From positions 1,817-65,816 of the forward strand of contig JAFTCA010000094.1 of NCBI GenBank assembly GCA_017454945.1: 64,000 nt of DNA, in the 5' to 3' direction. Shown one piece after another: positions 1-64,000 of the stretch. Made by a program: the position numbers and the translations under genes. The number at the start of each line of letters is the position of its first letter. Position 1 is the first letter of the stretch. This DNA comes from Bacteroidales bacterium. Lineage in GTDB: Bacteria > Bacteroidota > Bacteroidia > Bacteroidales > WCHB1-69. A model generated the notes under the pieces. It was not told where the DNA came from and did no database searches. It was given only the letters and a program-made list of their open reading frames with translations.

Positions 1-1
1 T

Positions 2-277
2 ATGGACCCCGTGGTGGCAGACGCCCATCGGCTCATCCCCGACGGCCGCTTCTACAGCGAAAGCTTGTGGATCAACAACTCAAACCACGCTCGCCGCGAC
101 ATGATCATCTCCAACTGGCTCACTGTCATCAACCGCGAATCGGGCATCCGCACATACAACAAGCAACGCCCCACAGCCAAAGGCATCTATAATCTTAACG
201 GTCAGCAACTTCCTCAAGCTCCCGACCATGGAATTTATATCGAGAATGGGGTGAAGAAGGTAAGGATAAAGAATTGA
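2..277 (+). CDS. 3' end (partial) of a probable flavodoxin-like protein with a Prevotella-type C-terminal secretion tail
   Basis: Tail GIYNLNGQ...GIYIENGVKKV resembles short T9SS-type CTDs. Preceding VVADAHRL...SESLWINNSN...NWL resembles the end of Bacteroidales flavodoxin-like proteins (recognition from memory). ORF runs off the window edge. Confidence 0.6.
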   Translation: MDPVVADAHRLIPDGRFYSESLWINNSNHARRDMIISNWLTVINRESGIRTYNKQRPTAKGIYNLNGQQLPQAPDHGIYIENGVKKVRIKN

Positions 278-471
278 CAATTAATAATTTACAATTAACA
301 ATTTGTAATTTATAATGCACAATGCATAATTAAGAACAGAGAACAAAGAACAAATTCAGAATTCAAAGAACAGAAAAAAATAAAGTACAGACGCACGGCC
401 GTGCGTCTCTTCTACAACAATTCAACAATCAACAATTCTTCACTTCTCACTCCTCACTATTCACTTCTCAC
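272..471 (+). repeat. Modular heptamer/octamer array R1 (modules A-B-C-B-[palindrome]-G-F)
   Basis: 12 in-phase heptamers 272-355: AATTGAC AATTAAT AATTTAC AATTAAC AATTTGT AATTTAT AATGCAC AATGCAT AATTAAG AACAGAG AACAAAG AACAAAT. Then AATTCAG/AATTCAA, CAACAAT units, and TTCTCAC/TCCTCAC/TATTCAC units. Confidence 0.9.
385..415. repeat. REP-like palindrome
   Basis: Perfect 20-bp palindrome AGACGCACGGCCGTGCGTCT (389-408), preceded by GTAC and followed by CTTCTAC; resembles GTAG...CTAC-type REP elements. Confidence 0.65.
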
Positions 472-518
472 CTAATTGCATCATAATTTCACAACTTCAT
501 AACCAAACACCTATCATC

Positions 519-989
519 ATGAAAATCAAATTTTTATTACCCTTAATCGTATTAGGTATTATGTTATCATCCTGCAAAAAGGATATGAAAATCCAACCGC
601 CGGCACCTGTTCCGCAAAAAGCCGACTCCATGTTTGTCCTTGTTATCCAAGGCGACACCTTTAATGCTACCATGTCCGACAACGCAACGGCCGAGGCATT
701 TGCCGAAATGATGCCCCTCACTTTGACCATGAGCGACTTGAACGCCAATGAGAAATATCATTACATTGACCAGCAGCTACCTTCGAAACCTGTAGCCGTC
801 AAAACCATCCAAACCGGTGACATCATGCTCTACGGAACATCTTGTATTGTACTGTTTTACAAAGACTTGACAACACCCTACGAATACACCAAAATCGGAC
901 ACATCACGAACACCGCCCGCCTGATGGAGGCCGTTGGCGCAGGTAATGTGGACGTGGCGTTCGACGTGAAAGCGAAGGAAGAGGAATAA
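519..989 (+). CDS. Cyclophilin-like fold lipoprotein
   Basis: Lipobox LSSC; PLTLTMSDLNANEKY...GDIMLYGTSCIVLFY...YTKIG is typical of the cyclophilin-like family. Confidence 0.8.
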   Translation: MKIKFLLPLIVLGIMLSSCKKDMKIQPPAPVPQKADSMFVLVIQGDTFNATMSDNATAEAFAEMMPLTLTMSDLNANEKYHYIDQQLPSKPVAVKTIQTGDIMLYGTSCIVLFYKDLTTPYEYTKIGHITNTARLMEAVGAGNVDVAFDVKAKEEE

Positions 990-996
990 AGAGAGG

Positions 997-1176
997 CAAT
1001 TCGCAATTAAGAACAGAGAACAGAGAACAGAGAACAAAGAACAAAGAACAAATTCAAAGTTCAAAATTCAAAAATCTATAACTCTTAACTTCTTAGTTCC
1101 TTAACTTCTTAACCATTCACTACTCACTCCTCACTTCAAAGATTAAACAATTCAACAATCCAACACTTCAACCATC
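997..1176 (+). repeat. Modular array R2 (A-B-C-E-F-G), ending at the ATG of the ADH gene
   Basis: GAACAGA x3 and GAACAAA x3 (1011-1052), TTCAAA(G/A) x3, TTCTTAAC-type octamers, TCACT heptamers, then TTCAACAA-type octamers abutting the ATG. Confidence 0.9.
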
Positions 1177-2343
1177 ATGAACGGCAATTTTAAATACTGG
1201 AATCCAACCAAATTATATTTCGGCGAAAACTCATTGAACTATCTGGCCGACGAACTCAAGAACTACGGTCCTGTGGTAATGCTCTCATACGGAGGCGGTT
1301 CTATCAAACGCAATGGCATTTACGATGCTGTCATCGACATTCTCAAGAAAGCTGGCAAAACCATCATTGAGGATGCCGGTGTAATGCCCAACCCCACGGT
1401 AGAGAAGTTGTACGAAGGCGCACGCATGGCCCGCGAAAACAATGTGGACCTGATTCTGGCAGTGGGCGGCGGCTCAACCATCGACTACGCCAAGGGCGTG
1501 AGCACCTCCGCATGGTGCGAAGAGGACCCGTGGCAGAAATACTACCTCCGCGGTGAGGAGGCCACCTGCAAAGTGATTCCTGTGGGCAGCATCCTGACGA
1601 TGGTCGGCACGGGCAGCGAGATGAACGGCGGCAGTGTCATTACCAACCACGCCGAAGGACTGAAAGTAGGCAAAGTGTTCGGTCCTTACGCCTTCCCGAA
1701 ATTCACCATCCTCAACCCGACATTCACCTACACAGTTCCTCAATATCAGATGGTTGCAGGCTTCTACGATATTATGTGCCACATCTTGGAGCAGTATCTG
1801 AGCGACGATGACGACAACACCACCGACTACATCGCCGAAGGGCTGATGCAATCGCTGATACGGAGCAGTCGCGTGGCAGTGAAGAACCCGCGCGACTACG
1901 AAGCACGCTCGAACATCATGTGGACAGCCACTTGGGCACTGAACACGCTCCTCAAAATGGGCAAATCCACCGACTGGGAAGTGCACATGATTGGCCAAGC
2001 CGTTGGCGCCCACACCAATGCCACCCACGGCATGACCTTAGCGGCCGTTTCGATGGCCTACTACCACCACATTCTGGATGCCGGCCTGCCCAAATTCGTG
2101 CGCTTTGCCCAAAACGTTTGGGGCATCCACGGCGAGGGCAAATCTGACCGACAGATTGCAGAAGAGGGCTTACAAGCATTGGAGGCATGGATGCGCGAGA
2201 TTGGCGTGGTGCTGCACCTGAAGGAACTCGGCGTCACCGACGAGATGATTCCCGCCATTGCCGACAGCACCTTCCTGCTCACTGGCGGCTACAAGACGCT
2301 CACCCGCGAAGAAGTGATTGAAATTCTGAAAGAAAGCATGTAA
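1177..2343 (+). CDS. Iron-containing alcohol dehydrogenase (butanol dehydrogenase/YqhD-like)
   Basis: NPTKLYFG, YGGGSIKRNG, AVGGGSTID, GTGSEMN; metal ligands in D..CH, H and HG motifs. Confidence 0.92.
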   Translation: MNGNFKYWNPTKLYFGENSLNYLADELKNYGPVVMLSYGGGSIKRNGIYDAVIDILKKAGKTIIEDAGVMPNPTVEKLYEGARMARENNVDLILAVGGGSTIDYAKGVSTSAWCEEDPWQKYYLRGEEATCKVIPVGSILTMVGTGSEMNGGSVITNHAEGLKVGKVFGPYAFPKFTILNPTFTYTVPQYQMVAGFYDIMCHILEQYLSDDDDNTTDYIAEGLMQSLIRSSRVAVKNPRDYEARSNIMWTATWALNTLLKMGKSTDWEVHMIGQAVGAHTNATHGMTLAAVSMAYYHHILDAGLPKFVRFAQNVWGIHGEGKSDRQIAEEGLQALEAWMREIGVVLHLKELGVTDEMIPAIADSTFLLTGGYKTLTREEVIEILKESM

Positions 2344-2897
2344 TGATGGGCGACTACAAAATCATTTCCGAACGGCAGGAAAAGGTGTTGCACTATCTGG
2401 AAGAGCATAACATCCCGTTTACGACCTACAACCACCCTGAAGGCAAGACCATCGAGGAGGCCAAGCGGTGGTGGCACGACGACGGCAGTATGCATTGCAA
2501 GAACATCTTCATGCGCAACCATAAGGGCGACCAGCACTACCTGATCTGCTTCCCCTGCGATGACGACTTGGCCATTCACGATATCGAGCACTGGCTGAAG
2601 GATGTATTAGTTTCACAAGGGATGAAAGCGCCCGGCAAGCTCTCGTTCGCCTCACCCGAGCGGATGATGCGCTACTTAGGCCTGGAACCCGGCAGTGTCA
2701 GCCCTTTCGGCTTGATTAACGATACGGAGCACCACGTGATACTATTCTTAGACAGACGACTGAAAGATGCCCCCTCACTGAGTTTTCACCCGAACGACTG
2801 CCGTGGCACAGTGGTCATCACCCAAGAGGCGTTTCAAAAGTACTTGACCAGCGTAGGCAATAAAGTGGAATATATTTGTACAGAGGCAAAGTCCTAA
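2343..2897 (+). CDS. YbaK/ProXp-ala (PrdX)-type aminoacyl-tRNA editing protein
   Basis: HCKNIFMRNHKG, LSFASPERM, PGSVSPFGL, FHPND motifs. Confidence 0.85.
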   Translation: MMGDYKIISERQEKVLHYLEEHNIPFTTYNHPEGKTIEEAKRWWHDDGSMHCKNIFMRNHKGDQHYLICFPCDDDLAIHDIEHWLKDVLVSQGMKAPGKLSFASPERMMRYLGLEPGSVSPFGLINDTEHHVILFLDRRLKDAPSLSFHPNDCRGTVVITQEAFQKYLTSVGNKVEYICTEAKS

Positions 2898-2898
2898 A

Positions 2899-4005
2899 TT
2901 ACCGTTCAAACGACAGCTGGAGAAGATAAAGCCCCTTGTTGCCAGCCTCTTTGGCTTGGGTAGCAAGCTGCCCGATGGCAGATTCTGCACTGCGACCGAC
3001 ATCTATGATAAGGCCGTGCTTCATGTCCGTGAAAGCCGTGAGCATGGCCACATCGCCATTGCTGTCGCCGGCAACCAGCACAGGTCCGGCATTGCCATGC
3101 GAAGGCGCCATATACGCCCGGATGCAGTCCACCTTCCCCTCCCTATTGGGCTGCTCATAATTTTGGTCGAACTGCGCTACAATCCTCTCTCCCGCAACAA
3201 AACGGAGTCCAAACACCCTATCTGCGGACAGGCCGAGCCCTAACACAGGATCGCAGGCCAGCGCTTCCACAATGAGTTCCAAAGAGGCAGAACAGATATA
3301 TGTGTCAATCCCCGCCTCTTCGAGACAGCGATACAGATTTTTCATCTCGGGAGAGAGCCAGATGCCGCGTTGCACATCGCCACCCCAACGGCCGTCGGGC
3401 GAACGCCACTGCTCAACAGCCAACTTGTTCCTACCCAAATGCTCGACAATGGCCTCATGGACAAGCTCTTTAGCCTCGACTTCGGTATAGCCTGCTAGCA
3501 GTCCGGGCTGCCAAAGGTAGGTCACCCAACTGCCCCACTGCTCATCCATCGCCTCCATAAGAGACAACATGCGAGCACGAAAGTCGAGGTACTCGTCTGA
3601 TTGACGAATGACTTCGATGCTTTCGCCCGCATCCAACCTCGACTTAAGAATTTGATACTCAGCCGACAGAACATCCCCCATCTCTGCGTAAGTCAGTCCC
3701 ATCTCTGGCATTGCCTCTTCTGGTGTTGGAATGCCGTCCAAGAAGTGGTGGATGGGGGCATCGGCAAAACGCAGATGCTCAATCTGATATACCCAGAGAG
3801 CATTCGAAATGTCGTGTACGATGGATGTCTGGTCGAAATCGAACACGGCATACGAGCCATGCCCAGCATTGGCCATAAGTTCATTAAGTGCTTCCCGCAC
3901 CTGCGGGTCCCACTTGCCTTCCTGAAGGATTACCGTTTCAGGTTCACGGGTACAAGAAACTGCCAGCAATAGGCAGAGGGCGCTGATGAAAAATTTTCTA
4001 ATCAT
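2899..4005 (-). CDS. HAD-superfamily phosphatase, lipoprotein
   Basis: Lipobox AVSC; HAD motifs DFDQT, ICSAS, GK, GDSNGD. Confidence 0.85.
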   Translation of the reverse strand: MIRKFFISALCLLLAVSCTREPETVILQEGKWDPQVREALNELMANAGHGSYAVFDFDQTSIVHDISNALWVYQIEHLRFADAPIHHFLDGIPTPEEAMPEMGLTYAEMGDVLSAEYQILKSRLDAGESIEVIRQSDEYLDFRARMLSLMEAMDEQWGSWVTYLWQPGLLAGYTEVEAKELVHEAIVEHLGRNKLAVEQWRSPDGRWGGDVQRGIWLSPEMKNLYRCLEEAGIDTYICSASLELIVEALACDPVLGLGLSADRVFGLRFVAGERIVAQFDQNYEQPNREGKVDCIRAYMAPSHGNAGPVLVAGDSNGDVAMLTAFTDMKHGLIIDVGRSAESAIGQLATQAKEAGNKGLYLLQLSFER

Positions 4006-4073
4006 TTACCGATGATGAATTTCTGAATGCACAATGAAATTACAATATTACAAAAAATTCTTCCAAAAAACCG

Positions 4074-4104
4074 TTGTAAAAAAGTGACAAAATACATATC
4101 TTTG
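4074..4104 (+). promoter_or_regulatory. Bacteroidetes sigma-70 promoter of the Na/Pi cotransporter gene
   Basis: TTG (4074-4076), N20, then TATCTTTG (4097-4104), 19 nt before the ATG. Confidence 0.7.
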
Positions 4105-4123
4105 CAGCCGAAAAAACAACCGT

Positions 4124-6088
4124 ATGTTAGTTGCCTTGAAACTCTTGGGCTGCATTGCCCTTTTGATATACGGCATGAAAGTCATGAGCGAGGCCCTGCA
4201 GAAAATGGCGGGTCCGCAATTGCGCCACCTTCTAGGCGCCATGACCACCAACCGCTTCTCTGGCGTCGCCACCGGCGCCCTCGTCACTGTCGCTGTCCAA
4301 TCTTCGGCGGCCACCACGGTTATGACGGTTTCGTTTGTCAACGCCGCCCTCCTCACACTGGCGCAGGCTATCTCCATCATCATGGGCGCCAACATCGGCA
4401 CCACGATGAGCGCCTGGATTATGTCGGCAGGCTTCTCCTTCAACATCATCAACGCAGTGTGGCCAGCCTTCCTCATCGGCATTGTCCTCATCCAGATGGG
4501 CAAACACCGCTACATCGGCGACTTCCTCTTCGGACTTTCCTTCTTGCTTTTTGCGTTGGGCATGCTACGACAGACCGGCATTGAAATGGACCTTGCCAGC
4601 AAGCCCGAAGTGGTGAACTTCTTCGCCTCGTTCGACTCGGGAAGTTACCTCACCATTCTGCTTTTCCTACTCATTGGCACTATTCTGACCTTCATAGCCC
4701 AATCCTCCGCAGCGCTCATGGCCATTACCATGGTGCTCTGCTCTACCGGCGCCATCTCCATCTTCCAGGGCATTGCACTGGTTATGGGCGAAAACATCGG
4801 CACCACGCTCACCGCCAACCTTGCAGCCCTGTCGGCCAACACACAGGCGCGAAGAGCGGCTATGGCACACTTGCTGTTCAATGTTTTCGGCGTCATTTGG
4901 GTACTGATAGTGTTCTATCCTTTCGTGAAATTGGTTTGCCGCATCGTAGGCCTTGACCCGACGGCCGACACCATCGATACGGCGCGACTTACTTTTGCGC
5001 TGGCGACATTCCACACAGGATTCAACGTTATCAATACAACCCTGCTCATCGGATTCATCCCGCAGATAGAGAAAATCGTCTGCAAAATCATACGCTCCCA
5101 GAAGGTTGACGATGAAGACGAATTCCGCCTGCAGTACATTCGCGGCGGTATCATGAAAACCCCTGAAATCTCCGTCCTGCAGGCACAGAAAGAGATTATC
5201 GTCTTTGGCGAGAAGACACAGCGTATGTTCGCACTGGTGCAGGAACTTTATAACACCAAAGATGAGCAGACCTTCACCAAACTATTCGAGCGAATACAGC
5301 ACGGCGAAGAAGGCAGCGACCGCATGGAAAACGAGATTGGCCGCTACTTGGGCGATGTGGGCGCAGCTCACCTTTCCGATGAGACCAAAGAGAAAATCCG
5401 CGCCATGCTCCGCCAGATTGGCGAGCTGGAGTCTGTGAGCGACAGCTGCTTTAACTTGGCACGCACCATTCGCCGCAAGCGAAACAGCAAGATTGCCTTC
5501 ACCCAACAGCAAGACGAAGGCATTCAGAAGTTATTCGGTCTTGTGAATGAAGCGCTTACGAGAATGAACGTCCTTCTCTCCGGCCGAAAGGAAGAGTACG
5601 ATATTGCGCAGTCGGAAGATATGGAACACCAGATCAACGCTTGTCGTAACAGCCTCAAGCAACAGAATATCGAAAACCTCAACGCTCGCTTGTACGGCTA
5701 CGATGAAGGCACCGTCTTTGCCGACCTGTTCAACGAATGCGAAAAGACGGGTGATTACATCATCAATGTGGTGGAAGCCCGTATGGGTGCGGTAAGAAAC
5801 GGCATCCGCTTCCGCGGTATCCAGATTGATACGGACGCAAAAACAATCAGCGTGGACGGTGAGGAGGTTTCTTTCACCAAAAACGAATACGAACTGCTGA
5901 AATTCTTCCTGGAGAACAGGGATAAGGTTTTCTCTAAAGACCAACTGCTTTCGGCTGTATGGCCCGATGATGCTACAGCCACACCACATTTGGTGGAAAT
6001 GACCATCACGCATATACGAAGGAAAATCGGCCCCTATGCCGACAACTTGGTGGAACTCCAAGGCTGGGGCTACTCATTCCAAGAATAA
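4124..6088 (+). CDS. Na+/phosphate cotransporter (NptA family) with PhoU-like region, fused to a C-terminal OmpR/PhoB-type winged-helix domain
   Basis: Two QSS..A / GANIGTT-GENIGTT repeats; PhoU-like helices (ELESVSD, ECEKTGDYIINV); tail FTKNEYELL...VFSKDQLLSAVW...ITHIRRKI...GWGYSF. Confidence 0.9.
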   Translation: MLVALKLLGCIALLIYGMKVMSEALQKMAGPQLRHLLGAMTTNRFSGVATGALVTVAVQSSAATTVMTVSFVNAALLTLAQAISIIMGANIGTTMSAWIMSAGFSFNIINAVWPAFLIGIVLIQMGKHRYIGDFLFGLSFLLFALGMLRQTGIEMDLASKPEVVNFFASFDSGSYLTILLFLLIGTILTFIAQSSAALMAITMVLCSTGAISIFQGIALVMGENIGTTLTANLAALSANTQARRAAMAHLLFNVFGVIWVLIVFYPFVKLVCRIVGLDPTADTIDTARLTFALATFHTGFNVINTTLLIGFIPQIEKIVCKIIRSQKVDDEDEFRLQYIRGGIMKTPEISVLQAQKEIIVFGEKTQRMFALVQELYNTKDEQTFTKLFERIQHGEEGSDRMENEIGRYLGDVGAAHLSDETKEKIRAMLRQIGELESVSDSCFNLARTIRRKRNSKIAFTQQQDEGIQKLFGLVNEALTRMNVLLSGRKEEYDIAQSEDMEHQINACRNSLKQQNIENLNARLYGYDEGTVFADLFNECEKTGDYIINVVEARMGAVRNGIRFRGIQIDTDAKTISVDGEEVSFTKNEYELLKFFLENRDKVFSKDQLLSAVWPDDATATPHLVEMTITHIRRKIGPYADNLVELQGWGYSFQE

Positions 6089-6093
6089 CGCCC

Positions 6094-6543
6094 CTACTCT
6101 CTCTTTTTCCGTTTGATTTTGTGTAAGAAGAAATTGAAGGCTTCGAGACCTATCAGTACCAAGATGGTACTGGCAGTGGCGATGATATACATGCCGCCGC
6201 CGCAAGCTAAGCCAATCGCGGCAGTAACCCACAAGCAGGCCGCCGTGGTGATGCCGCTGACTATATTCTCACTCTTATGAAAGATAATCGCGCCGGCGCC
6301 AATGAAGCCGATGCCCGAAACCACCTGCGCTGCAATACGCGCCACATCCCAGCGGGAAGTCGCCACCATGGGCACCGTGCTAAAACCGTAGGCCGAAACA
6401 ATCATAAACAGCGCAGAGCCAAGCGCCACCAAGAAATGCGTGCGGAAACCCGCCTCCTTGGCACGGTATTCACGCTCCAAACCTATCAAGCCACCCAACA
6501 CCGTGGCCGCAAATATACGTAGTACAAATTCCCACTCGGACAT
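6094..6543 (-). CDS. MgtC/SapB family membrane protein (N-terminal domain only)
   Basis: GLERE...AGFRTH, RIAAQVVSGIGFIGAG, GITTAA. Confidence 0.92.
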   Translation of the reverse strand: MSEWEFVLRIFAATVLGGLIGLEREYRAKEAGFRTHFLVALGSALFMIVSAYGFSTVPMVATSRWDVARIAAQVVSGIGFIGAGAIIFHKSENIVSGITTAACLWVTAAIGLACGGGMYIIATASTILVLIGLEAFNFFLHKIKRKKRE

Positions 6544-6548
6544 AATCT

Positions 6549-6672
6549 TTTACAATTTATAATTTACAATTTATAATTCACAATTAAGAACAAAGAACCA
6601 ATTCAATAACCCTTATCTCCATTCCGCAAGCGTAGCGCAGCGGAATCTCCTTCACTTTTCACTCCTCACTTC
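6549..6672 (+). repeat. Modular array R3 (A-B-C-E'-[hairpin H]-F), antisense to both flanking genes
   Basis: AATTTAT AATTTAC AATTTAT AATTCAC AATTAAG AACAAAG, AATTCAA, TAACCCTTA, hairpin 6617-6646, then TTCACTT TTCACTC CTCACTT. Confidence 0.85.
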
Positions 6673-7420
6673 CAAAATAGTACTGCCCCTTCCCTTTCGT
6701 GGCTTTGCCAAACTGGATGGCATGCTGCGGACAGTGGTGGTAGCAGGCATCGCAGTTGGTGCAGTGGCCGTGCCATTTCGGGCGACCCTCCTCCAAGGTA
6801 ATGTTCTGTAACGGACATACGCTCACGCACTTACCGCACGAAACGCATGCATCGGTAGCGAAGAACGGCTCGTCGGAAACCCACTTGCCAAAGCCCTTGC
6901 CGATAACATTGGTCTTAAACCCCGGGAATGCGCCACGGCGCATTTCAGCCGCCGCCTCACGATCTCGAATATGCTGGACGACAGCAGGCAAATGCGCCTT
7001 CGAGCGTGCAATCTTGCGCTGCGCCCTGGCAGGCTTGTCGATGGTCATGCCAGCCATGTTGACATACACATTGGGCATCACAAAACAAAAGTCGGCGTGC
7101 AAAGGCAAACCGATTTCCTCCAGCTGCTGACGGAACACATGGTCGGCATGGCCGCCATTGCTGCCACAAGTGACCGCCATCCACACATAGTCGGGATGCC
7201 GATCGAAATGGAGTTTGCGCACAAACGCCGACACCAATGCAGGCGGCCGCCACGAATAAATCGGGAAGACGAAGCCCACCCGCTCATTCTCAGCCAAAGT
7301 GTAAGCAAACTGCTGTTCACGTTCGGCCTCGGGGATGAAAATCAGCCTGTCATTCAATTCCTTAGCAATACTCTCAGCAATAAAGCGACTGTTGCCGCAT
7401 CCAGAAAAATAGAAAATCAT
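6659..7420 (-). CDS. EFR1-family flavodoxin/2x[4Fe-4S] ferredoxin fusion
   Basis: MIFYFSGCGNS start (ATG at 7420 preferred over ORF start 7468; TATTTTTG box just upstream). CVSCGKCVSVCP and CTNCDACYHHCP motifs. Confidence 0.9.
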   Translation of the reverse strand: MIFYFSGCGNSRFIAESIAKELNDRLIFIPEAEREQQFAYTLAENERVGFVFPIYSWRPPALVSAFVRKLHFDRHPDYVWMAVTCGSNGGHADHVFRQQLEEIGLPLHADFCFVMPNVYVNMAGMTIDKPARAQRKIARSKAHLPAVVQHIRDREAAAEMRRGAFPGFKTNVIGKGFGKWVSDEPFFATDACVSCGKCVSVCPLQNITLEEGRPKWHGHCTNCDACYHHCPQHAIQFGKATKGKGQYYFGSEE

Positions 7421-7503
7421 ACTCCAAATATTAGGTTGCAAAAATAATGAAAATAATTTCCTCAGCACAAAGCCACCTTGTTCCTAAATTTGAAAATTTT
7501 ACG

Positions 7504-7511
7504 TACATTTG
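7504..7511 (+). promoter_or_regulatory. -7 promoter box for rmuC
   Basis: TACATTTG matches TAnnTTTG; array R4 would lie within the 5' UTR. Confidence 0.6.
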
Positions 7512-7529
7512 CACTCCACAGCAAGGCGA

Positions 7530-7686
7530 AGAACAAAGAACAGAAAACAAATTCAGAATTCAAAATTCAAAAATAGATTTTAGATATTAGTTTTTAGTTT
7601 TTATAAATTCACTCCTTAACTCCATTCCGCAAGCGTAGCGCAGCGGAACCTCTTTCACTATTCACTATTCACTATTCACTCTTAAC
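7530..7686 (+). repeat. Modular array R4 (B-C-I-E'-[hairpin H]-F)
   Basis: AGAACAA/AGAACAG, AATTCAG/AATTCAA, TAGATTT TAGATAT TAGTTTT TAGTTTT, hairpin 7620-7648, TTCACTA x3. Confidence 0.88.
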
Positions 7687-7698
7687 CCCAAATTCCCC

Positions 7699-9147
7699 AT
7701 GACCATCACCACAACCTCCATCATCCTTGCCTTCGTTGGCCTCGTTTTGGGCTCACTCATCATGGGCCTCATCTTCCACAGCAAAAACAGCACCGTCAAG
7801 GCTAACCTCGACAATGCCAACCTTTTGTTGGAAGAGACCAAACGTCAATCACAAGCCGACTTGGAGCAAGCCAAAGAAGATTTTGAAAATCGAATCAACG
7901 AACTCAAAGAGGCTCTCAAGGAGAATTATGACCAAATGATTGAGGCCAAAAACCAAGCCCATGAGGCAGCGCTTAAAGAATTGAAAGAGAATATCCAAAG
8001 CAGCATGCAGGTTCAAAAAGAGCAGGTGAGCCAGGCCATAGCGGATCTTAAAGAGCAAAACAAAGCCGCCACCGAGGATCTTCTGAAGGAGCGGCAGAAG
8101 GAGTTTGCCGAGAGCAGCAGCACCAACATCGGACAGATTGTCAACCCGCTGAAGGAGGTCATCACAAAGATGGAAACGGCCATGAAAGAATCGACCGAGA
8201 AGTCCATCTCCATCAACAGTTCGATGGAAGAGCACTTGAAACACATGATGGAGCAAAGCAAGGCCACACAAACCACAGCCGAGGAGCTGACACGCGCCTT
8301 TAAGCACCAGAGTAAAGTGCAGGGCGATTGGGGCGAAACTGTTCTTAACCAACTACTTGAATCGCAAGGTTTGGTGGAAGGCGTGCATTATGAAACGCAG
8401 GCCACCATTCGCGACAATAGCGGTGCCACGGTAAAGACCGAGGAAGGCGCCATCTTGCGTCCCGATGTGATTCTGCACCTCGACCAGAAACGCGAGGTTA
8501 TCATCGACTCGAAAGTGTCGCTAACCGCCTTCTTCGACTATGTGAATGCCGAGAATGACACCGACCGCCAACAAGCTCTCAAAGCCCATATCGAGAGCTT
8601 GCAGAAGCATGTGAAAGAGCTGGCCAAGAAGGACTACTCCTCGTACATCCAGGCTCCAAAGGTAAAGATGGACTATGTCATTATGTTTGTGCCCCACACG
8701 GGAGCTTTGTGGACGGCCCTCAACACCCAACCCGACCTTTGGCGCAAGGCTATGGAGCAAAACGTCTATATCGCTGACGAACAGACACTTTACGCAGCTC
8801 TGAAAATCATCCAAATGACATGGACACAGATTAAGCAAGCGCAAAACCACGAAGAGGTTTATAAATTGGCCAATGAAATGATCGAGCGTGTGGGACAATT
8901 TGCGGGATACTACACCAATGTGGGTAAAGCGCTCGAAAAGGCGGTTAAAGCGTACGATGACGGTCAGAAGAAATTTGAAGAAAAAGGGCAAAGTATCGTG
9001 CAGTCTGCCAACAAACTACTCAAACTGGGTGCTAAGCAGAGTACAAAGAACCCCGTACCCGAATTGCTCGACGTGGACGACATACCAGCTTTAGATAAAA
9101 CAGATCTATTTGATTCAAAAGAAGATACCAACATTCTAGAAGACTAA
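7699..9147 (+). CDS. rmuC: DNA recombination protein RmuC
   Basis: N-terminal TM and coiled coil; QGDWGE, RPDVIL, IIDSKVSL, DYVIMFVP. Confidence 0.93.
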   Translation: MTITTTSIILAFVGLVLGSLIMGLIFHSKNSTVKANLDNANLLLEETKRQSQADLEQAKEDFENRINELKEALKENYDQMIEAKNQAHEAALKELKENIQSSMQVQKEQVSQAIADLKEQNKAATEDLLKERQKEFAESSSTNIGQIVNPLKEVITKMETAMKESTEKSISINSSMEEHLKHMMEQSKATQTTAEELTRAFKHQSKVQGDWGETVLNQLLESQGLVEGVHYETQATIRDNSGATVKTEEGAILRPDVILHLDQKREVIIDSKVSLTAFFDYVNAENDTDRQQALKAHIESLQKHVKELAKKDYSSYIQAPKVKMDYVIMFVPHTGALWTALNTQPDLWRKAMEQNVYIADEQTLYAALKIIQMTWTQIKQAQNHEEVYKLANEMIERVGQFAGYYTNVGKALEKAVKAYDDGQKKFEEKGQSIVQSANKLLKLGAKQSTKNPVPELLDVDDIPALDKTDLFDSKEDTNILED

Positions 9148-9176
9148 TCTCTCCAACTATATTCTCAACTACAACT

Positions 9177-10436
9177 ATGAACGCCACCATCATCAACATA
9201 GGCGATGAACTGCTCATCGGGCAGGTCGTCAATACCAACGCCGCACGGATGTCGCAAATGCTGACAGGCGCTGGCATCCAAGTCCACAACGTCTTCACCA
9301 TCGGCGACGATGCCTACGACATCAAGTTGTATCTGGAACTCGGACTGCAAGCCGCCGACATTGTACTTATCACCGGAGGCCTCGGGCCCACCAAGGACGA
9401 CATTACCAAGACCACCCTCTGCGAATTCTTCGGCAGCGAGCTGTACGAGAACGAGATAGCCCTCGAGAATGTGACTCGCCTGATGAAAGCGTTCGGCCGC
9501 GAGCTAACGCCCATCAACCGGCAGCAAGCCCTCGTACCGCGCTGCTGCACCGTCATCAACAATGTGCTTGGCACCGCTCCCTGCATGTGGTTCGAGGTGG
9601 AAGGCACCACGCCCCAAAAAGTGGTGGTGTCGCTGCCCGGCGTGCCCTTCGAGATGGTGAACTTGATGGAAACGGAAGTGATTCCGCGCCTGCAAACGCA
9701 TTTCCACACCAGCGCCATCCTCAACAAAAACATCCTCGTGCAAGGCATTGGCGAGTCGTTCCTCAGCGACTTGATTGAGCCATGGGAAACCGCCCTCCCC
9801 CACCATATCCGACTGGCCTACCTGCCCCAAGCTGGCATGCTAAAACTACGACTCACCGCCCGCGGCACCGAGCAAGCTGTCCTGAAACAAGAAGTTGACA
9901 CGGCTGTGGCTGGTCTCTATCAAATTGCAAGACAATACATTGTGGGCGAAGATTTTGAAACACTGCCCGAGCTGTTAGCACACCTCATGCACAACGCGGG
10001 CCAAACGCTGGCTTCGGCTGAAAGTTGTACCGGCGGCGCCATCGCCTCCAAACTCACCGCCTTGGCTGGCGCCTCCGACTACTTTCTCGGCGGCGTCGTT
10101 TCGTACAGCAACGAAGTGAAAGAAAAGGCGCTGGGGGTGAAACACAGCACACTGACAGCCCACGGCGCTGTGAGCGAAGAAACTGTACGCGAGATGGTTA
10201 CAGGTGTCCGCAATCGATTGGGCAGCGATTATGCCGTGGCCACCACGGGCATTGCAGGTCCTGGCGGCGGCACTCCTACCAAACCCGTCGGCACCGTCTG
10301 GATTGGCATCGCCACACCTAAACAAGTCATTGCCAAGAGGATGCACTTCACTGGCCGCCGCGAACAGGTCATCGAGCGCACCTGCAACGAAGTATATGCC
10401 TCGCTGATAAGAATCGTAAAAGAAGAGTTGGCGTAG
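9177..10436 (+). CDS. cinA: Competence/damage-inducible protein CinA (MoCF-like + NMN deamidase PncC)
   Basis: IGDELLIGQ..NTN, TGGLGPTKDD, LPGVP, AESCTGG, HGAVSEE, TGIAGPGG. Confidence 0.93.
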   Translation: MNATIINIGDELLIGQVVNTNAARMSQMLTGAGIQVHNVFTIGDDAYDIKLYLELGLQAADIVLITGGLGPTKDDITKTTLCEFFGSELYENEIALENVTRLMKAFGRELTPINRQQALVPRCCTVINNVLGTAPCMWFEVEGTTPQKVVVSLPGVPFEMVNLMETEVIPRLQTHFHTSAILNKNILVQGIGESFLSDLIEPWETALPHHIRLAYLPQAGMLKLRLTARGTEQAVLKQEVDTAVAGLYQIARQYIVGEDFETLPELLAHLMHNAGQTLASAESCTGGAIASKLTALAGASDYFLGGVVSYSNEVKEKALGVKHSTLTAHGAVSEETVREMVTGVRNRLGSDYAVATTGIAGPGGGTPTKPVGTVWIGIATPKQVIAKRMHFTGRREQVIERTCNEVYASLIRIVKEELA

Positions 10437-10446
10437 AGGGCCGTCT

Positions 10447-10971
10447 TTAATGGTTATGCGGCTCCACAATGTGCGCAATCACCTCATCCATAGTTAGTTC
10501 CTCCGTTCCCAATACGGCAGGTTCGTAACCCATTTCACGAGCTTTTTCACCCGCATAGACAAAATAGGTACATTCACATTCGGCACACAGCTCCCCATCG
10601 GGACTCCACAATTCTCCCTTGATGACAGCCAGGGTGTGTCGCTGCTTCTCCAGTCGTGCACGCAGCAAAATATAGGGCCACGTGGTGTTGACAGCCTTGC
10701 GGTAGCGCATCTCCATCTTCGCGGTTACTCCCGAAGTCTGCAGAACATAAAAGACCACCCATCCGCAAATCTCGTCCAGCAGGGTTGCCTGTACGCCTCC
10801 ATGCAGCGTGTCTATCCAGCTTACATGGTCGGGACTGGCCTTCCACACGGAGACCACATCCTGACCGTCCCAATAAAAATGCATGTGCATCCCCGACGGA
10901 TTGTTGGGATTGCATCCAAAACAATTGTAACCAGCGGTATTTCCTATCCAAGGATTGATGATTTGTTTCAT
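10447..10971 (-). CDS. PaaI/hotdog-fold thioesterase
   Basis: CFGC.P.NP.G and LHGGVQATLLDE. Confidence 0.87.
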   Translation of the reverse strand: MKQIINPWIGNTAGYNCFGCNPNNPSGMHMHFYWDGQDVVSVWKASPDHVSWIDTLHGGVQATLLDEICGWVVFYVLQTSGVTAKMEMRYRKAVNTTWPYILLRARLEKQRHTLAVIKGELWSPDGELCAECECTYFVYAGEKAREMGYEPAVLGTEELTMDEVIAHIVEPHNH

Positions 10972-10983
10972 AAGAAGTTGATA

Positions 10984-11206
10984 ATCGTTGAATTGTTGAT
11001 TGTTTAATTGTTGAAGTGAGAAGTGAGGAGTGAATAGTGAGGAGTGAATAGTGAATGGTTAAGAAGTTAAGGAACTAAGAAGTTAAGAAGTTGAGAATTA
11101 TGGAATTATGGAGTTATGGAGTTATGGAATTCTGAATTTGTTCTCTGTTCTTAATTGTGAATTATAAATTATAAATTGTCAATTGTAAATTGTTAATTAT
11201 AAATTA
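10984..11206 (-). repeat. Modular array R5 (A-B-C-D-E-F-G; most complete copy)
   Basis: Minus strand: AATTTAT AATTAAC AATTTAC AATTGAC..., AAGAACAG AGAACAA, AATTCAG, (T/C)TCCATAA x4, TTCTTAAC-type octamers, TTCACTA/CTCACT heptamers, TTCAACAA-type units. Fills the cupin-thioesterase spacer. Confidence 0.92.
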
Positions 11207-11548
11207 CTTCAAAATGCAGGCTAAAAATCTTGCCTCTTTGTCGCCGCGGTTATATACGCTATGGCGGTCTCCGTTGCCCGTAAATACCACATCGCCAGCG
11301 TGTAGCAATTCGGTACGGTCGTTGTCGGTCACTTCCACCTCGCCTTCCAGAATGTAATAGATCTCGGCATCGGGTTGATGGCTATGCTCCTTGATACGAC
11401 TGCCTACAGGCAGGTTTATCACATTGAACATCATGGCTTTATCGAGCATTTCAGCAGGGGTGAGAATAATATCCTTGACCATGCGGCCTTCAATGTTGCC
11501 CTTATTCTCAACCGTTTCCTTTGCTATTTCGTTTTTATATTTAATCAT
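11204..11548 (-). CDS. Cupin domain protein
   Basis: HSH..DAEIYYILEGE...LHAGD...H.V.N cupin motifs. Confidence 0.88.
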   Translation of the reverse strand: MIKYKNEIAKETVENKGNIEGRMVKDIILTPAEMLDKAMMFNVINLPVGSRIKEHSHQPDAEIYYILEGEVEVTDNDRTELLHAGDVVFTGNGDRHSVYNRGDKEARFLACILK

Positions 11549-11559
11549 AATCTATTGAT

Positions 11560-12111
11560 TTAAAGCTCTTTTATCATTTTTCGATAATCTTCATTAAAAA
11601 GAAACATATCGCGCATATACTTGAATCCCAGCGACTCGTACAACTTCTGCGCCTCAGGATTTTGAGGAGATACCACCATTGAGGCCTTCCTCGCATGCAG
11701 CTGTCGCGCCCGCTCAACGCCAGCCTTAAGCAACTGGGTTGCAACACCTTGACTGCGATACTCGGGCAAGACGGCAAGCGAGTCGAGGTAAAACTCTCCT
11801 GCTTCTGTTTCAGGCTCCATCTGCTGGAAATCGCGTCCTGTCTCCTCCGCTATGACGCGAAATGTCTCGGTGCGCATCGACTGATAATCGGCACCATCGT
11901 ACGATATCAGGCAGCCAACCACTTTACCGTCCTGCTCGGCCACCAGGCTGTTTTGCCAGCTATAAAGCACACCCGTACGGCGACACATGCCAGTCACACT
12001 ATCAATCAGATTGTTATCGGGGTTTTCAATACCCACAGCAATCAAAACAGTCCACGCAACAAAGGGCGCATCTTCGATGGTAGCAGGGCGGATTCTCATA
12101 GAGGTTCTCAT
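11560..12111 (-). CDS. GNAT family acetyltransferase
   Basis: IRPATIED, EFYLDSLAVLPEYRSQGVATQLL, N..A..LYESLGF; start may be 12099. Confidence 0.9.
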   Translation of the reverse strand: MRTSMRIRPATIEDAPFVAWTVLIAVGIENPDNNLIDSVTGMCRRTGVLYSWQNSLVAEQDGKVVGCLISYDGADYQSMRTETFRVIAEETGRDFQQMEPETEAGEFYLDSLAVLPEYRSQGVATQLLKAGVERARQLHARKASMVVSPQNPEAQKLYESLGFKYMRDMFLFNEDYRKMIKEL

Positions 12112-12192
12112 TTTTTAGGATTCTGCCTTTTATTGCGCAAAAATACGTTTTTTTAAATTTGTGATACGAGCAAATTAGTAAGAAAACACAGA

Positions 12193-13527
12193 CTACATAT
12201 AACCATAGCGCTTTCTGAATCCGAATAGCAGCGCCGTAGCCAACAAGGCGGCCAGCATTTCGGCCACGATGACTGAATACCAGATACCGTCAATGCCGAT
12301 GAGCAGTGGCAAAATGAACACGGCAGCCACTTCGAACACCAGCGTACGCGTGAAGGCTGCCACAGCCGAGACCACCCCGTTGTTGAGGGCGGTAAACAAC
12401 GCCGACACAAACATGTTGTAGCCACACAACAGGAAACTGGCAATATAAATGCAGAAGGCTCTGGTAGTCAGTTGCAACAAATCGGCATCATAACCCACGA
12501 ATATCCACGACACGGGATAGGCTATCAACCAACCCAACAGGGTCATTGCCAACCCAAAACAGAGCGACAAAACGACACTCTTGCGGAGCAGGCTCTTCAG
12601 CTCTATCGTATTCTGTGCCCCATAATTAAAGCCAATAATCGGTGTGATGCTGATATTATATCCCATGAAAACCGCGGCCAAAATAAACGACACCGACATA
12701 ATGACGCCATAAGCCGCCACGCCATTCTCGCCTATATACCTCAGCAGCTGCTCATTATAACACATACTCACGATTGATAGGGAAATATTACCCACATATT
12801 CCGAAGAACCGTTCAAGCAGGCTTTGGCGACAAACCGCCACTCGGTCACGGCCGAGACCAGTTTAAGGGTAGAGCGGTTATGGCGCGAGGAGAAATAGAA
12901 CACGGGATAGAGACCTCCTGTCACTTGGGCAAGCACGGTAGCAATGGCGGCGCCGGTCACTCCCCAGCGGAACGCAATCACCAGCAAGGCATCCAGCAGA
13001 ATATTCACCAAGCCGCTGGCCACCGACAATTTGGTGCCCACCATCGGCTTTTCTGCTGTCATGAAGAACGACTGGAACGCCATCTGCAGCATCAGCATGG
13101 GCATAGCCAGCACCACTATACGCATGTAGCGCACACTCTCCTCTAACAGAGCACCTTCGGCTCCCAGAGCCCGGCATATAGGTCTGGAAAAGAGGAAGCC
13201 GATAACCCCCAAGGCGAGTCCAAAGAGAAAGGTGACGCGAACCAACATCGAGAATATGCGGTTGGCCTTGTCGAACTCGGCCTCGCCCATCGTTTTCGAT
13301 ACAAGGGCACTACCGCCTGCACCCACCATCAGTCCGACAGCCCCAATCATCATCAGCATGGGCCAGACCAGATTGACAGCCGCAAACGCAGTGGTACCCA
13401 CAAAGTTAGAAATGAAGAAGCCATCTACGATGCTGTACACCGAGACAACAATCATCATCAGCACGGAGGGTGCCATCGTGCGCAATAGGCGTTGGTAATT
13501 GTAATGTCCTGATAGTGATACCTGCAT
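12193..13527 (-). CDS. MATE family efflux transporter
   Basis: YSIVDGFFISNFVG, NILLD...GAAIAT, many TM segments. Start set at MQVSLSGH (13527), with a TACTTTTG box at 13547-13554; the longer ORF extension overlaps rubrerythrin. Confidence 0.9.
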   Translation of the reverse strand: MQVSLSGHYNYQRLLRTMAPSVLMMIVVSVYSIVDGFFISNFVGTTAFAAVNLVWPMLMMIGAVGLMVGAGGSALVSKTMGEAEFDKANRIFSMLVRVTFLFGLALGVIGFLFSRPICRALGAEGALLEESVRYMRIVVLAMPMLMLQMAFQSFFMTAEKPMVGTKLSVASGLVNILLDALLVIAFRWGVTGAAIATVLAQVTGGLYPVFYFSSRHNRSTLKLVSAVTEWRFVAKACLNGSSEYVGNISLSIVSMCYNEQLLRYIGENGVAAYGVIMSVSFILAAVFMGYNISITPIIGFNYGAQNTIELKSLLRKSVVLSLCFGLAMTLLGWLIAYPVSWIFVGYDADLLQLTTRAFCIYIASFLLCGYNMFVSALFTALNNGVVSAVAAFTRTLVFEVAAVFILPLLIGIDGIWYSVIVAEMLAALLATALLFGFRKRYGYM

Positions 13528-13688
13528 AAATTTGAAAAAACAGCCGCAAAAGTACGAAAATTCATCGGGATGGTAACAACACTCCCCCTTTCTCTGCGCA
13601 TTTCTGCGAGTTCTGCGGGAAATCCATTTACGCTGACTTACGCAAAACTCTTTTTTCAAAAAAGTGCAATTGTCAATGCAAATATTTT

Positions 13689-13696
13689 TATCTTTG
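13689..13696 (+). promoter_or_regulatory. -7 promoter box for rubrerythrin
   Basis: TATCTTTG about 30 nt upstream of ATG 13726. Confidence 0.65.
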
Positions 13697-13725
13697 CCAT
13701 ATATTAACCACCAAAAAATTAAGAC

Positions 13726-14403
13726 ATGAAAAAGTACAGATGCAAAGTATGCGAAGCTATTTTTGAAGTAGCTGACAATGAAGAACCTGTATGCCCCGTA
13801 TGTGGCGTTGGCATTGAAGATTTGGAACTGATAGAGGAAGCTGCACCTGCAACAGAACCCGCCAAAGGCAACCCCTATGCCGGCACTCAGACCGAGAAGA
13901 ACCTGATGGCCGCTTTTGCCGGTGAGTCGCAAGCGCGAAACAAATACACCTACTTCGCCTCCAAAGCCAAGAAAGAAGGCTACGAGCAGATTGCCGCTCT
14001 CTTCCTCAAGACCGCCGACAATGAAAAAGAACACGCCAAGTTATGGTTCAAAGAATTGAACGGCATTGGCAGCACCGACGAGAACCTGGCCGCTGCCGCC
14101 GACGGCGAAAACTACGAATGGACCGACATGTACGAAGGCTTTGCCAAGACAGCCGAAGCCGAAGGGTTCCCAAAATTGGCCGCCAAATTCCGCCTCGTGG
14201 CAGCCATTGAAAAACACCACGAAGAACGTTACCGCGCCCTGCTGAACAATGTGAAGACAGCACAGGTGTTCGAAAAGAGCGAAGTGAAAATTTGGGAATG
14301 CCGCAACTGTGGTCATATCGTTGTAGGCACCAAAGCGCCCGACATCTGCCCCACCTGCAACCACCCGCAGTCGTATTTCGAGGTTAATGCCGAGAACTAC
14401 TAA
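13726..14403 (+). CDS. rbr: Rubrerythrin with an additional N-terminal rubredoxin-like domain
   Basis: CKVC...CPVC at N-terminus; [21 protein letters not shown] di-iron motifs; C-terminal CRNC...CPTC. Confidence 0.92.
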
Positions 14404-14408
14404 GACAC

Positions 14409-14486
14409 ATTCCCTTGCGGGAATTAAGATTTTAGTTGTTAGTTTGAAGTATGACATAAGTCGCTAACAACTAACAACTAAAATCT
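14409..14486. terminator. Hairpins between convergent genes (likely terminator region)
   Basis: ATTCCC-TTGC-GGGAAT (14409-14424), plus a perfect 18-bp IR AGATTTTAGTTGTTAGTT (14427-14444) / AACTAACAACTAAAATCT (14469-14486). Confidence 0.6.
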
Positions 14487-14520
14487 ATTTTGAATTCTGA
14501 ATTTTGAATTTTTAATTTAA
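14427..14520 (-). repeat. Modular array R6 (C-I on the minus strand, plus an inverted copy of I)
   Basis: Minus strand AATTCAA AATTCAG AATTCAA AATAGATTTTAG TTGTTAG TTGTTAG; same C-to-I junction as R4. Confidence 0.8.
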
Positions 14521-14522
14521 GA

Positions 14523-15512
14523 TTACCTTACCCTCAACTTCTGCCCTACCCGCAGGAAATCGCTGCGAAGACCGTTAAGCTGCTTGATTCTGCTGACAGA
14601 AGTGCGATAGCGGCCCGCAATCTTCGACAGGCAGTCGCCGTTGCGCACGGTGTAATAAACCTTGTCGGAAGAAGATGCCGAACTGGAAGAGCTTGAGCTG
14701 CTGGAAGTGGGTTTCTTGACTTCTGCGGTATTAGATACATTCAAATTCTTAGCATTGAGCGATTTAGCCGATATGTAGAGCGTATCGCTATGCAGTTTAT
14801 AGTTGGTGAAGTCAACAATCTTGTTGGGATTGATGGGGATACCGAGGTAACGCGTCTCGAAATGAAGATGGCTGCCGTACGAGCGCCCTGTGTTACCGCC
14901 CAGACCGATAGTGTCGCCCGCATGGACAAGCTGTCCGGGGTTCACCAGTCGCTGTGAGAGGTGGGCATAATAGGTCTCCATGTTATTGTCGTGGCGGATA
15001 ACCACCAGATTGCCATAACCGCCGGCATTGGCCTTTGAAATGCGCACCATGCCGTCGAAAGCGGCCACCACAGGCGTGCCTGTAGGATAGCCAAGGTCAA
15101 CGCCATAGTGCATACGGCGGCGGCGGCGACCATAATTGGAGGTGATTTTGAACTTGGCGGGGTGAACATAGTTGCCGAAAACAACCGTGTCGGCCTCTAT
15201 GTTAGCGCCGTGTGCATAGTGCACCGACAAAATATCGAAATTCTTGTACAGTCCAAAACCTGGCATATTCTTGAAATACGAAAAGAGCATCGAGCCGGTA
15301 CCGCCCAAATCCGATTGATAGACAACATTCTCATCCTCATCCAAATAGAAGCCAAGCGTATCAACTTCATCAATACCCTCAGCATCGGGAGTCTGCAGTT
15401 CCAACGAATTGGCAGACGAATAGTGGGTAAATGGTGTCGGGTCGTTTTGAGCCTTCAGCGTCACAAAAGCCAAGCAAAGAACAGTAAAAAGGAGTGCTGT
15501 TTTTCTGAACAT
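14523..15512 (-). CDS. M23 family peptidase with C-terminal LysM
   Basis: HYGVD, YYAHL, HLHFE; Ser-rich linker; [13 protein letters not shown]...GQKLRV. Start set at MFRKT signal peptide. Confidence 0.92.
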
Positions 15513-15544
15513 AATTAAAGCATTGCTGCGACAGCCTTCAAGCA

Positions 15545-15766
15545 CTAGTCGCGTTCGAGATTATAAGTGGTTTTGGGTTTGTTTTTGATAACATACGGTG
15601 TGTTCATCGGGGCCGATTTGGTTCTGGTACGCTGATGATAACGGTACTGCGAGCCACGCTGCGACTTCTTCACCGACGTGTGGTTATATGAGTTGCAGGA
15701 AGCGAACATCAAGCCCGAACAAACGACTAACATGAGCAGATAAGAAAAAAATCTTTTCGTTTTCAT
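15545..15766 (-). CDS. Small basic lipoprotein, hypothetical
   Basis: MKTKRFF-hydrophobic-FASC lipobox; TAAATTTG box at 15901-15908. Start uncertain (ORF extends to 15865). Confidence 0.6.
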
Positions 15767-15949
15767 TGTCCACATTTTTAAACTCGCATCATCCGCTGCC
15801 GCCGCTATTCGCGCATTCACGCCAGCCTTCCGACGCTTATAATTCATTGTATAAAATTCATCCATTCAAGTAGGAATACAAAATACTCCATACGAGATGG
15901 CAAATTTACACATTTTTTTTAAACAAACAAGAAGTGCCGATAAAAAGCG

Positions 15950-17434
15950 CTACAGTTTTTTCAAATCCTTGAGTTTGAACGACCGCAGGAAAGAGATGGG
16001 AATCACGCCTGTTGCCAGTGCCAGCAGGCAGGCGGCAACGGCAGAAGCCACGAAGTTCCACAAGGTGGACATCGGCAGCGAACCGGCAGCATGTGCCATG
16101 AGAGTCACAATTGCCATTACCACTTCCGGCAACAAAAAGGCATAAATCAGACAACGCAACCAAGGCACAGCCGATGCGGGCAGGTGCAGCTTGCGGAAAG
16201 CAATCCACAGTTGCAGCACCGACACGACGGTCTGCGTGGAGAGGCTGGCAATGGCGGCTCCCACCGCATGCATACGCGGGATGAGCAGCAGATTGACAAT
16301 CACATTGACCGCTATACCAGCCAACGCCGTGATATTGAGCAATTTCATATCGCCATTAGCCGTAAGCAGCGTGCCGAAAATATAAGTGAACGAAATAGGA
16401 ATAATGCCCGGAATGAGCCACCTGAAGACAGCGGCACTTTCTTCTATATGCGATGTATATAACAGATTCAGAACTGGATAGCGATAAACAAGCAACAGCA
16501 CCACCGATGTAACTGAGAAAAAGAAAAGCAGTGAAAACGAAGCCCTGATAATAGGAGTCAAATCCTCTTTTTCTTTCAACATTTTGGAAAAGAGCGGCAA
16601 CAGAATCACCGAGAAGAGGTAGGCTATCATCACCATCGCATCGAGCAGACGGAAAGCGGAAGCATAGATGCCGGCCTCAAACGTGGAGATGTTGCCAGGC
16701 AGCAGCCGCTCAATCATCACCGAGTCGATGCGGTTGTAGAACGACATGAGCAAGTACAGCACTGCAAAAGGCAGGCTCTTCTTGAGGATGACGCCCCAGA
16801 AGGCCACGTTGAACGACAATGGCTGCGGCTTGCCCTTAGCAATAACAATCATCAGGGCAATAACAGCTGCAATGAGGTAAGCGGCAGTCTGGCAATAGAC
16901 AAACCACTCTATTCTAAATGGTTCCGGCGTCACATTACCCCAAAGAAGGATACCGCAGAAGATAATCGTCAGCAGACGGTCGAGCACCGAGAGCACGCTG
17001 TCGGTCTTGAACATCATCAAGGCAGAAACATTGGACCGCAGGTAGAGAATGAACGAGTTAAGTATTTGATTGACAGCAGTCCAGAAGAGGATTTTCATCT
17101 GCAGGCTACCGTAGCCGATGATGGCGGCCACACCGAACGTAACGCCCAAATAGACAATGCCAAGCAGCATTTTGAGCGTGATGATGCCCGACAAATGCTT
17201 CGAGAGCAGCTGCGAGTGGCGGGCGATGTTGCGATTATTGAAATTGGTGATACCCATGTCCAACAGCATGTTGAACAGGTAAGTGAAGTTGAAGACAGCG
17301 AAATAGAGTCCGTAGTCGGCGGCCCCCACGCTATTTTGCACTCCCACATCAATTCCCAGTATCCAGAACGGCTTGATAAGCAGATTCAGGAAAATCAGGA
17401 AGCAGATGTTGAAGACAAAATTCTGTTGTTTCAT
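15950..17434 (-). CDS. Polysaccharide flippase (Wzx/MOP family)
   Basis: NLLIKPFW, YG.Y...FN, LDMGI, RIDSVMI, GIYASA.RLLD; many TM segments. Confidence 0.85.
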   Translation of the reverse strand: MKQQNFVFNICFLIFLNLLIKPFWILGIDVGVQNSVGAADYGLYFAVFNFTYLFNMLLDMGITNFNNRNIARHSQLLSKHLSGIITLKMLLGIVYLGVTFGVAAIIGYGSLQMKILFWTAVNQILNSFILYLRSNVSALMMFKTDSVLSVLDRLLTIIFCGILLWGNVTPEPFRIEWFVYCQTAAYLIAAVIALMIVIAKGKPQPLSFNVAFWGVILKKSLPFAVLYLLMSFYNRIDSVMIERLLPGNISTFEAGIYASAFRLLDAMVMIAYLFSVILLPLFSKMLKEKEDLTPIIRASFSLLFFFSVTSVVLLLVYRYPVLNLLYTSHIEESAAVFRWLIPGIIPISFTYIFGTLLTANGDMKLLNITALAGIAVNVIVNLLLIPRMHAVGAAIASLSTQTVVSVLQLWIAFRKLHLPASAVPWLRCLIYAFLLPEVVMAIVTLMAHAAGSLPMSTLWNFVASAVAACLLALATGVIPISFLRSFKLKDLKKL

Positions 17435-17458
17435 ACGGATTTACGCCAGCCGACGCGC

Positions 17459-20293
17459 CTAACAAACAATATTGACAATTTTGCGAGGCACGACAATCAC
17501 CTTTTTCGGTGTCTTGCCATCCAGCCAACGCTGCACGCTCTCATCCTGCAAAACCAGTTCTTCAATTTCCTTCACGCCCAAATCAAGCGGTATCTCCTTC
17601 TGGTACTTTGTTTTACCATTGAAAGATATGGGATATTTATAGCTGGTTTCTTTCAGATATTTCTCATCAAAAGCGGGGAACGAGGCCGTCACCACCGATG
17701 TGTCATGTCCGAGCAGACTCCACAACTCTTCGGCAATGTGCGGGGCGTAGGCCGAAATGAGCACGGTGAGCGGCTCCAACACCTTGCGTTTGTTGCACTT
17801 CTTCTCCAGCAACTCGTTGGTGCAAATCATAAACGCACTGACCGCAGTGTTGAACGAAAAGCGCTCGTTGTCTTCTTCTATCTTCTTGATGGTCTTGTGA
17901 AGAATCTTGTACTCCTCAGCCGTCGGCTCTTCGTCGCTGACGCAGAAGTTCTGCTCGCCATCGTGGAAAAGACGCCAGAATTTTCGGATGAAGCGGAACA
18001 CGCCTTCAATGCCGTTGGTGTCCCACGGCTTGGCCAATTCCACAGGACCGAGGAACATCTCGTACATACGCAATGTGTCGGCGCCGTATTTCTCTACCAA
18101 GTCATCGGGGTTCTGTACGTTGTACTTCGACTTCGACATTTTTTCCACTTCCCAACCGCAGATGTACTTGTCGTCTTCGAGAACAAACTCGGCGTCCTTG
18201 AAGTCGGGCATCCAATTACAGAAAGCTTCAATGTCAAGAACATCATTATGTACAATATTGACATCCACGTGGATAGGCGTCGTCTCATAATCCTTGCGCA
18301 AATTGAGCGACACGAACTTGTTGGTGCCCACCACGCGATAAACGAAGTTGGAACGGCCTTGAATCATACCTTGGTTGATCAACTTCTTGAAGGGCTCATC
18401 CTTGCAGCTGATGCCAAGGTCGAAGAGGAACTTGTTCCAGAAACGGGCATAAATGAGGTGGCCGGTACCATGTTCAGCACCACCGACATAGAGATCCACA
18501 TTCTGCCAGTACTCATCGGCCTCTTTGCTAACAAGACAAGTGTCGTTGTGCGGATCCATATAGCGCAGATAGTAAGCGCTGGAGCCTGCAAAGCCGGGCA
18601 TGGTGCTGTATTCGCGCTGATAACCGTTGTAAGTCCAATTCTTGGCGCGGGCCAACGGCGGTTCACCGGTCTCGGTGGGCAGGAACTGGTCAACTTCGGG
18701 CAAAAGCACGGGCAACTCCGATTCGGGTACGGGGTAAGGCATGCCATCCTTGTAATAGATGGGGAACGGCTCGCCCCAGTAGCGCTGGCGACTGAAGATG
18801 GCGTCGCGCAGACGGTAGTTGATGGTGCGATAACCAATACCCATCGTCTGAATCTTCTCAATCACAGCCTTGCCGCCTTCCTTGACGGTCATGCCGTCGA
18901 TGAAGCCACTGTTGACGCAGTAGCCGGTTTTGCTGTCCATGCTCTCTTCCCACGTGTCGGGGTCGCTAACCTCGTTGGGCTGCGGAGCAACCACCTGACG
19001 GATAGGCAGATTGAAATGGCGGGCAAAGGCAAAGTCGCGACTATCGTGGGCGGGCACAGCCATGATAGCACCCGTGCCATAGTCAGACAACACATAGTCG
19101 CTGACCCAAATGGGAATATGCTCTTCAGTAATTGGATTTACAGCATAAGCACCTGTAAATACGCCGCTTACCTTCTTCACTTCGGCCTGACGCTCACGTT
19201 CGGAGCGGTTCTTAGCCCAGGTGACGTAGGCTTCCACTTCCGCTTTCTGCTCGGGCGTAGTGATAGCTTCAATCATCTCATGTTCAGGACATAACACCAT
19301 AAAAGTCACACCAAAGATGGTATCGGGACGTGTGGTGAAGATTTCGAAAGCAGGTTCGCTCTGAACATCACAATTACCGCCCATATAGAGTTTCTTCCAG
19401 TCCAAATCATCATTTTTGGCCAGCGGGAAGCATACAGCGGCACCCTCGCTCCTACCAATCCAGTTGCGCTGAATCTCCTTGAGCGAATCGGTCCATTCAA
19501 CAGTTTCGAGGCCTTGCAGCAGTCGCTCAGCGTATGCAGAAACGCGCAATATCCACTGTTTCATTTGTTTACGTTCAACGGGATAGCCACCACGCACCGA
19601 CAGACCATTAACCACCTCATCATTGGCGAGCACGGTTCCCAATTTGGGGCACCAGTTGACCCACGTGTCGGCAAGGTACGCCAAACGGTAATTCATGAGG
19701 TACGTCTGCTGCTCCTTCTCAGAGGCGGAATTCCATTCCTCGGCAGAAAGCTCTAACGGTTCGGTCTGTGCCACGTTAAGGCCTTCCGTGCCTTGCGCCG
19801 ACAGGTGAGCAGCCAGTTTTTCAATAGGCTGGGCCTTCTGCAAATTATTGTCGTAATAATGGTTAAACAGCTGGATGAAAACCCATTGCGTCCATTTATA
19901 ATAATCAGGATCACAAGTCTTAAATGAGCGGTCCCAATCGAAAGAGAAACCGATTTTGTCGAGCTGCTCACGGTAGCGGTTCACATTCTTCTCGGTAGTC
20001 ACAGCCGGATGCTGTCCCGTCTGGATGGCATACTGCTCGGCAGGCAGACCAAAGGCGTCGTAACCCATGGGGTGCAACACATTGAAGCCCTTCTGACGTT
20101 TGTAGCGTGCGTAGATGTCCGAAGCGATGTAACCCAGCGGATGTCCCACATGCAAACCTGCTCCCGAAGGATAAGGGAACATGTCCAAAACATAGTATTT
20201 CTGCTTGGAAGCATCCGTCTCGGTTTTGTAGATATGCTTCTCACGCCAAATCCGCTGCCATTTTTTTTCGATATCGCTAAAGTTGTAATCCAT
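17459..20293 (-). CDS. leuS: Leucine--tRNA ligase
   Basis: [38 protein letters not shown]. Confidence 0.98.
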
Positions 20294-20341
20294 TGTATGA
20301 CTTTAATTTATGAGTTTCAGTATACTATTTTTTAGAAAAGG

Positions 20342-20349
20342 CAAATATA
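20342..20349 (-). promoter_or_regulatory. -7 promoter box for leuS
   Basis: TATATTTG on the minus strand. Confidence 0.6.
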
Positions 20350-20378
20350 CGGGAAAATGTAGAATTATGAGAGCGAAA

Positions 20379-20490
20379 AGTTAAGAAGTTAAGAAACTAA
20401 GAAGTTAAGGGTTATTGAATTTTGAATTTGTTCTCTGTTCTTTGTTCTTTGTTCTCTGTTCTTTGTTCTTTGAATTTTGAATTTTGAATT
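20379..20490 (-). repeat. Modular array R7 (C-B-C-E)
   Basis: Minus strand directly after the LytTR stop: AATTCAA x3, AGAACA(A/G) x6, AATTCAA-type x2, then TAACCCTTAAC TTCTTAG TTTCTTAAC TTCTTAAC. Confidence 0.9.
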
Positions 20491-21219
20491 CTATCTCTCC
20501 ACAAACCTTCTCATCACCTCGTCTTTGTAATTATTGCCTACAGGCAGCATATTGCCGGCCACCGACACCGTATTTCCATCTAAGAAATCGATATGTTTTT
20601 TGGAAATGATATAGGTTTTGTGTATGCGGATGAAGTCGGCGGCGGGGAGTTCCTCCTCGAGTTTTTTCAACGAATAGAGGGCCATAATCTTGCGTGTGGC
20701 GGTATGGAAGGTCACATATTCGCGTTGGCTCTCAACATAGAGAATCTCATCGAAGTTGATCTTGTACAGACGGCGGTCGGCCTTCACCAGCAGATGGTCG
20801 CGGGGCTCTTCAGCCGGCGCCGTGTCCGCATCGGCAAGGTCGGCTTTCGCTTTCAGTGCCAGCAACTGCATGGCCTTGTTCACCGCCTGACTAAAGCGAG
20901 GGAACGAGATAGGCTTCAACAGATAATCGACCACACCAAGGTCGTAGCCCTGTACGGCATAGTCGCTGTAAGCCGTGGTGAAGATGACGGCCATATCCGA
21001 TGGCAGCACTTTCACCAGCTCCACCCCCGACATATCGGGCATCTGGATGTCCGTGAGCAGAATGTCCACCCGCTGGCTGTTGATCAGCGTCATGGCCTCC
21101 ATGGCATTGGCACAGCAGCCCACCAGCTTGAGTTGCGGCAGCTTGTTCACATACTCGGTCAACAGCACACGCGCCGGATTCTCATCATCGGCAATCAATA
21201 TATGATAGGGGGCGTTCAT
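20491..21219 (-). CDS. LytTR family response regulator
   Basis: IADDE, TDIQMP, FTTAY, DYLLKP; LytTR FIRIHKTYII. Confidence 0.93.
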   Translation of the reverse strand: MNAPYHILIADDENPARVLLTEYVNKLPQLKLVGCCANAMEAMTLINSQRVDILLTDIQMPDMSGVELVKVLPSDMAVIFTTAYSDYAVQGYDLGVVDYLLKPISFPRFSQAVNKAMQLLALKAKADLADADTAPAEEPRDHLLVKADRRLYKINFDEILYVESQREYVTFHTATRKIMALYSLKKLEEELPAADFIRIHKTYIISKKHIDFLDGNTVSVAGNMLPVGNNYKDEVMRRFVER

Positions 21220-22256
21220 TTTTCTAACAAATTGATATTCAATAATACATGATAAGTATCACCTTCATCTTTAATCTCCAATTGATACTTTTTATCATAA
21301 TAATGCTGCAGCTGCTGCACCACATTGGAGATGCCGATACCGTCGCGCTGCTTGGAAACCACCTGTGACACAGCACTTTTGGTATTAATAGCTTCAAAGG
21401 CAAGTCGGCCATTCTCCACCCCTATCTCAATCTTGATGTAGCCATTCGCATTAGTGGCTATGTCGCCATGGATAAAGCAGTTTTCGACCAGCGGTTGCAA
21501 AAGCATAGGCGGAATCAGCAAACTGGTATTATCCACCCGATGGTGATAAGTGATGTCCTTCTCGCCGTATTTCACCTTCTGCAGATTGATATAATTCTGT
21601 ATATAATTGATTTCCTTTCCAATAGGAACATAATCCGACTGGCATTCATCGGTAATGTAGCGACACATGTCGGCCATTTGCAGTATCGATTCAGGAGCTT
21701 TCTCATCGTGCGTATAGACCAGCGAATAGATATTATTGAGCGTATTGAATACAAAATGCGGGTTGAGTTGCGAGCGCAACATTCTCACTTCCATCTCTTT
21801 CTTCTCCATCTGCAGTTGCTCCAAATTGCACTGCTTGCGCGAATAGTTCGACAGCAGCCATGTAATATAGGTACCAAGCACCAGCATCGCCACCTTAAAG
21901 AAATGATAGATATCCCTTTCGGGAATACGTTCCACCGAAACCAAATCTAAGATAAGATTGTCGAGTTGCACTAACAGCAAAATCGTCACCATCAAAACGG
22001 CAAACATGACCAGATAGGTGTGGTATTTCTTTTTCTTTTCGAAATATCTGTGTATCAGTGTACATATATCATAAAAAAACATCAGATACAAAGCATCGAC
22101 AAAAGAGAAGATGGCCGCATTACGTATGTTGAAACGGTAGCCGCCCAAAAACAGCAATAGGAATATGCAGATAAAGACAATAATACTTTGATGTCTCCTT
22201 AATAGACCATCCCACAACCTTTTACCCCATGTAGAGACATCTGTACTCTTATTCAT
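21216..22256 (-). CDS. LytS-type sensor histidine kinase
   Basis: N-terminal TM segments; SQLNPHFVFNTLNNIY, PPMLLQPLVENCFIHG, GIGISNV. Confidence 0.92.
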   Translation of the reverse strand: MNKSTDVSTWGKRLWDGLLRRHQSIIVFICIFLLLFLGGYRFNIRNAAIFSFVDALYLMFFYDICTLIHRYFEKKKKYHTYLVMFAVLMVTILLLVQLDNLILDLVSVERIPERDIYHFFKVAMLVLGTYITWLLSNYSRKQCNLEQLQMEKKEMEVRMLRSQLNPHFVFNTLNNIYSLVYTHDEKAPESILQMADMCRYITDECQSDYVPIGKEINYIQNYINLQKVKYGEKDITYHHRVDNTSLLIPPMLLQPLVENCFIHGDIATNANGYIKIEIGVENGRLAFEAINTKSAVSQVVSKQRDGIGISNVVQQLQHYYDKKYQLEIKDEGDTYHVLLNINLLEK

Positions 22257-22267
22257 AAAGGTTGTTT

Positions 22268-23116
22268 TTAATCGTGGCGACGCTGAAATTTGGCAGCCAC
22301 CCAGTTGTTTTTCTCTTTATTGGAAACAAAATCGAGGCCACAGCGGGCGGCTTCGGCTTTGATGGCATCCAAATCTTCACCTTGGTAGAAGCCGCTAAAG
22401 AAGATTATACCGTTATCATTCAATACCTTAACATAATACTGCATATCGCGCAGCAGAATATTGCGGTTGATGTTGGCGATAATCACATCGTAGTGCATAT
22501 CGTGCAAGGCGGAGGCATCGCCTAAGATAACGCGAATGTCAGAAACGCCGTTGCGGGCGTTGTTCTCAATGTTATTCTCGTAGGCCCACTCGTCGTTATC
22601 GATGGCGGTCACAGGTGATGCGCCGCGCATACGCGCAAGAATCGCTAACACACCGGTGCCGGCGCCCATATCGAGCAGTTCCTTGCCAGCCAGCGGCTCT
22701 TCGAGCACGTACTCAATCATCAGAGAAGTGGTCTCGTGGTGGGCCGTGCCAAACGACATCTTCGGTTCGATGACGATTTCAAAGTCAACATCATCGCGAT
22801 GCGGATGAAACGGCGCACGGATATAGCAGCGATTGGCAATGAGTACAGGTGAGTAGTTCGACTCCCACAGCGCATTCCAGTTCTGCGCCTCAATCACCGA
22901 TGTCGTATAGGTCACCTCCACCCCGAAAGGATTCTCTTTCAGCAGTTGGCGAACAACCTCTTCATCATAATCCGACTCTTTCACATACGCCAATAGCGTA
23001 GTTTCTGAGTCACCGTCCATAAAGCTGTCGCAGCCAGCATCCGACAAGATAGAGGTGAAGACATCCTTCCACGGGTCGGCGGCCGGCAACGAGAGTTTGA
23101 GTTCTATATAGTTCAT
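22268..23116 (-). CDS. prmA: Ribosomal protein L11 methyltransferase
   Basis: NWNALWE, PKMSFGTAHHETT, LDMGAGTGVL, ANINRN. Confidence 0.95.
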   Translation of the reverse strand: MNYIELKLSLPAADPWKDVFTSILSDAGCDSFMDGDSETTLLAYVKESDYDEEVVRQLLKENPFGVEVTYTTSVIEAQNWNALWESNYSPVLIANRCYIRAPFHPHRDDVDFEIVIEPKMSFGTAHHETTSLMIEYVLEEPLAGKELLDMGAGTGVLAILARMRGASPVTAIDNDEWAYENNIENNARNGVSDIRVILGDASALHDMHYDVIIANINRNILLRDMQYYVKVLNDNGIIFFSGFYQGEDLDAIKAEAARCGLDFVSNKEKNNWVAAKFQRRHD

Positions 23117-23147
23117 CTTAAGTATTTTAAGCCTTGCAGATCAGCTA

Positions 23148-25016
23148 TTACCAGTGGTAGGTGATTTTGCCTGAAGTGGTAAACCACAAAGTGTCGGTTG
23201 TAGTCGATTTCTTCGGGCGGATAACCACTTTGTAGTAGTTCTTGCGATCGGTAGCCTTAACGGTATAATATTCCACCACTTTAGAACCTTTATAATTCTC
23301 TTTCAGATAGTTCTGAATAGTCACGGTCACATTGGCCGGATCGAGAGTGGTGTGGGTTTCCAAAATCGTACCATCGGGTTTGATGTAGCAATATTCTTTT
23401 GAGCGAACACCCTGATACTCGGCCACATAGTTACCGTCTTCCATCTTCCATTCGGGCACCTTGCTGGCATATTTGGCCTTGAAGGCGGCCTTCACAGGGG
23501 CAGGAATATTGGCATCGGCGGGCTCTGCATCCTCGTCGTCACCGGCCTCAGCAGCGGCTTCAGCGGCCAATTCAGCAGCCTCGGCAGCAGCTTCTGCTTC
23601 GGCCTCAGCGCGGGCAGCAGCCTCTTCTGCTTCCACCTCATCGGCATCCAAACCCTCTTTGGTCACTCTCTTCAGATACTTGCCGTTAAAGTCGAAATAG
23701 AGTGTTTCGTACTTGGAAGTAACACCTTCGGGCTTAATCTCTATTACATAGATAGTTCCAAGGTCATCATCAGTCATCGAGGAGCAGGATTTGTAGCCCC
23801 AGTTGGGATAGTGCTGTTTTACATACTGTTGCAACTGATAAGGCAGATTGCTCTGGTTGATTTCGGTTGCGAGCGGGTCTTCTTCGGCGTCGCCCATATC
23901 GATGTTCTTATACATTTTATCCATCTTATCCAAATCCTTCTCGCTACCAAAGCGATCATCTTCGCCCATAGCGTATTCGGGGTCGATGGTGCGGATTAGC
24001 TTGCCGGTCTTGTCGAATACCATGGCGGTCACCAATTTCGATTTCTTGTTGGCCTTCTCATAGATTTCCACATAGGTCTTGTCTTGCTTGTCGGCGCGAA
24101 TCTCTTTCTTGGCGCTCACAAACTTGTAACCCTTGTAAGTGTTATTGATATGCTTCAGCATGGCGCCAGTCACCGACTCCTCGCCCAATTCAACGTAAGT
24201 CTTTTCCCACACACCCTCAGGCGTGATATAAACCTCGGTTGGTTTCAGTTTGGCGATACATTTGGCCACATAGACACCTTTCTCTTTGTACCACTTCAAC
24301 TCTTCGGGGCGTTGCACTTTCTTGGAGAGCGCCTTGGTCACAGCGGGAGGTATTGAGCTGGGGTTCAATTCTTTCGGAACGACAGGTTGGGGAGCACCCT
24401 TCTTCTGTTTGGTCTTGGCAGCCTTGTCGGCGGCGGGTTTGTCGGCTTTGGCCACAGCCTCGGGCTTGTCGGCCTTCTCGGCTTTCTCCTTCACTTTCGG
24501 TTCTTCGGCCTTCGTCGGCTTGGGTTGCGGTTGCGGAGCCACATAAGCCACAAAGCCTTCAGGATCCTTGCGTTCCATCAGCGCACCCTTATCGGTAAAG
24601 GTCAGCACCGAAGGTTCTTTGCCGACGCCGTCTTCTTTAACTTCCACATAATAGTGCAGTTGCACTTGCGGCAACGATTGCAGACGAGCCACGCTCACAC
24701 CGCAGTTGGGGTAATTGCTTTTCACATACTCCATCACATTGGTAGGCAGCGAGTTCTTGGGAATGTCAAAATAGTCTTTCACCCAGGTGCCATCGTTGGC
24801 AATAAAACATTTGCCTACGGAGCCATCTTCCTTAAAGGTAGCCACATAGCAATTCTCGCTCAAAGTCCACTGGGAAACCTTGCCGCCAGGGTGTTCAAAC
24901 TCGAAGGACTGCTGTACATCACCGGGCACATCATCCAATTTCAGTTTCTGGGCGTATGCCGACTGCCCGAACAATACGAAGCACAACACAGCCACTAACA
25001 GGAGAAGTTTTTTCAT
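23148..25016 (-). CDS. Exported multi-repeat PepSY-like (BLIP-like) protein
   Basis: Signal peptide; about 7 recurring units of the (L/V/I)P..V...(F/Y)...YP type, many ending F..DG; Lys/Pro-rich and Glu/Ala-rich linkers. Confidence 0.75.
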   Translation of the reverse strand: MKKLLLLVAVLCFVLFGQSAYAQKLKLDDVPGDVQQSFEFEHPGGKVSQWTLSENCYVATFKEDGSVGKCFIANDGTWVKDYFDIPKNSLPTNVMEYVKSNYPNCGVSVARLQSLPQVQLHYYVEVKEDGVGKEPSVLTFTDKGALMERKDPEGFVAYVAPQPQPKPTKAEEPKVKEKAEKADKPEAVAKADKPAADKAAKTKQKKGAPQPVVPKELNPSSIPPAVTKALSKKVQRPEELKWYKEKGVYVAKCIAKLKPTEVYITPEGVWEKTYVELGEESVTGAMLKHINNTYKGYKFVSAKKEIRADKQDKTYVEIYEKANKKSKLVTAMVFDKTGKLIRTIDPEYAMGEDDRFGSEKDLDKMDKMYKNIDMGDAEEDPLATEINQSNLPYQLQQYVKQHYPNWGYKSCSSMTDDDLGTIYVIEIKPEGVTSKYETLYFDFNGKYLKRVTKEGLDADEVEAEEAAARAEAEAEAAAEAAELAAEAAAEAGDDEDAEPADANIPAPVKAAFKAKYASKVPEWKMEDGNYVAEYQGVRSKEYCYIKPDGTILETHTTLDPANVTVTIQNYLKENYKGSKVVEYYTVKATDRKNYYKVVIRPKKSTTTDTLWFTTSGKITYHW

Positions 25017-25146
25017 TTGAAGATACTTTTATATAAATAACTTATTTTTAATTCATTACAAAATAAAAGAAAACTTTTAAAGTGAACTATTCATCTCTAA
25101 AAACAACACTCTCAAGCCCTTTTATCTCAAAAAACGAATATGAGCG

Positions 25147-25209
25147 CAAATATACAATTATTTTCATAAATGATATCTGAAAGAATCAAAAGAATTTTTA
25201 CTAATTTTG
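25147..25209. promoter_or_regulatory. Divergent -7 promoter boxes (PepSY-like gene / lemA)
   Basis: TATATTTG on minus (25147-25154) and TAATTTTG on plus (25202-25209). Confidence 0.55.
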
Positions 25210-25343
25210 TGCTTGACAGCCTTTGTTGTTTGGACAAGAGTCAACTCTTTTGTATTCAAACAGCAAGGCTCAAAAATATTTTCAGGAAAACATACTAATT
25301 CGCGAATTATTCCATTATTAATACAAAAACAAAAAACAAGATT

Positions 25344-25940
25344 ATGAAAAAGACTAGTACCACCCTACTGATTGTGATTGGCCTCATTGTTCTTTGCGCC
25401 ATTTGGGGCATCGGCATTTACAACAAGCTTGTGAAAGAAGAAGAGCAGGTAAGCTCTGCTTGGGCACAAGTGGAGAACGCCTACCAGCGCAGAGCTGACC
25501 TCATTCCCAACCTCGTGAAGACTGTGAAGGGCGCCGCCGACTTTGAAAAAGGAACACTTGAAGCCGTAATTGCAGCACGTTCGGCAGCCACTTCCACCAC
25601 CATCGACCCCACCAACCTCACCGAAGAGAACATGGCTGCCTTCCAAGCCGCTCAAGACAACTTGAGTTCAGCCTTGAGCCGACTGATGGTAGTTGTGGAA
25701 CGATATCCCGAACTGAAAGCCAACCAGAACTTCCTCGAACTGCAATCGCAGCTGGAGGGCACTGAAAACCGCATCAGTGTTGAGCGCAAGAACTTTAATG
25801 AGAAAGTGCAAGCTTACAACACCTACATCCGCCGTTTCCCCACAAATATAGTGGCTGGCATGTGCGGCTTCGACAAGAAAGCCTACTTCAAAGCAGAAGA
25901 AGGTGCCGAGAAGGCTCCCGAAGTGGAATTCGAATTCTAA
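25344..25940 (+). CDS. lemA: LemA family protein
   Basis: YQRRADLIPNLV.TVKG, ERYPELKANQNFLELQ.QLEGTENRI. Confidence 0.95.
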   Translation: MKKTSTTLLIVIGLIVLCAIWGIGIYNKLVKEEEQVSSAWAQVENAYQRRADLIPNLVKTVKGAADFEKGTLEAVIAARSAATSTTIDPTNLTEENMAAFQAAQDNLSSALSRLMVVVERYPELKANQNFLELQSQLEGTENRISVERKNFNEKVQAYNTYIRRFPTNIVAGMCGFDKKAYFKAEEGAEKAPEVEFEF

Positions 25941-25946
25941 CCAAAC

Positions 25947-27464
25947 ATGAAACGCTGGGCATTGTTTGTCAGTTTGTTATGTTCCACTATGCTCCTATGG
26001 GCGCAGTGGACTCCAACAACCGTGCCCAATCCGCTGACAACGGAACAGTCGTTCATTGCCGACCCCGACCATCTGTTGTCGGACGAGGACAAGGCTGCCT
26101 TCAACGAGATGGCCTACCGCCTCGATGACTCGGCCGGCGTGCAGTTTGCCGTGGCTGTGCTCAACAGCATCGACGACCACTACGAACCGTTCGACTTTGG
26201 TGTGGAGTTGTATAACCATTGGGGCATCGGCCGCAACGACCGCGGACTTCTACTGCTGGTCGTGATGGAGACTCACGACTGGCGGTTCCATACAGGTTAT
26301 CGTATGGAGGAGATTCTCACCGATGCCCAGTTGCGCCGTATTGGCGAGAACAATTTAGTCCCCTACTTCCGCGAAGGGGAGTATGGTCAAGGCATTTTAG
26401 AGGCCACACGCACACTGTCGAAGATACTGCTATCGGAAGACCCGAAAGCTGCCGTCGCCCTTATGCAAGAACAGCAAAAGCAGGAGCGCTGGAGCAACTT
26501 CCGCAAAATGGTTTACATAGGCTGGGCGCTGGTAGCCTTCATCGGCGTTTTGGTCTTGCTTCACAAGCCCAAGAAGCGCAACCATTACCGCGGTGCCTAC
26601 GACATATTGCTGGTCAACGACCATTTTGCCAAAATCACACCAAATTCACTACCAAATAGTTACACTCGACCTGGACTCAATATAGAGAAATTCTTCACGT
26701 TCTCAATAGTGTCAGCATTCATTCCCATTGCTGTCAACACCGAGTTGATTTCCGAAAATCCGTTCAGCAACTTCATCTTCGCCCTGTTCGTCTGTCTGGT
26801 CATCGACGCCATCATCGCCCAGTGGCGTATCTGCACAACGGCTGCCGAATCCAGCACACCGCAGGAACACATGCAAAAATTGCAGAATGGCAATCAGTTA
26901 CTACCGCTACGCATCGTTATTATGCCTCTGATATTCGTACCTTACTACTTCCTTTATAAGAAGAAAGTGGCGCAACTCAAAACAGCGGGCTACCCCTGTC
27001 CCTTCTGTCATCTGCCCACCTCGTTAGCTTCAAAAGCTATCGTACAACAACACCTTACTGGCTCTGCCCTCATCGAGCAGCAATTGAATGTGTATGAGTA
27101 CCAATACTTTGAATGTTCCTCGGGACACTGCACAGAAGTCTCTTACAAAGGTCCCAACTACGCCAAATATAACACCTGCAGTCATTGCGGAGCACGGACT
27201 GTCCTTTCTGAAGGCAGCTACACCGTAAAGCAGCCTTCGTTGTTGGCTTCGGGGCTCGAGCGCACCGACTATACCTGTCAAAACTGCCATAACCATTACT
27301 TCACGACGAAGGTACTGCCAAAGTTGATGGTTGCATCGACAGCCGCAGGTATGGGCCGACACAGCGGTGGCTTTGGCGGCGGATTCGGCAGTGGCGGGTT
27401 CGGCGGAGGACACTCCTTCGGTGGCGGCTTCACCGGTGGTGGCGGCGCTGGAGGAAAGTGGTAA
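25947..27464 (+). CDS. TPM-domain membrane protein with Cys-rich putative zinc ribbons and Gly-rich tail
   Basis: IADPDHLLS, WGIG...GLLLL, TGY..E.ILTD, PYFREGEY; CPFC, CSSGHC, CSHC, CQNC; FGGG.TGGGGAGGKW tail. Confidence 0.85.
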   Translation: MKRWALFVSLLCSTMLLWAQWTPTTVPNPLTTEQSFIADPDHLLSDEDKAAFNEMAYRLDDSAGVQFAVAVLNSIDDHYEPFDFGVELYNHWGIGRNDRGLLLLVVMETHDWRFHTGYRMEEILTDAQLRRIGENNLVPYFREGEYGQGILEATRTLSKILLSEDPKAAVALMQEQQKQERWSNFRKMVYIGWALVAFIGVLVLLHKPKKRNHYRGAYDILLVNDHFAKITPNSLPNSYTRPGLNIEKFFTFSIVSAFIPIAVNTELISENPFSNFIFALFVCLVIDAIIAQWRICTTAAESSTPQEHMQKLQNGNQLLPLRIVIMPLIFVPYYFLYKKKVAQLKTAGYPCPFCHLPTSLASKAIVQQHLTGSALIEQQLNVYEYQYFECSSGHCTEVSYKGPNYAKYNTCSHCGARTVLSEGSYTVKQPSLLASGLERTDYTCQNCHNHYFTTKVLPKLMVASTAAGMGRHSGGFGGGFGSGGFGGGHSFGGGFTGGGGAGGKW

Positions 27465-27466
27465 GG

Positions 27467-27710
27467 GAGATGAGAGATGAGAACGGAAAATTGAAAATTG
27501 AAAACTGAAAATTGAAAACTGAAAAACAAAGAACAGAGAACAAATATAAATTCAGAATTCAGAATTCAAAGAACAAAGAACAAATTTCCATAATTCTATA
27601 ATTCTTAACCCCTTAACCCCTTAGTTCCTTAACTTCTTAACTTCTCACTATTCACTGTTCACTTCTCACTTCAACAATTAAACAATTAAACATTTCAACA
27701 ATTAAACACC
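27467..27710 (+). repeat. Modular array R8 (J-K-B-C-B-D-E-F-G), ending at the ATG of alpha-2-macroglobulin
   Basis: GAGATGA x2, AAAA(T/C)TG x5, GAACAGA/GAACAAA, AATTCAG, TTCCATAA/TTCTATAA, CCTTAAC/TTCTTAAC, TTCACT units, TTCAACAA/TTAAACAA units, then ATG. Confidence 0.92.
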
Positions 27711-30700
27711 ATGAACATCAAAGGCTTTTTGCGGACTGCAGTTGTGGCAGCATTTGCATTGTTAACCATCGTTTCTTGCCAACGCAAGGAGGTGGATGTA
27801 TCGTTTGAATATGCCCCGTACATCAGTGCCTATACGGGCGGCATCATTTCCACCAACGCGACCGTGCGCATTGAGATGACGCGCGAGCAGACAGATATAG
27901 AAGTCGGTAAGGAAGTTACTGACAAGTTATTCAGTTTTAAGCCAGCTCTCAAAGGTAAGGCTTATTGGGTTAACAACAAGGTCATTGAGTTTGTTCCCGA
28001 CTCGGGTGCGCTGAAACCCGGCACCATCTACCAATGCCGCTTCAAGTTGGGCAAGGTGGTGAAGGATGTGGAGCACAAACTCCGCCATTTCGACTTTTCC
28101 TTCCGTGTGCAGGAGCGCAGTTTCTATGCAGAAATCCTCGGCATATCAGTCACTGACGAAGCACCCGATGAAGTGATGGTTTGCGGTAAGATTTCGTTCA
28201 GCGAGCCCGTTGCCATCACCGATGTCAAGAAGATGCTTGAGGCACGCTACAACAACCGCAGTGTCGGCGTCCTTGTCAGCGCCACCGACGACCCGCTGGT
28301 CTTTGACTTTGCCTTTGCCAGCATGTCCAAAGGCGACCAGCCCAGCCAATTGCATATCACCATTGATGGCGACCCTGTCAAGATTGACCAGGAAGAAATA
28401 ATGGATGTGGATATTCCCGCCCGCGGCCTATTCGGCCTCTATTCGGCCCAATTCATCCAACAGCCCGAAAGCGGCATCCGCCTTGTATTTACCGAGCCTT
28501 TGGATGCCAATGCCAACCTGAGCGACTACCTGTCCATTAAAGAGATACCTACATTCATGGTGCAACAGGAAGACAACGTGGCCGACATCTATTTCAACAT
28601 GCCTAACAACCTGACCAGTGTGAACATCACCTTGCACGAAGGTCTGAAGAGCAGCACAGGCCATACACTGCCATCGGAGATTCTTGAGCACGTGAAGATA
28701 CAGCCCCTCTACCCAGCTGTGCGACTGCTCTCTTCGGGCACCATCCTGCCCGACGCGCAGCAGCTAATGCTCCCCTTCCAAACGGTGGCCTTACGCGCCG
28801 TCAATGTGGAAATCATCAAAATTTATGAAGATAACGTGCTGATGTTCTTGCAATCGAACACAATGAACGGCACCGACGGCCTCAAACGCGCTGGCAAGCT
28901 GGTTTACAAGAAAAAACTTCTGCTCAACGAGCGCAACGCCAAACAGTGGGCCAACTACTCCATCGACCTCTCCAAGCTCATCAAGCAAGAGCCCGGCGCC
29001 ATCTACCGCGTGGTACTCTCCTTCAACCAATCGGACGCCATCGCCCCCTTCAACGGCGAACAGAGCGAAACGGCAGTATCGAGCGAAGGTATGGTCAGCA
29101 TTCTCAATGGTCAGATCAGCGACGAGGACAAGGCCAAATGGGAATACGATGGCTGGTACAGCGAAGAGGATTACGACTGGAATGTTTACGACTGGCGCGA
29201 GCGCAACAATCCCTATCATCCTAGCTATTATATGGTTAGCGAACACAAAGCAGCCACCAACGTGCTGGCTTCCAACATAGGTTTGATTGTCAAGGCCAAC
29301 AACGACAACAACTATTGGATTGCCGCCACTAATATTGTCACTGCCAACCCGCAGTCGGGCGTACTTATCACACTGTACGACTTCCAATTGCGCCCTGTAG
29401 GCAAGGCCCTCACCGACCACAACGGCTTCGCCTTCATCACCGCCAAAGGCACACCGTTTGTGGCTGTAGGTTCCAAAGGCCGTGAGAAGAGTTACTTGCG
29501 CATTGTTGAAGGCGAGAACAACTCAGTAAGCCGCTTTGACGTCGGTGGCGACAAGCCCGTCAAAGGCATGAAAGGCTTTGTCTATGGCGAACGCGGCGTT
29601 TGGCGTCCGGGCGACACTTTGCACCTCACCTTCATCTTAGAAGATAGAGGGGAACAAATTCCTGACAACTACCCTGTCAGCCTCGAACTTTACAATCCCA
29701 ACGGACAATATGTATATAAGACCGTATCGACACACAACGAAAATGGCTTCTACACTTTCCATGTGCCCACCGCCGCCTCAGCACCCACGGGTTTCTGGAA
29801 CGCCTACATCAAGGCCGGTAGCGCCACCTTCCACAAATCGATACGCATCGAGACTATCAAGCCCAACCGCCTGAAGATAGACCTGCAACTGGAGAACGAG
29901 AAGCTGCAAGCTTCGCAAACGCCCTCCACGGCCACGCTCACAGCCGCCTGGCTATCGGGAGCCATCGCCCGCAACCTGCACGCTTCCGTCGAGATGACAC
30001 TGACCAAGGTCAACATGCAGTTCAAAGGTTTGGAAGATTACTCCTTCCGCAACCCCGCCACCAGCTTCAAGTCCTCGCAAACACCTCTTTTCGACGGGCG
30101 CCTGAACGATCAGGGTGTAGCCACCTTCCAGTTCATGACTCCTGCCTCGCAATCGCTGCCAGGCTTGCTCAACGCCCAATTCACCTGCCGCGTATTCGAA
30201 ACTGGCGGTGACATCAGCATCTACAGCAAGACCGTGCCCGTTTCGCCCTTCCCGCGCTATGTGGGTGTGGACCTGAAAAATACGGAAACAGCGATCAACG
30301 TGGCCACTGTCAACAGCGATGGCAAACTGGTCAATGTCAACGGTTTGGAATACAAGATTTACAAAACCAACTGGAACTGGTGGTGGGAGAATGATGAAAG
30401 CGACTACAGCTCCTACATCAACAACACCTCCATAGAGCCCATCGCCACCGGCACTATCAACACACGCCAAGGCAAAGCCACCATTCCTGTAGGACAACTC
30501 AAGATTGAAGCCGGACAATACCTCATCTTTGTTAAAGATCCTGCGGGCGGCCATGCTGCTGGCGGCGTAGCTTGGATTGGCTATGGCGAAGAAGAGAACA
30601 GCGACAACCCGTCGGGAATCAAGATGCTGTCATTCTTCACCGACAAAGAAGAGTATGAAGCTGGCGAAACCGCCGAAATCACCATTCCCGGAGCCACGAC

Positions 30701-33233
30701 CGGCAAGGCACTCATCTCGGTTGAGAACGGCAGTCGCGTGCTACACCGCGAATGGGTTTCGATAAAAGAGAAAACTGGCAAGTACCATCTTAAGATCACC
30801 GAGGAGATGGCTCCCAACGCCTACTTGCACATCACCCTATTGCAACCCCATTCGCAGACCGTCAACGACCTGCCCATCCGAATGTACGGTGTTAAGCCCA
30901 TCTTCGTAACCAACAAGAAATCAATACTTAATCCCATCATCACGACCCCCAGCACAGTTCGTCCCGAGGCCAAGTTTGCCGTTAAGGTGAAAGAAAAGAA
31001 CGGACAGCCCATGACCTACACCTTGGCCATTGTGGATGACGGTCTCTTGGACCTCACCAACTTCAAGACCCCGCAGCCGTGGGATTATTTCTACGCCCGT
31101 GAAGCCCTGGGCATCCGCACTTGGGACATGTTCGACTATGTAATCGGCTCGTTTGCAGGAAAATACGGTTCACTCTTCAGCATTGGCGGCGACCAGCAGC
31201 TCAACGAAGCCAAGAACCGCACCAACCGCTTCAAGCCGGTAGTTAAGTTCCTCGGACCCTTCACTTTGAAGAAAGGCGAAGAGAAGAGTCACAACATCCA
31301 ACTGCCGCCCTACATAGGCTCTGTACGTGTGATGGTTGTAGCCGGCAACAACGGCAGCTACGGCAATGCCGAAAAGAACATTGAGGTGAAAGCCCCGCTG
31401 ATGGTACTATCGTCCCTGCCGCGCGTAATCAGCACCCGTGAAGAGATTGACCTGCCCGTCAATGTGTTCGCTATGGAGAAGAGTGTCAAGAACGCCACCG
31501 TCACGGTATCCACGACGGGCAAACTCACCATTGACGGCGCCAAGAGCAAGTCAGTAACCTTCCAACAACCTGGCGACAAGATGGTTTACTTCAAACTGCG
31601 CTCTTCTGCCATAACAGGCAACGAAACCATTACCATCACAGCTTCTGGCAACGGCAACAACGCTAAAGAGGTGGTTCACATCGAAATCCGCAATCCTAAC
31701 CCGCCAGTTACGCATAGCGAAACGCGCCTGATTAGCGCAGACCAGCAAGTTGAGATACCCTACAACTTCGGCGAAGGCTCAACCAACCGCTGGCTCAAGA
31801 TGGAAGCCTCAACCATCCCCTCGGCAGACATCAGCCGCCGTCTGGCATTCCTCTACAACTACAACCATCGTTGCACCGAGCAAATCACGTCGGTAGCCTA
31901 CCCGCTCCTTTATGCCGACAACCTCAAGGAGTTGAGCAAAGCAGAGAAAGAGTTGAACAGCCAGAACATCAAGAACGCCATCTCATCGCTCTACGGGCGA
32001 CAACTAACCAATGGCGGCTTCGTTTACTGGGACGGCATGCGCAGCGCCCACGAATGGCTCACCTCTTATGTGGGTTGCTTCCTGGTTACTGCCAAAGAGA
32101 AGGGCTATGACGTCCATGCCACCGTCCTCAACAAGTGGAAGACCTACCAGAAGCAGCAGGCTCAGACCTGGCGCACAACACAAAAGAACGCCAACAGACG
32201 TTACTCCTACTATCAGTCGGATCTGGAGCAAGCCTACAGACTCTACTCGTTGGCCTTGGCCAATGCTCCTGAGTACGGAGCCATGAACCGACTCAAGGAA
32301 TACAAGGAGTTGTCGGTACAGGCAAGATGGTGTCTGGCAGCGGCTTACGCCCTCTGCGGCAAGCAACAGGTAGCCCAAGCGCTGGTTAACCGCCAACCGA
32401 CCACTGTCGCCAACTACAACGCCAGCAACACCACTTTCGGTTCGTCACTCCGCGACGAAGCCATGATTTTGGACGCCCTGTTGGCCCTCAACAACGACAA
32501 AGCCGCTTTCGAACAGGCACGACGTATATCGACCAAACTGCAGAACGAGAACTACTTTGAGACGCAATCCACCGCCTTTGCCCTCGTAGCCATGGGCAAG
32601 ATGGCCGCCAAGAGCAGCAACGGCTTGCAGTTCACATGGACGCAACAAGGTCAAAGTCATGAGGTTAAGTCGGCCAAGAATATGTTCCAGGAGACCTTGT
32701 CAGCCAAAGCCACCAAAGGCACTGTCACCGTCAAGAACAAAGGCAATGGTGCTCTGTATGTGGTTCTTACCTCACAATACCTGCCCGACGAAGACCTGAC
32801 ACCCGCCACCAACCGCAACATCAAACTGGAAGTAACTTACAACCACACAGGCGGTTCTGGCACTACTATTCCGCAGGTACAGAAAGGCACCGACCTGACT
32901 GCCGTCATCAAAGTCACCAACCTCAGTCCCTCCACCGACTATACCGATGTGGCACTCACCCACATCATCCCGTCGGGTTGGGAAATCTACAACGAACGAC
33001 TCTTCAGCGACAATACGACCAGTACGAACGACCAGTTCATGCATCAGGACATCCGCGACGACCGCATACTCACCTACTTCGACCTGCCACGCAACACCAC
33101 GCGCACCTTCCGTGTACGCCTGCAAGCAGCTTATGGTGGCGACTTTGTGCTGCCCGCCATCCTTTGCGAGCCCATGTACAATCTGGATGCTTACGCCCGC
33201 ACAGCCGCTGGCAGAGTTAAAGTAATTGACTAA
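27711..33233 (+). CDS. Bacterial alpha-2-macroglobulin (lipoprotein)
   Basis: Lipobox VSC; ERGVWRPGD, LAIVDDGLLDLT, RVMVVA, thioester motif CTEQ, DIRDDR; adjacent to pbpC. Confidence 0.95.
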   Translation: MNIKGFLRTAVVAAFALLTIVSCQRKEVDVSFEYAPYISAYTGGIISTNATVRIEMTREQTDIEVGKEVTDKLFSFKPALKGKAYWVNNKVIEFVPDSGALKPGTIYQCRFKLGKVVKDVEHKLRHFDFSFRVQERSFYAEILGISVTDEAPDEVMVCGKISFSEPVAITDVKKMLEARYNNRSVGVLVSATDDPLVFDFAFASMSKGDQPSQLHITIDGDPVKIDQEEIMDVDIPARGLFGLYSAQFIQQPESGIRLVFTEPLDANANLSDYLSIKEIPTFMVQQEDNVADIYFNMPNNLTSVNITLHEGLKSSTGHTLPSEILEHVKIQPLYPAVRLLSSGTILPDAQQLMLPFQTVALRAVNVEIIKIYEDNVLMFLQSNTMNGTDGLKRAGKLVYKKKLLLNERNAKQWANYSIDLSKLIKQEPGAIYRVVLSFNQSDAIAPFNGEQSETAVSSEGMVSILNGQISDEDKAKWEYDGWYSEEDYDWNVYDWRERNNPYHPSYYMVSEHKAATNVLASNIGLIVKANNDNNYWIAATNIVTANPQSGVLITLYDFQLRPVGKALTDHNGFAFITAKGTPFVAVGSKGREKSYLRIVEGENNSVSRFDVGGDKPVKGMKGFVYGERGVWRPGDTLHLTFILEDRGEQIPDNYPVSLELYNPNGQYVYKTVSTHNENGFYTFHVPTAASAPTGFWNAYIKAGSATFHKSIRIETIKPNRLKIDLQLENEKLQASQTPSTATLTAAWLSGAIARNLHASVEMTLTKVNMQFKGLEDYSFRNPATSFKSSQTPLFDGRLNDQGVATFQFMTPASQSLPGLLNAQFTCRVFETGGDISIYSKTVPVSPFPRYVGVDLKNTETAINVATVNSDGKLVNVNGLEYKIYKTNWNWWWENDESDYSSYINNTSIEPIATGTINTRQGKATIPVGQLKIEAGQYLIFVKDPAGGHAAGGVAWIGYGEEENSDNPSGIKMLSFFTDKEEYEAGETAEITIPGATTGKALISVENGSRVLHREWVSIKEKTGKYHLKITEEMAPNAYLHITLLQPHSQTVNDLPIRMYGVKPIFVTNKKSILNPIITTPSTVRPEAKFAVKVKEKNGQPMTYTLAIVDDGLLDLTNFKTPQPWDYFYAREALGIRTWDMFDYVIGSFAGKYGSLFSIGGDQQLNEAKNRTNRFKPVVKFLGPFTLKKGEEKSHNIQLPPYIGSVRVMVVAGNNGSYGNAEKNIEVKAPLMVLSSLPRVISTREEIDLPVNVFAMEKSVKNATVTVSTTGKLTIDGAKSKSVTFQQPGDKMVYFKLRSSAITGNETITITASGNGNNAKEVVHIEIRNPNPPVTHSETRLISADQQVEIPYNFGEGSTNRWLKMEASTIPSADISRRLAFLYNYNHRCTEQITSVAYPLLYADNLKELSKAEKELNSQNIKNAISSLYGRQLTNGGFVYWDGMRSAHEWLTSYVGCFLVTAKEKGYDVHATVLNKWKTYQKQQAQTWRTTQKNANRRYSYYQSDLEQAYRLYSLALANAPEYGAMNRLKEYKELSVQARWCLAAAYALCGKQQVAQALVNRQPTTVANYNASNTTFGSSLRDEAMILDALLALNNDKAAFEQARRISTKLQNENYFETQSTAFALVAMGKMAAKSSNGLQFTWTQQGQSHEVKSAKNMFQETLSAKATKGTVTVKNKGNGALYVVLTSQYLPDEDLTPATNRNIKLEVTYNHTGGSGTTIPQVQKGTDLTAVIKVTNLSPSTDYTDVALTHIIPSGWEIYNERLFSDNTTSTNDQFMHQDIRDDRILTYFDLPRNTTRTFRVRLQAAYGGDFVLPAILCEPMYNLDAYARTAAGRVKVID

Positions 33234-35556
33234 TGAACGTATGAATGTCAGCCGACGCTGCAATCTTCTAAAAGCCAGACTGAAATCAGTCTGGCTTTGG
33301 CTATCCAGCTGGTCATGGCCACGCCGAATAGCCTTTGTTGCCTTGTGTCTGCTGCTATTGGGCTATCTTTTCCTACTGCCGCGACATCTGTTCAAGGTGC
33401 CCTACAGCACTGTGGTCCACGACCGCCATAACGAGTTGTTAGGTGCTCGTTTGGCCAGCGACGGGCAGTGGCGTTTCCCCGCCGCCGACACGGTACCCTA
33501 CAAATTCAAGGCCTGCCTCATTCAGTTCGAAGACCGCTACTTCTATTTCCATCACGGAGTCAACCCGATTGCCGTAGCCAGAGCATTGTATCAAAATGTC
33601 TCTCAGCGACATATCGTCAGCGGTGCCAGCACCATCACCATGCAGACCATCCGCATTGCCCGCAACAAAAGTCGCACCTGGCACGAGAAAATCATCGAGA
33701 TGCTTTGGGCCAGTCGGCTGGAGCACCGCTATGGCAAAGAGCAGATTCTGGCACTTTACGCCTCACATGCCCCGTTTGGCGGCAATGTAGTCGGCATTGA
33801 AGCCGCCTCGCAACGCTACTTTGGCCACGCCTCCACTGAGCTGTCGTGGGCCGAAGCCGCCACCCTCGCCATTCTGCCCAACGCCCCGGCCATGATTCAC
33901 CCAGGCAAGAACCGTGCACGCCTGCTATCCAAGCGAAACAGACTATTAACATCCTTACACAAAAACGGTTATATCGAAAAAGAGGACTATCTCCTTGCCC
34001 TTGATGAAGATTTGCCCGAAAGCACCTTTGCCTTCCCCTCGTTAGCGCCTCATCTGGTCAACCGCTACTTTATCAAGCGCAAGGGCGAACAGATAACCAC
34101 CACCATCGACCGCCAGCTGCAGCAGCAGGTGGAAGAGGTGCTCCGCCAACACAACCAGGATTTCCGTCAGCAGGACATCAACAACTTGGCCGCCATCGTC
34201 ATCGATGTGGCCACCAACGAGGTGGTGGCCTACTGCGGCAATGTCACCGACCGCCAACAGACGCACGGCAACCAAGTGGACATCATCAGGGCGCGACGGA
34301 GCACGGGCAGCATTCTCAAGCCCCTACTCTACTGCGCCGCCATGCAAGACGGCGTCATCCTGCCCAACACGCTGCTGGCCGACATTCCCATCAACATTAA
34401 CGGCTTCATACCCCAAAATTTCGACCTCAACTATGACGGCGCCGTGCCCGCATCGGATGCGCTACGCCGTTCGCTCAACATCCCGTTTGTCATGCTGCTC
34501 AAGCAGTACAGCGTGCCCAAGTTCTACCGCTTCCTGAAAAATGCGGGTATCACCACCCTCGACCGCCCCGCCGATGACTACGGCCTGTCGCTCATCTTGG
34601 GCGGTGCCGAGGCATCGCTATGGGACGTGTCGGCCATCTACTGCGATATGGCACGCACCTTGCTCAAGCTGCCACTTACCCAGCTTACCACCGACCAGCA
34701 GAGGGACAAACGCCAAGGCAAGAATGTCTTCACCACTGGCGGCGTATGGCTTACCTTCAACATACTGAAAGAGTTGAACCGCCCCGGTGAGATCGACTGG
34801 CACGCCATCCCGTCCATCCAAAATGTGGCATGGAAGACAGGCACCAGCTATGGTTTCCGCGATGCGTGGGCCGTTGGAGCCACCTCGCGCTATGTGGTCG
34901 GCGTGTGGGTAGGCAATGCGTCGGGCGAAGGCAAACCCGGACTTATCGGAGCACAGACGGCGGGCCCCGTTATGTTCGACATCTTCAATCTGCTACCACA
35001 GAGCCGCTGGTTTGCCCGTCCACAGGGCGAGTTGGTGCAGGCCACCGTCTGCCACCAGTCGGGACACCTTCGCGGGCGCTACTGCGACGATGTGGACACG
35101 CTCTGGATTTGCAGCAATGGCCAGCGAACGACCACCTGCCCCTACCACACACTCACACTGAACGATCAAGGCGACCAGACGTTGGTTTCGGAGCACAGCT
35201 TTGTGCTGCCCGCCGCATGGGCATGGTACTACAAGCAGAAGCACCCCGACTACCAAGAGAGTTCGCTGTCGGCCTTTGGCGCTGACGACGACCGCGTGAT
35301 GCAGTTCATCTATCCTGCTCACAAAGTCACCCACCTCACGCTGCCCAAGCAGATTGACGGCGCTCAGGGCGAAGTCACCTTCGAACTAGTGCACGCATCA
35401 CCCCACACAGCCGTATTCTGGCACATCGATAATGAGTACAAAACCGCCACGCGCGACTTCCACAAATACACCACCGCCCTATCCAAAGGCAAGCACAACA
35501 TCACCGTCGTGGACGAAAACGGCAACAACCTAACGATTTGGGTGATAGCGGAGTAA
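33226..35556 (+). CDS. pbpC: Penicillin-binding protein 1C
   Basis: EDRYF..HHGVNP, GASTITMQ, STGSILKP, SLNIP, AWKTGTSYGFRDAW; start may be ATG 33241. Confidence 0.95.
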   Translation: MTNERMNVSRRCNLLKARLKSVWLWLSSWSWPRRIAFVALCLLLLGYLFLLPRHLFKVPYSTVVHDRHNELLGARLASDGQWRFPAADTVPYKFKACLIQFEDRYFYFHHGVNPIAVARALYQNVSQRHIVSGASTITMQTIRIARNKSRTWHEKIIEMLWASRLEHRYGKEQILALYASHAPFGGNVVGIEAASQRYFGHASTELSWAEAATLAILPNAPAMIHPGKNRARLLSKRNRLLTSLHKNGYIEKEDYLLALDEDLPESTFAFPSLAPHLVNRYFIKRKGEQITTTIDRQLQQQVEEVLRQHNQDFRQQDINNLAAIVIDVATNEVVAYCGNVTDRQQTHGNQVDIIRARRSTGSILKPLLYCAAMQDGVILPNTLLADIPININGFIPQNFDLNYDGAVPASDALRRSLNIPFVMLLKQYSVPKFYRFLKNAGITTLDRPADDYGLSLILGGAEASLWDVSAIYCDMARTLLKLPLTQLTTDQQRDKRQGKNVFTTGGVWLTFNILKELNRPGEIDWHAIPSIQNVAWKTGTSYGFRDAWAVGATSRYVVGVWVGNASGEGKPGLIGAQTAGPVMFDIFNLLPQSRWFARPQGELVQATVCHQSGHLRGRYCDDVDTLWICSNGQRTTTCPYHTLTLNDQGDQTLVSEHSFVLPAAWAWYYKQKHPDYQESSLSAFGADDDRVMQFIYPAHKVTHLTLPKQIDGAQGEVTFELVHASPHTAVFWHIDNEYKTATRDFHKYTTALSKGKHNITVVDENGNNLTIWVIAE

Positions 35557-35591
35557 TTTTTCCGTATCTTTGCCCTTTCAAAAATGGAATT

Positions 35592-37193
35592 ATGAAAAAG
35601 ATCTTATTACTCCCCCTTATTTTATTGTCAATCAATTTATTTGCACAAAATAACAACTCTTTCATTTGGGAAGAAGACGGCCTCGAGTGTACCACTATCA
35701 CGGCGGGCAAGCTAGCCACCGTGGATGGCAGCGTCATCACCTCGCATAGCGACGACAGTCACCGCGGACGCACCAACATCTGGGTGGAACCTGCCGCCGA
35801 CCACGCCAAGGGCGAGATGCAGAAGATGCACATCCGCTTGTGGGACAAAGACGTGCCTGGCAAAATGCAACGCTACAAACTGGTGGAAGTGGGCGAAATA
35901 CCGCAAGTGGCCCACACCTTCCAGTTCCTCAACACCGCCTACCCGTGTCTGAATGAGAAGCAGCTGGCCATTGGCGAATCGACCATCGGCGGCCACCCCG
36001 AACTCAAGTCCGACTCGGGCATGATTGAGTGCCAACGCCTCTGCATGCTCATCCTGCAACGCTGCTCCACCGCCCGCCAGGCCATCCGCATGACCGACGA
36101 AGTGCTGAAGAAGTACGGCTGGCGCGACGCTGGCGAAGTGCTAACCATTGCCGACAAGAACGAAGTGTGGCATCTGGAAATCTACGGTCCCGGCAAAGGC
36201 CGCGTAGGCGCTTTGTGGGTTGCCCAACGTGTGCCCGATGACCATATCGCCGTCAATGCCAATGCCTCGACCATCCACGAGATAGACCTCAAGAACAAGG
36301 ACTATTTCATGGCCTCCGACAACATCTACTCGCTGGCTGAAGAGTTTGGTTGGTACGATCGCAAGAAAGACAAGAAGTTCGACTTTGCCTACGTATATGC
36401 GCCCGAGAGCCGCACCAAGATTGCCTGCCGCCGCCGCGAGTGGCGCGTGTTCGACCTGCTGGCTCCGTCGCTCAAGCTGGACCCCAACAGCGAGAACTAC
36501 CCCTTCTCGGTCAAGCCAGACACCTTAGTATCTGTAGCTGACTTGGTTAGAGTCTTCAAGGATTACTACGAAGGCACCGAATACGACATGCGCAAAAACA
36601 TCACCGTCACCGACAAGGAGGGCAAGACCGTCATTTCGCCGATGGCCAACCCCTTCATGAAAGGTGACGAACTGCGCATGCACAAAGTTAACGGCGGCTG
36701 GAATGCCCTTGGCGAACGCTCTATCGCCGTCCATTTTACCGTCTATGCCACCATCATCCAGTGCCGCGCCAACATGCCCGACGAAGTGGGCGCCCTCTGC
36801 TGGTTTGCCCTCGACAATGTGGCCTCTTCCATCTATGTGCCCATCTATGGCAATGCTACCGACCTGCCCGAGACCTACAAGACCGACGGCCGCGAAACTG
36901 GATTCAGCAAAGACGCCGCCTGGTGGGCCTTCAACCGTCTCGGCAACCTCACCTGCCAACGCTGGGGCGACTTCCACAAAGTGGTTGACAAAGTGTGGAA
37001 CCCTATGCAACAAGAGTTTTTCGACAAACAAAAAGATATTGAAAAACAAGCCCTTGAATTACTCAAGAGCGGCGACCGCAAAGGTGCCATCCAAATCCTC
37101 ACCGACTTCACCAACGACTGCGGCAACCGCGCCGTTGACAAAGCATGGGAAACAGGAGATATGATTTGGACTAAATTTGACGGATGGTGGTAG
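35592..37193 (+). CDS. C69 family dipeptidase (secernin-like), exported
   Basis: Signal peptide MKKILLL; CTTITAGK.ATVDGS, NEKQLAIGEST, AQRVPDD; TATCTTTG box at 35565-35572. Confidence 0.88.
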   Translation: MKKILLLPLILLSINLFAQNNNSFIWEEDGLECTTITAGKLATVDGSVITSHSDDSHRGRTNIWVEPAADHAKGEMQKMHIRLWDKDVPGKMQRYKLVEVGEIPQVAHTFQFLNTAYPCLNEKQLAIGESTIGGHPELKSDSGMIECQRLCMLILQRCSTARQAIRMTDEVLKKYGWRDAGEVLTIADKNEVWHLEIYGPGKGRVGALWVAQRVPDDHIAVNANASTIHEIDLKNKDYFMASDNIYSLAEEFGWYDRKKDKKFDFAYVYAPESRTKIACRRREWRVFDLLAPSLKLDPNSENYPFSVKPDTLVSVADLVRVFKDYYEGTEYDMRKNITVTDKEGKTVISPMANPFMKGDELRMHKVNGGWNALGERSIAVHFTVYATIIQCRANMPDEVGALCWFALDNVASSIYVPIYGNATDLPETYKTDGRETGFSKDAAWWAFNRLGNLTCQRWGDFHKVVDKVWNPMQQEFFDKQKDIEKQALELLKSGDRKGAIQILTDFTNDCGNRAVDKAWETGDMIWTKFDGWW

Positions 37194-37203
37194 AAAGCGC
37201 TTA

Positions 37204-39114
37204 TTAGCTGTTCATTACGACTAAGAACTCTTCATTGCTCTTGGTCTGTTCCATCTTTTCCTTGATGAAGGTCATGGCCTCGATGGTAGTCATGTCGGCC
37301 AGATGGTTGCGCAAAATCCATACTTTCTGAAGTACTTGCGGATCTTGCAACAGGTCGTCGCGACGCGTGCTGGAAGCCACAATGTCAACAGCGGGGTAGA
37401 TACGCTTGTTGGAGAGACGGCGGTCAAGCTGCAACTCCATATTACCAGTACCTTTAAATTCCTCAAAGATAACCTCATCCATACGTGAGCCCGTGTCAAT
37501 CAAGGCGGTGGAGATGATGGTCAGCGAGCCTCCGTTTTCAATATTACGGGCCGCACCGAAGAAACGTTTGGGCTTCTGCAGAGCATTGGCTTCCACACCA
37601 CCCGACAGCACCTTACCCGACGCAGGGCAAACGGTATTGAAGGCGCGCGCCAGACGGGTGATAGAGTCTAACAAGATGCACACATCGTGACCGCACTCAA
37701 CCATGCGCTTGGCCTTTTCAAGTACAATGTTGGCAATCTTCACGTGACGCTCGGCAGGCTCGTCGAAGGTGGAGGAGATAACCTCAGCCTTGACACTACG
37801 CTGCATGTCGGTCACCTCTTCGGGACGCTCGTCAATCAAGAGGATAATCAGATATATCTCGGGATGGTTGGCCGAAATGGCGTTGGCAACCTCTTTCAGC
37901 AGAACGGTTTTACCTGTCTTGGGCTGAGCCACAATCAGACCGCGCTGACCCTTGCCAATAGGAGCAAACAGGTCGATAACACGCGTGCACACATTGTCGC
38001 CCGAATGGCCCGTCAGACGGATTTTCTGGTTGGGGAACATCGGCACCAGATAGTCAAATGGGATACGGTCGCGAATTTCCTCGGGGTCGCAGCCATTGAT
38101 TTTCTCCACTTTAGTCAGCGGGAAGAACTTGTCGCCTTTCTTGGGCGGACGAATCGGGCCACGCACCGTGTCACCATTCTTCAAACCGTATGTTTTTATC
38201 TGATTTAAAGAAACATACACATCGTCGGGAGAAGGCAGATAGTTGTAATCCGAAGACCTGAGGAAGCCGCAATTGTCATGAATCTCCAGCACACCCTCCG
38301 CCATAACATTACCTTCAAATTCGGCGTTGGCAATCAGATTCCACTGCTCATCAACATTCTGTGCATTGTTGTTCTTATTTCCTTTTCCGTGATGGTCATT
38401 TTTCTTAGGTTGCGCCTCCGTCGTCGAAGGAGTCTCTGCCACAGCAGCCTCCGTTTCAGTCTCATTTTCAACAACTTCATCGTCATCTTCTTCCGACTCA
38501 TCATCGTCGGCGACATCTTCCACGGGAGCCTCTGCGCGCTCAAGCATCACCGCCATATCTTCTTGCAACTGCGTGCTTTTCTGGTCGGGTTGCGTAAAGA
38601 CGAAATCATCCAATAACATCTCCCTAATATCGGAATTCTCAATCTCATCAGCCGGTTTTGACAGTTTTCTACCACGCTTTTTCGTTTTCTTTTCAGTGTC
38701 TTGTGCAGATTTTTGGAATTCGGCATCACAAATATCATCACTCAAAACGGCAGGAATAACCATACTGGGCGCTGCTTGGGGAATATTCTCAGACGCACTG
38801 AACAAAGTAACCTCTTCCGGCTGGCTTTGTGATTTTTTAACACTTGAATTTTTGGAACTGCGACGACCACGTTTGGGTTTGGCCATTTCCTTCGGAGCAT
38901 CAGTCGGCTCATTTTCAATCATTTGAGCTTCTTCTACAACTACTTGAGCAGTTTCGACGGCCTCTTTAGCTTCCTTTTCTCGCATGGCTTTTCGACTGGC
39001 TTTTTCACTGCCAGGTACAATGCCATCGCTGATTTTCTTCTCATTGGAAGTGGCTATAGGAGTAGCCATGGAGATTCTTCTCCTCTTTGGTTTATTTTCC
39101 TGTGATTCAAGCAT
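37204..39114 (-). CDS. rho: Transcription termination factor Rho with long N-terminal low-complexity extension
   Basis: [47 protein letters not shown]; -7 box TATTTTTG at 39206-39213. Confidence 0.97.
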
Positions 39115-39242
39115 ATAAAATGGATTTATTAATCTTACTAAAAGTCAAAAAAATAAAAAATGTGGGGGAAAATAAAGTTCAAAGAATAGCTGAACTTTGG
39201 TGCAGCAAAAATACGATTTTTTTATTATCCAACAAAAAAATT

Positions 39243-40187
39243 TTATCTAGCGAAAAAACTGTCGTTCATCACGAAACGGATGTAAGCACCATAATTGATA
39301 CTGTGCTTATCAAAATCGTTGTAGCCTTTAAGTCCTAATTTCGAAATAGATATGTAAAAGATAGGATCCACTGAGATAACTTTGGTGCAAACAATCTTCA
39401 GACCAGCCGCCGCCGAGAAGCCGAAACCGGGGCCGCCATAGATAACATTCAATTTCTGCATATCTACCCCTGGTACATAGTTCTGACCACGATACCAATC
39501 CAACAACTCAAATTCTTTATCCTCGATAATAGCTTTAAAATATTTGACTTTCACATAATTAAACTGCACGCCAAATTCCAGAAACGGCTTTACCACCTTC
39601 GAAGGATGAAAGAGATAGCGCACCGACAAGTCGAAAAACGAACGGTTCTCCTTGCCCACCAGACTATACAACAGATAGTCGTTATGCTCATTGCCGGAAA
39701 TGGCCTGATAGCCCACCGAGAAAACATCTTTCGCAACCAGACGGCCAAAAGAATAAGTAAATGTCAATCCCCAGTTTTTGGTAAACTTGTAGGAAAATCC
39801 CAACGAAATGGAGAGCGCCGGCGAGTAACGCATTTTGGAGGGATACTCCTTGATGGCGATGGTGGAATCGTAGCGGGAAACGAAGTTATTGTTCTTCACT
39901 ATCAGGTCCACAATTTCCTGCTTGCGATAATAGTTGTCGAAAATATAGTTGAGATTGTTCTCATTTTCAGGAATGCCCGAATAGTAGCCAGCGCTATAGC
40001 GGCCTCCAAAATAGATGCCTGCGCCGATGATAAAGTCGAAGCCGCGGTCGAGCAATGAAAGCGGTTCCTGATTCTTCACCTTGCTCTTGCGCACGGTCGT
40101 ATCGGCAGGTAGCGTATGCGCCTGCAACCCACTCATAATAAGCAAGAAGGCAGCCAATACTATCGAAATCTTGCGCAAGATCCTCAT
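39243..40187 (-). CDS. Hypothetical exported protein, probable outer-membrane beta-barrel
   Basis: Signal peptide; alternating aromatic/hydrophobic strands (LGFSYKF, LSVRYLF, YGAYIRF). Confidence 0.6.
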   Translation of the reverse strand: MRILRKISIVLAAFLLIMSGLQAHTLPADTTVRKSKVKNQEPLSLLDRGFDFIIGAGIYFGGRYSAGYYSGIPENENNLNYIFDNYYRKQEIVDLIVKNNNFVSRYDSTIAIKEYPSKMRYSPALSISLGFSYKFTKNWGLTFTYSFGRLVAKDVFSVGYQAISGNEHNDYLLYSLVGKENRSFFDLSVRYLFHPSKVVKPFLEFGVQFNYVKVKYFKAIIEDKEFELLDWYRGQNYVPGVDMQKLNVIYGGPGFGFSAAAGLKIVCTKVISVDPIFYISISKLGLKGYNDFDKHSINYGAYIRFVMNDSFFAR

Positions 40188-40192
40188 ACAAA

Positions 40193-41377
40193 CTAGTTTT
40201 TGATCAATTCACGTGCTTCCGACATTGTAATGCGGACTTCGTTCTTAAAGGCCACCATAAAGGCATCGGGATAGCCGTTCTTGCGCAACTGCTTCAACAA
40301 CTGCTGCGCAGCATCTTCGCTCGTCTCGTTACCCGAAGTGTACTTCCACACGCCATTCTGTTGGTAACGACGCACATCCTTGACATTGGCAAACTTGGCA
40401 TCGGTCACCGGTTCATCCTTAGGAGAAGTATAGAACTGCACGCGGAAGCGAATTTCGAGATTGGAAGCGGTTTTCTCTTGATTTTGAGTTGCAATCGTAT
40501 CTGGTTTTTGGGGTGCGATGACAGGCACTTCGGGTTTCGGTGCCGGCTTGGTAGCCTCGGCCACAGCCTTCTGCAGCGGCTTCAGGTCCAGTCCGGGCTT
40601 ATCGGTGCGTTCCAATTGGTTCTTATAATCCACAAAAGCATTGTAGATGGAGCCTGCCATCAGGTCTTGCATGCTCTGCTTCATCAGCTTGCCCTCCTCC
40701 TCGTAGTTGGAGATGAAGCCCAGCTCGACCAGCACACTCGGCATAGCCACCTTGTAGAGCACCCAGAAGCCAGCTTGTTTCACTTTGCGGTCGATAAAAT
40801 GGGTGTTGGCCACCAGATTTTTCTGCACTTTGTCGGCAAACAAGATAGAGTTGTTCAAGTAGGCCGAGGTGTAGAGCGAGAACATCACGTGCGCTTCGGG
40901 CGAGTTGGGATCGAAGCCGCCATAATTGTTAGAGTAGTTCTTTTCCAGCAACATAGCTGCATTTTCTTTCTTAGCCACCTCGAAGTTGGCCTCGGTCTTG
41001 TGCAAACCCATCACGTAGGTCTCCACTCCCGACGGAGCACGATTCTCGTTGCTGTTGCAGTGCAATGAGATGAAGAGTTGGGCATGATTGTCGTTGGCAA
41101 TCTGCGCACGGCGGTACAACTCCACAAACACATCTGTTTTGCGGGTATAAATCACTTGAACATCGCTATAATTGTCGGAAATCAACTTACCTAACTTCAA
41201 AGCCACCGACAAAACGACATTCTTCTCCATCTCGCGTTTGCCGACAGCTCCAGCATCCTTGCCGCCATGGCCCGCGTCTATCACCACCTTCGTCACCTTA
41301 TCGAAAGATTGCGCTGGCGCCATTCCGTTAAAAAAAGTTAACACAGCAAATAATAAAACTGCTTTTTTTATGTTCAT
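40193..41377 (-). CDS. N-acetylmuramoyl-L-alanine amidase (Amidase_3) with SPOR-like C-terminus
   Basis: VIDAGHGGKD, EK, FISLHCN, PSVLVELGFISN; FRVQ...GYPDAFMVAF. Confidence 0.93.
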   Translation of the reverse strand: MNIKKAVLLFAVLTFFNGMAPAQSFDKVTKVVIDAGHGGKDAGAVGKREMEKNVVLSVALKLGKLISDNYSDVQVIYTRKTDVFVELYRRAQIANDNHAQLFISLHCNSNENRAPSGVETYVMGLHKTEANFEVAKKENAAMLLEKNYSNNYGGFDPNSPEAHVMFSLYTSAYLNNSILFADKVQKNLVANTHFIDRKVKQAGFWVLYKVAMPSVLVELGFISNYEEEGKLMKQSMQDLMAGSIYNAFVDYKNQLERTDKPGLDLKPLQKAVAEATKPAPKPEVPVIAPQKPDTIATQNQEKTASNLEIRFRVQFYTSPKDEPVTDAKFANVKDVRRYQQNGVWKYTSGNETSEDAAQQLLKQLRKNGYPDAFMVAFKNEVRITMSEARELIKN

Positions 41378-41451
41378 AGGTTAAAACTTTTGCGTATTTT
41401 TGAAAGTTTATTTTGTACAAAAATACTTATAAATAAGAAACCAAGCGCATT

Positions 41452-44130
41452 TTGAGAAAAAAAAACGGAGATTTTCGTGGCCACCTTCTCCTAAGAATAT
41501 GCATCATGCTAATATTCTGCATATTAGGATTTTCTCTTTGGGCGCAAGAAGACACCACCCACGCCTCCCAAACTCCCGTCAAAACGGCATCTGACACCAT
41601 AAGACGCGGGCGTATCAGGCAGAAAAGTAACGTAGTTTTGCCCGATTCTATTCCAAGAGACACCGTTCCCAAACGACGGATTTCGAAAAATGCCATCACT
41701 TCCATCATCCCGTACACCTCTGCCGACTCGCTCATTTTTAACATGAAAGAGCGAAAAGTATATCTGTTTCACGATGCCAAAGTGGAATACGAAGACATGA
41801 CGTTGGAAGCCGACTATATCGAAATCGACTTCAAGAATAACGAATTGTATGCCAGCGGTATAGCCAACGAAAACGGCTCCATCAACGGGCATCCCGTCTT
41901 CACACAAGGCGAGTACTCGTTCAGAACCCACGAGATAAAGTACAATTTTAACACTAAAAAAGGCAAAATCTGGGATGTCATCACCACCGAAGGTGAGGGA
42001 TTTATCCACGGCGAGCAAGTGAAGAAGATGGACGATAACACCTCTTATATCAAGCGAGGCAAATACACCACCTGCGAACTCGACCACCCGCACTTTGAGA
42101 TTGCCTTCACCAAAGCCAAGGTGATGCCCAACGATAAAATCGTTACGGGTCCCGCCTACCTCAGCTTTGACGGTGTGCCAACGGTACTGGCCATACCCTT
42201 TGGCTACTTCCCCATCCAGAAGGGGCGCAAATCGGGCTTCCTCATGCCCACCATCGGTGAGTCAGGCAACCGCGGATTCTACCTGGAAAACGGCGGTTTC
42301 TATTTCGGCATCAGCGACAATTTCGACCTCGCCATCTTAGGCGACATCTACACCCGAGGCAGCTGGGCCGCCAAGGTACGTTCGAACTATGTGATGCGCT
42401 ACAAGTGCAAAGGTCTTATCAACGTCAGCTACGCACAGAACTTGTTTGGCGAGCGCGAGACCGACGAGTTCTACAAGACCAACGACTTCAAGTTCTACTG
42501 GGACCACAACCAGGATCCCAAATCGCACCCCACCACCCGATTCTCCGCCCACATCGACATCGTGAGCCGCTCGTACAACACCTACAACCCATCAAGCGTA
42601 AACGACTATCTATCAAACCAATACACCTCAAAACTCAACTTTACCACCAACATCAGAGGTGTCTTCTTCATTGATGCAACCGCCTCTTACGCCCAAAACA
42701 CGCAGACAGGCATTGTCACGCTGTCGCTGCCCGACATCAACATGTCGGTCAACCAATTCTATCCTTTCCGGAAGAAGAACAAAAGCGGCCCGCTGAAATG
42801 GTATGACAACATCTCCATGAAATGGTCAACACAATACACCAACCAGATAGACACGTACGACTCGCTGCTCTTCAAACCCGAAACTTGGGAAAACATGAGC
42901 ATTGGCATGAAGCATACCATTCCCATCTCCATTCCCATTAAAATTGCCAAGAAAATCAACTGGAACACCAGCATCAACTTCACCGAGAAGTGGTATTTAC
43001 AGTCTATTGAGAAGAAATTTTCCGTGGACACGACAGGCGGTGAGGTCAAAGGGCAGGTCAACGACATCTTCCGACGCAAATTCCACGCTTTGCACCAACT
43101 CTCCTTGTCGACGGCGCTAACCACCAAGGTTTATGTCATGTACCAGTTCAAGAAGGGCTGGCTGACCGCTCTCCGCCACGTGCTAACGCCCAACCTCAGC
43201 TTTACTTACACGCCCAACTTGAGCGGTGCCACCACAGGCACCTACTTCAACACTATCACGGGCCAGGAGGTTACCTACTCCTACTTCTCCAACTCAATTT
43301 ATGGCGGCGTTCCTTCCAGGACCACAGCCATCGCACGACTCTCGTTAGGCAACAACATCGAGATGAAAGTACGCTCAAAGAGGGATACCATCACCGGCAT
43401 GAAGAAAGTGGTCCTGCTGGAAAACCTTGACCTGTCGGAGTATTACGACTTCGCCGCCGACTCGCTACGATGGTCGCTCTTTACCATTTCGGGGCGAACC
43501 ACCCTTTTCAAACAGATTTTCATCACCTTCAGCATCGGCTTCGACCCCTACTGCTACAACGAAAACGGTGTCCGTATCAACCAGTTTGAATGGAAGAAAA
43601 ACAAGCGACTGCTCCGTTTCTCCAACTCCAACATCAGCATTGGCGTCAACTGGACTTTGAGCCAGAACACGTTCAGCAACAGCAAGAAGAAAAAGAAGCA
43701 GCCGGAGCAGAACACCATCCTTCCGGAGAACGCCCTCGGCATGCCCAACAAGCGGCCCGACTTCTCCAACCCGTGGTCCATCACGCTCAACTACTCGTTC
43801 AACTACTCCGTCAACGACAATTTCTACTATTACCTCGGCACATCGCACGATAAATACAAGAACAACATCATCCAGACATTGAACATCATGGGCGATTTCA
43901 ACATCACTAAAAAGTGGAAAATCGGTTTCACCACAGGTTACGACTTTGTAGCCAAGACACTCTCCTACACTTCGCTCGACATCTACCGCGACCTGCACTG
44001 CTGGGAGATGCGCTTCAACTGGATTCCGTTCGGTCTGCGCCGCGGCTGGAGCTTCACCATCAATGTCAAAGCATCGGTACTGCAAGACCTGAAATACAAC
44101 AAGAAACACGACTTTAGAGAGAATTTCTAA
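41452..44130 (+). CDS. lptD: Putative LPS assembly protein LptD (Bacteroidetes type)
   Basis: OstA-like N-terminus, YTTC..DHPHF, GFYLENGG.YF, RDLHCWEM.F.WIP; exact start uncertain. Confidence 0.85.
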   Translation: MRKKNGDFRGHLLLRICIMLIFCILGFSLWAQEDTTHASQTPVKTASDTIRRGRIRQKSNVVLPDSIPRDTVPKRRISKNAITSIIPYTSADSLIFNMKERKVYLFHDAKVEYEDMTLEADYIEIDFKNNELYASGIANENGSINGHPVFTQGEYSFRTHEIKYNFNTKKGKIWDVITTEGEGFIHGEQVKKMDDNTSYIKRGKYTTCELDHPHFEIAFTKAKVMPNDKIVTGPAYLSFDGVPTVLAIPFGYFPIQKGRKSGFLMPTIGESGNRGFYLENGGFYFGISDNFDLAILGDIYTRGSWAAKVRSNYVMRYKCKGLINVSYAQNLFGERETDEFYKTNDFKFYWDHNQDPKSHPTTRFSAHIDIVSRSYNTYNPSSVNDYLSNQYTSKLNFTTNIRGVFFIDATASYAQNTQTGIVTLSLPDINMSVNQFYPFRKKNKSGPLKWYDNISMKWSTQYTNQIDTYDSLLFKPETWENMSIGMKHTIPISIPIKIAKKINWNTSINFTEKWYLQSIEKKFSVDTTGGEVKGQVNDIFRRKFHALHQLSLSTALTTKVYVMYQFKKGWLTALRHVLTPNLSFTYTPNLSGATTGTYFNTITGQEVTYSYFSNSIYGGVPSRTTAIARLSLGNNIEMKVRSKRDTITGMKKVVLLENLDLSEYYDFAADSLRWSLFTISGRTTLFKQIFITFSIGFDPYCYNENGVRINQFEWKKNKRLLRFSNSNISIGVNWTLSQNTFSNSKKKKKQPEQNTILPENALGMPNKRPDFSNPWSITLNYSFNYSVNDNFYYYLGTSHDKYKNNIIQTLNIMGDFNITKKWKIGFTTGYDFVAKTLSYTSLDIYRDLHCWEMRFNWIPFGLRRGWSFTINVKASVLQDLKYNKKHDFRENF

Positions 44131-44181
44131 AAAAAAGCATTTAAGCACCCAAGATTCTGATTCGAAAATCCGTTTATCAAT

Positions 44182-44742
44182 ATGGACACCGAAAATCGCA
44201 ACGATCCAAAACTCATCCAACTCATTGCAGATTGCAAGCGTGGTAGTCATCGTGCCCAACACAAGCTGTTCAAGACCTACTACAGTCACATGTTCGGCAT
44301 CTGTATGCGATACGCCAGCAATCCTGATGAAGCGGAGGATATGCTCAGCGAAGGGTTCTTGAAGATCTTCTCCAACTTGGAGCAGTACGAAGACACAGGC
44401 TCTTTCGAGGCATGGATGAAGCGAGTGATGACCAACGCCGCCATTGACTTCCAGCGGAAATACAAGACGCTCATTGAAACGGTAGAATATGAATCGGTAT
44501 CGGAAACTGAACTGCAACGATACGACGTCAACCCAGCCCTCGAGAAATTGTCGGGCGACGAGCTGATGGAACTCATACAGGAGTTGCCGCCGGTCAGCCG
44601 ACTGGTTTTCAACCTTTACATATTCGAAAACTACACGCACGCCGAAATTGCGGAGAAGCTCAACATTAAGGAAGGAACCTCCCACTGGCACCTCAATTTC
44701 GCACGCAACACACTGAAACAGAAAATTATCAACAACAGATAA
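44182..44742 (+). CDS. ECF RNA polymerase sigma factor
   Basis: ICMRYA...AEDML.EGFLKIF, SFEAWMKR, VFNLY..E.YTHAEIAEKL.I.EGTS. Confidence 0.93.
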   Translation: MDTENRNDPKLIQLIADCKRGSHRAQHKLFKTYYSHMFGICMRYASNPDEAEDMLSEGFLKIFSNLEQYEDTGSFEAWMKRVMTNAAIDFQRKYKTLIETVEYESVSETELQRYDVNPALEKLSGDELMELIQELPPVSRLVFNLYIFENYTHAEIAEKLNIKEGTSHWHLNFARNTLKQKIINNR

Positions 44743-44744
44743 AA

Positions 44745-45266
44745 ATGTCCATGGATAACTTTGACCAACTGCTTAAAGCAAAAATCGAACAAAAACAATA
44801 CGCCTACAAAGCCTCGGCTTGGCGTAAATTTGCCCGCCAGAGCGGCATCGGTACTTCAGTCGGCGCACTGAAGATTGCCGCCATTTCGCTGGTGACAGTC
44901 GGTTTATTATCCACGGGCGGCTATCTGGCCTACAAGTACCTCTCACACAAGCCCGAAGCTACTGCCGACACTATGCAGGTAATGACAGATCCCACTAACG
45001 AGCCTATCATAGCAGCCGAAGACACAATCCAAATAGCTGATGCTGAATTAAATACTCAACCAGACGAAATCTACTGTGACTTCGGTGTGCCCCCCGAAGA
45101 GATGAAGCGTCTAGAAGAAAGGGAAGCCAAACAGAACGCTACAACGAGCGAAAAGCCCATACAACAAGCCACCACGCCAACCGAAGAACCGAAGAAACCG
45201 ATTGAACGCGACGATAAGTGGCGTGTGGTTATCATCAACCCCGACACCATCGGTTCGGACAACTAA
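44745..45266 (+). CDS. Single-TM protein, probable anti-sigma factor
   Basis: Starts 2 nt after the ECF stop; DNFDQLLK.K...AW N-terminus, one TM, low-complexity C-terminus. Confidence 0.55.
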   Translation: MSMDNFDQLLKAKIEQKQYAYKASAWRKFARQSGIGTSVGALKIAAISLVTVGLLSTGGYLAYKYLSHKPEATADTMQVMTDPTNEPIIAAEDTIQIADAELNTQPDEIYCDFGVPPEEMKRLEEREAKQNATTSEKPIQQATTPTEEPKKPIERDDKWRVVIINPDTIGSDN

Positions 45267-45285
45267 AATACTGATTATCTTTCTT

Positions 45286-45792
45286 TTAATGCTTCTTTAC
45301 GACAATATCAGGTGTCGTAATGGTATTGCTGTGATGCAACGCCCTGTCGACGATATAGCACGAAAAGCGAATCGTATCGTAAGACGATAGAAAATTATTG
45401 ATATACAATTCAATAGAAACATCCCCTTCGATGGATTCGGGCACGCTGTTGCTCAATCGCGGGATGCGCGCATTGTTGGTCAATGGCAGCTCCACTAGCA
45501 CATAGTCGCCATTCTGTTTTTCGTAGTAATTGATAAAGAAATTGTAGTGATAGATTGAGTCGCGGTTAAACGGCGGCATCGTATCGGTCTCATTCAGACC
45601 CACATCACCATCGCCGTCTTGGAAATGGATGGTCAATTTGCCTTTGTTGTCCACGGCAGAGCCATCATCAATCTTCTCAAAGCTGACGAACGAAATGGCC
45701 GGCTCAACAGGAAACTTCTCCTCCCGCTGGCAGGCTGACAGCAGCACCAGTGCGACAAAGAGAAATCCTATCGATCCACGTTTACTCATCAT
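45286..45792 (-). CDS. Hypothetical lipoprotein
   Basis: LSAC lipobox; FQDGDGDVG and DRAL..SN motifs. Confidence 0.7.
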   Translation of the reverse strand: MMSKRGSIGFLFVALVLLSACQREEKFPVEPAISFVSFEKIDDGSAVDNKGKLTIHFQDGDGDVGLNETDTMPPFNRDSIYHYNFFINYYEKQNGDYVLVELPLTNNARIPRLSNSVPESIEGDVSIELYINNFLSSYDTIRFSCYIVDRALHHSNTITTPDIVVKKH

Positions 45793-47876
45793 TACTTCTT
45801 TTTAGCAGCCTGCTTTTTCTGCTTGGCCACCTGTTTGTCGTAAGCATTCACCTTTTCCATCGCCAAAGTCGTAGCTTCAATAAGCGGTAAGGCAGATATT
45901 TCGCGACCCACGGCGCGTTTCATCCACAACTTGGGAGTCAGACGGCCTTGGGAATAGATTCTTTCCACTTCGGTACCGATGTTTTTCCCTTCATAGTAGT
46001 GTTCCAATTGGAAGTCAATCAAGTGACCCAGCGGGTAAGAAGCCAGATAGAGCGGTGCTTCAATCATGTGGGAATAGACAGCGAGGATAATTTCGTCCTT
46101 CACGCCGAAAACGGGGGCGTAATATTGGTTCCACACCTCTTTGGCAATACGGAGCACAGCATATTTCAGATCGTCGGCGGTCGTATTAGGATTGTTATAG
46201 AGCCATTGCCAAACCTTCATGTCCACCAGCGCCACGCCCATAATTTCATACGAGTTCCAGAAGATGTCGAGGGTGTTGAAGTACTTGGTCAGCTCGTCAG
46301 CCGGAGTCACACCCAGCAGTTCCAAATCCTTGTGCTGGAAAGTGAAGGCAAGTGCTTCTGTACATGCGATATTGGGCACACCAGCCAGGAAATAGTTGGG
46401 CACATTGTGCAACGAAAGTATCTGTTCCACATTATGGCCAAACTCATGAATACCAATATTATAACCTTTGTAATCCAAGCCATTTTTACCAAAACGGGTA
46501 CGCAGCATGACATGGTCGTTTTTCATCATAGCTTCAAGTGCGTGGCCTGAGCCGACAGCCGGTTCTACGGTCACACGGTCGCACACGAACTTGGCAGTAC
46601 GAGCCGAGAAACCCAATTTATTCATAATGTTAGGCAGATCCTGTTCAAAGGCCAACTTGGTAGGATATTTGGCTCGTACCTTGGCATCGAGTTCGCTCTG
46701 CGGAATGTCGGTACGCGTTTTAAAGCCATTGTACCAAATGTCATGAGGTTCCAGTTTTCGTCCTAAGCGTTTGGAAATCAGTGCTGCTACTTTCTTTACC
46801 ATTGGCGAAGAGAGTAGTTCGGCAAAAATCTGCTCAGCCTCTTGCGCCGTAATCTCATACTCGGCATCAAAGGTACGATCGATAAAAGTGGGATATTTGG
46901 GATAATATTTATCCGCAGCCTTGACAGCCTTGAACACATCCAACAGATACTGATAACGGATATTCTCTTCCTGTTCGCTTTCCTCTATTTCGATAGTGGA
47001 GATGAACACCTGATTGGTTGAGGGGAACCAGATATACTCATCCTTGTCAATCACATCCTTTAAAATGGTCTGATTCACAATACGTTTCATAATATTATAA
47101 AGGATAATTTGCTTATCCAAACCAAACTGCTTGTCGGAATAGGCTGCCTTCAGTTCGTCGCGCAATCCCCAGTGGGCGAGCAAAGTCTGGTCGGGACCCC
47201 AATACTGGCGGTTTTCATCACTCCACACCATGCCCATGTAGATGTTGTAGTTGGCGATATATTTCTCAGCGGCGGTAGTAGCTTCGTTAATCTTCTGCAA
47301 GGCCTGCGCGGGCACGCGCGAAGTGAACAGGTCACCCAGACGAACATAACCCCACAACAGATCCGACCAGTTGTGGCCGTTGTTGTTCTTCTCTCTCAGC
47401 GTATAGAAGGGAAAATTGAGGGTGATGATGAACGCCAACTTGCTACTATACATATCTTCATGAAGGTGTGCTAATGCATCATAGGAGGCGAAGTAGGAAT
47501 CTATAGGCGTTGGCGCGAAACCTTGAACATCAAGAGGTTTTCTCAACTCAATATTCAGTCGGTTATTGTAGCCCATGATGATTTCAAAATTACGGCAAAA
47601 GCGCTCAAAAAGCAGCTGTTTATCCGTCTCATTCTTGCAATAGTTGGCCACACAGAAATCGTGAAACGCCTGTGCATCACCATCCTGATGCTGCCATAAA
47701 GAGGCTGTATTCTCCACGCCACGTCGAACCATTTTCTCAGAAAAAGTGGTTTTAGGCAGTATATCCTGAACGGTGCGGGTAACCGTAGCATTATCGATAA
47801 AGTTGGCTGCTGACATCGGTAAAACGTTCATTAAAAGGAACAAAACAGTAAAAGTAACTAGTAGAATCCGTCGCAT
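45792..47876 (-). CDS. Exported gluzincin-type (M3-like) metalloprotein
   Basis: Signal peptide; HEFGH (HExxH) followed by TEALA, and a later H...P.YL..Y motif. Confidence 0.6.
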   Translation of the reverse strand: MRRILLVTFTVLFLLMNVLPMSAANFIDNATVTRTVQDILPKTTFSEKMVRRGVENTASLWQHQDGDAQAFHDFCVANYCKNETDKQLLFERFCRNFEIIMGYNNRLNIELRKPLDVQGFAPTPIDSYFASYDALAHLHEDMYSSKLAFIITLNFPFYTLREKNNNGHNWSDLLWGYVRLGDLFTSRVPAQALQKINEATTAAEKYIANYNIYMGMVWSDENRQYWGPDQTLLAHWGLRDELKAAYSDKQFGLDKQIILYNIMKRIVNQTILKDVIDKDEYIWFPSTNQVFISTIEIEESEQEENIRYQYLLDVFKAVKAADKYYPKYPTFIDRTFDAEYEITAQEAEQIFAELLSSPMVKKVAALISKRLGRKLEPHDIWYNGFKTRTDIPQSELDAKVRAKYPTKLAFEQDLPNIMNKLGFSARTAKFVCDRVTVEPAVGSGHALEAMMKNDHVMLRTRFGKNGLDYKGYNIGIHEFGHNVEQILSLHNVPNYFLAGVPNIACTEALAFTFQHKDLELLGVTPADELTKYFNTLDIFWNSYEIMGVALVDMKVWQWLYNNPNTTADDLKYAVLRIAKEVWNQYYAPVFGVKDEIILAVYSHMIEAPLYLASYPLGHLIDFQLEHYYEGKNIGTEVERIYSQGRLTPKLWMKRAVGREISALPLIEATTLAMEKVNAYDKQVAKQKKQAAKKK

Positions 47877-47953
47877 GATTGATTATAATATCCTAAAAAT
47901 TAAACGAGTGCAAAATTACATTATTTCCATCTACAAAAAATCATCACATTCTC

Positions 47954-48847
47954 TTAAAAGAAATCCAACGCATAAAGCACCACCCAATAGACAAATGCGG
48001 CTGGAGCGGCAAAGAAGAGCGAATCGAGCCTGTCGAGGATACCGCCATGGCCGGGCAGTATGTTGCCACTGTCCTTCAGTTGCGCATCTCTCTTGAACAT
48101 CGACTCAACCAAATCGCCTAACGAGGAGGTAACCACAATGACGAAAGCGAAGCCAATCCAATGCAAGGGTGTGGTCAACACGCCGTTGTTGCCGAACGAC
48201 GTTGCACCCCCGCCTTGCCATATAGGAATGAAATAGAACAAGGTGGAAGCCGCCAGCGTCAGCACGAGGGCTATCAGCGTGCCCTCCCAAGTCTTTTTCG
48301 GGGATATGCGTTCAAAGAATTTATGTTTGCCAAAGAGCGAACCTGCGCAATAGGCAAAAGTATCGAATGCCCAGATGATGATAAAGAGGGCCAGAACCAT
48401 GTATGGAGCCTTGAAGAAGGAGAGCCAGAAGGCAACTACGCCCAGCGGCAGCGCCACCCACAGTGCAGGGAAGAGCGAACTAGCCACGTTGTAAAGAGGA
48501 TGCTCTTTCTTGCGGAAAAGCTCCACTATCGGCACCAGGAAGGCAAGCATCACAACCACCATAAAGGCATACAGCGCCGTCGACGGCTGACTACCCGACA
48601 GGTGTATCTGAAAGCGCATGCGACCCGACAGATGAAGTGCCGTGAATAGTGTGGCCGACAACAAGAGTGGCAATACCATTTGAGGCGAAGCGCCCGTCTT
48701 CTCAGTCATCCTCAGACATTCCCATGTCCCGATCAACGCAAATGTAAGAAACACAGCGAAGAAACAAACGGGAGGAAGAAACAGGGAGGCCACCACCAAC
48801 GTCACAAAAACCAACCCCGTTACGGTTCGTATGATAAGATTCTTCAT
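47954..48847 (-). CDS. cdsA: Phosphatidate cytidylyltransferase
   Basis: DTFAY, ISPKKTWEG, GDLVESMFKR...KDSG.ILPGHGGILDRLDS. Confidence 0.95.
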   Translation of the reverse strand: MKNLIIRTVTGLVFVTLVVASLFLPPVCFFAVFLTFALIGTWECLRMTEKTGASPQMVLPLLLSATLFTALHLSGRMRFQIHLSGSQPSTALYAFMVVVMLAFLVPIVELFRKKEHPLYNVASSLFPALWVALPLGVVAFWLSFFKAPYMVLALFIIIWAFDTFAYCAGSLFGKHKFFERISPKKTWEGTLIALVLTLAASTLFYFIPIWQGGGATSFGNNGVLTTPLHWIGFAFVIVVTSSLGDLVESMFKRDAQLKDSGNILPGHGGILDRLDSLFFAAPAAFVYWVVLYALDFF

Positions 48848-48875
48848 AAGGCAGTCTTTAATTTATAAATTGCTA

Positions 48876-49523
48876 TTACTCAACCAATAGCATGATATAA
48901 CGCGGTTCATTGGGCGTATAGACATTTTTCCCGTCAACGATGGGCGTATTGGTCGGTGTGATGATTTCCAGCATATCGTGCGGCTTACCATTTCCCGTGG
49001 GCTGGTACTGGTCGAGAACCGTTTTCAAGTCGGGCACTATATTTTGGACCATGGCCACAACGATGATGTCCTTAGCCAGATTCTTTACCGACGGATAGAG
49101 CGACAATTTCTGCGAGAAGACCATCGCTCCGTTGCGCGCAATCAACTGATTAGCAAAGACAATGGCCGCATCTACAGGTGATGACGAGTCGATGGAATCA
49201 TAGCAATGGATGTTATGCTTTGCCAACAGAGGAGAAAGCGCCTTGGCGGTATTCAAGATGGTGGGATAATGTTGGTTCTCGATAAGTTGCACCAACATAT
49301 CAGCAAAATTCTCCTTCGTACAAAGGATGTGTTTACCGCCGGCCATCTTGTAGTTCATACGGAACTCCGTAACCACATCGTCAATGGGAACAAGAATATC
49401 GGCATTGGCATCCAATGACGTGAAAGTCTTCGCGTTCTTGGATATCAGCGCTTGCTTGATCTTCTTGCGAATCACCTCTTTGGGAGGCATGTACTTATTA
49501 TCGTATTGCGGAAAATTGGCCAT
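48876..49523 (-). CDS. LUD/LutC-like domain protein
   Basis: Position between ftsH and cdsA; LIARNG.MV and IVPDL motifs; degenerate. Confidence 0.6.
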   Translation of the reverse strand: MANFPQYDNKYMPPKEVIRKKIKQALISKNAKTFTSLDANADILVPIDDVVTEFRMNYKMAGGKHILCTKENFADMLVQLIENQHYPTILNTAKALSPLLAKHNIHCYDSIDSSSPVDAAIVFANQLIARNGAMVFSQKLSLYPSVKNLAKDIIVVAMVQNIVPDLKTVLDQYQPTGNGKPHDMLEIITPTNTPIVDGKNVYTPNEPRYIMLLVE

Positions 49524-49532
49524 AGCTTTATA

Positions 49533-51593
49533 TTATTGACTGTCTGACGATTGCGATGCCTCAGGGCTTTCCTCAGCGGCAGGCGTTTCCTTTTCTTCGA
49601 CAGCGGGCTGCTCTTCAGCGTGTCCGAAGTCGCGTTTGCCGAAGATTTCTTCCAGATTTTCAGCAAAGATGAGTTCTTTTTCAAGCAGTATATTAGCTAA
49701 TTGCGTCAGTTTGTCCTTATTCTCCGACAAGATGTTTTTGGCACGCTCATACGCACCTTCTATCAGGTCGTGGATCTCCTTGTCGATATTCTCGGCCGTT
49801 TTCTCGCTGAAGGGCTTGCTAAACTGGTATTCCTGCTGCCCTGTAGAATCGTAATAGCTAATATTACCAATATTCTTGTTCAGGCCATAATATACGACCA
49901 TCGAGTAGGCCTGCTTGGTTACTTTTTCCAAGTCGCTCAGTGCTCCGGTGGAAATCTTGCCGAAGATAACCTCCTCGGCGGCACGACCAGCCAAAGTGGC
50001 TGTCATCTCATCGTACAACTGCTCAAAAGTGGTAATAGAGCGTTCCTCGGGCAAGTACCAGGCGGCACCCAACGACTTGCCACGCGGCACGATAGTCACC
50101 TTCACCAGCGGAGAGGCATGCTCCAGTAGCCAGCTGGCAGAAGCGTGACCAGCTTCGTGGAAAGCGATCACTTTTTTCTCTTCGGGAGAGATGATATGGC
50201 TCCGTTTCTCCAAGCCACCCACAATACGGTCCACAGCGGCCAGGAAATCCTCTTTGTCAATGCTCTTCTTGGCATTTCTGGCTGCAATCAGGGCTGCCTC
50301 GTTGCACACGTTGGCAATGTCGGCACCCGAGAAGCCGGGAGTCTGCTTGGCAAAGAAGTCCAAATCGACATCCTTGCCCAGTTTCAAGTTGCGCACATGC
50401 ACCTCGAAGATGCCCTTACGCTCGTTCAGGTTGGGCAGGTCGATATAGATTTGCCTATCGAAACGGCCTGCGCGCAACAGGGCGCGGTCGAGCACATCAG
50501 CGCGGTTGGTGGCAGCCAGAATGATGACACCCGTATTGGTCGAGAAGCCGTCCATTTCGGTCAGCAGTTGATTCAAAGTACTCTCGCGCTCGTCATTGGC
50601 TCCCGAAATGGAGTTACGTCCACGCGCACGACCAATGGCATCAATCTCGTCTATGAAGATAATGCACGGCGCCTTGCTCTTGGCGGTCTTGAACAGGTCG
50701 CGCACACGCGAAGCACCCACGCCGACAAACATCTCCACAAAGTCGGAACCCGACAGGGAGAAGAACGGCACTTGCGCTTCACCGGCCACAGCCTTGGCCA
50801 ACAAAGTTTTACCCGTACCCGGAGGGCCAACCAGCAGCGCACCTTTGGGAATCTTACCGCCCAATTCGGTATATTTTTTCGGATTTTTCAAGAAATCCAC
50901 AATCTCCTCCACCTCGTACTTGGCACTTTCCATGCCTGCCACATCCTTAAAGGAGATGCCCTGCGGATTCTTGCTGTCGAACAGCTGCGCCTTCGACTTG
51001 CCGATATTGAACACGCCGCCGCCACCAGCACCTGGCATGGCACGCATCGACATGATGAACATCACGATGAGCAGGAGGGGAAATACGAGCCACAACAACT
51101 CCCCTCCCCAACTGCGACTGTTATCCACTTTCGTGGTGAAGGAGTACTCTTCCTCCACCTCTGTAGGCACCAGCGTAGTGTCTTTGGCCAACTCGGCTTC
51201 CACCAATCGCGAACGCAACTGGTTCAAATTTTCATTCACTACCGAGAAGTCGGCTATCTTCCAATAAAAATGGGGACCTTTGGAGTTAGTCTCTCTAAAT
51301 TTCTCATATTCAGGCTTGTCAGCCAACACATCTTGCTTGATATAGACATCAATTTTCTTGTCGCGCTCAACATATTCGATGTAATCGATCTCTTTATTGG
51401 CAACCAAATCGTTGAAGTCGCGGTCATAGATCTGCTCGTACGGTTGCGGCCCTGTATTAAAAAGCCACACACCAATCAAGATGGCGGCGACGATAAAATA
51501 TATCCACGACAGCGACAGACGGCGCCTCCGCCTATTGTTATCCATATCTGGAGAGTTATTCTCCATATTATCATTAAAACCTTTATTCGCCAT
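49533..51593 (-). CDS. ftsH: ATP-dependent zinc metalloprotease FtsH
   Basis: [29 protein letters not shown]. Confidence 0.98.
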
Positions 51594-51625
51594 AATAAAA
51601 TTCTAAAACACAGTTTGTTAGAAAA

Positions 51626-52006
51626 CTAAAACCTTTGAATATCGGCATCTCCCCACAAGTTCTCCAAGTTGTAGAACTGGCGTGCCTCCGGTTGGAAAAT
51701 ATGGACAATAATGTTGAAGTAGTCCAACAAAATCCACTCGCAATTCTCAGTGCCTTCCACAAACGACGGCTTGATTCCTGCCTGACGTTGGGTCACTTCC
51801 TGCACATAGTCGCACAGGGTTTCCACATGAGGTTTTGAATTTCCTGAACAAACAATGAAGTAATCGAAAAAGACATGGTTGATTTTTTTCATGTCTATGC
51901 AAACAATATCCTCTCCTTTCTTTTCCATAAGAGCTTGAATAATAAGCTCTTCGAGTTTTCCCTCAAAAGGTGCGGGGGCTTTTTTCACCTTAATCTTCTT
52001 GGCCAT
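51626..52006 (-). CDS. rsfS: Ribosome silencing factor
   Basis: EKKGEDI, DYFIVCSG, EG....WILLDY..IIVHIF....R.FYNLE.LW. Confidence 0.95.
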   Translation of the reverse strand: MAKKIKVKKAPAPFEGKLEELIIQALMEKKGEDIVCIDMKKINHVFFDYFIVCSGNSKPHVETLCDYVQEVTQRQAGIKPSFVEGTENCEWILLDYFNIIVHIFQPEARQFYNLENLWGDADIQRF

Positions 52007-52028
52007 GTATTCTATTTATATTGAACTG

Positions 52029-52112
52029 CAAATGTACAAAAAATTCTTCTCTGCTCAAATTCCCTGAAAGGATTTTTTTCGATGTAGCTGTTCGATTTTT
52101 TTTTTACTTTTG
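52029..52112. promoter_or_regulatory. Divergent -7 promoter boxes (rsfS operon / protease operon)
   Basis: TACATTTG on minus (52029-52036) and TACTTTTG on plus (52105-52112). Confidence 0.6.
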
Positions 52113-52138
52113 TAAGTTTAAAAAAAAAATCACCAACT

Positions 52139-53791
52139 ATGAAAAAAGTTTTTCTCATCCTCCTTTTAACTATCGTCACAACCATCTATAATTCTGCCAT
52201 TTGCCAAGAAAGCTTTGGCGGTCGTCCGCAGTCTGAGACCCGAATATCGCTGGTACAAGATGTCCCCGTATGGGAATTGCCTGCCACCACATCGGCTGAC
52301 GAGGTGAAGGGAGCCACGCACGACAAGGGGCAAGCCCTCCGTATTGGCCGGGTGGAGCCCGTCAAATTGTCGATGAGCAATGCCGGCCGCACCGACCGCA
52401 TGGCCAACGGCGACATTGTTTGGAGATTAGGCTTCCACTCGGAAGGTGCTTTTGCGATGGACCTTTCGTTCACCAACTTCAACATTCCGGAAGGCGCCGA
52501 GTTGTACGTCTATAATGCCGACCGCTCGTTCACCATTGGCAAGTTCACCTCAGCCAACATCATGGAAGGCAACACTTTCTTCACACAGGATGTGTCTGGA
52601 GACGAGATCTACGTCGAATATTTCGAACCGCATAATGTCGATTTCCAAGGCACATTTGAGATTGAGGATGTTGGCATTTGCGACAGAAACATATTTGGCC
52701 ACATGAAAGGAGCCATCGGGGATGCCGAAGGTGACTGCCACATTGACGTGGTTTGCCCCGAAGCCGCCGGCTGGACCGACCAGATCAACTCGGTGGTATG
52801 CTACACCTACAGGGAAGGCTCTTACGTGTACATGTGCTCGGGCGCCATGATCAACAACACCAAGCAGGACCACCGCCCGTATGTCTTTTCAGCCGCCCAC
52901 TGCTACAGTAGCAACGCCACCAATTACACTTTTTACTTCAACTACCAGACCACTGCCTGCGGCGGCAACTACGGCAACTACAGCCACACAGCTACGGGCG
53001 CCGTTAAACGCGCCATGGGCGATATTGACAGAAGTTCAGACTTCCTGCTGCTCGAGATTACTGGCCAACTGAGTCCCGCCTGGCGCGACAGAGTCTATTT
53101 TGCCGGTTGGGATCGCTCGACCAATGTGCCCACCACAGGCATCGCCATCCACCACCCTGGCGGCGACTGGAAGAAAGTCAGCATTCCCAAAGGTGTTGGC
53201 AGAAACAGCCTAAGACCTCGTTTCTGGGAAGTAAGTTGGAAGACGGGCAGCAACAACCAAGGCACCACCGAACAGGGTTCGTCGGGCTCGCCCCTCTTCA
53301 ATGCCTCGAAGCGCATTGTCGGCTCACTCAGTCACGGCACCAGCAGCTGCTTCTACGTTGATGAGTACAGCATAGGGCCCAGCGGCAAGGACTACTACGG
53401 CCAGCTGTCGTGGTCGTGGACCAACAGCAACACCTCGAACGCCGCTGCTAAACTGCAACCGTGGTTAGCACCAGGCAACGCCAGCATCATGTCGCTCAAC
53501 GGCATCTACTACTCCGAAGCCACACACATTGACAGCCCAGAAATCCAAATACCCACCATCAAGATATTCCCCAATCCCACCGACGGCCATGTGACCATAC
53601 AAGGTGATTTTGCCGCATCTACCGGCATCGTGCGTCTGTTCAACCTGCTGGGCGAAATGATTTACAACCAAGAGGTTAACATCCAACACGACGTCATCCT
53701 TAACCTTGAAGGAGTGGATAACGGCATCTACATTATCGAACTGACTGAAGGCGATAACATCCACCGCAACAAACTGTTAATTACACGATAG
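52139..53791 (+). CDS. Trypsin-like (lysyl-endopeptidase-type) serine protease with T9SS C-terminal domain
   Basis: CSGAMINN, SAAHC, DFLLL, HHPGGD, GSSGSP; IFPNPT...NLLG...GIYII tail. Confidence 0.9.
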   Translation: MKKVFLILLLTIVTTIYNSAICQESFGGRPQSETRISLVQDVPVWELPATTSADEVKGATHDKGQALRIGRVEPVKLSMSNAGRTDRMANGDIVWRLGFHSEGAFAMDLSFTNFNIPEGAELYVYNADRSFTIGKFTSANIMEGNTFFTQDVSGDEIYVEYFEPHNVDFQGTFEIEDVGICDRNIFGHMKGAIGDAEGDCHIDVVCPEAAGWTDQINSVVCYTYREGSYVYMCSGAMINNTKQDHRPYVFSAAHCYSSNATNYTFYFNYQTTACGGNYGNYSHTATGAVKRAMGDIDRSSDFLLLEITGQLSPAWRDRVYFAGWDRSTNVPTTGIAIHHPGGDWKKVSIPKGVGRNSLRPRFWEVSWKTGSNNQGTTEQGSSGSPLFNASKRIVGSLSHGTSSCFYVDEYSIGPSGKDYYGQLSWSWTNSNTSNAAAKLQPWLAPGNASIMSLNGIYYSEATHIDSPEIQIPTIKIFPNPTDGHVTIQGDFAASTGIVRLFNLLGEMIYNQEVNIQHDVILNLEGVDNGIYIIELTEGDNIHRNKLLITR

Positions 53792-54426
53792 TGAAAGCCC
53801 TACTCTCCACAGCCTACCTGCCTCCTGTTGAATACTTTTTGCTAATTGAAAAAAGTGATGGTTGCCTTGTGGAGCATTACGAACATTACAGCAAACAATC
53901 CTACCGCAACAGAACCTGCATCCTGACTGGCAATGGGAAGCAGGCGCTGTCCATACCTGTAGAACAAACACATCAGAAAATCCTTACCAAGGATGTCAGA
54001 ATAGACTACACCACACGGTGGCAAACCAACCACTGGCGCGCCCTCACAGCGGCCTACAATAGCAGTCCCTATTTCCTTTACTATCAAGACTTTCTACAAC
54101 CATTCTACGAAAAGAAATATACTTTCCTCATCGACTACAACACCGAATTGCTGCATCTGTTACTCAAATTCTTGAAAGTGGACCGCCATATTGAGCCTAC
54201 TACCGACTACATAGCTGTTCCAGGCGACTATTACGATGCCCGCGAGGCCATTCACCCCAAAAAGTGCGACAGGGACGACTACCCGCTGAAACTCACAAAA
54301 ACCTACCGTCAGGTTTTTGAAGACCGATTTGGTTTCACACGCAACCTTTCGATCTTAGATTTACTCTTTAACGAAGGCAACGACAGTCCCTCTTTCCTCA
54401 ACCATTGTACACTTCATCTTTCTTAA
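53791..54426 (+). CDS. WbqC-like family protein
   Basis: TAYLPP, KQSYRNR, HWRAL..AY.SSPYF, YRQVF, NLSILDLLFNEG. Confidence 0.88.
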   Translation: MKALLSTAYLPPVEYFLLIEKSDGCLVEHYEHYSKQSYRNRTCILTGNGKQALSIPVEQTHQKILTKDVRIDYTTRWQTNHWRALTAAYNSSPYFLYYQDFLQPFYEKKYTFLIDYNTELLHLLLKFLKVDRHIEPTTDYIAVPGDYYDAREAIHPKKCDRDDYPLKLTKTYRQVFEDRFGFTRNLSILDLLFNEGNDSPSFLNHCTLHLS

Positions 54427-54435
54427 CGCAAAGTT

Positions 54436-56274
54436 ATGTCAAACAATATCATCCGTTTTTTAAAAAAGGTTCTTTACTCCATTTTGGATTTCTTCAAATA
54501 CTTCTCGAGAAGACATCTTGGAGATGACGTCATGCATATCCGTTTCGCACAACTTCATCAACCCAAACTCAAATACGACATTCGCAAGAAATTTTTCACC
54601 TTCTCCATCAAGACCAAAGATGACCTTTTCAAGTACTTGTTTGTGGCGCTGATGCTTGTGTTGGCGGTATATATGCCTTGGAAATCCACCGATCTGGGCA
54701 TCTCTGACATGGAAATCCAACACATGCAATATGCTGAAGCCTACTACAACTACCACACTCATGGCGACAATGCTCTGCTCTCGATGTCGTACTTCTCGCA
54801 CCATGGCCAGTTTACCGACAACCTATGCTATGCCTTAAGCCAATGGTTTCATGTTGCAGATCCCTTTTCTCTGCGCCACATCATGTCGGCTGTTTTTGGC
54901 TGGCTGACCATCCTCACCTTAGGATTTTTCTTGGTTCGCCTTTTCGCTTGGCGCGCCGCCTTCATTGGAGCCCTGTTCCTATTCATTTCCCCGCGTTTTC
55001 TCGGCAATGCCTTTACCGACCTTACCGACACCTCCTTTGCTTTTGCCTTCCTCTTTTCCATCTATCAGATATACCTGTTTTGCAGCGAATTGCCCATCAT
55101 CAAGTGGTATCGGATTCTGCTGATAACCTTGGGCATCATTTTTGCCAACAGCATCCATATCGGCGGCTTCTTCCTGATTGCCTGCCTTTTCCTATACCCG
55201 TGGGGCTACTATCTTACCCACAACCCCATCAAGAAATTCACCACCCAGGCCTACTGGGCCAACCTACTATTCCTCACCCTCGTTCTGGCTGGCATCACGC
55301 TCATCGTCCATATTGTCGATTTGTTATACCTGCCCTTCGCGCTGCAGGATACCGTCCTCAACCCGTTCAGAGCCATCCCATCGATGCTCACCGAACCACA
55401 TCCCGTGCGACAACTCTTTGACAACGAGATGATTTGGGCCAACAACACACCGCCCAACTACTTCTTCAAATATCTGTTCATCACCATTCCGTTTGTCATC
55501 CTGATTGGCTTCATCCTCTTTTGGGGCTTCATACGCACGCTCATCCGACAAATGAGACCGGCCTATTTTGCCATGATTCTCTTCACTTTCTTTGTTCCCC
55601 TCTTTTATGTGGCAGGCAAAGGAGTAAACATCTACGAGGATTTTGCCCTGTACCTATTCATCTACCCCTTCTTCGTTCTGATAGCCACCAGCGGCTACGA
55701 AGGCATCCTGCGCCGCGTTGACGACCGCTACACCAACTTTGTCATTGTGGCCATCATCTTCCTGCTCACCCTCATGCCGCTGCGCCATGTGGTACTGAAC
55801 CATCCTTACGAGAATGTCTATTTCAACGAAATCTCTGACGGCATCCACAATGCCTACGGCAAATATGAACTCGACTACAACTTCCATGGCAACAAAGAGG
55901 CCTGCGAATGGCTCAAGAGCCACATCCATGATGAACAAGTGAGAGAATTTAAGGATGTGGACAAAGTGATTGTGGGCACCGACGGCAACAAAGCATGCCA
56001 AATCTTCTTTGAACAAGACACAGCCTTTATCCAACTGCTGTTCTTCCCTTACCACGAGCGGAACGAGCATCATTGGGACTATTACATCAGCTTTGCCAAC
56101 GCCATCTCTTCGCATGACTTGCAACAGCAGCGATGGCCGCCCAAGGATGCCATCAAAACCTATGTTCTTGAAGGGAAGACGATGATTGCCATCATGCAGA
56201 ACAAAGTCCACACAATCCCACAAGACACAGTACCCGCCCCCGAATCCGCGCCATTACACACCGCCTTCAAATAG
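54436..56274 (+). CDS. Multi-TM membrane protein, GT-C/PMT-like glycosyltransferase
   Basis: About 11 TM segments; SPRFLG, HPYE.VYFNE, YELDY motifs. Confidence 0.6.
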   Translation: MSNNIIRFLKKVLYSILDFFKYFSRRHLGDDVMHIRFAQLHQPKLKYDIRKKFFTFSIKTKDDLFKYLFVALMLVLAVYMPWKSTDLGISDMEIQHMQYAEAYYNYHTHGDNALLSMSYFSHHGQFTDNLCYALSQWFHVADPFSLRHIMSAVFGWLTILTLGFFLVRLFAWRAAFIGALFLFISPRFLGNAFTDLTDTSFAFAFLFSIYQIYLFCSELPIIKWYRILLITLGIIFANSIHIGGFFLIACLFLYPWGYYLTHNPIKKFTTQAYWANLLFLTLVLAGITLIVHIVDLLYLPFALQDTVLNPFRAIPSMLTEPHPVRQLFDNEMIWANNTPPNYFFKYLFITIPFVILIGFILFWGFIRTLIRQMRPAYFAMILFTFFVPLFYVAGKGVNIYEDFALYLFIYPFFVLIATSGYEGILRRVDDRYTNFVIVAIIFLLTLMPLRHVVLNHPYENVYFNEISDGIHNAYGKYELDYNFHGNKEACEWLKSHIHDEQVREFKDVDKVIVGTDGNKACQIFFEQDTAFIQLLFFPYHERNEHHWDYYISFANAISSHDLQQQRWPPKDAIKTYVLEGKTMIAIMQNKVHTIPQDTVPAPESAPLHTAFK

Positions 56275-58314
<2,040 letters not shown>

Positions 58315-58320
58315 CTTATT

Positions 58321-59157
58321 TTACACACCCGTCCTGAACAAACGCTTGTGCTTCCAGAAGAAGTAGAACAAGGCATTTACATGTCGCCGACTCATCCGCG
58401 AAAAGAGTTTTTTATTGGTAATCTTTTGGTAATGATGAATGATGGAAACCGTAGGGATATAGGTTACCCGAGAACCCGCATGCCAAACACGGAGGCAGAA
58501 ATCAGCATCCTCAGGGCCGTAAAAGATCTTCTCGTCCAAATAGCCGACCTTATCGAGCAGCTTGGCTCTGATGCATTGACAAGCACCAATAAGATACTCG
58601 CAATCAAACGGTTCTGAACCATCCATCTGTTCCAAATAGAAATATTTCTTGTTTGAATCCCATAAGCGCTCACCCCAACGGCGCAGGAAATCGGCCGACC
58701 AGGCCTTTTGCGCTTTGATTAACAACACCAACAAGACATTCTTAATCTTCAATGTCAGCGTGGGCATTTTCAAACAACTCAACTGAGGCTCGTCGGCGGC
58801 TGAAGTCAGCTTGCAACTGCACACGCCCACCTCCGGCTGCTGTTTCATCAACTCGAGCATGGCCTGAATGGATTCCGCATTGGCCACAGTATCAATATCC
58901 AAGAGCAGAATATAGTCGCCTTGGGCCATCTTCATGCCCACATTGCGAGCCGCAGCCACACCTCTGTTGGCATGCAGATTGCGATAAACAACAGACGGGA
59001 ACTCGGTGGTGACAATCTGCTCCGTCTCATCTTGCGAACCATTATCAATAAAAATCACTTCGGCTGACAACGAGGAGACCGCCTTCACCACCGACTGGAG
59101 ACAAGGACGGACATAACGCTGTGCATTCCACGAAATGATAACCACCGACAATTCCAT
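58321..59157 (-). CDS. Glycosyltransferase family 2
   Basis: SVVIISWN, IDNGS.D, N.GVAAARN.G, LLDID, YGPEDADFCLR. Confidence 0.92.
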   Translation of the reverse strand: MELSVVIISWNAQRYVRPCLQSVVKAVSSLSAEVIFIDNGSQDETEQIVTTEFPSVVYRNLHANRGVAAARNVGMKMAQGDYILLLDIDTVANAESIQAMLELMKQQPEVGVCSCKLTSAADEPQLSCLKMPTLTLKIKNVLLVLLIKAQKAWSADFLRRWGERLWDSNKKYFYLEQMDGSEPFDCEYLIGACQCIRAKLLDKVGYLDEKIFYGPEDADFCLRVWHAGSRVTYIPTVSIIHHYQKITNKKLFSRMSRRHVNALFYFFWKHKRLFRTGV

Positions 59158-59159
59158 AC

Positions 59160-60587
59160 TTAGCCGAACAATTTTATTTTCAACGCTTTCAAAGCCATTC
59201 TAAAATCCTTGAACGAATGAAACTTCCCCAACTGACGGAAGACGAACACGGGATTCAGGAAGAAGCGCAAATTGCTTCTAAACAGAATTTTCTCCATATC
59301 GCGACTGCTCAAGTGAGGATACTGGAGGATCGAGTTTCGCTGCACATCCGTCGGCACATACTCGCCACCGGCAATCCAACCATTCTCTTTCGCCATGGTG
59401 TAAAACTCCGTGGCCGGAAAAGGCGACACAATATTAAACATTATTTGGCTCACATTGAGTTTACGAGCCTCTCTAAACGTCTGTTTTATAGTATCTTTTG
59501 TTTCCAGCGGACTTGTTCCAATCAAGATATTGAGTTTGACGGGAACGTTATATTTGTTCAAAATCTTGATAGAGTCGATAATTTGCTGGCGGGTAATTTT
59601 CTTCTTCACGAACGCCAGAATCGCGTCATCGAACGATTCGACACCCAGATCCACATACTGGCAGTTGGATTCTGACAGGATGCGGGCGATATTGTCGGTG
59701 ATGGCATCCACGCGGGCCTGACACCCCCACACAATGCCGTGTTTTTTCAGCGGTTCGCAAATGGCGGCCAGCCGTTGCTCGTTCCAGATGAAATTGTCGT
59801 CCACGAAAGCTATGGCTTTGTAGCCTTGTGCCGCCAGCATCTCAATCTCGGCCGCCACATTCTCGGGCGTGCGGAACGAAATGGGCGGCTTAATGCCATG
59901 GTCGGCGCGATACTCAATCTCGCGGGCAAAAGTCAGCGAACTGGGCACACAATAGATGCACTGATACGGGCAGTTTCGCGAAGTGACCATTGTCGTGTAC
60001 GGTCTGGTTTTGAGCTTCGGGTTGCTAAAGCTTACCCTCTCAATCAAGTGGCGTGCGGGGAAAGGCAAGATGTCCAAATCCTTGATGAGCGGGCGGCTCG
60101 GATTCTTCTTTATTTCATCTCCCTGACGATAACTAATGCCAACTACGGTTGACAAATCACCGTCACTTTCCAGTGTCTTCACCAACTCGGCCACCGTCAA
60201 GTCGGGTTCTCCTCGAACCACATAGCAATGATTGTCGGGCAGCATCTTTTCGGTGAAATAAGTCGGTCCAGGGCCCATAAAGACCACCGGCACACTGCCT
60301 TTCAGCCTTCTGATGATGGCCAATGCTGCCAAGTCTGCCTCCAACGAGAGATTAACGCTCCAAAACAGGAAACAGCATGCCGTACTCTTTTCAATATACT
60401 CTTCAAATGGCTGTTGGCTAATGTCAGCCATGAAATAGTCCACCTTATGACCTTCCCGTTCCAACAATGCCGCTACAGTCAGTTCGTAGATATTCGGCAT
60501 AGGGTAAACCACAGAGGTACAGCCGGCGGTCCGTTCTGCCGGTTTCTGCCCTTGCGCAGCCGGTGGGATGATAAAGGCGACATTCAT
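59160..60587 (-). CDS. B12-binding-domain radical SAM protein
   Basis: N-terminal Rossmann-like region (GPGPT, VVRGEPD); CPYQCIYC, FVDDNF, LGVES. Confidence 0.88.
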   Translation of the reverse strand: MNVAFIIPPAAQGQKPAERTAGCTSVVYPMPNIYELTVAALLEREGHKVDYFMADISQQPFEEYIEKSTACCFLFWSVNLSLEADLAALAIIRRLKGSVPVVFMGPGPTYFTEKMLPDNHCYVVRGEPDLTVAELVKTLESDGDLSTVVGISYRQGDEIKKNPSRPLIKDLDILPFPARHLIERVSFSNPKLKTRPYTTMVTSRNCPYQCIYCVPSSLTFAREIEYRADHGIKPPISFRTPENVAAEIEMLAAQGYKAIAFVDDNFIWNEQRLAAICEPLKKHGIVWGCQARVDAITDNIARILSESNCQYVDLGVESFDDAILAFVKKKITRQQIIDSIKILNKYNVPVKLNILIGTSPLETKDTIKQTFREARKLNVSQIMFNIVSPFPATEFYTMAKENGWIAGGEYVPTDVQRNSILQYPHLSSRDMEKILFRSNLRFFLNPVFVFRQLGKFHSFKDFRMALKALKIKLFG

Positions 60588-60598
60588 TTCCTGCGCGA

Positions 60599-61264
60599 TT
60601 AAAAGGTAGCTAACACTGTCTTTTGCGAAGAGACTCTATCGCCCATCTTGACATAGATTTGGGCATCGAGCGGCAGGAAAACATCCACACGCGAGCCGAA
60701 ACGGATAATGCCCATTTCCTCGCCCTGTTTCACCTGCTCACCCACTTTGGCGTAGCTCACAATACGACGGGCCACAATTCCCGCAATCTGGCGGAAAAGC
60801 ACGATACGCTCGTCATTTTGCTTGACAACCACGCTATTATGTTCGTTATCGACAGAAGATTTGGGCAACTTGGCAACCAAATATTTGCCGGGATGATATC
60901 CTACATATTCCACTACCCCATCTATCGGATAGCTGTTGACATGCACATTGTAAATCGACATGAAAACGGAAATCTTGATACGCTTGTCGTGAAAGTACTC
61001 GTTCTCCGTCACCTCATCAATAGCCACGATGCGGCCATCAGCAGGCGAAAGGACACCGTCGGGCACCACATTGATTCTGCGCTTGGGCACCCTGAAAAAG
61101 CGCACCACCTGGAAGATGAGGAGAAAAGCCACCGCACACACTAAAACAGTAAGCCAGACATGGGTTCCATGGTGAAGAGCATGCCATGTGTAGAACCCCA
61201 CCAAGAGACCCACAATAAACAAAGTAACTACAATGGGCAAATAACCTTCTTTGTGTATTCTCAT
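60599..61264 (-). CDS. psd: Phosphatidylserine decarboxylase proenzyme
   Basis: FFRVP.R, SPADG, FMSIYNVH, QIAG..ARRI, FGSRVD cleavage motif. Confidence 0.95.
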   Translation of the reverse strand: MRIHKEGYLPIVVTLFIVGLLVGFYTWHALHHGTHVWLTVLVCAVAFLLIFQVVRFFRVPKRRINVVPDGVLSPADGRIVAIDEVTENEYFHDKRIKISVFMSIYNVHVNSYPIDGVVEYVGYHPGKYLVAKLPKSSVDNEHNSVVVKQNDERIVLFRQIAGIVARRIVSYAKVGEQVKQGEEMGIIRFGSRVDVFLPLDAQIYVKMGDRVSSQKTVLATF

Positions 61265-61279
61265 TATATTTCGATATTT

Positions 61280-62095
61280 TTATTCCAATTCCTTTTTCAA
61301 CTCCGCAATGCGAGCCTTGATATATTCATCCTTCTTCTGCTGAATTAACATGGCACGGGCCATTGCCAACTCATCCTCTATATCCCCTTTTACGTGCTTG
61401 GTCCTATAATCCAACAACACAATAAGATAGCAATAATCCTTATCGCTTACCTCAAAATGCTGAATGGCCGAGTTGCGTTCCATCTTGTTACTGAACTCAG
61501 CAGGCAATTCATTGCATATCTCGTCCAAATAGAGCCACGTATCATCATCCATGAAATACTCTACCGAGTCGGCGCACAACTGGATCAGTCGTTCTTTTTG
61601 CGACACACGCTGATTGTCGTCAAAAAAGAGGTCGCGCACCTGCGGTATCAATTTCGATTGCAGCGAAAGACGGATATAGTTCATCTTAACAATCTCACGC
61701 TCAACGGCATAATGATAACTATAGCGCTTCATATACTGACGAACATCATTGTCTGACACTTGAAAAAGATTGGTGTCGGCCGTGATGCGGTCAAAATAGG
61801 CATTCATAATCAGATTCTCGCGATAATCCTTCATCTCTTTTTTGAAGGAGGTCTCTCTAAACGACAATTCCTGCTTGGCTGCATTGAGCACCACCTGCTT
61901 GGTCAACCAATTGTCAATCAGCTTCTCGCACATAGCCACGCTATCTTCAGCCGATAAATTGTCAGGCAACATTTGTCGCAACTCCGACAAATAGAGTTTC
62001 TGATGAAAAGCCTCTGCCACCACAGGGTCTTTCCTGCCACACGACAACAGCAGCAGCAAGGGCAACAGCAGAAACAGTGAACGCAAGGCTTTCAT
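61280..62095 (-). CDS. Lipoprotein of the PPIase/SurA-like cluster
   Basis: LLSC lipobox; LYLSEL...DS....I..W motif; directly follows the PPIase gene. Confidence 0.65.
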   Translation of the reverse strand: MKALRSLFLLLPLLLLLSCGRKDPVVAEAFHQKLYLSELRQMLPDNLSAEDSVAMCEKLIDNWLTKQVVLNAAKQELSFRETSFKKEMKDYRENLIMNAYFDRITADTNLFQVSDNDVRQYMKRYSYHYAVEREIVKMNYIRLSLQSKLIPQVRDLFFDDNQRVSQKERLIQLCADSVEYFMDDDTWLYLDEICNELPAEFSNKMERNSAIQHFEVSDKDYCYLIVLLDYRTKHVKGDIEDELAMARAMLIQQKKDEYIKARIAELKKELE

Positions 62096-62107
62096 TTTGG
62101 TAAGAGA

Positions 62108-63856
62108 TTAACGTTTGGAAAGAATGGCCTTGAAAACCTCTTCATTGATTTTCACAGGATACTTTTGTTTCAACTCATTCACCCACTGGGCATCCAAGTA
62201 ATTTTGGTAATCGGTGATGACGGCCGAACGCACTTCCGACAGTGGCTTCGGCTCAGCCACGCCCGACGCAGAAGAGCCCATATACTGGTTCTTGTGCGTT
62301 TCATAATAGTTGGCCAGACCTGTCGTATCTTCGATAGCCTTCAGCCAAACCTTCTGCGAGTTGATCTCGTAAAGCACCATGCCATCGTAGAACTCATCCA
62401 TAAGATACTTGAAATCGGGATATTTCGACTCCAAATGTTTATCTTCATACTCCAACATGGCAGCCTGCAAGAATACGGGGAAGCGGTCATTTAAGAAGGA
62501 GATCACCCCATGCTCGAAGGTCAATTCGCGATGACGTGCCAAGAAGGGAGCAAAGTCACGCAGTGTGATCTTCATATCGGCAAAGGTACAAATAGGTTTC
62601 AGTTTCTCAGCGCCAGGCAGATCTGCCAGAATATATTTTACAGAATCGAAATTTTCGCGTGTCACATGTTTGGCAATGAATGCAAACACCTTTTTCTTAC
62701 CTTTTTCCTCATAATTGTATTCCTTCTTCAGTTTCTCAATCAAAGATTCCTTACTGATGCTGGAACGTTCATCCTGCAGAAGTTTCATCTTCAACATATA
62801 CTTACTATCTTCTGTGATAGGCTTATACACAATCTCATCCAAGCGCATGATATGCCAGCCCATGGAAGAAGAGACCGGTTGGGTGATTTCACCGGGTTTG
62901 CATTGCAAGCAAGCATACACATAGTTACCAGGACGATAGCTCGGGGCAAACGGCTCCATCTGGCCGCCTTTCTCCACCGAAGCCTTGTCGTCAGAATAAC
63001 GGCTCACCAGTTCCTCGAAAGCCACTTCGTTTTTCTGTGCCATGATGGCATCCACCTTGGCGCGCGTTTCGGCAGTCATCTGATTCTTTGGTGCCAGCGA
63101 GTCTGCAATAAAGATTTGCGATACACTAATCTTCTGGATAGCAGGAACTTTGTCGGTCAGATAAATCAGGTGATAACCAAACTGCGTTCTAACAGGCATG
63201 GAAATCTCGCCCACTTTCAAGTTGTATACTGCATTTTCAAACTTATAAATCAGATCCATGACGGTGAAATAACCCAAATCGCCTTTGTTGCCCAAACGTA
63301 CCTGATGAGTGCGCGGATTTTCAGTATCACGGGCAGAAGGGTCATCCGAATAGAGAACTGCAGCCTCAGCAAAGGGCATTCCATTCAACACTTTATTGTG
63401 TACATCCATCGCTTTGCGATAGGCCAACAAAGTGTCTTTTTCACTTGAATTTGCCTTGCAATCAATCAGGATATGCGATGCTCTGACAAGATATTTCGAA
63501 CGCTCGTAGGCTTCTTCTATCAGTTTCTCATTCACATCTTTATCAATCAGATAAGGTTGCGAAGATTGATTACGATAAACGGCCAACTCACTTGTAAATT
63601 GGGCACTGGTATCCACCTTCAGCGCCTTGCCTTCCATCACTTTCAATTTGAAATTGACATACAGATCCAAATAATCGCGCAACTCCTTCTCAGTAGCGGT
63701 CGACAAGTTATTGTTCTTTGAAAAAGCTCTTACAAATTCACTCTGTGTAACTAAATTATCTCCTACCCGCATCAACACAGGGTCATTCTGACCACGCAAG
63801 TCAGACCATGCCAGCAGGCATATCATCATCATCAAACTAACAAAAAATCTTTTCAT
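62108..63856 (-). CDS. Parvulin-type peptidyl-prolyl isomerase (SurA-like)
   Basis: VRASHIL, FAEAA..YSDD, GDLGYF, PVRTQFGYHLI, plus a second rotamase domain; start set at MKRFF. Confidence 0.9.
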   Translation of the reverse strand: MKRFFVSLMMMICLLAWSDLRGQNDPVLMRVGDNLVTQSEFVRAFSKNNNLSTATEKELRDYLDLYVNFKLKVMEGKALKVDTSAQFTSELAVYRNQSSQPYLIDKDVNEKLIEEAYERSKYLVRASHILIDCKANSSEKDTLLAYRKAMDVHNKVLNGMPFAEAAVLYSDDPSARDTENPRTHQVRLGNKGDLGYFTVMDLIYKFENAVYNLKVGEISMPVRTQFGYHLIYLTDKVPAIQKISVSQIFIADSLAPKNQMTAETRAKVDAIMAQKNEVAFEELVSRYSDDKASVEKGGQMEPFAPSYRPGNYVYACLQCKPGEITQPVSSSMGWHIMRLDEIVYKPITEDSKYMLKMKLLQDERSSISKESLIEKLKKEYNYEEKGKKKVFAFIAKHVTRENFDSVKYILADLPGAEKLKPICTFADMKITLRDFAPFLARHRELTFEHGVISFLNDRFPVFLQAAMLEYEDKHLESKYPDFKYLMDEFYDGMVLYEINSQKVWLKAIEDTTGLANYYETHKNQYMGSSASGVAEPKPLSEVRSAVITDYQNYLDAQWVNELKQKYPVKINEEVFKAILSKR

Positions 63857-64000
63857 AAATCGAGCTATATTTAACACTTTAGTTTATTCGAATTTTTAAT
63901 TTGAGAAATCAACAAATTTCCTGAAGCTCAAATTCCCAGTGATAGAGCCTCTAACCAGCGAATCCTCAGCTGTCGAGTGCAAACTGTAGGTCCGCATGGT

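Follow-up and report, generated by a model that had tools for sequence, protein, structure and literature searches.

The window, a 64,000-nt stretch from the 2.62-Mb genome of an uncultured rumen bacterium of the Bacteroidales (here G000), carries eight intergenic loci made of runs of short words, the arrays, which are named R1 to R8 in Table 1. The words, designated by letters, number at least 12 and are 7- and 8-mers, with D, E and G being 8-mers. An earlier note on this DNA had listed all eight loci, and reading of the sequence, Tandem Repeats Finder (TRF) and regular-expression tokens placed the listed words at the same positions. R1 begins just inside the 3' end of the preceding ORF (stop 277), and 47 nt separate its other end from the ATG at 519, while R2 fills the 187-nt spacer from a cyclophilin-like gene (stop 989) to an Fe-ADH gene (ATG 1177). 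R3 is oriented opposite to both neighbouring minus-strand genes. A TACATTTG box lies at 7505-7512, upstream of R4, which is therefore probably part of the RmuC 5' leader (ATG 7699). R5 begins at the stop of a cupin gene (11204) and stops 12 nt short of a thioesterase gene (start 10971); R7 begins at the stop of a LytTR regulator gene (20491) and ends before a TATATTTG box (20343-20350, minus strand), which precedes the leuS start (20293). R8, the fullest array, fills a 246-nt spacer; it starts 3 nt after a stop (27464) and reaches the ATG at 27711.

For R6 the I and C words given earlier are present, but the description needs revising, as I units form an inverted pair at 14427-14485, followed by minus-strand C units. 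The hairpin is located in a convergent spacer, has a predicted fold of -25.4 kcal/mol (z -6.9) and resembles the I-armed cassette described below with the ORF missing; on the minus strand the locus reads C > I > loop. The exceptions to a single word order that had been reported, G before F in R1 and the alternation of B and C, are both real. Neither an inverted partner nor an ORF is present at seven of the eight loci, only R6 having an inverted pair, and that without an ORF. There is no PF05635 match in the window, in agreement with the earlier statement that it holds no candidate gene. No arrays were found between 27711 and 64000, where every spacer is at most 132 nt long, and Rfam 15 gave no match at gathering score in window positions 1-30000. 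A two-unit B run absent from the earlier list lies at 25326-25339 (+), in a 327-nt spacer before the gene at 25344.

Table 1. Arrays in the 64,000-nt window.
Locus	Feature	Position	Strand	Order of words and context
R1	Composite array	272..471	+	Between two plus-strand genes; A (272-331), A2, B (332-354), C (353-366), GC hairpin (389-408), G (415-438), F (439-471)
R2	Composite array	997..1176	+	B > C > E > F > G
R3	Array	6549..6672	+	A > B > C(1) > hairpin hp1 (6621-6646) > F
R4	Array	7530..7686	+	B > C > I-like > hairpin hp1 (7624-7649) > F
R5	Full array	10984..11206	-	A > B > C(1) > D > E > F > G
R6	Hairpin	14427..14485	.	Arms of I units (TTGTTAG) and their complement; 19-nt loop; no ORF
R6	C units	14487..14520	-	Directly after the stop (14523) of a minus-strand gene
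R7	Array	20379..20490	-	C > B > C > E
R8	Fullest array	27467..27710	+	J > U1 > K > B > C > B > D > E > F > G

Extent, word order and junctions across the genome

The earlier note understated the extent of the arrays, because the window samples a genome-wide feature. TRF returned 703 period-7 and 297 period-8 rows in the 2.62 Mb, and 400 of 558 composite repeat loci are mostly intergenic, the coding ones being short (median 23 nt). The 400 intergenic arrays take up 28 kb of the 235 kb of intergenic DNA (~12%). With gene boundaries taken from the analysis' own crude ORF picks, 292 of the 1123 spacers of at least 40 nt hold at least one array and 831 hold none; tokenised word runs inside genes total 19 genome-wide. 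Each module forms 15-141 runs, against 0-25 in the backward-read genome for 11 of the 12 modules; this control fails for F (78 runs), whose reversed pattern resembles F itself.

The earlier note had proposed that module order be compared with shuffled controls, and on that comparison it is strongly non-random. Across 173 loci, 598 pairs were concordant and 48 discordant, where 1000 within-locus shuffles gave a concordant mean of 323 (sd 17, maximum 374); the word patterns and the reference order for this test were fixed after inspecting the data. Pairwise counts, which are free of any assumed order, place C before E in 38/38 cases, B before E in 37/38, C before F in 32/32, B before F in 33/34, E before F in 56/64 and A before E in 16/16. 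Ordered word pairs almost always share a strand, and 148 of 178 multi-word loci are entirely one-stranded.

Junctions between words recur as well (A-B 25 copies, B-C 45, C-B 53, E-F 54, F-G 17), as do non-repeat linkers (dD 12, hp1 13, F-E 8, I-end 8), against 0-3 copies in backward controls. Within the window, the two junctions for which recurrence at four and five loci had been claimed were counted as such: AATTAAGAACA lies at 328, 1005 and 6582 (+) and 11146 (-), with ~0.03 expected per 64 kb, and ACAAATTCA at five array loci and also at two non-array sites, 33500 and 63732. A 22-nt pattern inside the E array has 71 copies (control 0), and 12 loci have in common a near-identical core of ~110 nt with ragged ends made of repeats. 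These features support the view that the loci are homologous mosaics and not independent microsatellites. The earlier proposal that all loci derive from one composite template holds to that extent, given the fixed junction phases, the E pattern, the linkers and the core; it does not hold for a rigid single template, as several sub-templates can be discerned and some words have position rules of their own.

Independent slippage in place, as in ordinary microsatellites, or faulty assembly has also been considered and is highly improbable. Unit number does change, as the R2 array in bovine run X8, a contig from another study, has one extra 7-nt F unit (ATTCACT), and an excess of heptamer repeats in bacteria has been reported (Rehm 2015, PMC4692102). 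However, slippage cannot yield a shared order, junction phases, linkers or the internal E pattern. The earlier concern that raw data might expose the arrays as artefacts is answered by contigs from two other studies, which enter R2 from both sides, and by a metagenome contig of another strain (L116), which carries the same vocabulary. Assembly artefact is therefore rejected, and we regard both ideas as refuted by the order, the junctions and linkers, the outside contigs and the 12-locus core.

Position, polarity and turnover

In tandem spacers, 101 loci are co-oriented with the genes and 24 are anti-oriented. The array starts at most 3 nt from the stop codon in 42 of the 101 co-oriented loci and at most 10 nt from it in 60, and anchoring is to the stop codon in 70 cases vs the start codon in 30. 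The median relative position is 0.0-0.06 for J, U1, K and A and 0.83 for G. J, U1 and K stand in the sense direction after the stop codon even where the remaining array is inverted, and the G word precedes start codons in sense 25:0, at a median of 29 nt upstream. Along the direction of transcription the arrays run from purine-rich words (A+G 85-90% in J, U1 and B) to G-free ones (0-1% G in D, F and G); G content overall is 7% in arrays and 14% in ordinary 40-nt leaders. The predicted RNA fold is -0.082 kcal/mol/nt for the sense strand and -0.148 for the antisense strand, with sense weaker in 62 of 75, against -0.204 and -0.200 in array-free spacers, and the predicted folding is confined to inserted hairpins (hp1, GC hairpin, dD, I-i). 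A TAnnTTTG box is absent from 117 of 191 array-bearing tandem spacers (61%), which would thus be intercistronic, and 59 tandem spacers have their entire array 5' of the promoter box, clear of the leader of the next gene.

The earlier note had also suggested that orthologous spacers be compared, empty against filled, and both near-empty and differently filled spacers were found. One strain (L051, ~97% identical) has a stretch of 18 nt in place of the 173 nt of the window (994-1166, R2), although in this 1.6-kb metagenome contig the short spacer could be an assembly collapse. In L116 (97.3% identical), the R3 spacer is filled by a different set, A, A2, I, F, D, E, F, and its A/A2 stretch, read by eye, is common to a different locus of G000. 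No arrays were found in the loci of 29 relatives, and among relatives at 68-81% identity a single two-unit A run (L052) was seen in the 21 loci tokenised out of 80 metagenome loci. The E pattern is patchy within one genus (20/54 species), and the E core shows no variation among loci or among three genera. Words differ between genera, and genus g9 has B in reverse complement ahead of E, hence the orientation rules are not universal.

The arrays might be functional transcript elements, with order set by position-specific roles and copying between loci secondary, a rather unlikely reading. The purine-rich words after the stop would form a 3' trailer or ribosome-release context, and the G-free pyrimidine-rich and A-rich words before the start an unstructured leader for initiation without Shine-Dalgarno pairing. 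Stop-codon anchoring, co-orientation, the placing of the G word, the persistence of J, U1 and K in sense, the weakly folded sense RNA, the many spacers without a promoter box and the G-poor character of ordinary leaders are all in its favour. The position rules of J, U1, K and G fit such roles as well as they fit copying. A translational role has been proposed for TAACTGA repeats just upstream of starts (MacGregor 2015, PMC4679880). However, a ~97% identical strain without R2 and another with other words in R3 indicate that the arrays are dispensable and interchangeable, 831 of 1123 spacers do without them, and they are anchored more often at the stop than at the start. The 59 arrays upstream of a promoter box, the 24 inverted loci and the different words of different genera also count against functional roles, which leave the fixed junction phases and shared linkers unexplained.

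PF05635 cassettes and a proposed origin of the arrays

PF05635 is the 23S-rRNA-intervening-sequence protein, a four-helix bundle. Intervening sequences of 23S rRNA that carry an S23p/PF05635 gene occur in Leptospira and Coxiella, and the cassettes of G000 encode the same protein family. Of its eight strong PF05635 genes, seven are flanked by inverted arms, and no two of these seven use the same word (A, K, I, D, E, u2, u3). In grammar-forward direction A, K, I and u2 are upstream arms and D, E and u3 downstream arms (7/7), so that early array words match upstream arms and late words downstream arms. In other genomes, a G133 cassette has G-word arms, with G forward in the downstream arm, and an L200 cassette has F-like arms edged by E. 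The rule is broken by a further G133 cassette (L147), whose downstream arm carries a K-like word in forward direction. The seven words that are also cassette arms, and their side split, lend support to the earlier idea that the arrays are landing pads for small mobile genes or scars left by them.

The window arrays nevertheless differ from the cassettes, as no word pair brackets an ORF and no cassette is known for the commonest words. Arms of B, C, J or U1, which include the two commonest words, were not found among 43 cassettes inspected (8 in G000, 18 of 25 in five related genomes and 17 relatives of the E-type protein), and G000 has no cognate PF05635 gene for B, C, J, U1 or G. Inverted same-word pairs hold ~3% of runs and ~97% are unpaired (B 0/123, F 0/120, G 0/32, J 0/25, with U1 also 0), and for almost all runs we thus infer their origin as orphan arms.

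It is improbable that the words are cis sites, with each PF05635 paralogue binding its own heptamer array as DNA or RNA, spread being driven by the protein and the ordered mosaics serving as multi-site platforms for processing or regulation. The separate word of each of the seven cassettes and the invariant E core would suit such binding. E-type protein relatives at 65-79% identity keep E-like arms at the same genomic site in five of seven cases, and those at 51-58%, from other phyla, still have TTAAG/CTTAA-type units. However, co-inheritance of arm and gene explains this covariation without binding, the two close E-type relatives L200 (F-like) and L202 (AT-rich) have other arms, and the words lacking a cognate gene make up a large share of the arrays.

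A transposable non-autonomous element resembling a MITE, BIME or BOX, mobilised in trans by a transposase gene at another locus, is decidedly improbable. The dispersed near-identical cores, presence or absence between strains and the patchy E pattern would be expected of such an element, and the genome holds six Y1 transposase genes and one reverse transcriptase gene. In the flanks of the five Y1 genes viewed, however, GC-rich hairpins were found at four and heptamer arrays at none, with two tiny TRF loci within 1.5 kb of two Y1 genes, and no array lies near the reverse transcriptase gene. Since neither kind of gene adjoins arrays, templated synthesis, which the earlier note had raised, finds no support. 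An alignment of 12 copies revealed a conserved core with ragged repeat ends and neither terminal inverted repeats nor target-site duplications. Tokenised runs are almost never intragenic, and the mosaic differences among loci resemble recombination and not copies of one master.

We tentatively favour, at somewhat below an even chance, a non-autonomous mosaic family of orphaned cassette arms that is spread co-linearly by recombination, resized by slippage, with its polarity maintained by selection on the transcript. The arrays would be a lineage-specific repeat family occupying DNA just 3' of stop codons, built from word arrays that also form PF05635 cassette arms in this genome and its relatives. 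Words may arrive in spacers as cassette arms or ORF-less hairpins, and one arm of each pair would usually be lost, so that words of upstream arms remain on the left side and those of downstream arms on the right. Arrays with words in common would then recombine by ectopic gene conversion, which would copy and reshuffle whole blocks among spacers, with order preserved because the partner arrays are co-linear. Replication slippage would change unit number, and selection may retain the G-poor and almost unstructured sense direction. This member of the Bacteroidota is not known to rely on Shine-Dalgarno pairing, and RNA of this kind would suit its intercistronic spacers. The B, C, J and U1 words without arms in 43 cassettes, the L147 cassette and the orientation in g9 count against this reading.

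Arrays of this kind have partial counterparts among known repeats. BIMEs of Escherichia coli combine REP units with fixed linker motifs, and BOX elements of Streptococcus pneumoniae have the form boxA-boxB(n)-boxC; the modules of both are hairpin-forming units of 30-60 nt. Like them, the arrays are modular, ordered, non-coding, non-autonomous and dispersed in transcribed intergenic DNA, with modules of variable copy number (one module in BIMEs and BOX), and the fixed module order with conserved junctions by which BIME and BOX elements are recognised was found here too. In contrast, the modules here are microsatellite runs with almost no predicted sense structure, and no BIME-type tie to a REP-associated Y1 transposase was seen at the Y1/RAYT-like genes whose flanks were viewed (5/6).

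STRR heptamer repeats are reportedly present in cyanobacteria. Intergenic heptamers have been described as GGGAATC in Xanthomonas and GGGGA(C/T)T in Nostoc (Rehm 2015, PMC4692102), and as TAACTGA in Beggiatoaceae, Cyanobacteria and five Bacteroidetes, with some Bacteroidetes spacers holding 'larger assemblages of heptamer repeats' (MacGregor 2015, PMC4679880). These repeats and the arrays have in common tandem 7-nt units, intergenic location, hundreds of dispersed sets, gene-related orientation and 7-nt length steps between close strains. In the accessible parts of these sources, however, there are one or a few G-rich words per genome in no fixed order, although the supplement of MacGregor (2015) may show mixed arrays, whereas the arrays here are G-poor, have at least 12 ordered words with fixed junctions and linkers, and are anchored at stop codons. 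The earlier claim of an undescribed multi-module grammar thus stands within the literature searched, but heptamer repeats as a class are known. What is new here is the strict word order and the split of words between upstream and downstream arms, and the arrays are a fast-changing, unusually orderly form of the known but unexplained heptamer repeats of bacteria.

Arrays in the window and across the genome

The eight array loci (R1-R8) and the vocabulary of 7/8-nt words proposed for them in the earlier note were borne out by sequence reading and by Tandem Repeats Finder (TRF). A regex tokeniser placed the words in each locus, and located the two recurrent junction words at the loci for which they had been named. 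The neighbours of the arrays are unrelated housekeeping genes (encoding a cyclophilin-like protein, Fe-ADH, MgtC, a flavodoxin/ferredoxin protein, RmuC, a thioesterase, a cupin, LeuRS, a LytTR regulator and a TPM protein). Of the 11 spacers that reach 110 nt or more within the window's first 28 kb, eight hold arrays; the second half holds none, and every spacer there is at most 132 nt. Window positions 1-30000 have no match in Rfam 15 at gathering score. A long ORF begins right where R8, the fullest array, stops.

Coordinates of arrays and related features (window positions, or contig:position in the same genome; words by tokeniser unless stated)
Feature	Position	Strand	Content
R1	272-471		A, A2, B, C, F; G before F (TRF and by eye)
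R2	997-1176		B, E, F, G; C added by TRF
R3	6549-6672		A, F
R4	7530-7686		B, C, F
R5	10984-11206	minus	A, B, D, E, F, G
R6	14427-14520	minus	C and I
R7	20379-20490	minus	C, B, C, E
R8	27467-27710		J, K, B, C, B, D, E, F, G
ORF after R8	27711-33233		1840 residues
GC-rich hairpin in array	389-408		AGACGC-N-GCGTCT type
Same hairpin type, in arrays	C41:~9210; C45:~34100; C113:~2640
hp1 (26-nt hairpin linker)	6621-6646; 7624-7649; e.g. C70:80713, C27:14738		ATTCCGC-loop-GCGGAAT
Stop codon in first unit	C25:21532-21570; C64, window 27467-27482; window 11200-11206
Inverted array after stop	C19:22580		J, U1, K still sense-directed
Match to R3 counterpart	C47:14024		A/A2 run
serC-like/serA-like spacer	C86:85490-85861		PF05635 cassette
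Strong PF05635 gene without heptamer arms	C99:27752-28171
Y1 (IS200/RAYT-like) genes	C86:1014-1481; C105:3499-3954; C112:3361-3843; C26:11523-11981		flanking GC-rich hairpin repeats

Genome-wide (2.62 Mb, 124 contigs, 47% G+C), TRF returned 703 period-7 and 297 period-8 rows, the most frequent units being C (107 rows), B (100) and E (62 + 24), all within the proposed vocabulary. With genes called crudely by us from ORFs (2104 genes, 90% coding), the merged array loci are mostly intergenic (400 of 558). These arrays cover 27,955 bp, about 12% of the 234,657 bp that lie between genes, and 292 of the 1123 spacers of at least 40 nt carry one.

Word order and relatedness of the loci

At least two of the twelve tokenised words occur in 178 loci, and 148 of these keep to one strand throughout. 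Against a reference order (J < U1 < K < A2 < A < B=C < I < D < E < F < G), 598 word pairs were concordant and 48 discordant (173 loci); 1000 within-locus shuffles gave 323 +/- 17 concordant pairs with a maximum of 374, and the module-transition matrix is nearly triangular. The order claimed from the window is thus non-random genome-wide. As the reference order was picked post hoc from the data, a cleaner test is one that assumes no order, asking pairwise whether the second word lies up- or downstream on the first word's strand and whether the strand is shared. The second word was downstream on the same strand in 38/38 cases for C/E, 37/38 for B/E, 32/32 for C/F, 33/34 for B/F, 56/64 for E/F and 16/16 for A/E; B and C were interleaved (39 vs 31).

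The loci also share more than their order. Junctions recur at a fixed phase (A-B 25 copies, B-C 45, C-B 53, E-F 54, F-G 17), as do non-repeat linkers (the d/D hairpin 12, hp1 13, an F-E linker 8, an I-end motif 8), against 0-3 in backward-reading controls. For counts of word runs, the backward reading is uninformative for F, since F reversed resembles F. A core of ~110 nt is near-identical at twelve loci, where both ends break up into B/C and F runs that differ in length, and the conserved inner pattern of the E array, CTTAGTTYCTTAACTTCTTAAC, has 71 copies at up to one mismatch (control 0). Independent origin of each array by slippage cannot yield common junctions, linkers, core and inner E pattern, and is therefore ruled out. 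Judged by their sequences, the array loci descend from a small set of mosaic templates: the descent relationship put forward in the earlier note holds, and its single composite template gives way to several. Transposition of the arrays is an unlikely alternative to recombination as the copying route; the twelve copies of the core have no inverted termini. By eye, the left and right halves of the composite array show no word complementarity (B with E or F, C with E; G-U allowed), and a disguised long hairpin was rejected.

The linker hp1 always has CTCC in front of it and CT(C/T) behind it, and lies between E and F runs or within B runs in reverse complement. It resembles a small REP-like insert in its own right, landing in arrays. 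The AGACGC-N-GCGTCT hairpins, a type distinct from the hp1 family, adjoin hp1 in three places.

Placement beside genes and turnover among relatives

In spacers between co-directional genes, 101 arrays run with the genes and 24 against them. The co-oriented arrays start within 3 nt of the upstream stop codon in 42 of 101 cases and within 10 nt in 60, while only 19 of 101 end within 10 nt of the next start; 70 are closer to the stop and 30 to the start. Median relative position in the spacer follows the grammar (J, U1, K and A 0.0-0.06; B and C 0.22; D 0.43; E 0.59; F 0.75; G 0.83), and individual words are strongly polar (sense to antisense G 25:0, B 72:7, K 18:2, U1 10:0). Behind a stop codon, J, U1 and K are sense-directed, also in arrays whose other words are inverted. 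The TAnnTTTG box, a promoter motif of Bacteroidota, is absent from 117 of 191 array-bearing tandem spacers and otherwise lies downstream of the array in 59, upstream in 7 and inside in 8. Together with the stop-proximal polarity, this places most arrays between cistrons or in 3' trailers; few form primary 5' leaders, R4 probably among them. The upstream gene's stop codon often falls within the first unit (TGA in K or J, TAA in A or B), so arrays may supply or overwrite gene ends.

Base composition tracks the word order, with J, U1 and B at 85-90% purine, E and F at 75-81% pyrimidine, and a G content of 0-1% in the D, F and G words. In 75 array-filled co-directional spacers, the predicted fold of the sense RNA (-0.082 kcal/mol/nt) was weaker than that of the antisense (-0.148) in 62; 284 array-free spacers gave -0.204 sense and -0.200 antisense. 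A purely functional reading of the arrays is less probable than the one favoured below, and a cis code read by a protein is unlikely.

The earlier note had proposed comparing empty and filled orthologous spacers, and only the closest relatives proved informative. One metagenome contig (L051; 96.8% identical over the Fe-ADH gene and 92.5% over the gene upstream) has 18 nt in place of the window's 173-nt R2 array, resembling one A2 unit, the A-B junction and one G-like unit. Another (L116), 97.3% identical over 5 kb, enters R3 with the same A units and continues with A2, I, F, D, E, F instead of B, C, hp1, F; part of this counterpart, an A/A2 run, matches by eye another locus of the window's genome. 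In relatives at 68-81% protein identity, the Fe-ADH orthologue's spacer held no arrays in 29 loci from other genera of the family, and a single stray two-unit A run, in L052, among the tokenised 21 of 80 metagenome loci, so that they offer no empty-versus-filled comparison. Contigs from a sheep and a bovine run of other studies enter R2 from opposite sides, the bovine one with one extra F unit. All aligned sequencing-run contigs end in arrays and none bridges a whole array; those from four runs terminate inside. Many contig "joints" connect different arrays, which reflects common repeats instead of rearrangements, and the joints were set aside.

Elsewhere in the family, 27 of 150 genomes carry the E pattern, which is confined to two genera (g9, 20/54; g15, 7/19) with at most 20 copies each and is found in none of 250 further genomes sampled across the order. 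The B-C junction, with 36 copies in this genome, has 1-2 one-mismatch matches in five of the 150, at control level, and appears essentially private to it. Two other genomes (G135, G138) carry the E core within other ordered mosaics of different words, with the reverse complement of B before E.

PF05635 cassettes and a proposed origin of the arrays

Four-helix-bundle ORFs were among those that the earlier note wanted listed in arrays, and genes of this kind (PF05635) were searched for. The genome has 10 matches, 8 of them strong, and seven of the strong genes lie between inverted arrays (arms), each with its own word: A, K, I, D, E, u2 (AGACTTT) or u3 (AAAAGTT). In all seven, grammar and arm orientation agree: A, K, I and u2, forward in the left half, have the upstream-arm orientation, and D, E and u3, in the right half, the downstream-arm orientation. 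The eighth strong gene has a long AT-rich promoter-like region before it and reverse-complement C units ~250 nt downstream. Five g9 genomes gave 25 matches, and most of the 18 inspected by eye (seven weaker or fragmentary ones excluded) use an arm word of their own; the arms of a g9 cassette at the serC|serA-like site consist of the G word, which reads forward in the downstream one. One g9 cassette (L147) is an exception, with a K-like word forward in the downstream arm.

Among 17 relatives of the E-type protein, seven at 65-79% identity occupy the same genomic site, with arms that are E-like in five, F-like edged by E in one and AT-rich in one; more distant relatives in other phyla retain TTAAG/CTTAA-type units. 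Cassettes in the serC-like/serA-like spacer also occur at L049, L138, L144, L145 and L198-L204, with E, G, F-like or AT-rich arms by species, so that cassettes are exchangeable at this one site. Public records of related loci are rumen and gut Bacteroidales MAGs.

Other enzymes fared poorly as candidates. The one reverse transcriptase gene (RVT_1) is not array-flanked, nor are the Y1_Tnp transposases (flanks of five of six genes), and small genes with arrays on both sides were, PF05635 aside, ordinary genes only. The hairpin repeats beside the Y1 genes, tandem at C86 with a ~55-nt period, form a family separate from the heptamer arrays.

The best-supported reading treats the arrays as a non-autonomous family of mosaic repeats with the words of cassette arms as its building blocks. 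We infer that recombination would copy and reshuffle blocks co-linearly from one post-stop position to another, that slippage would change array length, and that selection may hold arrays in the G-poor, unstructured sense direction. In six words whose arms differ in G content, the persisting copy is the G-poorer in five (A, D, E, u3, G; manual count), I being the exception. Inverted same-word pairs within 900 nt are few (C 3/141 runs, E 3/114) or absent (B 0/123, F 0/120, G 0/32, J 0/25), and no inspected cassette has B, C, J or U1 arms, which counts against a simple "arms" reading.

A bolder and rather unlikely proposal is that the ordered arrays preserve, in layers, successive rounds of cassette turnover. 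As selfish elements, four-helix-bundle cassettes would repeatedly invade the site just after stop codons, displacing one another, as perhaps at the serC|serA-like site with its E, G, F-like or AT-rich arms across species. Each invasion would leave one arm, so that the left of a spacer would gather upstream-arm words and its right would gather downstream-arm words, with hairpins and ORFs at the centre, and recombination would then distribute the stacks across the genome. If so, the excess of bacterial heptamer repeats would be largely the debris of one cassette family, and the array grammar could be read as invasion history.

Heptamer repeats have been on record in bacteria for decades, and to our knowledge they have no established mechanism or function. 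Single-word repeats are described in bacteria (MacGregor 2015, PMC4679880; Rehm 2015, PMC4692102), and mixed assemblages are mentioned in some Bacteroidetes (MacGregor 2015); the arrays here are ordered and multi-word. A full-text literature search found no ordered multi-word heptamer grammar, although the supplements of PMC4679880, outside the search, may show mixed spacers, and no description of PF05635 genes with heptamer arms. With about 12% of intergenic DNA, strict order and polarity, turnover at 97% identity and seven words that are cassette arms, this genome is an extreme, very orderly case and a good study system. Arrays of this kind break short-read assemblies, and could act as high-resolution strain markers in rumen metagenomes. 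Both the origin of heptamer repeats and whether they shape operon expression in bacteria without Shine-Dalgarno pairing become testable here.
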